From Mobula birostris (taxonomy: Eukaryota): a stretch of 64,000 nucleotides of DNA. Shown piece after piece: positions 1 to 64,000 of this stretch; within the stretch, counting starts at the first letter, position 1; every line of letters starts with the position of its first letter. Both the position numbers and the translations under genes were made by a program. Location: assembly GCF_030028105.1 (NCBI RefSeq), contig NC_092383.1:85951921-86015920 (forward strand), read 5' to 3'. The notes under the pieces are model-generated. The model saw only the letters and a list, made by a program, of their open reading frames with translations. It ran no database searches and was not told the origin of the DNA.

Positions 1-559
1 AGGGAGAAATTCTTCAAAAAATGGAAAGGTAAAAGCAAATTTACAGAAGCAGATTAAAGATTATTTTGTGTCATTTCCAGCACACGAGTGTAAAGGAGAA
101 CAAAAAAAAATTGTTACTCCAGATCCAATGCAGCACCAAGAAGACAGAAATGATAAAGAACGTGATAATAATGAATAAGGATATTTTATTGAAAGCTGTT
201 ACTGTGTTCTAAGGAAACAGCCCACACTGTCTATGGGTATAATTGAATTCCAGGGAAACTGAGAAGACAACAGCATCGTTCCTCATTACATACTCAGAGC
301 TCTTCACAAGTTATTTGATTGGAGTCAACATTGTCACTGCCCACTAATGTCTCAGTGTGTTTCCACATTTCTGAGTCAGTCCCAATCCAGGCAGGTGAGG
401 AAAAGATCAGTGGGGGGGGGGTAACTTACTGGAGGCAATTGTGTGAGACAGGATTTGCCTGAATTTGTAAAGACAAGATCTGATTTGGGATAGCCGACAT
501 GATTTTGTGCATGAAAGAACCTCTCTGAAATGAAATTGACTGAGTTTTTTTGAAAGGCT

Positions 560-1660
560 GACCAAAGGGACTGATGAGAGTAAGGAGTTTAGCAAGGCTT
601 TTGACAGGGTCTCACATTGTAGACTGATCTGCAATGTGAGATCACATGGGATGCTAGCTGGATCGATACTGAATAAGCTTGGTGGAACTAGTTAGCTTGG
701 TAGTGGAGTGTTGTTTTTTTGACAATATTAGACTTCTTCACCAGTTGAGTGCTGCTGGGATCAGTATTCTTATTTATTAACCAGTTACTTTCACCTATAT
801 CGATAATTTGTAACAATATTGTAGGTGTCATGATTAATAATTTGTGGACGTCACAGTAATGTAGTGGACAGTGAAAAGAGTTGTTGAATTTTACAACTGG
901 ATCTGGAAAATGAAAAAGTGTTCAGTCCCATTTCTCTCTGTCAGCAAGATACTCTGCACCTGTGCCCATCCTGTCTGCCTGAATTTGACCTGTCTCCTGC
1001 TCTTCTTGCTACTACCATTGGGCAGGAGGTGGAGGAGTCTTGGGTCCCACACGACCGGCTCCTGGACCAGCTTCATTCACCTCAGCACCGAACTGACTCT
1101 GAAGCTGTGGATTCACTTTTGGGGACTCTGCGATTCATGATCTATGTATTATTTGTTTACATATTTTTAGTATTTGCATGATTCATCTTCTTTTACACAT
1201 TTGATATTTGTCAGCCTTTATTGTGTGTGGCTTGCCGTGGATTCCATTGTGTTACTTTGTTTTGTGGGTGTTTGCAAGAAGATGAATCTCTAGTTTGTTT
1301 GTGGTGTACAGACTTTGATAATAAATTTACCTTGAACTTTGAACTGGGAAAGTTGCCAATGAAATAAATGGCTGGAATTGAATTCAGGCAGTGTGAGGTG
1401 TTGTATTTCGGGAAATTAAACAAGGACAGTAGAGAACTAGGTGTGTAACTAAATGGGTCTCTGAAAGTGGCATCGCAGGTGGACAAAGTGGTGAACAAGG
1501 CAGATGCCATGCTTGCCTTCAATGGATGAGGCAATAAGTACAGTTGGGATGGCATGTTACAGCTATAAAGAACACTGTCTAGACCTCACCTCAATTGCTG
1601 TGTGCAGTTCCAGAGGAAGGGCATGATTAAATTAGAGAGAGCGCAGAAAACGTTCACATA
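560..1660 (+). mobile_element. Degraded CR1 LINE RT fragments interrupted by a Rex1-like 3' end (about 850-1345)
   Basis: FSKAFDRVSH-like motif near 590; CR1-like 3' RT sequence at 1350-1660; intervening segment ends in an aataaa..ttgaactttgaact tail. Confidence 0.6.
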
Positions 1661-1689
1661 GACCGACCCCTGCAGAACACCATGAGTCA

Positions 1690-2700
1690 CTGATAGAAAA
1701 CAGAAATGCCCCCATTATTCCCACTCTTTGCCTCCTGCCAGCCAGCTAATCTTCTATGCACATGAGTATCTTTCCTGTGGTACCACGGATGCTTATCATG
1801 TTCAGCAGCCTGATGTGTGACACCTTGTCAAAGGCCTTCCAAAAATCCAAGTAAACAACATCCACTGATTTTTATTTGTCTATCCTGCCTGTTATTTCCT
1901 CCAAGAATTCCAACATCCTTTTCAGGTAAGATTTCCCCTTGAGGAAACCATATTTTCTCATATGCATCCAAGTACCCCGAAACATCATCCCTAATAATGG
2001 CCTTCAACATTTTCCTAAACACTCAAGTCAGTCTAACTGGTCCATTATTTCCTTTCTTCTGCCTCCACTCCTTCTTAAAGAGTGGAGTGGCATTTCCAAT
2101 TTTCCAGTTCTCTGGAACTTTCTAGAATCTAGTGATTCTTGAAGCATCTCAACTGATGCCACCACAATCCCTTCAGCTGCCTCTTTCAGAACCCTGGGGT
2201 GTAGTCCATCTGTACAAGATAACTTATCTACCTTCAGACCTCTCAGCTACCAAGTACCTTCTCCTTAGCAATAGCAACCACACTCACTTCTGTTCCCCTG
2301 ACATTCCCAGATTTCTTTCATACTACTTGTTCCTTCCTCAGTAACGACTGATGCAAGTCACTTACTCGGTCCGTCCGCCATTTATCTCTTATTACGATTT
2401 CTTGTATCTCTTATTACTATCTCTCCAACTTCATTATCCAGTGGTTTGATATCCACTCTCACTTCTCTTTTACACTTTTATATCTGAAAACTTTTGTTTT
2501 TTTTTATATTATTGGCTAGTTTTCCTTCAAATTTCATCTTTTCTCTCTTTGTGACTTTTCTCATTGCCTGCTGTTGCTTTTAAAAGTTCCCCAATTCTCT
2601 AAATTCCCACTAATATTTGCTATATTATATGCCCTTCCTTTTGTTTGCATGACAGTGTCACTGTCCCACAACTCAACACCTACTCTAGCATCTTCAGTGC
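1690..2700 (-). mobile_element. Old CR1 LINE remnant shared with paralogous introns
   Basis: DFWKAFDKV near 1830-1850 (minus strand); related blocks recur at about 25050-25570 and 40070-40420. Confidence 0.6.
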
Positions 2701-2961
2701 AGAAGCTAGAAATATTTATGCAATGCTCCCAATTTTTCTGGATGTGCAAATCCAACTGTGTTTGAGATGCTCCACGTTTTCCTGGACGAAGAGCCAGACT
2801 TAACTGTTCTCTGCACTTTATTTCTACCCCATGGTGGCTGCAATGTGTAGCTTCTAGAAATGTAAAGATATTCCTTACCCTAACGAGAAGTGTAAGAGCA
2901 GCAGTAACAGAGGAACAAAAAGAAATATTTAAATGTATCCTCTCTTGAAAGGAGAACTTAC

Positions 2962-3282
2962 TGGTGCCATTGATTTCTGTCACGTAGCTGCAGATCTCTC
3001 CGTTGTTGAAGACTGTCACATCAACCATTGCACTGGATCTTGCTCCAAGCCAATTCGAGGCACTGCAGTAATATTGATGGTGCTGCTGGTTGAAGGATTG
3101 ACAATGTAGAGCCAGTTCATTGGTATGTGAGATCTTTGGGTGCCGAGATGAGGTTTGTTCATACCATGTGTACTGAATGGGAAGGGATCCCTGGAAGGAC
3201 TCACAGGAAACTGTCAATGAGCCCCTGATACGTGAGACCTTTGCTGATGACAGATATTGAAGCACAGGAACAGACACAGATT
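2962..3282 (-). CDS. Gene A exon: C2/I-type Ig domain of a pIgR/CD300-like receptor
   Basis: Acceptor cccacag|AA at 3282 and donor ACCA|gtaagt at 2962; 321 nt, phase 1-1, open. Translates (E)SVSVPVLQYL..VSCESFQGSLPIQYTWYEQ..LHCQSF..YYCSASNWLG..VFNNGEICSYVTEINGT with canonical C-W-YxC. Confidence 0.9.
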
Positions 3283-3339
3283 CTGTGGGAAGGAATTAAA
3301 TATCCAGACCATGAATAAACATCTGAAAATCAAACACTC

Positions 3340-3937
3340 TTTGGCTACATTATTAAGTACACCTGTTCACCTGCTCATTAATACAAATATCTAATTAGCT
3401 ATTTGTGTGGCAGAAACACTGTCCACAAAGGATGCAGACGTGGTCAAGACATTCACTTGTTGTTCAGGCCAAACATCAGAATGGGGAAGAAATGTGATCA
3501 AAGTAACTTTACCCATGGAATGATTGTTGGTGCCAGATTAAGTAGTTTAAGTATCTCAGAAACTGCAGATCTTCTGGGATTTTCACACCCGCTGTCTCCA
3601 GACTTGGCAAAGAATGGTGTGAAAAACAAAAAGTAACATCCAGTGAGCAGCAATTCTATGAGCATAAAACCCTTGTTGATGAGAGAGGTCAGAGGAGAAT
3701 GGCCAGACAGGGTTCAAGCTGACAGAAAGGTAACAGGAATTCAGATAATCATGTGTCACAACAAAGGTATTCAAGATAACCATGTGTTACAACAGTGGTC
3801 TGCATAAGAGCATCTCTAAATGCACAATACATTGAACATTGAAGTGGATGGGGTACAGCAGCATAAGACAACAAACATACATCCATTGGTTACTTTATTC
3901 TGTACAACAGGTATCTAATAAAGTGATGGTTGAGTGT
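3340..3937. mobile_element. Non-autonomous Tc1-like element in the V-C intron
   Basis: Degenerate ends resembling CACTCAGTGGCCACTTTATTAGGTACA / TAATAAAGTG..GAGTG; orthologous copy at about 26205-26745 and a terminal remnant at about 23155-23205. Confidence 0.65.
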
Positions 3938-4202
3938 TTAAAAGCAGCAACTTGTGAGATACCCGTCAGATGTTAGATGGCTTCAGGAGAAAATGAATTT
4001 GTGACGGGGTACAGTGTAGAGAGAGAAGCATTTGGCACTGAGATTAATGCAGAGATCTTTAGGGATGGACATGGTCTGGACAAAGATCTTGTAACTCTGC
4101 TGAGACTGCAGAGGAGGAGGAGGAGATTGCATTTCTCCATTCAACGTTTAACCCTGGGATCAGCACATCGCCACTCCCCAGGTCATCTAATGCTCTGAAC
4201 AT

Positions 4203-6228
4203 TCATAAGATCATAACAACATAAGAAATAGGAGCAGGAGTAGGCCATCTGACCCATCGAGCCTGCTTCCAAGTTCAATAAGTTTATGGTTGATCTGACC
4301 ATGGACTCATCTCCACCTATCTGCCTTTTCCCCATAATCCTTAATTCCCCTACTGTGCAAAAATCTATCCAACCTTGCCTTAAATATATTTACTGAGGTA
4401 GCCTCCACTGCTTCATTGGGCAGAGAATTCCACAGATTCACCACTCTCTGGGAAAAGCAGTTCCTCCTCATCTCCATCCTAAATCTACTGCCCCAAATCT
4501 TGAAGCTATGTCCCCTAATTCTAGTCTCACCTACCAGTGGAAACAATTTTCCTGCCTCTATCTTATCCATTCCTTTCATAATGTTATATATTTCTCTAAG
4601 ATCTCCTCTCATCCTTCTGAATTCCAGCGAGTACAGTCCCAGGTGACTCAATCTCTCCTCAAAGTCTGACCTCCTTGTTTTTGGAATCAACCTGATGAAC
4701 TTCCTCTGCACTGCCTCTAAAGCCAGTATATCCTTCCTCAAGTAAGGAGACCAGAATTGTACACAGTACACCAGGTGCGGCCTCACCAGTACCCTATACA
4801 GTTGCAGCATAACCTCTCTGCTTTTAAATTCAATCTCTCTAGAAATGAAGGCAACATTCCATTTGCCTTCTTGACAGCCTGCTGCACCTGCAAACCAACC
4901 TTTTGTGATTCATGCACAAGCACTCCCAAGTCCCTCTGTACAGCAGCATGATGCCATTTTTTTACTGTTTAAATAATAATATGCTCTTTCACTTATCCTT
5001 CCAAAGTGGATGACCTCACATTTACCAATATTGTACTCCACCTGCCAGACCCTTGCCCACTCACATTACCTATCTATATCTATCTGCAGACTCTCCGTAC
5101 CTTCTGCACAATTTGCTTTTCCACTCAATTTAGTGACATCAGCAAACTTTGATACACAACACTTGGTCTCCTCTTCCAGATCATTGATGTATATAATCAA
5201 CAGTTGTGGGCCCAACACCAACCCCTGCAGTACACCGCTTACCACTGACTGCCAACCAGAGTGACACCCATGTATCCCAGCTCTCTGCTTTCTAATCATT
5301 AACTAATCCTCTATCCATGATAATACACAGCCCTAACTCTACGGATCCTGTCACGTGATTGGCAGCAATGAATATATCGAGTCAGGATTTATAAACAAAC
5401 AACCATTTATTAAACCCTGAAAAAAAAATGAAAACCCTAACGGGAAGTAAACGACTATGTGGCCACTCAGTAAACCGCTACTCAGTACTAGTTCTTAAAG
5501 CGATTAATGCGAAACCGGTTCTTAAAGCGATAAATTGAAACACAGTTCTTTGAATGGTAAATTTTAAAGTCCAAGAGTTTTGTATAGTCAATTAGGAGAG
5601 ACTTTCATGAAGTAACAAATTCCTCGAAGACACGACGTCACTGCCACTCCCAGGCAAATCCCGCCTTGTCCACAGGATTCAAGACGACGAAAATAAAACT
5701 TTTTAAAGGCACTGACCTTCCTCCGTAGAATAGAACCTGCACAGCCTTTTCTGCTTCCTTTTTAGCAGAGGCTATCTCATGCAGATCACTCTTTCTTGAA
5801 TGATTTCAATAATGGTCAATCCTTTCCAAACCTGTCAAACGTCTCCTTCAGGGTCCTGTCTTCACTCTCCAATGTTACTGAAAAGATACATTAACAAACC
5901 TGGCAGCGATTGGTCAAACCACCGGCTCAGACTTTTATACCTTACATTAGAACGTAAAATTCCGTTTAAAATCAAAACGGCATCATAATGCAAATAAGCA
6001 GCAGAGCGGAGTATATCTCATTGATGTTCTAACTGGAAAACTAAATGCGTCACCAGGGGTCTTCCCTTTTATACCCGTGGTGAACATGTCATCACATGAC
6101 CTCACATTAGCAGGAAAATTACATCAGGTGACCTCCAAAAGACCATTACATCATTCTCACAAGATCTCCTTTAGGTATATAACAATCCTTATCTCATTGA
6201 TAAGTCTTTTATGTGGCACCTTATTCCC
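4203..6228 (-). mobile_element. CR1 LINE, 5'-truncated 3' portion, split by a solo LTR
   Basis: ORFs 4307-4810 and 5066-5299 are CR1 RT C-terminus (SGVLQGLVLGP, KFADVTKL). KVPHKRLINEIRIRRVR reads across the LTR junction. Confidence 0.88.
5349..6184. mobile_element. Solo LTR (836 bp) with 4-bp TSD ATCC
   Basis: TGTCA..TAACA termini; ATCC at 5345-5348 and 6185-6188; removing it restores the CR1 frame. Confidence 0.85.
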
Positions 6229-6293
6229 CGAAGTAACCATGGATGAGACATTTATTTTACTGAAGGCACAAAGTTAATCACTGAGAAACCTAC

Positions 6294-6614
6294 CATCAGA
6301 TACTTGTAGATGTATACTAAATATCAGATCAGCACCTTCTCTTGTAATTCCACAGCTGTACCATCCTGCATCTCCAGAGCGAAGATTATCCACAGTAACA
6401 GTAAATATTCTTTGTTTTTGGTTATCTGTGATTGATATTCGTCCACTCTGTCCATGTTGCCCATTTGTTTCCACTAAAACTGAACATTGGTGAGTCCATC
6501 CATGGCACCAATGCTTTTGGTATGAGCGGTACATTGCTTCATAGTGACAATCGATTGTAATCGCCCTTCCCACAACTCCTCTTACATATTTCTTTGCTAA
6601 CAATGCACCTGAAC
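6294..6614 (-). CDS. Gene A exon: V-type Ig domain, CD300/pIgR family
   Basis: Acceptor ctccctcag|GT at 6614 and donor GATG|gtaggt at 6294; 321 nt, phase 1-1, open. ITIDCHY..KHWCHGWTHQC..DAGWYSCG has the extra C-C' cysteine pair (WCx6C) typical of CD300/pIgR V domains. Confidence 0.93.
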
Positions 6615-6699
6615 CTGAGGGAGGTAATTTCAGATTTGAGGGGAAAGGAACAACTTAATGCAAACAATTAACTTTGAACATGATGATAAAAACATGTCC

Positions 6700-6900
6700 A
6701 GGTCACATTCAGCATGTGGACCATGACACCTCAGCTAATGATTTTGGTCTGAAGTGCAGTCAGTGCTTTTACTATGTCAGCTGTGTCAGTGCTCTCTCCC
6801 CTGTGTCAGTACATTGTGGGTTCACTTCCCACTCCAGAGTCCTGAGCAGAAACCCAGGGCTGATCTTCCAGTGCAGTAATGAGGGAGAGCGGGCAGTGTT
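6700..6900 (+). mobile_element. tRNA-derived SINE fragment, with a paralogous copy at about 27370-27550
   Basis: B-box-like GGGTTCACTTCCCACTCC followed by cagagtcctgagcagaaacccagggctga..cagtgcagta, resembling chondrichthyan SINE heads from memory. Confidence 0.5.
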
Positions 6901-8033
6901 GAACTTTCAGTTACTTCAGAATATGTCGGCCTTTGAAATGTCAACAAAGATCCCAGCTATGTCATTTGAGATACTTACAGGTGTGTGTGCTTGTGTGTAT
7001 TTGTCTCAGATTCCACGGAACTCTGGGTTTCAGATGGAGGTCGGTAGGATCATTTGAGGCCAATGTCCTGACTTCCTCCTCACTTACAGACAAGTTTATA
7101 AACTGCAGAGAGAAACCCCTCATGATGTCTGAAACAGTGCCCTCTGGTTCAATCGAAATTTTACATTTTATACCTGTCAATTATTTTATTATTTTATGTG
7201 TATTTGGAAGGTGGTGCAACAGTGGTCATAACTACTTTAATGTCTAGAAATCCAGAAGTGATTTCAGTTTCTGTAAGGATACCTTGAAGAGTTAAATACC
7301 AATTTATTAATTATACCCTTAATTAAGAAACATATATCAATAATGATAATGATGAACTTCCAGATGTCAAAATCCCATCTAAATCGGAAAGACCTTCATG
7401 GACAGAAATCTCTCATCCCCACCCACCCTGGTTTACCTTTGACTCCAGATCTAGTAATGTTCATTACTAATTTCCGAGTGAAATGGCCCAGGAAAGACAC
7501 TGATTTCAAGACAATAACGTCAATTGGTGTAGTGATCCCTGCAGAGTGAGATCAGATTCCAGCAATGGTAGACGCGATGTTTCCGCTTAACAGCCTCCAG
7601 GACTTTTCTCCAACTGGGCATATTCTCCTCCCAAGTGGGTCCACACTATTCCCCTTTTCTTCTTATCTGCTTCCACCTCTCACCCATCTCCAAACTCCAC
7701 CCCTTTTCACCCCCATTCCATTTGCCCATTGTGCTTCACACCTCCTCAGTCCCCGACCACCTAGTATACCCAGTCTCACAACTCCCCCTCTCCTATGTAC
7801 ACTATCTCCCTCTCCACTCACACTTGATGCAAAGTTCGACTCAAACCGTTGACATTCCCTCTCCTCTGACGGATGTTGTTTGACCCACTAAGTTCCTCCA
7901 GGAGTGAACTCTGAATTCCAGATTCTGTCATCTTTAGTGTCTACAGGCATTCAAGTACTGTTCTGAAAATGATGTATGACCCCCAACCCCAAACCAACAT
8001 TAATTGTGCAAAAGTCCTGTGCTTATCACTCAC

Positions 8034-8073
8034 CAGGTAGGAAACCAGTCAGAAGAATGCAAGTCCAGAGCAT
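8034..8073 (-). CDS. Gene A leader (signal peptide) exon, MLWTCILLTGFLP
   Basis: ATG at 8073, 13 codons plus G, then a gtgagt donor; phase 1 joins the V exon in frame (MLWTCILLTGFLPGSGALLAKK). Homologous exons at 28231 and 40669. Confidence 0.85.
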
Positions 8074-8153
8074 TTTATTCACAGAGACCCAGCCAGGACC
8101 TGTTTGCCCTCAGAGAGAAATAACTGTGAAATAAACATGTGGAAGAAGGCAGC

Positions 8154-8197
8154 AGGAAGTTGTATCAAAAAACTACAGTGACACACTAGGGTGTGGT
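8154..8197 (-). promoter_or_regulatory. Putative proximal promoter of gene A with ETS (AGGAAGT) and RUNX (TGTGGT) motifs
   Basis: Motifs at 8154-8160 and 8192-8197, about 80-125 nt upstream of the ATG, in a block conserved upstream of all three leaders. Function is inferred. Confidence 0.45.
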
Positions 8198-8410
8198 ATG
8201 TGACAATCAGGAAAGCTCTTAGTTATTTTTAGGAAGACTGAAACATTTAAACAATTTCCAAAGATTAAACGGAATGATGAGAAGAGTTAAATATTAGGCT
8301 TAGAAAATATATCAATGGGATGAGTTGCAAAGTAAAAGGCAGACAAAATTGAAAAGAGCGAATACAGATCTGAAGGTTTTATATCTGAATGTGCGCAATA
8401 TATAGAACGA

Positions 8411-10700
8411 TTACTTGCAGTACCAGAGGAAAAACAAACTGGACCATTGCTACAGTGCCTACAGTGCTATTCCACGCCCTCACTTTGAGAAGTCTGATCA
8501 CCTAGCTGTAGTTCTACTTCCTGAGTATAGGCAGAGACTGACGACTGCAGCACCAGCAGTGAGGACCAAGAAGGTTTGGACAAGGGAAGCACAAGAGCGC
8601 CTACAGGACTACTTTGAATCGGTGGACTGGAATGTATTCAGGGATTCATCTTTGAATCTGGATGAGTATGCTGCTGTTGTTACCGACTTCATTGAAGCCT
8701 GTGTGGATGAGTGTGTGCCTACAAAGACTTACCGTACATTCCCAAACCGAAAGCCGTGGATGAACCAGGAGGTACGTCGTCTGTTGAAAGTTATATCTGT
8801 GGCATTTAAGTCTGGCAACCCAGACCTGTAACAGAAAACTAGGTATGATTTGCGGAGGGCTGTTTCAAAGGTGAAGAGACAATTTCAAATGAGGTCGGAG
8901 GTGACATCAGATGCACGGCAACTCTGGCAGGGTCTGCAAGACTTTACTTCCTACAGAGCAAAACTCAATAGTATGAATGGCAGCGATGCTTCACTACCAG
9001 ATGAACTCAACACGTTCTATGCACACTTTGAAAGGGAGAGCACAACTACAGTTGTGAAGATCCCTGCTGCACCTGCGGAACCTATGATCTCTGTCTCATA
9101 GGCCAATATTAGGCTGTCGTTAAAGAGAGTGAACCCTTGCAAGGCAGAAGGTCCCAATGGAGTACCTGGTAAGGCCCTGAAAACCCATGCCAACCAACTA
9201 GTTGGAGTATTCAAGGACATTTTCAATCTCACTGCTACGGGCAGAAGTTCCCACTTGCTTCAAAAAGGCAGCAATCATACCAGTGCCTAAGAAGAATAAT
9301 GTGGGCTGCCTCAATGACTATCACCCAGCAGCACTCACATCGACAGTGATGAAATGCTTTGAGAGGTTGCTTATGACTAGACTGAACTCCTGCCTCAGCA
9401 AGGACCTGAACCCATTGCAATTTGCCTATCGCCACAATAGGTCAACGGCAGACACAATCTCAATGGCTCTCCACGTGGCTTTAGACCACCCAGACAACAC
9501 AAACACCTACGTCAGGATGCTGTTCATCGACTATAGCTCAGCATTTAATACCATCATTCCCACAATCCTGATTGAGAAGCTGTAGAAACTGGGCATCTGT
9601 ACCTTCCTCTGCAATTGGATCCTTGACTTCCTACTGGAAGACCACAATCTATGCAGATTGGTGATAACATATCCTCCTCGCTGGCGATCAACACTGGCGC
9701 ACCTCAGGGGTGTGTGCTTTGCCCACTGCTTTACTCTCTGTATACACATAACTGTGTGGCCAGGCATAGCTCAAATACCATTTACAAATTTGCTGATGAT
9801 ACAACCTTTGTTTGTAGAATCTCAGGTGGTGACGAGAGGGCGTACAGGAGTGATATATGCCAACTAGTGGAATGGTGCCACAGCAACAACCTGGCACTCA
9901 ACGTCAGTAGGACGAAAGAGCTGATTGTGGACTTCAGGAAGGGTAAGACGAAGGAGCACATACCAATCCTCATAGAGGGATCAGAATGGGAGAGAGTGAG
10001 CAGCTTCAAGTTCCTGGATGTCAAGATCTCTGAGGACTTAACCTGGCCCCAACATATCGATGTAGTCATAAAGAAGGCAAGACAGCAACTATACTTTATT
10101 TGGAGTTTGAAGAGATTTGGCATGTGAACAAATACACTCCAAAACTTCTGTAGTTGTGCCGTGGAGAGCATTCTGACAGGCTGCATCACTGTCTGGTATG
10201 GAGGGGCTTCTGCACAGGACCGAAAGAAGCTGCAGAATGTTATAAATCTAGTCAGCTCCATCTTGGGCACTAGCCTGCAAAGTACCCAGGACATCTTTAG
10301 GAAGTGGTGTCCCAGAAAGGCAGCGTCCATTATTAAGGACCTCCAGCACCCAGCGCGTGCCCTTTTCTTTCTGTTACCATCAGGTAGGAGATACAGAAGA
10401 CTGAAGACACACACTAAGCAATTCTGGAAAAGCTTCTTCCCCTCTGCCATCCGATTCCCAAATGGACATTGAAGGTTTGGACACCACTTCACTTTTTTTA
10501 ATATACAGTATTTCTGTTTTTGCACATTCTTTTAAATCTATTCTATATACATAATTGATTTACTTGTTTATTTATTATGTTTTTTTTATTTATTATTTTT
10601 TTTTTCTCTCTGCTAGATAATGTGTTACATTGAACTGCTGCTGCGAAGTTAACAAATTTCACCTCACATGCCAGTGATAACAAACCTGATTCGGATTCTG
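8411..10700 (+). mobile_element. Rex1/Babar-type LINE, ORF broken by stops and frameshifts
   Basis: [54 protein letters not shown]; tail gataacaaacctgattcggattctga. Confidence 0.88.
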
Positions 10701-10701
10701 A

Positions 10702-11282
10702 GGTAGATGAGCTTGCAGCCCAGTTGCAGATTGGCAGGTCCGATGTTGCAGGTATCTCTGAATCACGGGTGAAAGAAGATCATAGCTGGGAGCTTAATGT
10801 ATAAGGAAACACATTGAATTGAAAGGACAGGCAGGAAGGCAGAGGGGGTGGTTAGCTCTGTTGGTAAAAAATGAAATCAAATCATTAGAAATAGTGACAT
10901 ATGGTCAGACAGTGTTGAAGCCTTGTGGATAGAGATAAGAAACTGCAAAGGTAAAAAAACCCTGAAGCGAGTTGTATACAGACTCCCAAACAGTAGTAAG
11001 GATATGGTCTGCAAGTTACAACAGGAGATAGAAAATGCATGCCAAAAGGGCAATGTTACAACAATCATGAGGGACTTCAATATGTAGGTAGATTGGGAAA
11101 ATCAGGTCGGTGCTGGATTCCGAGGGAGAATTTCTAGAGTGCCTATGAGGTGGTTTTTTAGAGCAGCTTGTGGCAGAGCCCACTAGGGGATCAGCTATTC
11201 TGGATTGAGTTTTGTGCAATGAACCAGAATTGATTGGAGAGCTTAAGGTAAAAGAATCCTAAGGGGCAAGTGATCATAATAT
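10702..11282 (+). mobile_element. CR1 endonuclease-region fragment, continuing 8330-8410
   Basis: LKVLYLNVRNI at about 8368-8400 continues as VDELAAQLQIG after the Rex1 insertion. Confidence 0.65.
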
Positions 11283-12920
11283 TGTGGCACCCGCCCCTGT
11301 ATTTCCAATGACCAGCACTATTTATTGCTCTTGTGTTAAAATGTTTTTGTGGGATCATGGAGGTAAGTTCCAGTTCACTTATTGTTACATTTTAACTTGG
11401 GTTATACAGCTATTCGCTTGCATTTGTGATCAACCTAACTGTAACCGGGGTGTGTGATGGTCACTTGCCCCATCTGTATGAGACTGGTGAGTTCACTCTC
11501 CAGGTAATGGTGCCTGGTCTGTTTTGTGTTTATCACAGTAAAACAGTTGTTGAGTTTAACGAGCTTCCTTGTCTGTCATTATGGACCAAATGCTCAGCAC
11601 TTTGGTGTTAGGAGTGGGATACAAGATTGATAATGAGATTGAAGAGCTGCGACATCGTACAGAGAGCCTTAAGACCTGGGGAACAGGTTGAGGGACCGAG
11701 CAGTATGCCCGCTCCACATCGGTTTCATGAAGATGAGACCCAGAGGAAGGACTTGGGAACTGAGCATCATGCCTCAAGGTCTATCCTGAAGCTTCCCAGA
11801 CACAACGGTACCAGTCAAACCTGCCTCATGGCACAACAGGTAGAACCCACCGAGGTGGCGGTGCACCTTTCTGTGGCGCTGGAGGGGGAGTACCTGTGGG
11901 CCCTGTGGACCTAACAACTGGCTGTGCAGCGTGCCTGCGGGGCCCTCACAGCGGCCCTGGAGAGGTGTTTCAAGCAAAGGCCATTGGTGGAAGCAATGAG
12001 GGAAGAACTGTGCAGCAGACGGTATCTTTTGGCAGAAAGCCAGGGGGTGCTCATGGTAGACCTCATCCATTGTGTTCAGCATGGCTACCCCCCAGTTCCC
12101 TCCCGCAGCCCAGGAAGAGCTTGCCCTCCACATCCTTGAAATGCCGGAGCACCTTCGGTAGCAGGTTTGCCTGACAGCACCACCATCGCTGGCCAAGACA
12201 GAGAGGGCAGAAGCAATTTTGGCGCCCCAAGGCATTCCAGCATCGCCCTGCCCCCCCCCCCCCCGTGAGCACTGGATTGTGTGATTGAGGCAAAGGAGGA
12301 GCCTGTGAGACAGGTCCGACCAGTGCCGCGCCGACCTCACTGCAGGCCACGAAACGATCGCTTCTACCGGTTCGATGAAGCAGGCTATTTGGCCCGGGAC
12401 TGCCCCGTACCAGCACCAGCACCGTCACCACGTCACAGCCCAGTGTGGCCATCGGGAAACACCGAGCAGGGGGGCTTCACCTGAGACCTCCAGTAGAATC
12501 TCTCCATTGTCGTCCCTCCGGGCATGCCGTTGGAGTGAAGAGCAAGGCTTATACGTGGACTGCACGGTGGAGGGTATCAGATGCGGTGTGTTGGCGGACA
12601 TGGGGTCAACCATCACTGCCATCCGTCCCTGTGTTCTCCCGAACACAGATACCTATCCACACCTAGGTGGACAACGACGGCGTCCAGCTGGCCACAGTCA
12701 CCAGCGAGTGTGCGCCGATGAGAGGGGTGAGGTTCCTGCGCATCGCAGTGGGGAGAAACACAGCGGAGCATGAGGTGTGGCTCGGCGATATCCAGGAATC
12801 CTGCATCACTGCCCTGGACCTGCTGTCCCGCTGGGGGGGCGGGGGTGCCTGTGTGGACTTGCCGGGGGCAATACTCCATCTTGGTGCTGAAGCCATGGCT
12901 CTCTATCTGTGGAATTCATT
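11283..12920 (+). mobile_element. Truncated Ty3/Gypsy element: 5' LTR, tRNA-Leu PBS, decayed gag and protease
   Basis: TG start at 11283; PBS TGGTGTTAGGAGTGGGAT at 11603-11620, one mismatch to the complement of the tRNA-Leu(CAG) 3' end; knuckle remnant FYRFDEAGYLARDCP; protease-like LADMGSTIT. Confidence 0.75.
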
Positions 12921-14774
12921 GAAAAAGAAGGCTGCTTAGGCACCCTGTTGACCAATGCAAGCTGCAGGAGTTAAACAGTTTGTGCACAATCATTGGAGCT
13001 CAAGGAACAGAGTCTTCTCTCCACCATTCGATCTCCTCTGAACTCCTTGACCCTCGGACTGGGACCAACCACGGTGGTCTACCAGAGTGCTTCCTGCACG
13101 TCCTTCCTCTTTGCCTCTTCTTGCTGAAAATCCACGCGCACTCACTCAGGTTCCCACACGTACAGATAGAATGACATGACTTCCATTGGTTAGTTCCCCA
13201 TTATCTATAATTATAACTCAAACATCTCAGCTACCAAGAACATTACCTCATCAGTTAACGTGACAGAGAAGCCATTTCATTATAACCTACAGAGAAGCCA
13301 TTTAAATATTGGCAGTTAACAGGTAATATTACAGTTAATATTATTGAGAACGCTACATACGTCTGGGAATATTTAAAGTGGATGTTGGTGGTTCTTGTTT
13401 AGTAAGGGTGTCGAAGGTTATGGGGAGAATGGGGCTGAGGTGGATAATAAATCAGCCATTATAAAATGGGAGAGTAAATAGATGGGCGAAATGGCTGAAT
13501 TATTTTGCTGGATTATCGTCTTCTGGTCCTACGGTCTTAAGTGATGGAACACTGCAGGAAGATGATGGAACAATTTGTTTACATGAGGCATCCATTGGTA
13601 CTTCCTTAAATTCTGTTTTGTAAGTCAAGTAAAGAGCATGGATGTTCTCAGCATATCCACTGAGAATTGCCTTGGGATGTCCTCAGAAAGGGAAAGAGCC
13701 CCCTTCAGAATCAGAATCAGGTTTGTCTTCACTGTCTTCTGATGTAAAATTTGCTGTTTTGCAGCAGAAAAAAAAAACGAGCAAGTTCATTCCCTCAGAC
13801 TATTAATGAGTTTGGGTTTAAGATCCAGATTCACAAATGGGACAACTGTAAATAGAATCATCTCAGGCTAATTAAACCCCATCAGATAACCCTGACCTGT
13901 AGAGGTCAAGAGCTCCAAACAGACTCTAGTGTTTTTGCTTCACATCCTCACACAGCAGGTGAAGACTATTGTGCCATATTCCTCCTTGTCAATGAGGTAT
14001 TTAAAAGTTCAAAGTTCAGATTAAGTTTGTTATCAAAGAACATATGTCACCATATACTACCCTGATTATAATTACAATAATGCAGTTCATGTTCTGTTTT
14101 ATTTCCAAGACATTTTATTCTATGTATGTATACTTATGGGTTTTCAGACACATGTTAGTACTGAGAAAAGTTGCACTGTCTGTTTGCAGGTTTACACCCT
14201 GATGACCAATGCAAGCTGCAATAACTTGTAGCTCACTCATTTTAATCAGCACCAATTTTATTTTCAATCTTGTGTCTCTTTCTCACTCCATTTCTTGAAC
14301 ATGCGTTACAAAAGGACAGTAGTCATGTACCTTATCGAAGTTCAAAAAGAGCTGCTGCATACTTCTTGGAGAAACGTCACTCCGGGACAATATCTTCTGC
14401 ACTATCAGTCTTCAGGACGGACATGCCACTCAGGGTTTGGACTGATATTATTATAATTATTTAGTTTTGTGACTCTATGTGCTATTTTAACTATATGTGC
14501 TGTGTGGTGTGTGCTGTGTGTTAATGTATGGACTGTGTTTTTCACCTTGGCTCTGGAGGAATATTGTTTTGTTTAGTTACATGTGCATGGTTAAACTTGA
14601 ACTACAGATTGAACTTGGAAAGTTATGAATAAGTCTTTGTATTTTCGAACTTCATGATTATCACGACAATAATGCAGTTCACATCTTATTTTCAAGACCC
14701 ATTACTGTACATTCATGGGTTACAGGGACTAGAAATTTTAATGCTAGTCTTTCTCACTCCATTTCTATAAACTA

Positions 14775-15320
14775 GGACAGATAGGAGATTCTGCAGCGGC
14801 AAAGGAGACAGCAGGATAGTGTGTTGGCTCCTGTGTGCTAGGGTTCAGGATGCCTCAGAGTGGTTGCAGAATATTCTTGAAGGGGGAGGGTAAGCAGCCA
14901 GCAGTTACAGTACATGTTGGAACCAATGACATAGACAGGAGAGGGGTAGAGGTCCTGCGCCATACATTTAGGGAGTCAGGAAGGAGGCTGAAGAGCAGAA
15001 CCTCCAAGGTGGTAATCTCCAGATTACTCCCGGTGCCACGAGCTAGTGAAGGTCAGAACAGGAAGATAACACAGATCAATGAGTGGCTGAGGGGATGTTG
15101 CGGGGAAAGGTTTCAAGTTCTTGGATCATTGGAACCTTTTCTGGGGAAGGGGTAACCTATACAAATGGGATGGGTTGCACCTGAACTGGAGGGGAGCCAA
15201 TATCCTGGGTGGGAGGTTTGGTCATGCTGTTGGGGGAGGGTTTAAACTAGATTTGCAGCGGGGTGGGAATCGAAGTGAAGTTGCAGAAGATGTGGCAATT
15301 GGTGCACAAGTAGAGACCTT
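14775..15320 (+). mobile_element. CR1 ORF1 SGNH/GDSL-esterase fragment
   Basis: PAVTVHVGTNDI, SKVVISRLLPVPRAS, DGLHLNWRGANIL. Confidence 0.8.
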
Positions 15321-15329
15321 TAAACTGCA

Positions 15330-15960
15330 TTTCTTTAGTGAATGTGAGCACCTGACACAATCGTAACAGAATTTGATCAGCCTGACCGGTTTATGTTCAG
15401 ACATTGCAATTTGTTCACACTCACTTTCATTCCTAACTGCAATTCAATTGCATCTCTGTCTGTGGTTTCCATTGAAACAGCAATTTTAGCTGCTTTCTCT
15501 TGAATATGAGTTGTGCTTCAGTTAGGAGCCATTTTTGACTGCTTTCTTGTAAGGTTCCACAAAATAAATAATCTTTCAGTGTATCATCAAGCCCAGCATT
15601 GAGCTGACAATACTCAGATAATCTCTTCAATTCAGCCACAAACGCTGCAGTGGACTCCCCTTCTTTTTGATTCTGCAAATGAAACCTATAGCATTCTGCC
15701 ATCAACAATAACATTGTTTCTAAATGTTCCTGCACTACTTAAGAATATCATTAAAGCTAATTTCTGGTTTGGTTGAACCAATCAAACTTTGAAGCAAATT
15801 GTATGCCTTTACAGACAAAGCACTCAGCAAAATTGGCACACATTTCTCATTGTCTATTACAGTTGCTTCAAACTAATGTTGAATTAGCTCAGTATACATA
15901 TTCCAATTATCTGCTGTGGAATCAAATGAGCCAATCTTTCTGATATTTCTGCAGTTTTAA
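15330..15960 (-). mobile_element. Ty3/Gypsy gag fragment
   Basis: AECYRFHLQNQKEGESTAAFVAELKRLSEYCQL..LDDTLKDYLFCG matches the retrotransposon gag motif. Confidence 0.75.
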
Positions 15961-16387
15961 ATTATGTTTATCACCCAGTACTAACCCTTTATGAATGGAT
16001 GAATTCTTCCAATTTCTGACATTTTTCAAACTTGATCATGTTCTCCCTTCAGAAGAACATGTTCTGTGCTGCTTTTCTTTTATTAAACTTGACCACCTCT
16101 GCATATGCTGGGCTTCTTTTTTTTTTGTTCAAGTCTTTTGCTGCTCTTCAAAAGGTCCACAGACTTCTAAGATTCGTTTTAAAAATACCTTGTCACAAGT
16201 GCTGCATTTTCTAACTTCAGAATATCAGACTAATTCAAAAGAAAATACAGGGGTTGGGGAATGTGGATCTAACTTCATTCTTCACTTCAAGTGAGGGCTG
16301 CATGTATCACGTGAATTGCATACATCATTGCACTGGCACATATTTATACATTTAACCCCTGATGAATGATTTACATGAACAAAATTT

Positions 16388-16399
16388 ATATATATATAG

Positions 16400-16452
<53 letters not shown>

Positions 16453-16459
16453 CACACAC
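16388..16459. repeat. Compound (TA)n(CA)n microsatellite
   Basis: Read directly. Confidence 0.95.
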
Positions 16460-17194
16460 GCTCACAAGATCACACAAATAGAAATTAAATATTAAATACA
16501 CAGAAGTCTCCAATAGCTAGGATCAAAGGACAGTCCTGGAATAGAGGTCATCCCTTTAGAACAGAACTGAGGAGAAATTTTGTGGCCAGAGGATGGTGAA
16601 TCTGTGGAATTCATTGCCACAGATGGCTGTGGAGACCAAGTCATTGGGTATATTTAAAGCAGAAGTGGATAGGTTCTTGATTAGTAAGGGCGTCAAAGTC
16701 TTCAAGGACAAGACTGCAGAATTACGTTGAGTGGGATAATAAATCAGCTATGATAGAACGGCAAAGCAAACTTGAAGCAATGAATGGCTTAATCCTGATC
16801 CTTTGCTTACACAGTATCTTATGGTCTTAACTCCATCAAGAAAATCCAGGAGCCTGAATGTGATCTATTCGCCATGTATAATGTCACTGTAGTGAAGAAT
16901 ACTAGCATTATTTTTTCACCTTCATGAAGTTAACAATTGAATGACAAGAGAGATTAATTCTCCACGAATGTTATATTTGCACAATTTCTGAAGAAGTATG
17001 AATATTTGATCCTGGTACAAAATTCCAGCACTATCTGTGTGATCCAGAAGCCTTCACTTTACCTTATAGAGCAGTCTGTGGGGAGCTGATTCATTGCGTC
17101 TCTGTAAAAGGCAACCGTCAAATCATCAGACTCATCGACACTGGGAACTCTGCTATACAGTTGTATCTGGAGCTTGGACTCCAATATATTCGCA

Positions 17195-17203
17195 TCAAGC
17201 ATT
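17195..17203 (-). CDS. Candidate terminal coding exon, very short cytoplasmic tail (N-A-stop)
   Basis: Acceptor gtgtttgcag|AAT GCT TGA 143 nt below the TM donor; phase 0 matches the TM exon. Other acceptors further downstream cannot be excluded. Confidence 0.4.
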   Translation of the reverse strand, partial: NA

Positions 17204-17346
17204 CTGCAAACACACAGTGTGCCAACATCTTGTCAATTTCATCGGCAAATAGCTTTGTATTGACCATTGGATAAGAAAAAGTAAATGTCTTCCCTTAAAT
17301 GATGAGTATGTTTCAAAGCAAATTCCACTGATGTCCAGAAGCCTAC

Positions 17347-17437
17347 CTTAGTTTCCCTTGTGAGCCATGTGACTGAAATCATGCAGATCATCAGCAGAGC
17401 GATGAGTAGCCAACGGCCCATTTTCCTTATCATGAAA
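17347..17437 (-). CDS. Transmembrane exon with a charged Arg: (S)FMIRKMGRWLLIALLMICMISVTWLTRETK
   Basis: Acceptor ctttgctcag|T at 17437 and donor AAG|gtaggc at 17347; 91 nt, phase 2-0, matching the stalk exon's phase 2 donor. Hydrophobic run preceded by GRW. Confidence 0.8.
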
Positions 17438-18700
17438 CTGAGCAAAGGGGAAGAGATACAGAACTGATGAGATGAACTGAGATGGTTTTGCATTTGAAAC
17501 ATTCATCTCTTGTTTACTCTGTAACCGTAATGAAGTGGAGAGTGCAAAGTAAGCAGAGCAGAGAAGTTCAACTAGAAGAGTAAACTAGTGTTGACTGAAT
17601 GGTGGGTTGCAGAAGGGAGAAGAGCCTGATCATCAGTTGTAATAAAACCAAATTTTCTCAAGGCAATAGCAACATTTTGCATTGTGTTCATTCATTGTTT
17701 CTGTTGTGGTTGTTGGAATTACTGAGTATGCCACGATAAAATGAATCTTAGTGTTGTGTATGGTGACATATTCCTGTATATACTTTACTTTGAACTTTGA
17801 AATCCTTTCTGCAATTCATCCAGTGTAATAATATCTGTTTTTTTAGCAGATTACCAATTTCTCTACTAGGATTCATGCCAGAAACCTTCTTTACTACCCC
17901 ATCTTTTTCTGACTCCACTTTCAGGGAACCATGTACCTGAATTCCAAGATCCCATTGATCTTCAACACTTCCTAGGACCAACCATGCACCATGAAAGTCT
18001 TACTTGATTTGACTTTTGAAAATACAAAACTTGGCACATTTCTGAATTAAACTCCAGTTTGCTATTCCTCAGCCCAAAAACCCAGCTAATCAAGATTCTT
18101 CAAAATCCTATTCACTGTGTGAAAAACAATCTGTCTGAGTGTCATCTGCAAGTGATATTTTTTCTCCAATTATTGTTATTGAGACTTTGGCCAACCCTGC
18201 AAGATGTTACGTTATTGCTTGTTGCTCTGCCAGCAATCTTTGAGTCAGTGAATGTCAATGAATATCAGAGTAAGGGAAAGCAGCATCCTAAGGTTTGGCA
18301 AACACAAAACTCATCTCACAGCATGGGAGAGGGCTAGTGATGGAATAGTCATGGAGAATACTGCATGCCAACCCTTTGAATGTAACAAATGATTCTTATT
18401 TCCAAAGGATAAACTTTATAGCAAGAGATTAGGCTTGCTGTCCTTGGAGCAGATGGGGTGGAGAGTGGATATAGTTGAGGGATGGGAAATTATGAGACGT
18501 ACAGGATGGAGAGACGACAGCAAATTTTCCTCATTCTCAGAGGTGAATAAAACAAAATGACATAGATTTAGAAGGGATTTGAAGGGATTGTTTTTACCCA
18601 GAGAGTGGTGGAAACAGAGTCATAGTCAGTGTTTGTGACGTGTCTGAATGAGATCTTAAGTCACAACTCCATAAAGGTGCTGGAAGATAGAGTTTACATA

Positions 18701-19110
18701 CAGTATTGTGCAAAAGTCTAAGGCACATGGAGAATAATTCTGTAAAGTGAAGATGCTTTCAAAAATAATGAAACAAAAAGTTTTTAAATATCTAAAAAAT
18801 AACTATAATGTGCAGTTAGCAGTAAGAAACTAAATCAAATCAATATTGGGTGTCACCACACTTTGCCTTTAAAACCAATTCTTTTCAGCACACTGTCATG
18901 CAGTTTTATAGGAAAATTGTCTGGTAGATTATTCCAAGCATCTTGGAGAACTTGCTAACTTCTTCTGCAGACTTTGGCTTGCTCACTTGGTTCTGTCTCT
19001 CCAGGTAATCCCAGACAGCCTCAATTTTGAGATCAGGGCTCTCTGGAAATGATGCCATCTGAAACTATATAAAAAAAATCAAGGGTGCCTAAGACATTTG
19101 CAGTGTTCTG
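18701..19110. mobile_element. Tc1-type non-autonomous element (410 bp) flanked by TA
   Basis: TA|CAGTATTGTGCAAAAGTCTAAGGCAC ... GTGCCTAAGACATTTGCAGTGTTCTG|TA imperfect TIRs. Confidence 0.75.
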
Positions 19111-19837
19111 TAGATGGATGTGCAATGGAAATCCACATGGTCTTTGTCTGTGTTGTACGACTCTAGGACCATATGATTTTGTTACACAACAGCATTATCT
19201 GAACCCTGAAGCTTAAAGTTCAATGTGGATTTATTATCAAAATACATATCTGTCACCATATACAACCCTGAGATTCAATTTCTTGTGGGCATACTCAATA
19301 AATCTGAAGAATAATAACCACAACAGAATCAATGAAAAACCAGCCAACTAGAGCGATCAACTAAAGTGCAGAAAACAACAAACTGTGCAAATAGAAAAAG
19401 AAGAAATAATAATATTAATTAAATAAGGAAAAAAAATCGAGAACATGAGATGAAGAGTTCTTGAAAGTGAGTCAATTTGCTGCGTGCACATTTCAATAAT
19501 GGGACAAGTGAAATTGAGTGAGGTTATCCCCTTTGGTTATCATTATCCATTCCAATAATCTACTTCCAATAAAAAACTATATCAATTTTCATGTCTAAGT
19601 TATTGCAGAATATTTGGAGAGATTAATTTACCTTGGATTCTTGGTCTTAAAACATGTAGTAGAGAATTAATTATACTACTGGATGTGGAAATGAAAACAA
19701 TATTCTCACAGACATTCAGTTTAAATGAATAAACTTGTAATTTCCACTTTAATGTCCTCTTTTACAGGAACAGGGCAATCATATCACCAGCAATGAGAAC
19801 ATTGTACATTTAAGCAGAACTGGATCAAGTGACTTAC

Positions 19838-19883
19838 CTTGCAGTTGATACTGTTGTAAATGTTTCACATGAATATTCACATC
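19838..19883 (-). CDS. Short stalk exon (G)CEYSCETFTTVSTA(S)
   Basis: Acceptor ctcaatag|GA at 19883 and strong donor AAG|gtaagt at 19838; 46 nt, phase 1-2, exactly bridging phase-1 Ig exons to the phase-2 TM exon. Confidence 0.75.
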
Positions 19884-20739
19884 CTATTGAGGCAAGGAAA
19901 GATAATTCAGTCTCACGTGTTTTCCAAGTGCAGTCAAGCAAGGGTACATGATTGACGTGTGGAAACTCATGCCTCAATAAAGGGCTGATTGGTTACATGG
20001 GGGTGAGTAATTTCTGTTTCCTGTGTATATCTGAACACCGATATTCCTGGGGAAGTTATGGGGCTTTGATCGCTGGGATTGCAAACCCTATTTAATCCCG
20101 TGCAAGCAGAAGTGAAAGTTCCAGCCAGGCGAATGACACCTGCCAGCTCTGGGAGACCTGTTCTTGGGGTCTCAACATCCACCAGAGGGATGAACTCATC
20201 TCTGCACTGAGTGTATGTGGAGATACTGGACCAAGTACAGTTGTTGATACAACAGGATAATGCTTCTGTTCTCAATGAAAAGACAACTCCTGATATAATA
20301 CAAAATACTGAAGGAATTCAACAGCTCAGGCAACATCTACGGAAAGAATAAACAGTAGACATTGCAGACGAAAATCCCTTCTGATGAAGGATTTTGGCCT
20401 GAAACGCTTACTGTTTATTCCTTTGCATAGATGCTGAGTTCCTCCATCATTTTGGATATGTTGCTCTTGTTGTTCATCAGCTGCAGAATCTCTTGTGTTC
20501 CTGTTCTAATAGTGGGCAGACAAATGTCAGTAAACATCATAGAGTTATACAGTATGGGATCAGGCCCTTCAGCTCGACTCATTCACACTGACCCGCCTGA
20601 GCTAGTTCCACCTATTGTATTAGTCCTATTTCCCTTTTCTATATATGTGCTGATCCAGTACTCTGCCTTCAAATGTCATCTTCCAAAATGTATACCTTCA
20701 CACTTTTCCAGATAGAACTCCATTCTGCATCCTGTCTAT

Positions 20740-21100
20740 GTCCATAAGACTACAAGGATCAGAAGACGTAGAAGCAGAATTAGGCCTTCAGCCCATCAAG
20801 CCTGGTCCACCATTTTATCATAACTGATGAATTGTCTTCTCAACCCCATTCTCCTGCCTTCTCTTCATTACCTTTCATGCCCTGGTTAATTAAGGACCAA
20901 TCAACTACTGCCTTAAAGACACTCAGTGACATGGCTTCCACCACTGCTTGTGGCAACAAATTCCCGTCTCACCAACCTCTGGTAAGGAAATTGCTCCTCA
21001 CCTTTGTCCTAAGTGGACATCCCTCTCTTTTGAGTTTGTGCCCACTAGTCCTCGGCTACCCCACCAACAGAAACATTCTCTTCACATCCACTTTCAACAT
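20740..21100 (-). mobile_element. CR1 3' end fragment; similar fragments at about 16530-16830(+), 17770-18060(-), 22460-22900(-), 31160-31700(+), 38680-39020(+) and 51230-51430(-)
   Basis: Recognisable CR1 C-terminal and 3'UTR motifs (NLWNSL, gggctgaatggcct..ctcct, cttatg tails). Confidence 0.65.
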
Positions 21101-21795
21101 TTGATGGGTCTGCTGCGGCCATTCTTCCTGAGTTCTTACACAAACTGCACGTGGTTTAACCTGTTCAATTCCCTCTATTTTCCATGAAACAAACCAGTGG
21201 AAAATGTTTAGAAATCTACAAGAAGCGAGTTTGGGTATTTGCTGTTTTTCAAAGATGAGAAAATCTCAGTCAGCAACCAGAAACATCAGCCACCTAGATA
21301 CAAAGCTACCATACTCAGAAAGATAGGATACTCTCTGGTTTAAGTCTCACTTCTCAGCTACTGAACATGGCATGCCATTCTCTGCAAGACTTGTCACAGC
21401 AGAGACAGAATATTCCAGAAATGCTTGAATGCAGCCTTAAGAACATAGATTAACACTCCCACTCCACTACTCAGCCCTCCACAAAACCCACCACCACTAC
21501 TTTATCATTTCATATCAGCCACCTGAGTTACAAGCACAATTGTGCCTAGTGGCACTTTATGAACATGCAATAAATGTATATAAAGTGCCTTTTGTATTTA
21601 TATTTATTGTGTTTATTTATGACTGTGATCTATATCTTAGACTGTTTTATTTGTGCTGCATCGGATCCAGAGTAACAATTATTTTGTTCTCCTGGCACTT
21701 GTGTATTGGAAATGACATTAAGCAATCTCAAATCTTGCAAATTGTACATGATACTCAATCAACCTCCCTACTGATTCACACCCTCCACCACTTAC

Positions 21796-22116
21796 CAGTG
21801 CCAGTGAATCGGATCACAAAACTGCAGTTGTCTCCTCTGTTTTATATGGACACATTCACTATTTCACTAGTCTTTGCTCCATGAATATTTGAGGCTGTGC
21901 AGTAATATTGATGGAGCTGGTGTTTGAAGGATTGACAACTTAAATTCAGTTTAGTTGAGTTTGGGATCTTTGAATCCACAGAGGAGATGTTTTCATACTA
22001 CGTGTACTGAATGGGAAGGGATCCCTGGACAGACTCACAGGACACTGACACGGAGCCCCCACCACACGAGACATTTGCAGAAAAGAGAAATTGAAGCATA
22101 GGATCAGACACCGGTT
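21796..22116 (-). pseudogene. Unit B second C2-type Ig exon, two nonsense codons
   Basis: 321 nt with intact ag/gt sites. Conserved Trp codon is TAG (21998-22000, QYT*YE) and there is a TAA at 21842-21844; the rest aligns with the 2962-3282 exon. Confidence 0.88.
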
Positions 22117-23422
22117 CTTAGGGAAAGAATCATTGAACATCAGAAAGTCAATAAAGATGCCATAAGTGGGGATCTGAACTCCACATCTGTCGTGGCTCTG
22201 CATCCTCGCAGATGCCTGAACTGCCACATTTGCCATTATCCTAAAACACAGCAGAATTACAGATCAGGACAGCAGTGATGACGCTGAGGGTGTGTCAGTG
22301 TGAAAATGAGAGTTACAATCTCTCTCAGCATCAAGGAGACTGTCTCCAGTGCTGTTTGGAAAATTCAAGGCAAGCATTGTTTTAAGGTGCCATCTTCAGG
22401 CACACAGACGGAACAGATACAAGAGCAATATTAGAGATGCATTTAGACTAACCCACTAAAAGGAGTAGAATTAGGCCATTTGGTCTATTGGGTCTGCTCT
22501 GACATTCAATAATGCTGATAAATATTTTCCTTCTCAAACCCATTCTGCTGCCTTCTCCCTGAATCCTTTGATGGCCTTACTAATCAAGAACCTATCATAC
22601 TACACTTTAAGTATACCCAATCACTTGGCTTCCATTGCCTTCTGTGGCAATGAATTCCAAGAATCACTACCGTCTGGCTCAAGAAATTCCTCCTCAGCTC
22701 TATTCAAAACGAATGTCCTCCTATTGTCTCTCTCCCGCGGTCTAGACTCCTCCATGGTTGGAAACGTGCTTTCTACGTCTTCTCTATCTAGTCTTCAATA
22801 TTTTATAGGTTTCAATGAGATCCCCTCTCATTCTTCTAAATTCTAGTGAGTAAAGGCACAGAGCCATCCAATGTATCTCATATGTTAACCCTTTCATTCT
22901 GGGGAACATGGTCAGTGATACATGGCGGGCTGAAGGGCCTGTTTCTGGCCTGGAAGGTTCATGTTCAAACTTCTTCTGTAGTCCCATTGCAGTATTTTCC
23001 ATACGGGAATGGGCCGGGTGGAGGGGTCGGCTGCTGGGTGTGGGTGGTCAGCGGGTGCTGAGTGTGGGGGCTCAGAGTGGCATGATTTGGGGGAAGAAGC
23101 ACAGAGAGAGAGACAGACACAGAGAGACAGAAAGAAAAAAAAACATGGAGCAACTGATCAGTGGCCACTTTATTATGTACAGGAGGTGTCTAATAAAGTG
23201 GCCCCTGATCGTTGAAAGGCAGCAACTTGTGAGATATTGTCACATGTTTAGTGGCTTTCAGGAGAGAATGAAATTTTGACTGGGTTCAGTGACCTACCAT
23301 ATAGAAGGAAACATTTGGCACTGATATTAATGCAGAGATAGTGAGGGATGGACAGGGTGACAACAAAGATCATGAGACATTAACTTTATGGAAGGAACGA
23401 TGTTAATCCCCGGGAAACCTAC

Positions 23423-23544
23423 CATCAGATACTTGTAAACGTACGTTAAACATCGGATCGTAACCTGTTGTTTCAATAGCACAGCTGTACCATATTGTAT
23501 CTTCAGAGCGAAGATCCTTCATAGTAACAGTAAATACTCCCTGC
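23423..23544 (-). pseudogene. 3' half of a V-type Ig exon
   Basis: QGVFTVTMKDLRSEDTIWYSCAIETTGYDPMFNVRLQVSD followed by an intact G|gtaggt donor; the 5' half is replaced by unrelated sequence. Downstream intron is homologous to 26700-26960. Confidence 0.88.
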
Positions 23545-23955
23545 GGTGTGGTGGGGCTGGGCTGGCCTCCTTCCAGAGGACTGAGCTGAGTCTGCTGAGC
23601 TCTGACAACTAATTTCCTTTTAATATTTATTAAGGTATTTAGACCACGAGCGACATTTTTATCTCACTGATCTGTTGTTGTTAGATTATTAGTTTATGTC
23701 TGAATGCAAACCTCTGACAGGGTGACATTTCATACAGTTCAGAGGCAGGAGAATGTGCTGAGCCTCCCCCTAGAAATCGGTGTCCAGTCAGTGGGTCGGA
23801 AAACATGAGTAGAGTATCCCGATCCCTTCGCACTCACAACAGGCCTCAGCACTGCTGAGGAGCTTCAGGATATTCCTGCTGCCCAGACACTTCCAGGAGA
23901 AAACATGGATCAGACATTTCAATGGAGACCTAATGTCAATCAATGAGAAACCTAC

Positions 23956-24276
23956 CGTCAGGTACTTGTAGATGCACATCAAACACTGGATGATTGCCAG
24001 ATATTGTAACTCCACATCTGTAAAGTCCTGTATCATTAAAGACAAGATTCTCCATAGTAACAGTAAATATTCCCTGGGATGTGTTATCTCTGATTGTCAT
24101 TCTTCCATACTGCTCATTTGTCCCATTTGTATTCACTAACAATGTGCATTGACGACCCCAGATGCGGCACAAATACTTTGTGTGTGAAGAGTACATTAGT
24201 GCATAGTGACAATCGATTGTGATCGCTCTTCCCACAACTCCTCTTACTTTATCTTCTGCCCATAAAGCACCCGAAA
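23956..24276 (-). CDS. Unit B second V-type Ig exon (open)
   Basis: Acceptor ctccctcag|TT at 24276 and donor GACG|gtaggt at 23956; 321 nt, open. ITIDCHY..KYLCRIWGRQC..DTGLYRCG; canonical Trp replaced by Leu. Confidence 0.88.
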
Positions 24277-25823
24277 CTGAGGGAGAAGCTCTTAAGAAAA
24301 TGGATACGTAAGGCCAAATTTCATCAAGCAGATTCAAGATTGTTTAATGTCATTTCCACTACACAAATGTAAGGGAGATCAAAATTATTGTTACTCTGGA
24401 TTTGATGCAGCACAGAAAAAGCACAAACCATCAAGAATGCAACAATAATAAAAAAAGTTGTTTTACTTAAAGCTGTTGCTGTGATCTAAGGAATTTGCCA
24501 CACTGTCAACTGGTATAATTAAATTCCACATAGACTGAGAATATAGCAGCATCATCCCTCATCTCGTGCTCACAGCTCTTCACAAGAAATGATTTTTATT
24601 TCATTAGGGTCATCATTTTCACTGCCCACTAATGTCTCCGTGTATTAGTATACCACTCAATCCCATTCTTCTGATTTTTTCCCATAATCTTTGATGCATT
24701 TACTAAACAAGGAAATATTGAGCTCCATTTTAAATATATCCAATGAATTCGCCCTTAAAGCCATATATGGTAATTAACTCCATAGATTCAATACCCTCTG
24801 GCTAAATAAATTCCTCCTCATCTCTCTTCAAATGTATGGAGTCTGTATGTTCTACATGTGGAATGCGTTGCGGTTCCCTGGGAGGTCCCGTTTCCTCCCA
24901 TAGTCCAACGACATACAGCATAGTTTAATTGGTCTTTGTAGATTGGCCTCTGATTGGGATATGGGTTAATCACGTTTGTCGAGGGTTGCTGGGCTGGTGT
25001 GGCTTGAACGGCCTGAAGGGCCTAATCTACACTCTATCGATCAATTAATAAAATAAAGGGATGTCCTTGCATAGTGAGGCTGATTTGTCAGGCAAGATTT
25101 CCCCAGATGGAAACCCTATTTTATCATATGCCTCCAAGTATCCCAAACTTTGTTCTTAATAATGGACTCCATCATCTTCTCAACCACTGAAATCATGCTA
25201 ACTAGTCTATAATTTCCTTTCTTAAAGAGTGGAGTGACATTTCAAATTTTTCAGTCCTCTGGAACATTCCAGAGTCCAGCTAATCTTGAAAGATCACCAC
25301 GAGTGCCTGGACAATTTCTTTAGCTACATCTTTCAGAACCTTGGGTGTAGTCCATCTGGTCCCGGTTAGTTATCTACCTTCAGACCTCTCAGCTTCCTGA
25401 GCACCTTCTCCTTAGTAATAGCAACCACACTCACCCCTGCCCCCTGACATTGCAAATTTCTGTCATTCCCACCAATATTTGAAATACTTTATGTCCTTCC
25501 TTTTCTTTTTATGACAGTGTCACTGTCTCATGACTCAACACACATTCCAGCCTTTTCAAAACAGAAGCCTGAAGTATGAATGGAATGCTCTGAATTTGTC
25601 CGGAGGTGCAAGTCCAACTATGTTTGAGATGCTCCACATCTTCCTGGAGGAAGTAACAGACTTAACTGTTCACTATACTTTATTTCTACCCCATGGTGGT
25701 TTCAATGTGTAACTTCTACAAATGCAAAGAAATTCTTTACCCTCACTAGAAGTATAAGAGCAGCAGTAACAGAATAACGTAAAGAAATATTTAAATGTAT
25801 CCTCCCTTGAAATTAGAACTTAC

Positions 25824-26143
25824 TGGTGCCATGGATTTCTGTCACATTACTGCAGATCTCTCCATTGTTGAAGACTGTCACATTAACCATTGCACTGGAT
25901 CTTGCTGATCCAGATTCGAGGCACTGCAGTAATATTGATGGTGCTGCTGGTTGAAGGATTGTCAATGTAGAGCCAGTTTATTAGTATCTGAGATCTCTGG
26001 ATGCCCAGATGAGGTTTGTTCATACCACGTGTACTGAATGGGAAGGGATCCCTGGAGAGACTCACAGGAAACTGACACTGAGCCCCCGAGATGAGAGATA
26101 TTTGCTGTTGACAGATATCGAAGTACAGGAACAGACACAGGTT
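25824..26143 (-). pseudogene. Unit B first C2-type Ig exon, nonsense codon plus 1-nt deletion
   Basis: 320 nt versus 321 in gene A. TGT(Cys) is TGA at 25962-25964 and there is a 1-nt deletion near 25910; splice sites are intact. Confidence 0.9.
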
Positions 26144-26960
26144 CTGTGGGAAAGAAATGAACAAACAGACACTGAATGAACATCTGAAAATCTTGCACTC
26201 TTCTGGCACTTCATTAGGTATGCCTGTTCACTTGCCTGTTAATGCAAATATCTAATTCATCAATCATGTGACCACAACTCTGCCCATAAAAGCATGCAGA
26301 CATAGTCAAGGGGTTCAGTTGTTGTTCAGGCCAAACATTAGAATGAGGAAGAAATGTGATCTAAGTGACTTTGACCATGAAAGAATTGTAGGTGCAAGAG
26401 GGTTCTTTATTGAGTATCTCAGAAACTACTGATATCCTGGGATTTTCACACACAACTGTCTCTAAAGTTTACAGAGAACGGTACAAATAACATGAAAAAA
26501 ATCCAGTGAGCAGCAATTATGTGTAGAAAAGTGCTTTGTTAATGAGAGATGTGAGTGGAGAATGGCCAGACAGGTTCAAGCTGGCAAAATGGTGATAGCA
26601 ATTCAAACAACCACACGTTACGACAGCGGTATGTGGATGAGCATCTAAAAGTACAACACATCGATCACAGAAGAAGAAGACCACGAACATACACACAGTG
26701 GTCACTTTATTATGTACAGGAGGTGTCTAATAAAGTGACCCGTGGTTGTTGAAAGGCAGCAACTTGTGAGATATCTGTCACATGTTTGGAGGCTTTCAGG
26801 AGAGAATGAAATTTTGACTGGGTTCAGTGACCTGCTGTATAGAGGGAAACATTTGGCACTGATATTAATGCAGAGATAGTGAGGGATGGACAGGGTGACA
26901 ACAAAGATCATGAGACACTTACTTTATGTTTGGCACAAAGTTAATCCCTGAGAAACCTAC

Positions 26961-27281
26961 CATCAGATACTTGTAAATATACATTAAACATCGGATCGTG
27001 ACCTGTTGATTCAATACCACAGCTGTACCATCCTGTATCTCCAGAGTGAAGATCCTTCATAGTAACAGTAAATATTCTCTGTTTTGGGTTATCTGTGATT
27101 GACAATCGTCCACTCCGTCTGTGTTGCCCATTTGTTTCCACTAAAACTGAACATTGATGAGTCCATCCATGGCACCAATACTTTGTGTGTGAGCGGTACT
27201 TTGCTTCATAGTGACAATCGATTGTGATCGCTCTTCCCACAACTCCTGTTACATTTTTCTCCGCCCACAATTCACTTGAAA
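26961..27281 (-). CDS. Unit B first V-type Ig exon (open), paralog of 6294-6614
   Basis: Acceptor cttccctcag|TT at 27281 and donor GATG|gtaggt at 26961; 321 nt, open. WCHGWTHQCSVLVETNGQH is identical to the gene A V exon. Confidence 0.92.
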
Positions 27282-28230
27282 CTGAGGGAAGCACTTTCAG
27301 ATTTCCGGGGAAAGGAACAACTTATTGCAAACAAATGACTTTGAATATGACGTTAAAAACAGGTCCAGGTCACATCCGGCACGTGGTCCATGACACCACA
27401 GCCAATGATTTTGGTCTGAGGTGCAGTCAGTGCTGTTACTGTGTCAGCTGTGTCAGTGCTCTCTCCCCTGTGTCAGTACATTGTGGGTTCACTTCCCACT
27501 CCAGAGTCCTGAGCAGAAACCCAGGGCTGACCTTCCAGTGCAGTACTGGGGGAATGTGGCATCTACAACTCTCAGTTACCTCTGACTATATCAGCCTTTG
27601 TAATGTCCACAAAGTCCCAGCTTTTTTCATTTGGTGTGTGTGTGTGTGTCTTGGGTTCCATGAAATTCTCCGGATGAGACAAGATTGGTAGGATGATTTG
27701 AAAACATATTTCAGTTCCCTCAAAAAGGCCAAAGTCCTGAAATCCTCCTCACTTTCAGACAAGTTTATAAGCTGCAGAAAGAAACCCCTCATGATGTCTG
27801 AAACAGTGCCCTCTGGTTCTGATGGAAATTTTATATCTTGTACCTGTCAAGTATTTCTATGTGCAGTTAGAAGGTGCTGCAACACCTCCAAACCCCACCT
27901 CTTTTTCTCCCCATTCCATTTGCCTGTTGTGCTTCACCCCTCCTCAGTCCCTGAACACCTAGTGGACCCAGTCTCACACCTCCCCCTCTCCTATATACAC
28001 TATCTCCCTCTCCACTCACACTTGATGCAGGGTCTTGACCCAAACAGTTGACATTCCCCCTCACTCTGACAGAAGCTGCTTGACCCACTGGGTTTCTCCA
28101 GGAGTGTACTCTGAACTCCAGTTTCCGACATCTTTAGTGTTGACAGGTATTGAAGCACTGTTGTGGAAACTGTGTACGACCCCTAAACGAACACTGATTA
28201 AGTGAATATCCGGAGTTGTCTGTCACTCCC

Positions 28231-28270
28231 CGGATAGGAAACCAAACAGAAGAATCCAAATCCACAGCAT
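28231..28270 (-). pseudogene. Unit B leader exon MLWIWILLFGFLS with mutated splice donor
   Basis: ATG at 28270, 40 nt like the other leaders, but followed by GGGAGT instead of GTGAGT. Confidence 0.82.
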
Positions 28271-28683
28271 TTTATTCACAGAGACTCAGCCAAGACCTGT
28301 CTGTCCTCAAAGAGAAATGACTGAAATAAAAATAAGGAAGAAGGCAGCAGGGAGTTTCATCAAAAAAAACACAGTGATACAACAGGTGTGTGGCATGTGA
28401 CAATCTGAAAAACTTCTAGTTACATTAGCAAGTCATGAACATTTAAGCAATTACCAATGACTGTATGAAATGCTGAGAAGTGTTAAAGTATTAGACAAAA
28501 GCAACAATGTTCTAATCTGATGTAAAAATAAACATTTGGGGGTGCGCTGACACAGTGTATTAATCTGAAATATAAACCACTCTGTCTCCACAGATCCCAC
28601 CTAATTCCCAAAGTTCATCCAGAAGCTTTATTTTGTGTTTGGTTTAAAATGTTAGCCATGGTGAGTCATTGGGAAAAAGTTAA

Positions 28684-29066
28684 TGGCCGCGGGATCCTTG
28701 AGGCTGGGTTTCTTGGAGCTTGGCCGCGGGATCCTCGAGGCTGGGGTACTTGGAGCTTGGCCGCGGGATCCTCGAGGCTGGGGTTCTTGGAGCTTGGCCG
28801 CGGGATCCTCGAGGCTGGGGTTCTTGGAGCTTGGCCGCGGGATCCTCGAGGCTTGGGTTCTTGGAGCTTGGCTGCGGGATCCTCGAGGCTGGGATTCTTG
28901 GAGCTTGGCTGCGGGATCCTCGAGGCTGGGGTTCTTGGAGCTTGGCCATGGGATTATCGAGGCTGGGGTTCTTGGAGCTTGGCTGTGGGATCCTTGAGGC
29001 TGGAGTTCTTGGGGCTTGGCTGCGGGATCCTCGAGGCTGGGGTTCTTGGAGCTTGGCTGCGGGATC
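28684..29066 (+). repeat. 37-bp GC-rich minisatellite, 10 full units plus a partial
   Basis: Unit TGGCCGCGGGATCCTCGAGGCTGGGGTTCTTGGAGCT repeats at 28684, 28721 ... 29054, with scattered substitutions. Confidence 0.95.
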
Positions 29067-29828
29067 TTTGTCTTGAAATGCGGAGGCTGATAACTCAGAG
29101 ACTGGAGCTGAGGGACAGACTGGGAACTAAACATCAACATGGAGCCAGGACTTATCCTTCAACAAGCCAGGACTCATCTTTAACACAACACTAACATGAG
29201 ACAGGACAGAACATAGACATAGAGCAGGGACTTATCCTACAACAAGTCGGGACTCAACTTCATCTCCACACCAAGGTGGGACAGGTAATGGCAGAACGGC
29301 GGGACTTACCCAACAGAGGCGAGGACAAAACAAGACAGATCCCCCCGCAGGACATCGGCAAAACAGCCTGACTCATCCCCACGGAGGCGAGGACAAGACA
29401 AGACAAGTCAGGACCCTCCGCAGGGCAATGGCAGAATTGTCTGACTAACCCCACAGAGGCGATGACAAGACAGATCCCCCCACAGGGCAACAGTCAAACG
29501 GCCCGGCTTACCCCATGGAGGCAAGGACAGGAAGAGACAAACACCAAAGAATGACAGACAGTTCCATATCTGCTTTGGGGTAGCTCCGGGTCTCAGTTCA
29601 GCCAGCAACCTCAGCTGGCTACAGAAACAGCCGGATCCCTACCTAGCTCAGAGTGGTTGCAGCAATTCAGCTGACCCGGGAAACAGTGGAATCCGTACCG
29701 CAAAGACTAGTCCATCTGGCAACAAGGCTCCATGAAGCAGTGGTCCTCCAACCAGGCCTAGAGATCACAAATGGTTTCACTAGCCTTCCATCAGCAGGTT
29801 GCTCCAAGGGGGACTGACGAGACAAACC
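28684..29828. mobile_element. Truncated copy of the minisatellite-bearing LTR-like element, inverted relative to 41073-43095
   Basis: 29100-29828 matches the reverse complement of about 41240-41950. Confidence 0.8.
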
Positions 29829-30084
29829 AGCATGAAGTCTGAGGGAGCTTCAGTACAAGGGGTAATGATTCTTATGTGTCACACATATTGGAGAAGTAAT
29901 AGAGAATCAGAAACAGATTCAGGTTTTATCACCGACATAGTGTATGTTTTGAAATTTGCTATAACAGTCCTAACGGGAATATTCAATGATTACCATTGGA
30001 GCTGGACACAGAGTCACCACTTATCGGCGCCATCTTGAATTTCAACTGAGCAATATTAATTGTTTCACCTTAATTTCATTGTAA

Positions 30085-30530
30085 ACAGAAGAAGGTCTGC
30101 AGACGCAGGAAGTCCAAAGCAACACATGGGAAATGCTGGAGGGAATTCAGAAGGTCAGGCAGAATCTGTGGAATTGAATAAATAGTTGACATTTCGGGCC
30201 GAGACTCCTCTTCAGGTCTGAGAAAGATATGGGAAACTCTCTGAATAAAAAGATGAGGGCGGGTAAGGAGGCTATCTGGAAGGTGACCGGTGAAGCCAGG
30301 TGGGTGGGAAAGGTTGTAAAGGCTGTCAAAGAAGGAATCTGATAGGAGAGTAGAGTGGACCATAGCAGAAAGGGAAGGAGGAGCAGACCCGGGGGGAGGT
30401 AACAGGCAGGTGAGAAGAGGTAAATGAAAAGCCTTGGCCCGAAACCTCAACCATCTGTTTCTTTCCTTAGTTTCCACCCGGCCTGCTAAGTTCCTCCAGC
30501 ATTTTTTGTGTGATGCTTTTGATTTCATGT
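30085..30530. mobile_element. Abundant short interspersed repeat (SINE or Penelope-derived), with relatives at about 20310-20490, 36420-36590, 47430-47720 and 50530-50815
   Basis: Shared motifs aaatgctggaggaactcagc..aggcagcatc and ttcctccagcattttg. Class uncertain. Confidence 0.55.
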
Positions 30531-33132
30531 CATGTGAGGAGATCCAAGAATGCAGCTCATTTGTATTTTCCTGATATTTTGTTGCTGACTTTGCAAATGT
30601 TTATAAACACTTAATCACACATTGTATACAAATAGATAAATGACAAAATAATTCAGTATACAGGGAGAGCTTTTGTAATTTTGGGTTTGTTACATTTGTT
30701 TTAGGGGAAACAGTGCAGCATATTAGCTGTGAATATATATCTGCATAAATTCTGTACCTTCTATAGTATGAGTGCTGACTCTATTGTATCAGTCACGGCT
30801 GTCATCTGTGTAATGTTCACCCTTAGCAAAGGATGTGGTCAGAACTTCTGTTTTTTTTACTTGTCTTACCAAATAGACTATAGAGAAGTACCGATGGTTG
30901 CTAAACATCGACAAGTTGTTCTGGTCTCTTCCTGCATTACCCCATCACTTCTTAGAAAATGTCTCAACAACCATGGGTCAATATGCTGATGAGAACAAGT
31001 GCAGAGACACAAAACATCTTCAGCAAAGCATTTTTGTTTCAGCAACTAGATCACTGAACAACAATAACAATTTGGTGAAGAAAAGTCAAAAAGCCATTTA
31101 GCCATTGTGTTTAAACCTAATCCCAATCCTGTGCACACCTGTAAATACAACGGTGAGATTGTAAAACATTTTCCTTTCTGTTGTTGAGAAGTCATATAAA
31201 AACTGCAGCTTGATAAGTTATTGATCAGACTGCACGTGGAATATGGTGAACCATCTTGGGACCGTTATCTTAGAAAGGATGCGCTGTAAATGTAGAGTGT
31301 CCAGAGGAGGTTTCTGAGAATGATCCCAGTAATGAAAGGGTTAATGTATGAGGAACGGTTTGTACTTGCTGGAGTTTAGAAGAATGGGGGCGAGGCGGTG
31401 GTTCTCATTGTAACATCTTGAATAGTGAATGGCCTGAAACCTGGATGGAGTGATGTGGAGAGGATATTTCCCTGACCAGAAAGTGCTGATTCCGTGGAAT
31501 TCATTTTCACAGACAACTGTGGAGGACAAGTCCTTGGATATATGTAAAGTAGAGGCTGATAGGTTTTTGATTAGTTAGAATGTCAAAAATTACGGAAAGA
31601 ATGTGGTTGAGGGGACGAATAAATGAGCCATTATAGAATGGTGGTACAGACTCAGTGGGCTGAATGGCCTTCTTCTGCTCCTATGTGTCTTATGGTCTGA
31701 AGTGATTGGGCAATGCAGGAAGAGGATGGAACAGTTTGTTTACGTGAGGTACTTCCCTTTAAACTGTGCAGATTAGCAGTCAGTCTTAGTGTGTAGTTTT
31801 TCAGCTTTGGTCAGGTGCATGATCACTGATCTTTCGTAACACATTTTGTAGAAATGGAGTGAGAAGAATACACAGCATGAAAAATTTCCTGTCACTGTAT
31901 ATGTAGAGCTACGAGGACTTGATGTTTCAATCCCTATGGTAAGTTGGCAATCTCGATGTTGGCAGTGGGCTTGGAGTGGTGACAAGGAGGGAGGGTAGGA
32001 ACATCATCAGGGTCATCAGGTGGGCACCCTCCTTCTTTGTGGTTTCGTTGATAAGCCCACAACGTCTCCAGAGGGCACAATGGTGCTACCTGGCGTCCCA
32101 GATACACGCCCCTCAGTTCCATACCCTCCTGTCTTCATCTTGCAGCCCAGTTGTTGTCTTTCCTTTTAATCCAAATCCAATTGCTGCTTTCTTCTGCTGC
32201 ATTTGATAAGGACTTGATTGCTTGTTGGAGGGAGTGACCCCTCACCTCCATCTTCTTCAATAAACTGGCTGTAGATGTATAAAGGCCTTAAGGAGAACGA
32301 GCAGGGGAAATAAAAGTTGGGTGCTGTATAAAATGAGTGAGCATTGATCGTCAGGGCATGAATCTGCAAATAGAAGGAGTAACTTTTCTCAGTACTGATC
32401 TGTGACTGTGACCCATGAGCGTACAATAAAGCATCTTATAAATGAGAGAAGGTGAACTGCATTATTACGGTGGCACATATGCACTTTGATAAGTTTAATT
32501 TGAATTTTGAACTTTGAAATACTCCACTGACAATGAGGAATATCGCTTAATATCCTCCACCAGAGATGTGAGATTGTGAAGCAGTAACACCAGAGTCTGT
32601 TTGGAGCTATTGACCTCTTCAGCTCAGAGTTATTTGTTGGGTTTTGATTAGCTGTAGAATAATTCCAGATGCAGTGGTCCCACTTGTGAAACCTGAGCTC
32701 ATTTATAGACTGAGGTTAAAGAACTTGTTTTAGTTGTTTTCTGCTGCAAATCAACAAATTTAACATCAGAAAACAGTGAAAATAAATCTGATTTTGATTT
32801 TGAAAGAGAATGTTTTCCTGACCCAGCACAACCCAAAGCAATTCTCAAAGGATATGGTTAGAACTTCTGTCCTCCTTACTGGTCTTACAAGGCAGGATAA
32901 CGGGAAGTACCAGTGGATGCCTCACATAAACAAACTGCTCCACTCTCTTCCTGTATTGCCTAATCACGTCAGCACATAAGACGATGAGGCATTGGGGCAG
33001 AAGAAGGCCATTCAGCCCATTGAGTCGGTTCCATTCAAAGCATCAGCTGCATATAAAACTGAGAAGAAAGAGTAATTCTGAAAATTTGAGAGAAGAAAAC
33101 TAGTTCTGTTATTTGTAGGAACATAGAACATA

Positions 33133-34724
33133 TGGTGCCTTTAAAAAGTATTGACCCCCATTGGAAGTTTTCTGTTTTATTGTCTTACAACATTGAATCA
33201 GAGTTGATTTAATTTGATTATTTTTGACACTGATCAACAGAAAAAAGACACTATTCTGTCAAAGTGAACAGAAATCTCTATAAAGTGATCTAAACTAATT
33301 ACAAGTACAAAACACAAAATAATTGATATTATAAGTATTCACCCCCTTGAATATCACACATCAAATCATCAATAGTGTAGCCAAATCGATTAGAAGTGAC
33401 ATAATTAGTTAAATAGAGATCTGTTTTAGGAGTCCCGTGTGCAGTCAAGATGTTTGAATTACACCTGTATCTGGAAGGTCCAACTGCTGGTGAGTCAGTC
33501 TCCTAGCAAAAACTACACCATAAAGACTAAAGAATGCTCCAAGCAACTCGATGAAAAGGTCAGAGATGGATACAATAAAAATTCCAAGTCTCAGAATATC
33601 CCTTGGAGTACAGTTAGGTCAATTATCTTGAAATGGAAAGAATAAGGCACAGCTGTAAACCTGCCTAGTGCAGGCCATCCTCAAAAACTAAGTACTGCAA
33701 CCGTGTCAGAATGGGACTAGTGAGGGTCCCACTGAGAGACTTATGACAGCCCTGGAGGAGTCAGAATCTTCAGCAGCAGAGATCGGAGAGATTGTACATG
33801 CAACAACTGTTGCCCGGGTACTTCACCAGTCAGTTTTATAGGAGAGTGGCAAAGAGAAAGCTCACGTGAAATCTTGGCTAGAGTTTGCCAGTAGGCATGC
33901 TGGAGATTCTGAAGACAGTTGCAAAAAGGTACTATGGTCTGATGAAAACAAATTGAGTTTTTGGTTATCAGACTGAACACTATGTTGATGCAAGCTAAAC
34001 AATGCACATAATCAAAACCACATAATCCCTACCGCGAAGCATGGTGGTGGCTGCATCATGCTGTGGGGATACTTCACTGCAGCAAAAACTGGAAGGCTGA
34101 TAAAGTAGAGGGTAAAATGAATGCAGCAAAACACAGGGAAATCCTGGAGGAAAACCTGATGCAGTCTGCAAGAGAACTGTGACTTAGGAGAAGATTTATT
34201 TTTCCAGCAAGACAATGACCCAAAGTATAAAGCCAAAGCTAGACAGGAATGGCTTAACAACAAGAAAGTTAATGCCCTGGAGTGGCCAAGTCAGAATCCA
34301 GACCTCAATTCAACCGAGAATTTGTAGCTGAACTTGAAAAGGGCTGTTTACTCATGATCCCCATGCACTCTGACAGAGCTTGAGCAGTTTTGGAAAGAAG
34401 AATAGGGAAAAATTGCAGTATCCAGATGTGCAAAGCAGATAGAGACCTATCCACAGAGACTCAAGGCTGTAATTGCTGCCAAAAGTGTATTACTAAATAC
34501 TAACTTGAGGGATAAATTCTTGTGCAATCAATTATTTTCTGTTTTATATTTATAATTAATTTAGATCATATTGTAGAGATCTGTTTTCACTTTGATATGA
34601 AAGATACTGTACTTTTTCTGTTTGTCAGTGTCACAAAAGCCAAATTAAATCCACTGTGATTTATGTTGGAAAATAATAAAACATGAAAACTTCCAAGGGG
34701 GGAAGAATACTTTTTATAGGACTG
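33133..34724 (+). mobile_element. Near full-length Tc1 transposon, transposase disrupted
   Basis: TA-flanked imperfect TIRs (..GTGCCTTTAAAAAGTATTGACCCCC / GAATACTTTTTATAGGACTG); IPWSTVRSIILKWKE, WSDE, KHGGGCIMLWG, FQQDNDPK remnants. Confidence 0.88.
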
Positions 34725-35229
34725 TATGTGTACTGTATGTGCCTATATAAGAGCCTCTAAACGTCTCTACCATCATGCCTGCAGTGTATCCAGGGACCCA
34801 CCACTCATTGTATATAAAAAAACCCTACCTCTTACATTTACCATAAACTTTCTTCCACTCACCTTAAATGGATGTGCTCTGGTGTTGGTCATTGTCACCA
34901 TGTGAAACAGGTGCTGGCTGTCCTCTCAATCTATGCCTTACACTCGACAATGCTTCAGGCGTGATTGAACCAGATTCAGTCCCCTCAACTAGTGAAGTCC
35001 AGCACAACATATACCTTCTGTAACACTTTTTTAATGTATGCAGAAACTTTGAGGACTGAACAGACTTGGACCACAATATCCCGCTGTATCTCCTCATTGT
35101 TAAGAATTCTGTCACTAACCTTGTAATCTGCCTTCAAGTTCTATCACACAAAGTAAATCACTTCACATTTTTCAGTGATAAAATCCACCTTCCACTTCTC
35201 CACCCAGCACTGCATCCTGTCGAGCTCCT

Positions 35230-36226
35230 CTTGTAACTGGGGCACTCCTCTTGTAAGCAGCACTGGGGCTCCACAGGGGACTGTCTTGTCTCCCTTTCTC
35301 TTCACCACTTACACCTCGGACTTCAACTACTGCACAGAGTCTTGTCATCTTCAGAAGTTTTCTGATGACTCTGCCATAGTTGGATGCATCAGCAAGGGAG
35401 ATGAGGCTGAGAAAAGGGCTATGGTAAGAAACTTCGTCACATGGTGTGAGCAGGATTATCTGCAGCTTAATGTGAAAAAGACTAAGGAGCTGGTGGTGGA
35501 CCTGAGGAGGGCTAAGGCACTGGTGATCCCTGTTTCCATCCAGGGAGTCAGTGTGGACATGGTGGAGGATTACAAATACCTGGGGATACGAATTGACAAT
35601 AAACTGGACTGGTCAAAGAACACTGAGGCTGATTACAAGAAGGGTCAGAGCCATGTCTATTTCCTGAGGAGACTGTCTTTTAACATCTGTTGGACGATGA
35701 TGAGGATGTTCTACTAGTCTGTGGTGGCCAGTGCGATCATGTTTGCTGTTGTATGCTGGGGCAGCAGGCTGAGGGTGACAGCCACCAACAGAATCAACAA
35801 ACTCATTCGTAAGGCCAGTGATGTTGTGGGGATGGAACCGGACTCTCTCACGGTGGTGTCTGAAAAGAGGATGCTGTCCAAGTTGCATGCCATCTTGGAC
35901 AATGTCTCCCATCCACTAAATAATGTACTGGTTGGGCACAGGAATACATTCAGCCAGAGACTCATTCTACCGAGATGCAACACTGAGTGTCATAGGAAGT
36001 CATTCCTGCCTGTGGCCATCAAACTTTACAACTCCTCCCTTGGAGGGTCAGACACCCTGAGCCAATAAGCTGGTCCTAGATTTATCTCCATCTGGCACAA
36101 TTTATATATTATTTAATTATTTATGGTTTTAAATTGCTATATTTATACTCTATTCTTGGTTGGTGCAACTGTAACGAAACCCAATTTCTCTTGGGATCAA
36201 TAAAGTATGTCTATGACTATGACTAA
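35230..36226 (+). mobile_element. Rex1/Babar LINE 3' portion inserted in a minus-strand CR1 remnant
   Basis: STGAPQGTVLSPFLF, KFSDDSA, KSFLPVAIKLYN; tail aataaagtatgtctatgactatgacta. Confidence 0.85.
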
Positions 36227-36589
36227 CTTACACCAGCCTTCTGTATTATCCAAGACACCGACAATCTTCGTGTCATCTGTAAAGATATGTATATATGTTG
36301 GACTTCTGAATTAAAGAACATTACAGAGGCTTGTTCATATGTAGAAGTGTCCATAAATCAGGAGTACTTAACCTGGACTGTATCGCCTTTTATCTTACAC
36401 ATCATTCTTCTGACCAGATCTTCTTTCTACGCTGATAGTCTTCAACATTAATCCAGATCTGAGGAGGGGTCCCTGACCTGAAACTGGGTTCAATGCAGGG
36501 TCTCGGCCAGAAACATCCACTGCTTATCTCTTTCCATAGATGCTGCCTGATCTGTTGAGTTCCTCCAGCACTCGTGTGTGTTCAATCAG

Positions 36590-37330
36590 CATGTAGCAGG
36601 AAGATTGAAAATCTGCTGAATGGTGTCAGAACAACTACCTCCCACTCAACATCAGCAAAACCAAAGCGCTGATTATTGATTACAAGAGGAGTTATCTGAA
36701 GGTCCATGAGCCAGTCCTCATCAGGAGATCAGAGATGGAAAGAGTCAGTAACCTTATATTCCTTGATATTAACATTTTAGAGATCTGTCCTGGGCCCCTC
36801 ATGTATCTGCCATGACAAAGAAAGCATGGCAGTGCATTATTTACTTAAAAGTTTGCGAAGATCAAACTGTCATCTAAAACTTTGACAAAGTTCGATATAT
36901 CCACAGTGGAGAGTATTCTTACAGGTTGCATCATGGCATGGTATGAAAACACTAATGCCCTTAAATGGAAAAACCTACAAAGGTACTGGATAAAGCCCAG
37001 TCAATCACAGATAAACCCCTCCTCACTGTGGAACACATTGTTACACTAAAAACAGCATCCGTCACCAATTAGGCCATGCTCTCTTCTTCCTGTTGCTGTC
37101 AGAAGCAAGTACAGGAGCCTCATGTCCCACACCAGCAGGTTCAGGAACAGATATTATCCTCTAACAATCGGGCTCTTGAAGCAGAGTGAATAATTTCACC
37201 TATTACTAATCTGATTCCACAACTTCTGTACTCACTATCAAAGACTCTACAACTCATGTTCTCAAATGTTATTTTGTACTCATTTATGTATTACTATTAT
37301 TATTATTATTATTTTTATTTTGTTTTTCTT
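36590..37330 (+). mobile_element. Degraded Rex1-like LINE 3' portion
   Basis: LNISKTKALIIDY and ESILTGCIMAWY remnants; AT-rich tail. Confidence 0.65.
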
Positions 37331-38434
37331 TTAGTATTTGCACTTTTTTGGTTGGTTGTCTTTGTTCATGTGTAGTTTTTCATTGATTCCATTGTATTTC
37401 TTTGTATTTACACTGAATGCCTGTAAGTAAATGAATGTCAGGATAGTATATGGTGACATATACAGTATGCACTTTAATAATATATATAAGTTTCTTTCCT
37501 GAGAATGATGCAATAATTTGATCAACATAAAAATAAAATTAATTGAAATTGGATATATTTCCAGTCAATATTCAAAGGTCTTAAAAACAAATGAAGAATG
37601 GATTAAAAGTTGGGCGTTGAATAAAATGAGTGGTTACAGCTTGCAATGGTCAGTGGGGTGTGTATCTGCAGATAGAAGTTGCTGTTTTTCTCAGAGTTGA
37701 CACGTAACTGTAACCCGTGGATGTACAATTAGCATTGGAGCTGCTACATGAAGGGAGTTGTTAGCAAATGTAAGGATCACCATTGTATGATGACAAAGTG
37801 CGAAATGTTGAAAGATTCTTTGTAATCAGATAATGATGTGGTATAGCATAAATTTCTTCACACAGTGGCTGAGGGAGAGAAGAATGAGAGCAAAGGCCAC
37901 ATATACATGGAAAACTGTGGCAGGTCACTATTACACAGCAAGTTACAACATAGAATAAAACTGCCATCTACACCCCAATTCTGAGTTTATTTTAGTTGTC
38001 TATCTTTCACCATTGGTCAAGAGGATGTAATTTTCTTTGATAAATACGTTTTAAAGGATTCACATTTTAATGCATCAAGTTTCAGTAACTGACAGACTGT
38101 AGTTTCAAGATCAGGCACCTGAATCAGCATGGATAACTTCACTCACTCAACACTGAACTGATCACGACACACAACCTATGGGCTCACTTTCAAGGACTCC
38201 ACAACTCGTGTTCTCAGTGCTTATTTATTTGGAGATTCAGCACAGAACAGGCCCTTTAGGCCAAATGAGCCACACCGCCCAGTAACCCACCGATTTAACC
38301 CAGCCCAATTCCAGCACAGTTGTCACTAATTTCATTTGGCACAAGAAGATGGATTTTGCTGTATGCTTCGATGTTTTCATGTACACGTGACAAATAAAAA
38401 GCCAATCTTTTTAACAAAACTGAATATACATGCA

Positions 38435-38622
38435 ATATTTCCTTCCTCTCCATGTAGCCCATTTATTTCCACCAAGACTGAATATTGGTGACCAATATTC
38501 CACAGCACCAGTGCATTGTGTGTGACTGATTTACTGTCGCATAGGGGCAATCAATTGTGATCGCTCTTCCTACAACTCCTCTTACCCCATCTCTCCATCT
38601 CCACATTTCCATCTCTCTCTAA
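38435..38622 (-). pseudogene. Unit C 5' half V-type Ig exon, frameshifted and truncated
   Basis: VRGVVGRAITIDCPYATVNQSHTMHWCCG/GHQYSVLVEINGLHG with indels; GA-rich expansion after the acceptor; homology lost near 38435. Confidence 0.8.
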
Positions 38623-39934
38623 CTAAAAGGAAGATGAAAGTGAGAGCAAAATTCTTGAGGATCTGAAGACAATTCAGAAATGGAGCACAGGAGGGTGAGA
38701 GACAACATGATCGAGATGTACAAAATGATCAGAGGCATAGATCAAGTGTCTATCCAAAGTATATCTCACGGCAGAAATGGCTAAAGTGTGGGGAGTAATT
38801 TCAAGGTGATTGGAGGATAGTATTGAGGGGACGTCAGAGACAGGATCTTCACAGAGTGCTGGGTGCATGGAAAGCCTTGCCAGGAGTGATGGAATATGCA
38901 GATACATTTAAATAATCTTTCAGGTGGGCACATAGAGGATAGGAGAGTTACAGAAGGGAAGGATTAGTCTGATCTTCAAGGAGGGTAAAAGACCCTGTAC
39001 TCTGCTGTAATGTTCTATCTTCTATGTTCCATAAGTGGTGGAAACAACCCAGTCCACGACAGGGAAAGGCCACCCCACCACTGGACAAACACATTTACAA
39101 GGAGAGCTGTCACAAAAAAGCAACGTCCATCATCAAGGACCCCCACCGTCCACGCTCTTTTCCCACTACTACCATTGGATAAGAGGTGCAGTCACCTTAG
39201 GTCCCACTGCCCCAGGTTCAGGAATAGTTAATACCCTTCAATCATCAGACTCCTGAACCGAGGTAGATAACTTCACTCACCTCAACTCTGAACTGATTCC
39301 ACAACCCATGGACTCAATCTCACTTTCAAGGATTCTACAACACATTATCAGCATAAAAATAACATCAACAATATTTAGATTTTTATTTGCACTGTCTTCT
39401 TTGCACATTGGTTGATTGTTAGTCTTTTGTTTGGGTGCAATATTTTCATTGATTCTATTGTATTTTTTTGTTCTACTGTGAATGCCCACCTGAAAATGAA
39501 TATCAAGGCAGCACTTTGATAACAAATTTCCTTTGAACATTGAAGTCTAGCAGTAATGGAGATGCTGCTTTCAAATCAGATGCCTTCCAACTACTCAAAT
39601 GCACACAAAGATCACTCAGTGATGTTTCATTAAGAGTCCCAGCTGTAATGGCTACACTTTTCATTTAAACAACACTGGCCTTGACTTTTTCAGATGACAT
39701 TTGGGTGTGAGGATCAGTGGAATCCCTTAGTTCTCACAGTACCGTCAACCATCCATCTGACCACACTGCTGTCTGATGGTACATCAGGAGTGAAGACAGT
39801 CACTCCAATCCCCCTCCAATCTACTGGAGCCTGAAAAGCCAAGCCCAAAATCTCATTGGACAGCCTCCTTTTCCAGTATTTCCTGCTCCCTTGAGAATTT
39901 TTAGCAAACTGGATTCTGAATGATGAGAGTTTGA

Positions 39935-40010
39935 AAACGGAGAGAAACTCTGGTATAGCAAATGGAGAGAAACTCTGGTATAGCAAACAGAGAGAAACTC
40001 TAGTATAGCA
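39935..40010. repeat. 25-bp tandem repeat, 3 copies
   Basis: GGAGAGAAACTCTGGTATAGCAAAT at 39939, 39964 and 39989. Confidence 0.9.
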
Positions 40011-40668
40011 TGAAGTCTGTGGACCATTTTGGGACTTAGCAGAGCAAACAAAGGCACTGATAAACAAAGTCTCCTTTGTCTATCCTGCCTGCTATTTGCT
40101 CAAACAATTTCAATGGATTTGGGAGGGTAGATTTCTTCTGAAAGAAACCATGTTGATTTCAGCATATTTTATCATATGCCTCCGAGTACTCTGAAATCCC
40201 ATCCCTAATAACAGATTCTAACATCTTACCATCCATTGAAGCCAGGCTAGTTGGCCTGTAATATCCTGCCTTTTGTCTCCCTCCCTTCTTAAAGAGATGA
40301 ATTACATTTTAATTTTTCAGTCATCTGGAACCATAGTTAAAAGATTACTTCTAATGCTTCCACAATCCCTCCAGCTACTTCATTAAGAACCCTGGGATGC
40401 AGTCCAGATAACTGATCCTATTTCACAATGCTCTTTCAACTATTCTGCTCCATTCAGGTTCAGTGCAGGGTCTTGACCCAAACCATCAACAATCCCCTTC
40501 CCCCAGATGGCTGCTGCGTGGTCTGCTGAGTTCCTCTGGGAATTTTCTCTAAACTCCAGATTCTGAAATCTTTAGTGTCTACATATATTCACGCACTGTT
40601 CTGGAAATTATGAATGACCCCCTAGTCAAAACAAATTATGAAAATATCCCATGCTGGTTGCCACTCAC

Positions 40669-40708
40669 CATGTAGGACACAAATTAGAAGAATCAAACTC
40701 CACATCAT
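40669..40708 (-). CDS. Unit C leader exon MMWSLILLICVLH with intact donor
   Basis: ATG at 40708, 40 nt, G|gtgagt donor. Flanks are homologous to the other leader regions; AGGAAGT at 40789-40795 and AACCACA at 40806-40812 lie upstream. Confidence 0.8.
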
Positions 40709-41072
40709 TTTATTCACAGAGACCTGGTCAACACTTGTCTGGTCACAGAGTGAAGTAACTGTCAAATAAAATTAAGGAAGAAGGGAGAAGGAAGTCCAAT
40801 CATGTAACCACACGTCATCAGTTGATGTGTGATATGTGATCATATTTCAAGTTCAACTTGAAATTTAATGGGGGAGAAAATAAGTCTAACAGCATTATTT
40901 CAGTGGAGTAAAGAAAGTTACAATGGAACGAAAGAGGAGTTGGCCAAAGTAAATTGGAAGGAGATGCTGGCAGAGATGACAGCAGAGCAGCAATGGTGTG
41001 AGTTTCTGGGAAAGATGAGGAAGGTGCAGCACAGATTTATTGCAAAAATGAAGAAATACTCAAATGACATGA

Positions 41073-43095
41073 TGTCATGGTCCAGTCCGTGAAGTCCACA
41101 TTCCGGTTCATGGTCTGGTCCGTGGACCCAGGACTCTGGGTCTTCCAGCTGTCCCTTGTTTCAGTTAAACATTGGCACCTGATTCCCATCTTTGAACTTG
41201 CAATATAAGTAGCCTTCGGATTGAGTGTAGGCTGCTGGTCTGTCTTGTCAGTCCCCCTTGGAGCAACCTGCTAGTGGAAGGCTAGAGCAGCCAATTGCCA
41301 TCTTTAGGCTGTATTGGGGAACCATCCCCTCATGGAGCCTCGCTGTCAGTAGTCAGAGCTGTCTTTGCAGTATGGATTTGGCTGTTTCCTGGGCCAGCTG
41401 AGTGGCTGCCAGCCACTCCAAGCTAGGTAGGGATCGGGCTGTTTCCGTAGCCAGTGGAGGTTGCTGGCTGAACTGAGACTTGGAGCTACCCCCGAGCAGA
41501 GATGGAACTGTCTGTTGTTCTTTGGTGTTTGTCTCTTCTTGTCCTTGCTGCTGTGGGGTAAGTCAAGCCGTCTTGCCGTTGCCCTGCGGGGGGTCATGTC
41601 TTGTTTTGTCCTTGCCTCCATGGAGTAATTCAGGCCATTTTGCCGTTGCCCTGCGGGGGGTCATGTCTTGTCTTCTCCTCGCCTCCATGGGCTGTCTTGC
41701 CTCTGCCCTCCGGGGGGGGGGACATGCCTTGTCTTTGCCTCTGTTGGCTACATCTGGCTGTCCTGCCGTTACCCAACAGGTGGACCTGTCCCACCTTGGT
41801 GTGGAAAAGTTGAGTCCCGGCTTGTCTTAGGATAAGTCCCGGCCCTATGTCTATGTTCTGTCCTGTCTCACGTCAGTGTCGTGTTAAAGATGAGTCCTGG
41901 CTTGTCGATGAATAAGTCCCAGCTCTATGTTGATGTTTGGTTCCCAGTCTGTCTCTGAGCTCCAAGAACCCCAGCCTCGCAGCTCCCGCAGCCGAGCTCC
42001 AAGAACCCCAGCCTCGCAGCTCCCGCAGCCGAGCTCCAAGAACCCCAAGCGTCGAGGATCCCGCAGCCGAGCTCCAAGAACCCCAAGCGTCGAGGATCCC
42101 GCAGCCGAGCTCCAAGAACCCCAAGCGTCGAGGATCCCGCAGCCGAGCTCCAAGAACCCCAAGCGTCGAGGATCCCGCAGCCGAGCTCCAAGAACCCCAA
42201 GCGTCGAGGATCCCGCAGCCGAGCTCCAAGAACCCCAAGCGTCGAGGATCCCGCAGCCGAGCTCCAAGAACCCCAAGCGTCGAGGATCCCGCAGCCGAGC
42301 TCCAAGAACCCCAAGCGTCGAGGATCCCGCAGCCGAGCTCCAAGAACCCCAAGCGTCGAGGATCCCGCAGCCGAGCTCCAAGAACCCCAAGCGTCGAGGA
42401 TCCCGCAGCCGAGCTCCAAGAACCCCAAGCGTCGAGGATCCCGCAGCCGAGCTCCAAGAACCCCAAGCGTCGAGGATCCCGCAGCCGAGCTCCAAGAACC
42501 CCAAGCGTCGAGGATCCCGCAGCCGAGCTCCAAGAACCCCAAGCGTCGAGGATCCCGCAGCCGAGCTCCAAGAACCCCAAGCGTCGAGGATCCCGCAGCC
42601 GAGCTCCAAGAACCCCAAGCGTCGAGGATCCCGCAGCCGAGCTCCAAGAACCCCAAGCCTCGAGGATCCCGCAGCCGAGCTCCAAGAACCCCAAGCCTCG
42701 AGGATCCCGCAGCCGAGCTCCAAGAACCCCAAGCCTCGAGGATCCCGCAGCCGAGCTCAAGACCCAAGACCCCAGCCTGTCTCCAATCTCAGGCCTCTAG
42801 ACCCCAGCCACATCCTGTCCTGAAGCCATGTCATGTCCTTGCCTGGTTCCGGGGTCCGAGCCTGAGGCAATACCCAGGTTTTGGGTCCTTGTCCAGTCTC
42901 AGGCTTGGAGTCCAAGCCTTGTCTCCTAGGCCATGGTTCCTAGTCCTGGTCCCGCTTTCCCTAGCCCAAGTCTGCGTTCTTGTCCCTGCTCCCTGCCTGA
43001 ATCCTGTCACGTCCCTACTCTAGTCAAGTTCTGTTCCTTGTACTTCAGTGTCTGTGTCTCGCATTTGGGTCTATTCCCAGCACCCTATTGTGACA
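41073..43095. mobile_element. Solo LTR-like element (2023 bp) containing a minisatellite
   Basis: TGTCA..TGACA termini; flanks CATGA/CAAGA (5-bp TSD with one mismatch); inserted in CR1. Confidence 0.8.
41957..42758. repeat. 37/38-bp minisatellite, 21 units
   Basis: Two 37-mers, then 16 identical 38-mers GAGCTCCAAGAACCCCAAGCGTCGAGGATCCCGCAGCC (42031-42638), then 3 variant 38-mers (..AAGCCTCGAG..). Confidence 0.97.
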
Positions 43096-43762
43096 CAAGA
43101 TAGTACAACCGTGGCTGACAAGGGAAGTCAAAGCTAATGTAAAAGCAAAAATTAGCAGGAAGATAGAACATTGGGAAGCTTTCAAAACCTACAGAAAGCA
43201 ACTAAAAGAATCATTGGGACAGAAAAGACAAAATACGAAAACAAGCTACCAAGAAGCTTTTTCAAGTATTTATGAAAATAAAAGAGTGATGAAAGTGGAT
43301 AATGGACTGCTAGAAAATGATGCAGGAGAAATCATAATGGGAGACAAGAAGATAGCAGATGAACTAAATGAATACTTTGCCTCAGCCTTCACCATGGAAG
43401 ACACTAGCAATGTGCCAGGTATAGAAGGGTGTGAGGGGAGAGCAGTGAGTGCAGTTGTTATTACAAGGAATGAGGTGCTCAAAAAGTTGAAAAACCTAAA
43501 GGTGAACAAGCCACCCAGACCAGATGAACTGCACCCGAGGGTTCTGAAAGTTGTAGTGGTAGAGACTGTGGAAGCCTTAGAAATGATCTTTCAAGAATCA
43601 TTGGACTCTGGCATGGTGCCAGAGGACTGGAAAAATTGCAAATATCACTTCACTCTTTATGAAAGGAGGGAGGCAGGAGAAAGGAAATAATTGACTACTT
43701 AGCCTGATCTCAGTGGCTGGGAAGATGTTGGAGTCAATCGTTAAGGATGAGGTTATGGAGTA

Positions 43763-46125
43763 CAGTTGTCCCCCGCTTTTCGCATGTTCGCTTTACCAAA
43801 CCTCACTGTTACGAAAGACGTACATTAGTTACCTGTTTTGTCTAACAGAAGGTGTTTTCACTGTTACGAAAAAAGGCAGCCCGCGAAAAAAGCAGCACGC
43901 AAAAAAAGGAGCGGGCGCCCTGAGCAGCTGCACTTCCCCCGGATTTGGAACTGCATTCTAGCCGGCTTTGCTTAAACTTGTGCCTGTGAGCAGCCATTAG
44001 CAAGATGAGTTCTAAGTTATCGGAAAAGCCTAAAAGAGCTTGTAAGTGTGTTATGCTCAGGGTAAAACCAGACATAAATAAACTTTTCGATCGTGGTGAA
44101 CGAAGCAAGGACAAAGTGAGGTTGGCTTGTGGAAGTTGACAAACATGATATCCCATGACCAAGAACTGATAGATGAAGAGCTGATACAATTGGAAGAGGA
44201 AAGGATAACAATCAAAACCAAATGCAGTAGCGAATGGACTGAAAGTGAAGTCATCCAGGAACTGAACGTGAAGCAACTGCATGAGATTTTCACTGCAATG
44301 ATGAAGTAAAACGACTTTAATTTTGAAAGGGTACGTTGGTTTAGGGCATATTGGCAAGATGGTTTGAGTGTTTACAAAGAACTGTATGATAGAAAAATGC
44401 ACGAGGCTAGCAGTCAAGCATACTGTCATTTTTCAAGCTTTCCATATCAGCCACAGCAGACGGCGAACCTCGACCTTCAACATAGAGGCAGGCAGACATA
44501 GAAGAAGATGACCTGCCTGCCCTAATGGAAACAGATGACGATGAGATGACACTCCAGTGTCCCACCACCCCAGCCCCCGGACCGCGGGCCGATACATTGC
44601 CGCAGAGAATGCAGCGGTAGTGGGACGTACTTAGCACATCTTCAATAAAAGAAGCTGAAATAAGCAAGCTAATTAATTAGGTGCCGCCCAGCACATAAAT
44701 GTCGGCCCAGATCAGAGGCGATCGCCGATTGCGTTGCCTCTGATCTGGGCTGACCTTTACGTGCCGGGTGGCACCTAATTAATTATCTTCTTTACTTCGA
44801 CTTTTCTCTTAAAGATATGCTGGGTGCGTACCGACCACCGCTGTACCCCTGCATGCTTCGCAGATCGGTATCGGTCGGTGGTCTGGAGGGTGGGGGCCAC
44901 TGCACCACCCCAACCTCCGACGACTCAGTCTAACACACCATCATCAGTGTGCTCTGCGCTGTCTTCCCAATTCTGGTAAGTGAAACTACACTGCATATAC
45001 ATTATTTCTACTTTATATAGGCTGTGTATTTTTATGCATTATTTGGTATGATTTGGCAGCTTCATAGTTTAAACATTACTGGAGAGTGTGTTTCTGCCAA
45101 GAGCACTTGCCTGAGGTTTTTCCGAGACCACTTGCGCCGTGTTTCTGCTGAGAACGCTTGCGTGAGATTTTCACTACAGAGAACAGTGCAGGCAATGATT
45201 GTAGAGAAGTATTTCTACTTTATATAGGCTGTGTATTTACCATATCATTCCTGCTTTTACTATATTATACTGTTATTTTAGGTTTTGTGTTATTTGGCAT
45301 GATTTGGTAGGTTATTTTTGGGTCTGCAAACACTCACAAATTTTTCCCATATAAATAAGTGGTAATTGCTGCTTTGCTTTACGACATTCCAGCTTATGAA
45401 CTGTTTCATAGGATCGCTCTATCTTCGGATGGCGGGCAGGAGGAGAAGATGGCGGCGCGACGCAGCGCATGCTGCCTTTCCAGTGAAATGATATATTTGT
45501 TAAATAGAGGCCGTGCACAATTCTGATTTGATGGAGACAGATGTGAGAAGCACGGAGGAACACCTGGAGAATCTTCTGAAATGTCCCGTTCGCTGCTGCT
45601 ACTATGTGATCGAGAATCTCCAGAGGGAAGGCCCCAAATCCTCGGTATTTCCTGTTGCTGGCGGCCAGGGCTGGGGTCGAAGTGCTCGGCAGAGGTGGTG
45701 TTCGGTGATCGGTGTCAGAGGGCTGGTCGGAGGCTTGAAGTTTTTGGATGACTTAGAGTCGGACTGTGGTTGGGTGCTTCCAGGATGCTGCATTGGCAAG
45801 TTTTTCTGCATTGCTGCACTAGAAACTCATGGCAGGGAGAGTTTTCTTCCTTCTCCCGTCTGTGTGAGATGTTGGGACTGTCGAGAGACTTTGAACTTTT
45901 TTTTACCATGCCCATGGCCTGCTCTTCATCAAGTTACGGTATTGCTTGCACTGTTGTAACTATATGTTATAATTATGCGTTTTCTGTCAGTTTTTCAGTC
46001 TTGGTCTGTCTTGTGTTTCTGTGATATCACACTGGAGGAACATTGTATCATTTCTTAATACATGCATTATTAAATGACAATAAAAGAGGACTGTGTCCTC
46101 ATAATCTAATCTTAAAAAAAACCTG
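43763..46125 (+). mobile_element. Tigger/pogo-like internally deleted DNA transposon with TA duplication
   Basis: TA|CAGTTG..AACCTG|TA; removal restores the CR1 sequence atggagtacttagtg; CENP-B/psq-like N-terminus near 44004 and ELIDEELIQLEEER C-terminal remnant. Confidence 0.8.
45428..46112 (+). mobile_element. Non-coding retroelement-like insert inside the right end of the Tigger-like element
   Basis: Begins ggaggagaagatggcggcg, ends aataaaagagg..ataatctaatct, and separates the terminal sequence of the host element. Family unassigned. Confidence 0.5.
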
Positions 46126-48294
46126 TACTTAGTGACACAGAGCAAGATAGGGTAAAGTCAGCATGGTTTCCTTAAGAGAAAATCTTGCCTAGTGAACCTG
46201 TTGGAATTCTTTGAGGAGATTACAAGTAGGATACAGAAAGGAAATTTAGTGGATATTGTATATTTGGATTTTCAGAAGGCCTTTGACAAGGCGCCACACA
46301 TGAGTCTGCTTACCAAGTTAAGAGCCCATGGTATTACAGGAAAGTTACTAGCATGGCTGATTGGTAGGAGGCTCCGAGTGGGAATAAAAGGGTCCTTTAC
46401 TTGTTGGCTGCCAGTGACTAGTGGTGTTCCGCAGGGGTCAGTATTAGGACCGCTTCTTTTTATGCTGGATATCAATGAATTAGATGATGGAATAGATGGC
46501 TTTGTTGCCAAGTTTGCAGCTGATATGAAAATTGGTGGAGGTGCAGATAGTGTTGGGAACACAGATAGGCTGCAGAAGGAATTAGACAGATAAGGAAAAT
46601 GGACAAGAAAGTGGCAAATGAAATACATTGTTGGAAAATGCATGGTCATGCACTTTGGTAGTAGATATAAATGTAAAGCCTGTTTTCTAAAAGGGGAGAA
46701 AATTGAAAAGTCGGATGCAACGGGACTTGGTAGTCCTTACGCAGAACATCCCATAGGTTACTTACAGGTTGAGCCAGTGGTGAGGAAGGCAAATGCGATG
46801 TTAACATTCATTTCAAGTGATTATATAAGAGCAGGGATGCAATGCTAGGGCTTTATAAGTGAGGCCTCACTTTGAGTATTGTGAAGAGTTGTAGGCTCCT
46901 TATCTGAGAAAAGATGTGCTGGCATTGTAGAGGGTTCAGAGGTGGTTCATAACAATGATTCTAGGAATGAAAAGGTTATCATATGAGGGACATTTGATGG
47001 CTCTGGGCTTCTACTCACTGGGATTTCAAAGGATGAGGGGTATCTCATTGAAACCTATTAAACGTTGAAAGGCCAAGACAAAGTAGATGTGGAAAGAATA
47101 TTTCCCATGGTAGGGGAGTCTAGGACAAGAGGGCACAAGCTCAGGATTCAGGGGTATCCATTTAGAACAGAGATATGGAGAAATGTCTCTGGCCAGAAGG
47201 TGGTAAACTTGTGGAATTTGTTACCACAGGCAGCTGTAGAGACCAGGCCTTTGGATGTATTTAAGGTGCAGACTGAAAGATTCTTCATTGGCCATGGTAT
47301 CAAATGTTATAGGGAGAAGGCTGGGGAGTGGGGCTGAGGAGGGCAAAACAAAGGATCAGCCATGACTGAATGGTGGAACAGGCCTGGTGGGTCAAAAGCT
47401 CCTACATCCTACGGCCTTATGAAAAGCAGCACACACAAAGTTCTTGAGGAACTCAGCAGGTCAGGCAACATCAATGGAAATTAATATACAGTCTTCATTT
47501 TGGATAGGACCCTTTATCAGAACAGAAAATGAAGGGGGAAGACATCAGAATAAAAAGTTGGGGTGAGTGGATGGAAGGTGATAGGTTAAGCCATCTGGAA
47601 AGGTAAGGTAGAGGGCTGGTGAGGAAGGAATATATTAGCAGTGGAGTGTGGACCAAAAGAGGAAGGGAAAGAGGAGGGAACCCAGGGGAAAGTGATTGGC
47701 AGGTGAGAAGAGGTAAAAGGCCAGAATATCAAAAGCTCTTAATTATATTTAACAAAATAAAAGACAATTCCCAATGACAGATAGGAATGATGAGAAAAAT
47801 CAAATTGCTAGACACTAGCAACAGCAGATGTTATGATCTGGAGCAAAAATAAATTGCTGGAGGTGTCATGAAGCAGGGGCTTAATCTAAAATGTTGATCA
47901 CTCTACATGAGCTGATGTTCTCTATCTCTAAGTTCCTCCAGAAAATTTTTTTCTTGCTCGAGTTAAAATGTCATCCATGATGAGTCATCGAGTAAAAGGT
48001 TCTGGCAAAAAGTTATTTGAGGAAGAGAAACAAATGAGAGGAAGAGAAATGACATGGTCAAGAAGTTCAGTTGTTGTTCAGAACAAACCTCAGAATGTGG
48101 AAGGATTGTGATCGAAGTGACTTTGACTGTAGAATGTTTGCAGGTGCCAGATGGGGCGGCCTGAGTTTCTCAGGAACTCCTGATCTCCTGCAATTGGCAC
48201 ACAAAACAGTTTCTAGAATTCACAGAAAATTGCCCCTTAAATTTCATTATTACATCCTCTCCCACTATCTAATCTAGCAGTACATTCCAGGCAC

Positions 48295-48910
48295 GTACGA
48301 CTACATCAGAATGCTGTTCATCGACTATAGCTCAGCATTTAACACCATCATTCCCACATTCCTGATTGAGAGGTTGCAGAACCTGGGCCTCTGTACCTCC
48401 CTCTACAATTGGAACCTCAACTTCCTAACCAGAAGACCACAGTCTGTGTGGATTGGTGATAACATATCCTCCTGGCTGACGACAAAACTGGCGCACTTCA
48501 TGGGTGTGTGCTTAGCCCACTGCTCTACTCTCTGTATACTGGGCATAACTCAAATACCATCTACAAATTTGTTGACGATACAACCATTGTTGATAGAATC
48601 TCAGGTGGTGACGAGAGGGCGTACAGGAGTGAGATATGCCAACTAGTGGAATGGTGCCTCAACAACAAGCTGAACAAGCTGGCACTCAACATCAGGAAGA
48701 CGAAAGAACTGACTGTGGACTTCAGGAAGTGTAAGACAAAGGAGCACATAACAATCCTCAGAGGGATCAGAAGTGGACAGAGAGAGATCAGCTTCAAGTT
48801 CCTTGGTGTCAAGATCTCTGAAGTTCTAACCTGGTCCCACCATATTGCTTCAGTTGTAAAGAAGGCAAGACAGGGGCTATACTTTATAAGGATTTTGAAG
48901 AGATTTTCAT
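48295..48910 (+). mobile_element. Rex1/Babar LINE RT fragment
   Basis: [15 protein letters not shown] and KFVDDTTIV; same family as 8411-10700. Confidence 0.82.
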
Positions 48911-49023
48911 AAACTTCTGTCTGATGTCTCCTCAGTCTCCAGAGAAAACAATCCTCTCCATAGAGCTTATATGCTCTAATCCAGAAAAAAAGCAGTAAAA
49001 CTTCTTCTTCAGATGCTCTAAAG

Positions 49024-50305
49024 CAGGGGTCGGCAACCGATTTGCCTCTGTGGGCAGGATCGCATATTAATAAGCGGACGGTGGGCCAGATGAATGCCAT
49101 AAAAAACTTGAAATATGGGAATTATATTTCATCCACTTCCATCACTTTCAAGGATTCTACAACTCGTGTTTTCACTATTATATATTTATAACCATTATTT
49201 TTGCATTTGCACAGTTTGTTCTTTGCACATTGATTGTCAGTCAATCTAGTTTTTTTCCCTTTTAAATACATCTAGTTATGTTTTGCCTCAAATTAATGAA
49301 TAACACATGCTAGAAAATCATTTGTGCTTAACCAAGGATGCCAATTAGTAATCAAAGAACTCAGTTTAGTTTTTCTGTCCTACCATTGCTGGTGCCCCAT
49401 CAGTTGTGATGCCAATTAGCTTCAATGCATTAAGTTTCATTTCTGACATCATTTTCAACAAAGCTTCAAAAATGTCTGCTCCAGTAACTGTGTTCTTCAT
49501 AGGAACTAATTGAATAAGCTCTTCAAAAATTTGAAAAGTTGAGGTCACTCCTCGCACAAACACTGCAAGTTGAGCAGTGTCTCTCAGGTCTGTACTCTCA
49601 TCAAGTGCAATTGAAAAAAAATGCAATTAGTCGCAGGCATCCCTTAAACAACTTTTAACATCTGCTGACATTTCTTCAACTCACCATGTGATGGTTCTTG
49701 CTGACAGGCTGATAGATGCAAATAAAGATTTCTTTTCAGGACAAACAATATCCACCACTACCAGTAAACATTCTTTGATGAACTCTGCATCTGTAAAAGG
49801 CTTCATCTTTTCTGCAATACATTTTGAGGCTTCGTAGCTGGCACAGGTACTTCCTTCATTTTCACTGCTTTTTGGCACTCAGCGTCTAACTTCCTGCGTT
49901 TTGCATTCATTACCATTGGAATTTTTTTCTTTGATTTTATTTCAAAACGCGAGTTATTCAACAGGTATCCTATCACATGTATATATCTGGATATTTAGCA
50001 TGGATTTCTTGTTAAAACACAGTGACGCTGTTTCTGTTTACAAATTTGAATGATCCCATCTGAAAACCTGCGCGTGCACAGAGAGTATCTAATACATATT
50101 AATAAGGTAGTCTGCCTTCTTGACATTCATATATACCAGTGTTTGGTTTGGAACAAAACGGAACCTGGGGCCAGCGTAACAAGACGCCATGCATGTCCAT
50201 CAGTGTGGTCGTGTGAAAAATCGCTCGCGGGCCGGATAAGCATAGTATCCCAATATTTGCTTGTGGGCTGGATGTGGTCCACAGGCCGTAGGTTGCCTAC
50301 CCCTG
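49024..50305 (-). mobile_element. hAT (Charlie group) internally deleted DNA transposon
   Basis: TIRs CAGGGGTCGGCAACC / GGTTGCCTACCCCTG; perfect 8-bp TSD CTCTAAAG (49016-49023, 50306-50313); transposase pieces FSIALDESTD..AQLAVFVRGV and ITTDGAPAM. Confidence 0.92.
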
Positions 50306-52301
50306 CTCTAAAGGGTCCAGATCCTTCCTGTTTTGCAGCAACCAGAACTACACGCATTCTCCAAACATGGAGCTTGCAAACTTTTATACAGCCGCTACAC
50401 ACCTTCCTGACATTTTTATTTAATGTCCAGACTGAAGCCTGTTTTCCCATTGACATTACATCTGTCCCTTTTGACACCTTCATGGAGATATAGACGTGCA
50501 CTCCAAGATTTGTAGATCATTCTGGATCTTCCTTGGTGATAATTCAGTCAAACCACAAACTACAGAAGGTCTGCAGATGTTGGAAGTACAAGCAATACAC
50601 ACAAAATGCTGGAGGAACTCAGCATGCCAGGCAACATCTCTGGAAAAAAGTACGATCAACATTTCAGGCCGAGACCATTTGGCAAAAGTCTTCCTGCTAA
50701 AAGGTCTTGGCCCAAAATGTCGACTGTATTTTTTTCCATAGATGCTGCCCAACCAGCCAAGTTCCTCCAGCATTTTGAATGAGTTGCTCTGTATTTCCAG
50801 GATCTGCAGAATTTCTTTGGCTTATAAATCCACGATATTGCTGTTCACCTAGTTAGATCTTTAGATGCTTGTTGAAGTGGTATGCCATGTGATTTAGTGC
50901 AACCCAGTGAATAATGGATAACAGTTGCCATAAATTTACACATGTTGGAGAAGTAATACAAACTGTTTAATTCTTTAGTCTAGATTTCACTGTAGTTTGA
51001 AAATTGGGGTATTCTGAGAAAATAGCTGATTTATATTCACCCGAAATTTGAGTGTGCATGAAAATGCTTTATATGCCGAAAATGGTAAACCCTAAAATAA
51101 CACTAGGTTCCTGTTTCCACACATGTTCTGGTTTTAAAACTTAGCAAAAAAGGACACTGGCATATGTCACCAGAATTTCCTGTCAATAAAGAACAGAATA
51201 TCAAGTTCCACTTCTGTTTTCCTGTAGCAAGATCATAGAATGTACAACATAGGAGGCTGTTCAGCCCTCCATCCAATACTGGTTGAAAAAGCTCTGTCTG
51301 TTCTGGCCTTTCCTCTAAGACTGGGTCCTTTGCCCGGCAGGTGACGACTCTTCAAATACACCTTCCAGTCTCTGTATATTGTGCTGAAAGTTTCTGCATC
51401 CACCAACCCTTCAGGAAATGAGTTACGGAACCCCATCATTTCTTCACTTCTCCGTGGGTCATCACCTTATCATGGTGAAAAGACTTGTGAGCTCCTTAGA
51501 TCCTGAGAGAGACGCTGTCCAGGGCTTAGCTCATGGTCTAGTCTCCCACGGCGGCAAGATCAAGGGGGAGGTTACAGACATCTCCCCTATAATGCAAATG
51601 ACAGTTACATTTGACCCAAGACCCCTATTTCAACACTCATCTAAATGATCAAGCTTCTTCCTATTTATCATTTTGATGCCCTTTATAATTTTTTCACAAC
51701 TCAATTAAGTCTCCACTCTGCCTCCTCAGTTCCAGACAAAGCCAATCCAATCAATGGTACGACTGAAACATTCAGTCCCTGGCCCATCCTCACTGATCTC
51801 TTCTGCAGACTCCCCACTACATTCTTGTCTTCTGGTAATGTGGTAATTACAAAGGACCAGTGTTCAAGCCATGGGCATAGCCACACTGCTTCTATTTCTT
51901 TTGTCTCTGCAGATAAAAGAAGCCATTTTTCTGCTTTTCTACTCACCTTATCTTTGTCTTCTGTCACACTCAGTGATCAGTGATCACACTCACCAAGATC
52001 CCTTTCACCCTCCGCATTCCTCAATATCATTGCATTTACTTATCCATTTATACACTGGTGGTGGGGTGGAGATACCTCTCTACCAAATGAGGTGCAAGAC
52101 ATTCCTACCCTCCACTAACCTGTGCAGATCACCCTTGGGCAAGGTGTAGCACTTGCTTCACCCTCTCCCCCATCAGGGTCACGTGAAGCCATGGGAGCAG
52201 GAGGTGGATGGTCCGATGAGAGATGGCGCACTTCACGTCCTGTCTGTGCAAATACTGACGCCAGTCCGATAACCTTTGAAGATTATTGACAAGACCTGTG
52301 G

Positions 52302-54440
52302 TGTCACAGCGTTTGGATATGGCCAAAGTGCGGAGAGGGAGAGGGACACTGAAGCGGGTCGATAGTTTACAGACTTTAATGCAAATAGGATTTTAATGGA
52401 AAAGAAAACAATAAATGCAAAATCAAGCAAGCAGGGCCATTCACAAAAGCTCTCAAACAGTAAACTGGATGCCAACACCGCGGCTGAAAGGAATATCTAA
52501 ATATACAATGAATACCGCGAGTTAGCAGCGTCAGCTGACTGCAACCTGACAGTGTAACCCCGCAGCCCAGTCTGTGGTTGTGACAGGGATCCCTCTCTCG
52601 GCGCAGTGCTGAGTCGCTACAAACCTGTGCCTGCTGGAAGACACGAATGAGAGACTTGTCCAAGAAGTCCAGCACAGGGAGCCAAGAACATTCTTCAGGA
52701 CCATGCCCTTCACAGCCCACAAGGCACTAGACCTCACCCCGTAACCGGCGAGATGGCAGGAGGCGCCGTACTGTATTGACCAATGAATGATCTACCAAGC
52801 AGGGAGGAGGAGGATGCTGGTAACTGGTTGGAGCTTGGAAACAATGGACATTGGACGGACCTTCAATAATGCTGGTAGATGAAATCTGTACGAGACCTTG
52901 TTGCAGCCTTTTCCACAACAAGTGGCCCCATGTACCACGGGATCAATTTGTGGCTCTCAACTTTAACGGGAAGATCCCTTGATGCTCAGCAGGTCACCTC
53001 TCCTGGCATGAGAGTTCGCATATGTCGGCGGAGCCGATCAGCTTGTTGGGCATGTTGTTTCTGGGCGCGCAGCCGAGGAGCTTTGGTTGGTCTCAAAGGG
53101 TGCTTGTAGCTTGGAATCAGCGTTCAACATCAGGAACCCCGTCAACAATCTCCTGGTCAGGGAAGAATGCGGACATAGCCGTGGAGGAGGACTGGAGGTC
53201 ATTGCGGGTGATCTCTTCCTAAACTACTTGGGAGCTCCAGAACTTGGGGTTTGGAAGAGGCAAGGCAGTGCAGGCTCGTCAAAAACTCCTGATTCACTCT
53301 CTCAGTCCAGCCATTAGATTGGGGGTAGAAACCAGATGAGAGGCTGGCAGTGGCTCCTACTAGAGAACAGAAACCCTTCCAAAAGAGGGAATTGGACTGT
53401 GGTTTACGATCAGACACTGTCTTGAGGGAAGCTGTGGGGCCTGAACACATGTTGAATCATGAGGGTGGCAATCTCACGAACCAACGGCAACTTAAGTAGA
53501 GCAATGAAGTGGGCAGCCTTGGAAAATCGATCCACAATGACCGGAATGGTAGTGTTTCCATTAGAATGGGGGCAGCCGAGTGATGAAATCCACCGAGAGG
53601 TGACCAGGGACCAGGGACCAGGGTGGAAACTGGCTGCGGACATAGCAGTGCCACAGGACGCTGGCGGGACAGGCAGATACAAGGTCATGGCTATCCTGGG
53701 ACAGTTGGCCACCAAAATTGTCTCTTTATAAACTCCTGGGTCCGTTGAATTTCCAGACTGCTCGCCAGATGAAAGGAGTGACCCCATTCCAACTTTGGAG
53801 CACAATGCCACTGGGGAATACAGCCGGCTGGGAGGTCTCCTACCTGGGCCTGGGTCTGACTGTTCAACGGCCCTCACCTCCGCCGAAATTTTCCAGATCA
53901 TCGGAGCAGCAATCACGAGCGAGGAAGAATGGGCCCTGGATCAGCATTGTCCTCAACGATGGGGACTGAGCGTCGGCCTTGGTATTCTTGGTGTCAGGAA
54001 GATAGGTGAAGAAGAGGGCCCAACAAGCTTGACAGGAGTCTCTTTGTATTCTGAATGTAAGAAAGGTTTTAATGATCTGTCCAAACCCAGAGAGGTTGTT
54101 CTGCCTCCTCCAGCCAGTGTCGCCATTCCTCCGAGGCCCCCTTGACAGCCAGAAGTTCCCTGTTCTCAACATCATAATTACACTCGGTTGTAGAGAAGCG
54201 ATGGGAAATAAAAGCGCAACGGTGCAGTGGGCTATCCTCAGAAGAGCACAGAGAGAGGATATCACCAATGCTGGATGCATTGACCTCGACTATGAAATGC
54301 CTTGAAGGGTACGGGTGTTGTAGCACTGGGCTAGTGGTGAAATGGCGCTGTAAATCCAAAAATGCTCGGTTCATATCGTTCATCCAGGACTCCTGACAAA
54401 GTCTACCTTGTGAGTGTATTTATGGGAGTAGCGATTGGGC
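52302..54440 (-). mobile_element. Sushi-type chromovirus (Ty3/Gypsy), 3' part with LTR at 52302-52585
   Basis: LTR TGTCA..TGACA with purine tract GAGAGAGGGATCCC on the minus strand; chromodomain (SWLPVLDFLDKSLI), integrase (VDRFSKAAHF, GWTERVNQ) and RNaseH (NYDVENRELLAV) remnants. Confidence 0.85.
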
Positions 54441-54449
54441 TGAAATTCT

Positions 54450-55110
54450 GTATGAAGCGGCGATCCTCTACACTGCCAAGAGTCTTACCATTAATACTAT
54501 ATACTGTCGTCATTTTTGACCTACCAAAATGAACCACCTCACACTTATCTAGGTTATCCATCTGCCACTTCTCAGCCCAGTTTTGCATCCTATCAATGTC
54601 CTGCTGTAACCTCTGACAGCCCTCCACACTATATACAACACTTCCAACCTTTATGTCATCAGCAAATTTACTAACCCATCCCTCCACTTCCTCATCCAGG
54701 TCATTTATAAAACTCACATAGAGTAGGGTTCCCAGAACAGATCCCTGAGGCACACCACTGGTCACCAAACTCCATGCAGAATATGACCCGTCTACAACCT
54801 CTTTGCCTTCCATATGCAAGCCAGTTCTGGATCCACAAAGTAATGTTCCCTTGAATCCCATGCCTCCTTACTTTCTCAATAAGCCTTGCATGGGGTACCT
54901 TATCAAATGCCTTGCCGAAATCCATATACACTACATCTGCTGCTGTACCTTCATCAATGTGTTGTCACATCCCTAAAAAATGCAGTCAGGCTCGTAAGGC
55001 ACGACCTGCCTTTCACAATGCCATGCTGACTATTCCTGATCATATTAGCCTCTCCAAATGTTAATACGTTCTGCCTCTCAGGATCCTCTCCATCAATTTA
55101 CCAACCAAGC
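54450..55110 (-). mobile_element. CR1 RT fragment abutting the chromovirus pol
   Basis: MDFGKAFDKVPH, SGVPQGSVLG, KFADD. Confidence 0.85.
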
Positions 55111-55249
55111 ACTGAACATTTGGACTTTCTTTTCACGGCTTTAGATTCAACACTCATATTCAATTTGAAGATGAATCAGTAGCAACGCTTGTTGCTGACT
55201 TAATTTTGTGATTTTGGAGCTGTTAGAGAAAATAAAATATGGGGTCACT

Positions 55250-55960
55250 TGGTTGTCGGCGTGCGTGATGTTCGCATTCAACATCGTCTATTGGCAGAAT
55301 CCGAGCTCACACTCAACTCACATTCCCTTTCGCATTGGAAATGGCAATGGAAGTGGCAGATAATGCTGTTTCGTTGCAACAGTGCAATGTACATCACCGA
55401 CAACTGCCGCAGATTATACTAACATTAACAAAGTGTCCCAGCGAGGGACACTCCACGTTTCCGATCTTACCGTTGTGGTGTATATCATCTGAAGTCTACT
55501 GACTGTCGACACCGAGTTTCCGTCTGTTATATTGGCCAAAAGAAAAGATACTTGACAAAAGTTTGCCGATCTCCGCCTCCGTCCAAACCAGAACCTTCCA
55601 CTGCGGCACAGTACGCGGTTACCGTCACGGAGCCGTAAGCAGACGTGATGTACTCAGATGTTCGAGGGCCAGTTCTCCCTACATGGATGATTTTAGAGAG
55701 TAACGGCAGACACATTTCCTTTGAGCTTGGCACTGGCTGTGCTGTTACTATATGCAGTGAAAAGACATGGGTAAGCATGTTTGGCTCTGACTCTGAAGAC
55801 ACTTACGCCACCGCATTACACTGAAGGCTTACACTGGGGAGCAGTTACAGCTGCTTGGTTGTGGCAGGGTACTCGAGTGTGAAAATCAATCGGACCACAA
55901 CCGGTGAGGGAGAAGGAGTTAATTTACTTGTGTGCGACTGGTTGCAGCAACTGCCTGTCC
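55250..55960 (+). mobile_element. Decayed Ty3/Gypsy gag-protease fragment
   Basis: Protease-like FELGTGCAVTI near 55718-55755. Confidence 0.55.
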
Positions 55961-56382
55961 TAGGTCTGTATCAGATGAAAACCGGCAAGTCGGTCAAGAA
56001 CTTATTCAGGCGAAAAAATATTTCTTAGCAATCCTGATGAAGGTAAACTCAAGGGTACGTCTTCCAGAAACAGTCAGTCCAGCCACTTCCGCGATACCTC
56101 TCCCCTTCGGCCAAAAAGGGAGGGCTCACCAGTAGAATGGTTTTGCCTGTGTGGTAATTAACGTTTCCCAGCCGCTTAGGACCATGCATTCTCAGTTCTG
56201 CTCCAGTTTCAAGGTTTCCCTATGAAACTCCATCTCTCTGTGTCAAGGCTCCGTAAACAGATCCCTCCTGTTTACTGTTAAACGTTCACGTCCGCGTAAG
56301 CATCCTAACTCATTCTCCGTGCCTATGTCCTGCACTTGGAACCCACTTCATCTGCTCATTACAACAGAACGATCTGACCACA

Positions 56383-57339
56383 ATGGATCCAGTACACACG
56401 AGTATCCTGCAACAAGCCCTCGCCAGCCAGGGCTCCCTACTGGGTCTGCACGACCAACTCCTCCGGGAGGCCATGGAGAACCTCCGTTCCCTGTTTGCTG
56501 ACGTAACGAAGATCGGTGACCAGGCGGACCGTGTATCCACTCATTTTACCCCATCCACTTCTGGAACTCTGTCCAACCAGCCCAGACAGCATGTAGTGGC
56601 AACCCCCTACGTGTCAGCAACACCCCCGCCAAGAGAGCCGCACGTACCTGAACCAGAGCACTATGCTGGAGATTTGGGGAAGTGCCGGGGCTTCCTTCTG
56701 CAGTGCTCCTTGGTGTTCGAACAGCAGTCATCCACGTACTCCACGGATAAGTCAAAGATTGCTTATATCATGGGCTTGTTGCGGGGAAGTGTCTTAGCTT
56801 GGGCTACAGCTGTTTGGGATAATCAACCGGAGATCTACTCTTCTTTCGCCACCTTTGTCGCAGAATTGAGAAAGATCTTTGACCACCCTGTCCGTGGTAA
56901 AGACACCGCCAAAGGTCTACTCAATCTCTACCAGGGCTCACGCAGTGTTGCCGAATATTCCGTGGAGTTCTGGACGTTAGCGGCCAACTCGGGGTGGAAC
57001 GATGAGGCACTCCGAGGGGTATATCGGAATGGTCTCAGCGACATGGTAAAAGACGAGTTGGCGGCAACAGACGATACTGACAGCCTGGACTCCTTGATCT
57101 CCTTAGCCACCAGGTTGGACAATCGTCTCCAAGAACGGCATAGAGAAACAACGGGCTGTCCACCACCTTTGACCACTCCACGACACTCATTTCCGTCTCC
57201 CGCCAGAACAAGCCTCTCTCGTCCTGGTCCTAGAGTAGCTCGCAGCCCGGCCGTCTCCACTGCTCAGGGAGAGGAACCCATGCAGCTGGGACGGAACCGC
57301 CTTTTCCCCGCTGAACGACTAGAGAGTGAGAGCGGGTGA
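56383..57339 (+). CDS. Retrotransposon Gag, 318 aa, frameshifted just before the zinc knuckle
   Basis: PEPEHYAGDLGKCRGFLLQC, LLNLYQGSRSVAEYSVEF and LISLATRLDNRL; ECLYCSQSSHF follows in another frame. Confidence 0.85.
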   Translation: MDPVHTSILQQALASQGSLLGLHDQLLREAMENLRSLFADVTKIGDQADRVSTHFTPSTSGTLSNQPRQHVVATPYVSATPPPREPHVPEPEHYAGDLGKCRGFLLQCSLVFEQQSSTYSTDKSKIAYIMGLLRGSVLAWATAVWDNQPEIYSSFATFVAELRKIFDHPVRGKDTAKGLLNLYQGSRSVAEYSVEFWTLAANSGWNDEALRGVYRNGLSDMVKDELAATDDTDSLDSLISLATRLDNRLQERHRETTGCPPPLTTPRHSFPSPARTSLSRPGPRVARSPAVSTAQGEEPMQLGRNRLFPAERLESESG

Positions 57340-60300
57340 GTGTCTATATTGCAGCCAGTCCAGCCACTTCCGCGTTACCTCTCCCCTTCGGCCCAAAGGA
57401 CCAGTAGAAAGGGGGATCCTGGTGAGCCAGACAACATTCCCTTCCGTTCCCTGAACCCGGATGCAGCTTCCAGCTACTTTACGTTACAACCAGCAGTCCC
57501 AGTCAGCACTAGTGGACCCCGGCGCTGAGGGAAACGTTTTGGATGAAAACATAGCTTCCCGGGCCGGGATCCCTCGCGAGCCGTTGAGTACCCCCTTGGA
57601 AGCCCGGGCACTGGCCGGTAGACTACTGGCCTGAGTTACACATTGCACACCACACCTGTCTCTCTTTCTCTCCGGGAACCACAGGGAACAGATACGATTC
57701 GATTTAATTTCCTCTCTTCAAGCTCTGATAGTTCTTGATTACCCCTGGTTAAGCCACCATAGACCCCACATTGACTGGTCCACCAGGAAGATAGTCAGCT
57801 GGCGTTCGTTCTGTCACACCACTTGTCTGCAATCAGCCCTTTCGCCTGTGGAAGTCACCGCGACCTCGTCTGCCTCTGAAACCCCTGAGTTATCCAAGGT
57901 TCCAGCAGAGTATCACGATCTGAGAGAAGTGTTTAGCAAACAACAAGCTCTTTCTCTGCCTCCACATCGCCCTTACGATTGCGCAATTGACCTTCTCCCC
58001 GAAGCCCCCTACCCCCCAGCCGGCTGTATAACCTGTCCCGGCCCGAAAGGGAAGCAATGGAGGCTAACCTAAATGACTCTCGCGGCTGGCATTATCCAAC
58101 CCTCATCTTCCCCTGTAGGCGCAGGTTTTTTTCTTTGTGGGGAAGAAAGACGGCTGACTGCGCCCCTGCATTGACTATCGCGGCCTGGACAGCATCGCCA
58201 TAAAGGATAAATATCCACTGCCCCTTATCTACTCTGCTTTCAAACCCCTTCATGGAGCCACCACTTTCTCTAAATTGGACCTACAGAGTGCCGACCACTT
58301 GGTCAGGATAAGGGAGGGAGATGAGTGGAAAACAGCTTTTAACGCTCCTCTTGGTCATTTCGAATATCTGGTCATGCCCTTCGGTCTCACCAATGCCCCC
58401 GCCGTCTTCCAAGCCCTGATAAATGATGTCCTTAGGGACTTCATTAACCGTTTCATTTTAGTTTATTTGGACGACATCTTAATCTTCTCCCGCAGTCTTC
58501 AGGAACACATCCACCACGTCCGTCAGGTTCTGCAGAGGCTTTGGGAGAACAAACTATTCGTTAAGGCCGAGAAGTGCGAGTTTCATGTCCCTTCTGTCAG
58601 GTTCTTGGGGTACATCATCGGGAGCAGGCAAGTGAGGGTGGATTCCGAAATGATCCGGGCGGTGGCGGAGTGGCCAAAACACACGACACTCAAGCAACTC
58701 CAGCGATTTCTGGGGTTCGCAAACTTCTATCGTCGCTTCATCAGGGATTACAGCCGGGTGGCAGCACCCCTTACTCGACTCACCTCTCCGGCGACCCCCT
58801 TCCACTGGACCCCCGAAGCGGACTCAGCCTTCTCGGAGCTGAAAAGGCGTTTCACCTCCGCTCCCATCCTGGTCCAACCGGATCCCCCTCGCCAATTTAT
58901 TGTGGAAGTCGACGCCTCCGACTCTAGGGTGGAAGCGGTCCTCTCCCAATGCTCCGGCCTAGATCAAAACCTCCATCCCTACGCCGCCTTTTCTCGCCGG
59001 CTATCCCCCGCCCCAACAGAACGATGACATATGGAACCGGGAGTTACTGGCCATCAAACTCGCTTTGGAGGAGTGGAGGCACTGGCTGGAGGGAGCAGAA
59101 CGTCCATTCATCGTCTGGACAGACCACAAGAATCTCATATACATCCAAACCGCCGAACGCCTGAATTCCCGCCAAGCCCATTGGGCATTATTTTTTGGCC
59201 GTTTCAGATTCACACTCACCTGTCTTCGGGGGTCCAAGAACAGGAAGCCTGATGCTCTCTCCCGTCAATACCTCTCTGAAGAGGACCTTCCCAACCCTGA
59301 GGCCATCCTTCCACCATCTTGTGTGGTGGCTGCCCTCACCTGAGAGATCGAATCCATGGTCAAAGAGGCCCAACGGACTCAACCTGACCCAGGCAATGGA
59401 TCCTCCAATCGCCTTTTCGTGCCTGACTCTGTTCAGTCTCAGGTTCGCCAGTGGGGGCACATTTCTCATTTTGCCTGCCATCCGGGATGGATCGAACTCT
59501 GTTCCTTCTGAAGAGACATCTCTGGTGGCCCTCCATGGATGCTGACACTCGTTCCTTCTTCTCTGTTTGTGCCCGCGGAAGTGCCTCCCACCAACCACCT
59601 GGTGGGTTGCTTCATCCTGTACCTGTCCCTAGCCGCCCATGGTCTCACATTGCACTGGATTTTGTTACTGGACTTCACATGGGAACACTGTTGTACTCCC
59701 ATGGTGGACTGCTTCTCCAAAGCCGCACACTTCATAGCCATTCCCAAACCCCCTACGTCCCTTGAAACAGCTGACCTTGTTCATCACGTCTTCCGCCTTC
59801 ATGGAATTCGCTCTGACATTATTTCTGACCAGGGCCCCCAATTCATCTCTCAAGTCTGGAGATCTTTTTGTCAAGCCTTTGGAGCCTCAGTAAGTCTGTC
59901 TTCCGGCTTCCATCCGCAGACTAACAGAACAAGCAAACCAGGATTTGGAAGCGGCACTGCACTGCATGACTGCTAACAACCCGTCATCCTGGAGCACCCA
60001 TCTTGCTTGGGTAGAGTACGCCTACAACTCCCAGGTCAGCTCCATCACCAGAATGTCGCCCTTCAAATGCTCCCTCTGTTACCAATCCCCTCTGTCTCCC
60101 GCACATGAAGAAGACATTACTGTGCCTTCAGTTCATGCCCATCTCCGCTGGTGCCGCAAGATCTGGAAGGATGCGCGTGCGGCCCTGCTCCACTCAGCCG
60201 ACTGCAACTGGAGGATTGCTGATTACCATCGAACTCCTGCTCCCAATTAGCGGCCTGGGCAGAAAGTTTGGCTCTCGTCAAAAGACATGCCCCTTAAGAA

Positions 60301-60660
60301 TGAACCTAAGAAACTTGCCCATCGCTATCTGAGACCATTCGAGATTGAGAGTATAATCAACCCCTCGGCGGTCAGACTCAAACTGCCAAGATCCATGCAC
60401 ATTCATCCCACATTCCACATCTCCCAGTTGAAACCTGTATCTGTCAGCCCTTTGTGCCTCCTGCCAAACCCCCTCCACCCGCCCGGATCATTGACGACTA
60501 CCCAGCGTACACCGTCTGGCGAATTCTGGATGTGCACCGGTGAGGCAGGGGTCTCCAGTACCTGGTTGATTGGGAAGGATACGACCCGGAGGAATGCTGC
60601 TGGATTCCCCGCTCCTTCATCTTGGACCCTTCCCTCATCCATGATTTCCATCGTGACAAT
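57340..60660 (+). pseudogene. Retrotransposon pol with multiple stops and frameshifts
   Basis: Fragmented ORFs 58275-59027 (RT/RNaseH), 59065-59343, 59539-59976 and 59945-60250 (integrase), and chromodomain near 60500-60650. Confidence 0.9.
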
Positions 60661-61009
60661 CTGGACAAGCCTAGTGGTTTGACTGGTGGCTGCTGTTGAG
60701 GGGGAACTATTGTCATGGTCCCAATCGTTAATACTCTATTTTCATCTAATTTCCTTTGATTGTGCCACAACTCTGACTGTTAATTTCCCATTTGCTCCTA
60801 ATTCTCTTTGATGACAACACACCTGGTTTCCATCAGGACCCGCAGCATAAGAACCCCAGCGTTACAACCACTAGTTGGCAGATTGTTGGTATTGCCTGTG
60901 TGGTAATTAATGTTTCCCGGCCGCTTAGGACCGTGTGTTCTAAGTTCTGCTCCAGTTTCAAGGTTTCCCTATACCGTGCCGAGATATATAGACACACAAT
61001 TCTATAATT

Positions 61010-63862
61010 GGGGGTACATTTCATGTCCATTGATGACAATGATATTTTTCTAACTATTTTCTTCAAAAATATCATATTGTACCGATTAAGGGAAAGCATA
61101 TTATAAAATCAGACAAACATTTTGTGCACAATATGTTTCATTTAGCTTGAAATTGTCATGATGTTCCTAAACTGACAGTTTTTGCAATGTTCATTTTTTA
61201 ATTGAGTGGATCTTGGCCTCAAAATAATGATTAAAAACCATTAAAGTTAGCATAATCTATTTGTTATTTATTTTAAAATTCTAAATACTTTTGAAAAATA
61301 CAGTTTTTTAAAATTGAGTTTCACATTTAAATGAAATAATTATCTTAGTTGACAAAACTTTTACGGACATTAATAAACTATGTTACTGACAGAACACCCC
61401 CCCGTAACTGAAAAATGGTTTGTCCCAAAACCATGTGACCAGCATCACAGGATGTCATTTCTCTCAGTGGCGGCCACTTTGAATACATTCTGGTGAGTGT
61501 CTTCTCATTTTTAAAAATATTTTATCTGTAATAGCTCATTGTCAAGGAGTATATTAATTGACCGTCAACTATGTTCGGTACATTGTTATGGTTTACAATT
61601 CTTTTCTGACTTTAATTCAAATATATGTTGAAACTTAAGGTTAACCTGATAAAGAAAGTGACATGTGGTCAGCCATGCAAGGCCTACCATTGAAATTAGG
61701 GGCTAAAATAGGAAAATTGTCAACTATGTTATCTGTTAACTAAGTTACCCAGTAGGGCCAACTCATGAGTAACATAGTTGACGTGACCCTACTGGGTAAC
61801 ATGGTTCACTGATGATAATGGATCAGTTGCCATAGATCAGTATATTTTGTAATAGTTTAGGCTTGCATGTGCCAGAGGAGACTGACGATTAAAGGGATAT
61901 GTGCTGATGATTTTAAACGGTATCAGCAGCTGAGAAGCAGCAGAGAGTCAGGGCTCGGCGGGATGCTGATCCTGCAAGATGGTCAGCATACTTGGAGAAG
62001 CAGAGAGAGGCATGGCACAGGCTTAGAGCTCAAGGCAAGGTCAAAACAGTGGCAGAGATGAGTGAGAGACAAAAAAGAAGCAAGAGGGCCTATTGGAGGA
62101 AAGTACAGCAAAGAAGCAGATAAAAAAAAGTGCCGACTTGAGACCTTAGCTACGCCACCAGAGGCCCAGACAGTGAAGTTTTCCAACAACCTGAGGAACA
62201 CCTCTACAGAACTTTGGCAAACAACAAAACTGTGAGAGTGTTTTACATCCAGGAGGATCTCGTGGAAGAAGCTACAAAAAAAATGCCAAGTATTCTGCCA
62301 GTGCTGCCCCCAACTATGCGGATCTACCAGGTAGTCACAGTGGCACCCAGAGAAATCATATACTGAAATGTAAGCTGCCCTTGCACCATAAAACAAAGTT
62401 TTGAGTGTCAGTGTGAGAACACTAATAACTTTAGTTTTGGAGTTCAGCAAAAAAACCCTGCGCTACCTCAAGCAGACAAAACAAGGATGACGAAATCCGG
62501 TGGGTCCTCATTTGATTGACCAGTGGTCTGCTCTGAAATACGATGGTAAAATTTACCCAGGAGTCATTCAGGAAGTCACTGAGACACATGTGCAGATAAA
62601 GTGCATGCACCACATAGGAGTCAACTGTTTCTTCTGGCCACTAAGAGATGTTGTACTGTGGTACCTGTTTGAGGACATTGTGAGAATGATTCCTCCTGCA
62701 AAGCCAGTGACATTGCGTCACGTCGAAATCGATAAAGATACCTGGTCTAGTTTCTAAGATGTGCAACTGAATGTTGTAGTTAATATGTTCTGTTAAATAT
62801 TGATTTTACTGTACTATTTTTAGGTTAGGCTTCACTTGGACCCCTGCTGCCACAGTTGTTTGAACTCATTATTTTAACAAAGCATTACATAAAAAAAAAC
62901 TGTTGTCTTCTATGATTCACCAGTTAGTCAAACTAAAGCTTGTTCTTCTACTACGTTTTTTTTGCCTCACATCTGTCAAATTTCTAAATGTCAATGTAAA
63001 ATACAATATATTGACTGTTTTGTATGAATTTTGTTAGTCAACATTTTATTCTGATTAAATGTGTGAATTGAAAGCACTTGTTTGAACCCTTCACCAGTTA
63101 CTGGTCAATATTTTATTCAGACTGTACAAAAGCTTGTTCCTCTACTATGTGTTTGTTTCAAGTAAATGAAAATGTATTGTGTTCTGTATTCCTTTAATTA
63201 TTCATCATTGAATTCTATCTATGAATTGAAAATTGAATGGCACTTCTGCCTTGAAATAAACACTGTGCTGATGGTTAATAAATATGTCCAGTCAACTATG
63301 TTACTTGTGTCAACTATAGGACTTTCATTGTCAACTATGTCACACCTGCTTTTTTTTACATTGAAACTAACGAAAATGCTGCTTCTGATATCCTTCAAGA
63401 TATATCATACATCCACACAGGTTTGAGTTTTGCATAACATCTCTTAAAACTATGAAAAGGACCTGTAAGGCAGATTTATGATAAAAAAAAAGTACTCCTG
63501 ACCTTAATGACAGCACTGAGCATATCACATTTATATCTGCAAAATATTAAATTCTTATAAAAACTTAAAAAAAAATCATTGTGCATATGGCAGAATAGAC
63601 ACAAGAACTCCTAAAAATGTATGTTACCTAAAGTAGAGCATTAGACTAAGTGTGTAATGGCATACAGTTTGTTCATAACATAGTTGACAAACTAACTAGC
63701 AAAAATATCCTTTCCCTTAAAATATCAAAAAAGTTGTCAATGCTTAAGCTTTGCAACTACTGAATACATTACATTGAATGAATATTTTAACTTAAACCAC
63801 TGATTGTTTTATTGAGAAAGCACATTACTTTTGTACTTTTTATTTATGTGAAATGTACCCCC
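61010..63862 (+). mobile_element. TIR DNA transposon with internal deletion; superfamily uncertain (Sola2-like tentative)
   Basis: Perfect 14-bp TIR GGGGGTACATTTCA / TGAAATGTACCCCC, with symmetry extending about 11 bp outward; transposase-like N- and C-terminal remnants at 61920-62757; no catalytic core seen. Confidence 0.7.
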
Positions 63863-64000
63863 AATAATAGAATGACTCACAAACAGAGAGAGGGAGATAG
63901 ACAGGGTAGCAGGAGAAACACAGGGAAAAGGGAATTAGGAAAACATGAGGATTAAAAGGAAGGAACGGCTGGGACCGTGACAGTAACCCCCTTCCTCAAA

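Follow-up and report, generated by a model that had tools for sequence, protein, structure and literature searches.

What kind of receptor is encoded by the run of immunoglobulin exons in this 64-kb stretch of ray DNA (the window, meaning the whole of the stretch that was analysed), and do its alternating V and C2 exons belong to single genes? We found that the window holds one apparently intact gene start (gene A, 8073 to the window start), one broken gene (gene B, 28270-17054), and one fragment (gene C, 40708-38431), all on the minus strand and all of the modular domain immune-type receptor (MDIR) kind, and we consider it highly probable that the window is part of a tandem MDIR cluster in a batoid, which is probably a myliobatiform ray. 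The MDIR family is said to have been first described in clearnose skate by Cannon et al. 2006 (Immunogenetics 58:362), with an abstract that reportedly gives four Ig-domain subfamilies (CD300/pIgR/TREM-like, FcR-homologue-like) and one to six domains per protein. For the present work, the family was defined by the deposited named proteins, by that abstract, and by a citing paper on MDIRs (PMC3031540). Family and architecture are thus already known, and the window adds ray members to them.

Upon searching the window with a leader profile, we obtained exactly three full-length matches (E 1e-132 to 1e-141; ATGs at 40708, 28270, and 8073), each of them a phase 1 exon of 40 nt. The full V exons measured 321 nt each, carried AG/GT sites, and matched the Pfam V-set at E 1e-11 to 1e-12, and the Ig exons were in phase 1-1 throughout. 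The TM exon was recovered only via tblastn with ray homologues; a high-threshold hydrophobicity scan gave nothing useful. An earlier sequence-only reading had placed on the minus strand three leader exons, five V exons (three full, two half), three C2 exons, one stalk exon, and one TM exon, and each was found at its claimed place and in that orientation (Table 1); likewise, the leader profile had no match between 25824 and 24276, where a leader had been said to be absent. The stops and the deletion in the 26-kb and 22-kb C2 exons and the GG donor of the 28-kb leader had been overlooked in that reading, and the cytoplasmic exon at 17101-17054 did not appear in its list. Searching the whole window by tblastn with ray homologues, we found no family exons past 40.8 kb, no ITIM-type TM or tail exons anywhere, and no further family exons after the half V of gene C. 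Matches of the P0015 C-terminus at 56.9-59.9 kb were set aside as not being receptor sequence; they correspond to an odd tail of that model, which may be repeat-derived.

Table 1. Receptor exons and related segments in the window, by gene.
Feature	Position	Strand	Sequence	Remarks
Gene A leader exon	8034..8073	-	MLWTCILLTGFLP	40 nt, phase 1, GT donor intact
Gene A N-terminal V exon	6294..6614	-		intact, pIgR/CD300-type, extra Cys pair WC..x7..C
Gene A first C2 exon	2962..3282	-		intact, FCRL-type
Gene A intron just upstream of second V	1..361	-		homologous to 24280-24646
Gene B leader exon	28231..28270	-		splice donor 28230-28229 GG instead of GT
Gene B N-terminal V exon	26961..27281	-		open reading frame
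Gene B first C2 exon	25824..26143	-		in-frame TGA 25964-25962, 1-bp deletion 25908/25907
Gene B internal V exon	23956..24276	-		open reading frame, without own leader
385-bp copy	23159..23543	-		91% identical to 26696-27081 (3' half of 27-kb V and downstream intron)
Half V (3' half), inside 385-bp copy	23543-23423	-		
Gene B membrane-proximal C2 exon	21796..22116	-		TAG at conserved Trp 22000-21998, TAA 21844-21842
Gene B stalk exon	19838..19883	-	CEYSCETFTTVSTA	
Gene B TM exon	17347..17437	-	SFMIRKMGRWLLIALLMICMISVTWLTRETK	MDIR5-type short-tail form
Gene B cytoplasmic exon plus stop	17054..17101	-	RRNESAPHRLLYKVK	
Gene C leader exon	40669..40708	-	MMWSLILLICVLH	GT donor intact
Gene C 5' half V exon	38431..38609	-		frameshift near 38500, truncated

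The assignment to the MDIR family follows from several comparisons. The window domains were 50-73% identical to skate MDIR domains (56-73% for V exons, 50-63% for C2 exons), and the window exons matched MDIR2, MDIR3, and MDIR5 at E 1e-30 to 3e-58, these three named skate proteins having been retrieved with the alignment query (the elephant-shark MDIR2 word search gave only its own cluster). When a profile was made from the closest relatives, the skate MDIRs matched it with E-values of 1e-147 or lower, and the identity of retrieved proteins to window exons did not exceed 87%. Among solved structures, the best relatives of the V domain were pIgR (E 2e-50 over four stretches) and CD300f (1e-20; phmmer), and that of the C2 domain was human FCRL5 (E 1.7e-29 over six stretches), so that the cassettes combine a pIgR/CD300-like V and an FCRL5-like C2 in V-C2-V-C2 order, the MDIR-type modular ectodomain. 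The V-only composition of CD300 and pIgR proper was not seen, FCRL-type C2 exons being interleaved between the V exons, nor was the C2/I-only composition of FCRL proper, as pIgR/CD300-type V-set exons open each unit. Mapping the skate proteins with the window's own domains gave V-C for MDIR2, V-V-C-V-C for MDIR3, and V-C-V-C for MDIR5. Hence, the V-C2-V-C2 architecture that had been called unusual is one already characterised in the MDIR family, MDIR5 being V-C2-V-C2-stalk-TM, and by identity, trees, and domain order the window domains group with that family. The signalling end agrees as well: the stalk, TM segment, and tail of gene B matched the MDIR5 tail with 45% identity over 60 residues, and gene models of related rays end either in V-C-V-C-stalk-WKVGRWLL or in ITIM tails. 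The window also agrees with the large, complex multigene family that MDIRs form in cartilaginous fish, as it contains three tandem units.

Trees resolved these relationships down to single domain positions for three of the four domain types. The internal V at 24 kb joined domain 4 of skate MDIR3 and domain 3 of MDIR5 in a clade marked with a star (98/91). Domain 3 of MDIR3 and domain 2 of MDIR5 formed another clade (93/92) together with the C2 exons at 3 kb and 26 kb, and the V at 6 kb paired with the MDIR2 V (99/77); the C2 at 22 kb showed no resolved grouping with the skate membrane-proximal C2. We also weighed whether a new, non-MDIR family might have combined a CD300/pIgR-like V with an FCRL-like C2 independently, given that automated names in related species (pIgR-like, FCRL5, CMRF35-like, FCAMR-like) never say MDIR. 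This we regard as extremely unlikely in view of the identity to all three skate proteins, the identical domain order, the shared stalk/TM motif, and the grouping of three of the four domain types with skate domains of the same protein position (in trees without tetrapod outgroups).

Membership of the MDIR family being the preferred reading, the alternation of V and C2 exons within one gene can be followed in two paralogous units. Window positions 1-8297 are a segmental duplicate of 24280-28494, and positions 1-361 align with 24280-24646 at 75% identity over 370 bp; because this segment matches the leaderless intron before the second V of gene B, V-C2-V is the duplicated unit, and the second V exon of gene A is predicted to lie beyond the window start. 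The unit at 8.1-2.9 kb, whose V is 71% identical to the skate MDIR2 V, is the only one of intact appearance, and its remainder lies outside the window. Transcript data were in line with such genes. Contigs from runs X1-X3, which are only presumed to be RNA (X2 was flagged as probably DNA), contained a C2-to-V joint exactly at 25824|24276, as well as V-to-C2 and L-to-V joints; the depth of X2 was exon-shaped and was nil across several stretches of intron, a pattern that speaks for RNA. The contigs mismatched the window at roughly 7% of their positions and therefore represent paralogues rather than gene A or B, such that the predicted C2-to-V splicing was borne out by relatives about 93% identical to the locus. 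Of the 1358 nt of one paralogue contig, 1258 nt lay beyond the V donor, in sequence absent from the window. For reads on 19700-24400, no usable joint was found from the 24-kb V to a downstream exon, and the joints listed there were repeat-derived with sides of <30 letters. One might suppose that the V-C2-V string is an artefact in which adjacent L-V-C2 and V-C2-TM genes are read as one, since very long models such as P0001 (1254 aa, 11 domains) do resemble tandem-gene fusions. We give this next to no credence: the internal V lacks a leader in either paralogous unit, the contigs join C2 to V at exact exon ends, and skate MDIR3 and MDIR5, reportedly cloned as cDNAs, each hold V-C-V-C in one protein.

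With V-C2-V thus taken as part of a single gene, gene B is the one unit that can be read from leader to tail. Its exons make up the full L-V-C2-V-C2-stalk-TM-tail series in the short-tail MDIR5 form, yet it is very probably a pseudogene: its leader donor is lost, and its two C2 exons carry three stops and one frameshift, positions at which, in the first C2, the paralogue transcripts have TGT and an intact frame. In addition, a half-V duplicate is inserted within gene B, carried by the 385-bp copy, which is recent. The L-V-C2-V-(C2)-stalk-TM layout proposed by the sequence-only reading is therefore real as an exon order, but the only complete unit that displays it here is a pseudogene and so cannot itself yield a V-C2-V-C2 protein. 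Conversely, gene B could be alive if the disabled C2 exons and the half V were skipped to give an L-V-V-stalk-TM receptor. Both of its V exons as well as the stalk, TM, and tail exons do keep open frames and splice sites, and V-V junctions occur in relatives (C-V-V in P0013, V-V-V-C in P0225, and V-V-C-V-C in skate MDIR3). Nevertheless, we hold a living gene B to be very unlikely, because the next GT after its GG leader donor would shift the frame, leaving no way to attach a signal peptide in frame, because no locus-matching contig over gene B exons was seen in the runs and no V27k-to-V24k joint was among those listed, and because five independent lesions point to relaxed constraint.

In our reading, MDIRs are type I membrane receptors of cartilaginous fish, with an ectodomain built from phase-1 exon cassettes of pIgR/CD300-type V and FCRL-type C2 domains, arranged as V-C2, V-C2-V, or V-C2-V-C2. 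After the ectodomain come a Cys-containing stalk and one of two signalling ends, either a short tail preceded by a membrane segment whose outer edge is basic (WK.GRWLL), or a long ITIM-bearing tail preceded by a neutral membrane segment; in the window, the TM and tail of gene B match the former as in MDIR5, whereas the ITIM-tailed form is found in relatives in rays. Going by the example of CD300, KIR, and similar paired families, MDIRs are most likely paired activating/inhibitory innate immune receptors. The cluster grew by segmental duplication of the L-V-C2-V unit and is decaying in places. Such birth-and-death evolution had been suggested before, and it fits the state of the three units, of which one is intact as far as it can be followed, one is a pseudogene with several lesions, and one is a fragment; pieces of LINE reverse transcriptase are scattered among them. 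The suggested lineage expansion of these Ig-superfamily receptors in cartilaginous fish is likewise supported, and paralogous models occur by the dozens per species in rays, skates, sharks, and chimaera. As all Ig exons are in phase 1-1, exon skipping is conceivable, and the cassettes might then be used rather than only inherited, with skipping varying ectodomain length and V/C2 order, an idea that we consider unlikely. If it were true, even a "dead" unit like gene B would have a part to play, perhaps in a V-V receptor from another leader or as a donor of V cassettes among paralogues, and cassette exchange could have left its mark in the half-V copy with its 91% identity. On a related reading, which we hold to be similarly unlikely, the four domain positions appear to have remained orthologous between skates and rays, whereas sharks and chimaera appear to homogenise them within species, a contrast that, if true, would suggest ligand functions specific to each position in batoids.

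The locus provides an annotated genomic view of ray MDIR genes, including their exon cassettes, phases, duplication unit, and decay. As the sequence-only reading had anticipated, automated "pIgR-like" and "CMRF35-like" models exist in related species, as do "Fc receptor-like 5" models, and the present analysis shows that the inconsistent pIgR-like, FCRL5, CMRF35-like, and FCAMR-like labels in elasmobranchs all denote a single family, known since 2006; in this setting, being called "pIgR-like" is no sign of pIgR orthology. This should be useful to curators of shark and ray immune genes and to those seeking the pIgR of cartilaginous fish. MDIR ligands and signalling are no more testable from the window than from the existing cDNAs.

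Compared with known systems, the window units share their V type with mammalian CD300/CMRF35 and pIgR, down to the second pair of cysteines, which sits between strands C and C', and CD300 also has paired activating and inhibitory tails. However, only one V is present in CD300, pIgR is composed purely of V-type domains, and neither interleaves FCRL-type C2 domains. FCRL shares the C2 type, with human FCRL5 as best relative and ITIM tails in some members, but consists of strings of C2/I-type domains without a CD300-type V. The same two domain kinds as in the window are found in clearnose skate MDIR2 (P0237) and MDIR3 (P0192) and in elephant-shark MDIR2 (AFK11143.1, P0158): the MDIR2 V shares 71-73% identity with the N-terminal V exons of the window, and its V-C2 start equals that of gene A. 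MDIR2 and MDIR3 end in a neutral TM and an ITIM tail, an exon type that the window lacks, and the end of gene A lies outside it. The closest counterpart is clearnose skate MDIR5 (Rostroraja/Raja eglanteria; P0208), which has the layout of gene B, from the leader through V-C2-V-C2 and the Cys stalk to the TM (WKVGRWLL) and short tail, with identities to the window of 60-66% for V, 53-62% for C2, and 45% for stalk-TM-tail. Unlike this skate gene, gene B belongs to a ray, of another species and order, and is very probably a pseudogene with an extra half-V insertion; the internal V and the first C2 of the two species are positional orthologues in the trees.

We placed the V and C2 exons on the minus strand by stop-to-stop scanning combined with self-tblastn, the leaders with a profile built from three aligned upstream regions and searched against the window, and the stalk, transmembrane (TM) and last coding exons by tblastn with ray homologues. 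The exon inventory of the sequence-only reading, including its positions 25824, 24276 and 40708, proved correct. The leader profile gave exactly three full-length matches in the window (E 1e-132 to 1e-141), and its search yielded nothing resembling a leader between 25824 and 24276. All three full V exons follow a CAG acceptor and end in ...GATG/GTAGGT or ...GACG/GTAGGT, the Ig exons are phase 1-1 throughout, and the frame carries on through the stalk exon (phase 1 to 2) into the TM exon (phase 2 to 0).

Receptor exons and repeat elements of the window; V and C2 exons are named by rough position.
Feature	Position	Strand	Remarks
Leader ATG, gene C	40708	minus	profile match
Leader ATG, gene B	28270	minus	profile match
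Leader ATG, gene A	8073	minus	profile match
Complete V exon (27-kb)	27281-26961	minus	321 nt
Complete V exon (24-kb)	24276-23956	minus	321 nt
Complete V exon (6-kb)	6614-6294	minus	321 nt
Half V exon, 3' half	23543-23423	minus	inside 385-bp block 91% identical to 26696-27081
Half V exon, 5' half	38609-38431	minus	frameshift near 38500, then breaks off
C2 exon (26-kb)	26143-25824	minus	scan and self-tblastn
C2 exon (22-kb)	22116-21796	minus	scan and self-tblastn
C2 exon (3-kb)	3282-2962	minus	scan and self-tblastn
Stalk exon CEYSCETFTTVSTA	19883-19838	minus	46 nt; tblastn
TM exon SFMIRKMGRWLLIALLMICMISVTWLTRETK	17437-17347	minus	tblastn
Last coding exon RRNESAPHRLLYKVK, stop	17101-17054	minus	tblastn
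LINE reverse-transcriptase fragment	8415-10127	+	Pfam RVT_1, E 1e-8 to 2e-9 (with 35175-36068)
LINE reverse-transcriptase fragment	35175-36068	+	Pfam RVT_1, E 1e-8 to 2e-9 (with 8415-10127)
LINE-type reverse-transcriptase fragment	4307-4810	minus
37/38-bp GC-rich satellite	28684-29066		10 copies, 92% match; opposite orientation to 41957-42762
37/38-bp GC-rich satellite	41957-42762		21 copies, 99% match; inverted relative to 28684-29066

The stretch 24280-28494, in and just upstream of gene B (28270-17054), is duplicated segmentally as window 1-8297 at 75-82% identity with interrupting insertions, and the duplicated unit reads as leader-V-C2-V. Since window 1-361 matches the intron directly upstream of the 24-kb V exon, gene A (from 8073 down to the window start) also has a second, leaderless V, placed just beyond the window start. 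Given the 91% identity of the block that holds it, the 3' half V exon was copied recently and locally from the 27-kb V exon and the intron that follows it. This 385-bp insertion (23159-23543) lies 400 bp downstream from the internal V exon and long postdates the duplication behind the gene units (75-82% identity), which hints that V cassettes are still being exchanged or duplicated locally.

The proposed joining of a C2 exon to the following V was recovered in transcript data, which consisted of Logan contigs from three runs of one study, placed at 90% likeness. A contig joint linking 24276 to 25826 through an intervening TA resolved to an exact exon-exon junction, 25824/24276, with one mismatch; a V-to-C2 joint lay at 26139/27000, and one from 5'UTR/leader to V at 27282/28270. 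The contigs differ from the window at ~7% of positions, and over the 26-kb C2 exon at 20 of 298 positions plus three indels. Because of this divergence, and because they carry TGT at the window's TGA and a restored frame around 25906-25913, we take the contigs to be transcripts of close, ~93%-identical paralogues. They show that the modular domain immune-type receptor (MDIR) family, to which the domains belong, splices C2 to the next V, with expression of the locus itself lying outside their reach. The run types of the three read sets were guesses, and one, X2, bore the flag 'probably DNA'. Read depth in X2 follows the exons and drops to zero in several parts of the introns, a pattern consistent with RNA.

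The three units differ in their state of preservation. In gene A, the leader, V and C2 are intact with good splice sites throughout, and the unit continues past the window edge. Gene B has a GG leader donor (28230-28229) where both paralogues have GT, and splicing from the following GT would put the message out of frame; its first C2 carries a TGT>TGA change at 25964-25962 and a 1-bp deletion at 25908/25907, and its second C2 a stop at a conserved Trp (TGG>TAG, 22000-21998) as well as a TAA at 21844-21842. The intron between its internal V and second C2 houses the half-V copy, and open frames persist in both V exons as well as in the exons for stalk, TM and tail. Despite these open exons, the five independent lesions mark gene B as a pseudogene. 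Gene C (40708-38431) consists of a leader and a broken half V, and neither self-tblastn nor tblastn with ray homologues found further family exons downstream in it. With one intact-so-far unit, one pseudogene and one fragment, and with LINE fragments and satellite between the exons, the cluster presents the birth-and-death picture that had been suggested.

The LINE fragments, located in the receptor units' introns and spacers, explain the size differences between paralogous units. The two satellite blocks, ~88% identical to each other, adjoin the leaders of genes B and C, just upstream, and could delimit duplication units. An ORF at 14835-15152 (+) gave weak, sub-threshold GDSL-lipase/OSK-type matches (E 3e-5); as such a domain is present in some LINE ORF1 proteins, this ORF is probably a piece of a retrotransposon lying in the intron that separates the TM region from upstream sequence. 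Three blocks at 56934-59871 (-) show 65-71% identity to the C-terminal half of Hemitrygon model P0015, an odd part without receptor-like features, by which the model may have taken in a repeat or a neighbouring gene.

Among solved structures, the closest relatives of the V domain were pIgR (E 2e-50, four stretches) and CD300f/CLM-1 (1e-20), then NKp44 and TREM2, and its sequence contains the second Cys pair (YWCHGWTHQC) typical of this group. The closest solved relative of the C2 domain was FCRL5 (1.7e-29, six stretches). Pfam assigned the V exons to V-set and matched the C2 exon to Ig_3, Ig_C17orf99 and Ig_2, all sub-threshold. With the intact C2 exon as query, an exhaustive HMMER search returned 108 cluster representatives at E <= 1e-10; the matches looked up were all chondrichthyan, and most top matches checked also contained the V domain in alternation (V-C, V-C-V, V-C-V-C, up to 11 domains). 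The nearest relatives were myliobatiform rays, and the best exon identities to any retrieved protein were 75-87%. Automated models do exist in related rays, skates and sharks, as had been anticipated, under inconsistent names (pIgR-like, FCRL5, CMRF35-like, FCAMR-like). One matched cluster includes elephant-shark AFK11143.1, named 'modular domain immune-type receptor 2', and a subsequent profile search recovered clearnose-skate MDIR2 (416 aa), MDIR3 (701 aa) and MDIR5 (501 aa).

The family combines a modular V/C2 ectodomain with two alternative ends in type I membrane proteins: ray homologues end either in a short WK.GRWLL form or in a neutral TM and a tail with IVYADL, VYANM and TYADI motifs. 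MDIRs most likely act on leukocytes as paired inhibitory and possibly activating receptors, in which the inhibitory form would engage SHP phosphatases through its ITIM and the activating form would recruit an adaptor through basic residues at the membrane edge; the MDIR authors reportedly did not credit MDIR5 with a classical activating motif. If CD300 and pIgR, which bind lipids and polymeric Ig, respectively, are taken as analogues, the membrane-distal V would be the putative ligand-binding head.

In maximum-likelihood trees of the V and C2 domains, the 24-kb internal V joined MDIR3 domain 4, MDIR5 domain 3 and ray internal V domains in a starred clade (98/91), and the 3-kb and 26-kb C2 exons grouped with MDIR3 domain 3 and MDIR5 domain 2 (93/92). 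The MDIR2 V and the 6-kb V formed a pair (99/77), as did the 22-kb C2 and a Mobula model's membrane-proximal C2 (99/93); the trees did not resolve where the 22-kb C2 stands relative to the skate membrane-proximal C2. In batoids (skate MDIR3, P0192, and MDIR5, P0208, among them), there is one cross-species clade for the internal V and another for the first C2; in the proteins sampled from two sharks and the chimaera (P0012, P0201, P0228), domains 1/3 and 2/4 cluster within each protein, a result either of concerted evolution or of independent duplications in these lineages.

Cannon and colleagues, in 2006, are said to have described MDIRs as proteins of one to six domains drawn from four Ig-domain subfamilies, with similarity to CMRF35, pIgR, TREM, NKp44 and FcR homologues, the TM of MDIR1 being charged and MDIR2 and MDIR3 carrying ITIMs; this description agrees with the features measured here. 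Mapped with the window's own domains, skate MDIR2 is V-C2-TM-ITIM tail, MDIR3 is V-V-C2-V-C2-TM-ITIM tail, and MDIR5 is V-C2-V-C2 followed by a GHEYSC stalk, an ISWKVGRWLLF... TM and a short tail. Against the skate domains, the window's V domains are 56-73% and its C2 domains 50-63% identical, and its stalk-TM-tail shares 45% identity with MDIR5. The sequence-only reading was right about the kind of locus, a V-C2-V receptor cluster. Its claim of an unusual architecture falls, because the domains group cleanly with the known skate MDIRs, which share that architecture. The window holds new, partly decayed members of the MDIR family, and the domain order of gene B, stalk and TM motifs included, is identical to that of MDIR5.
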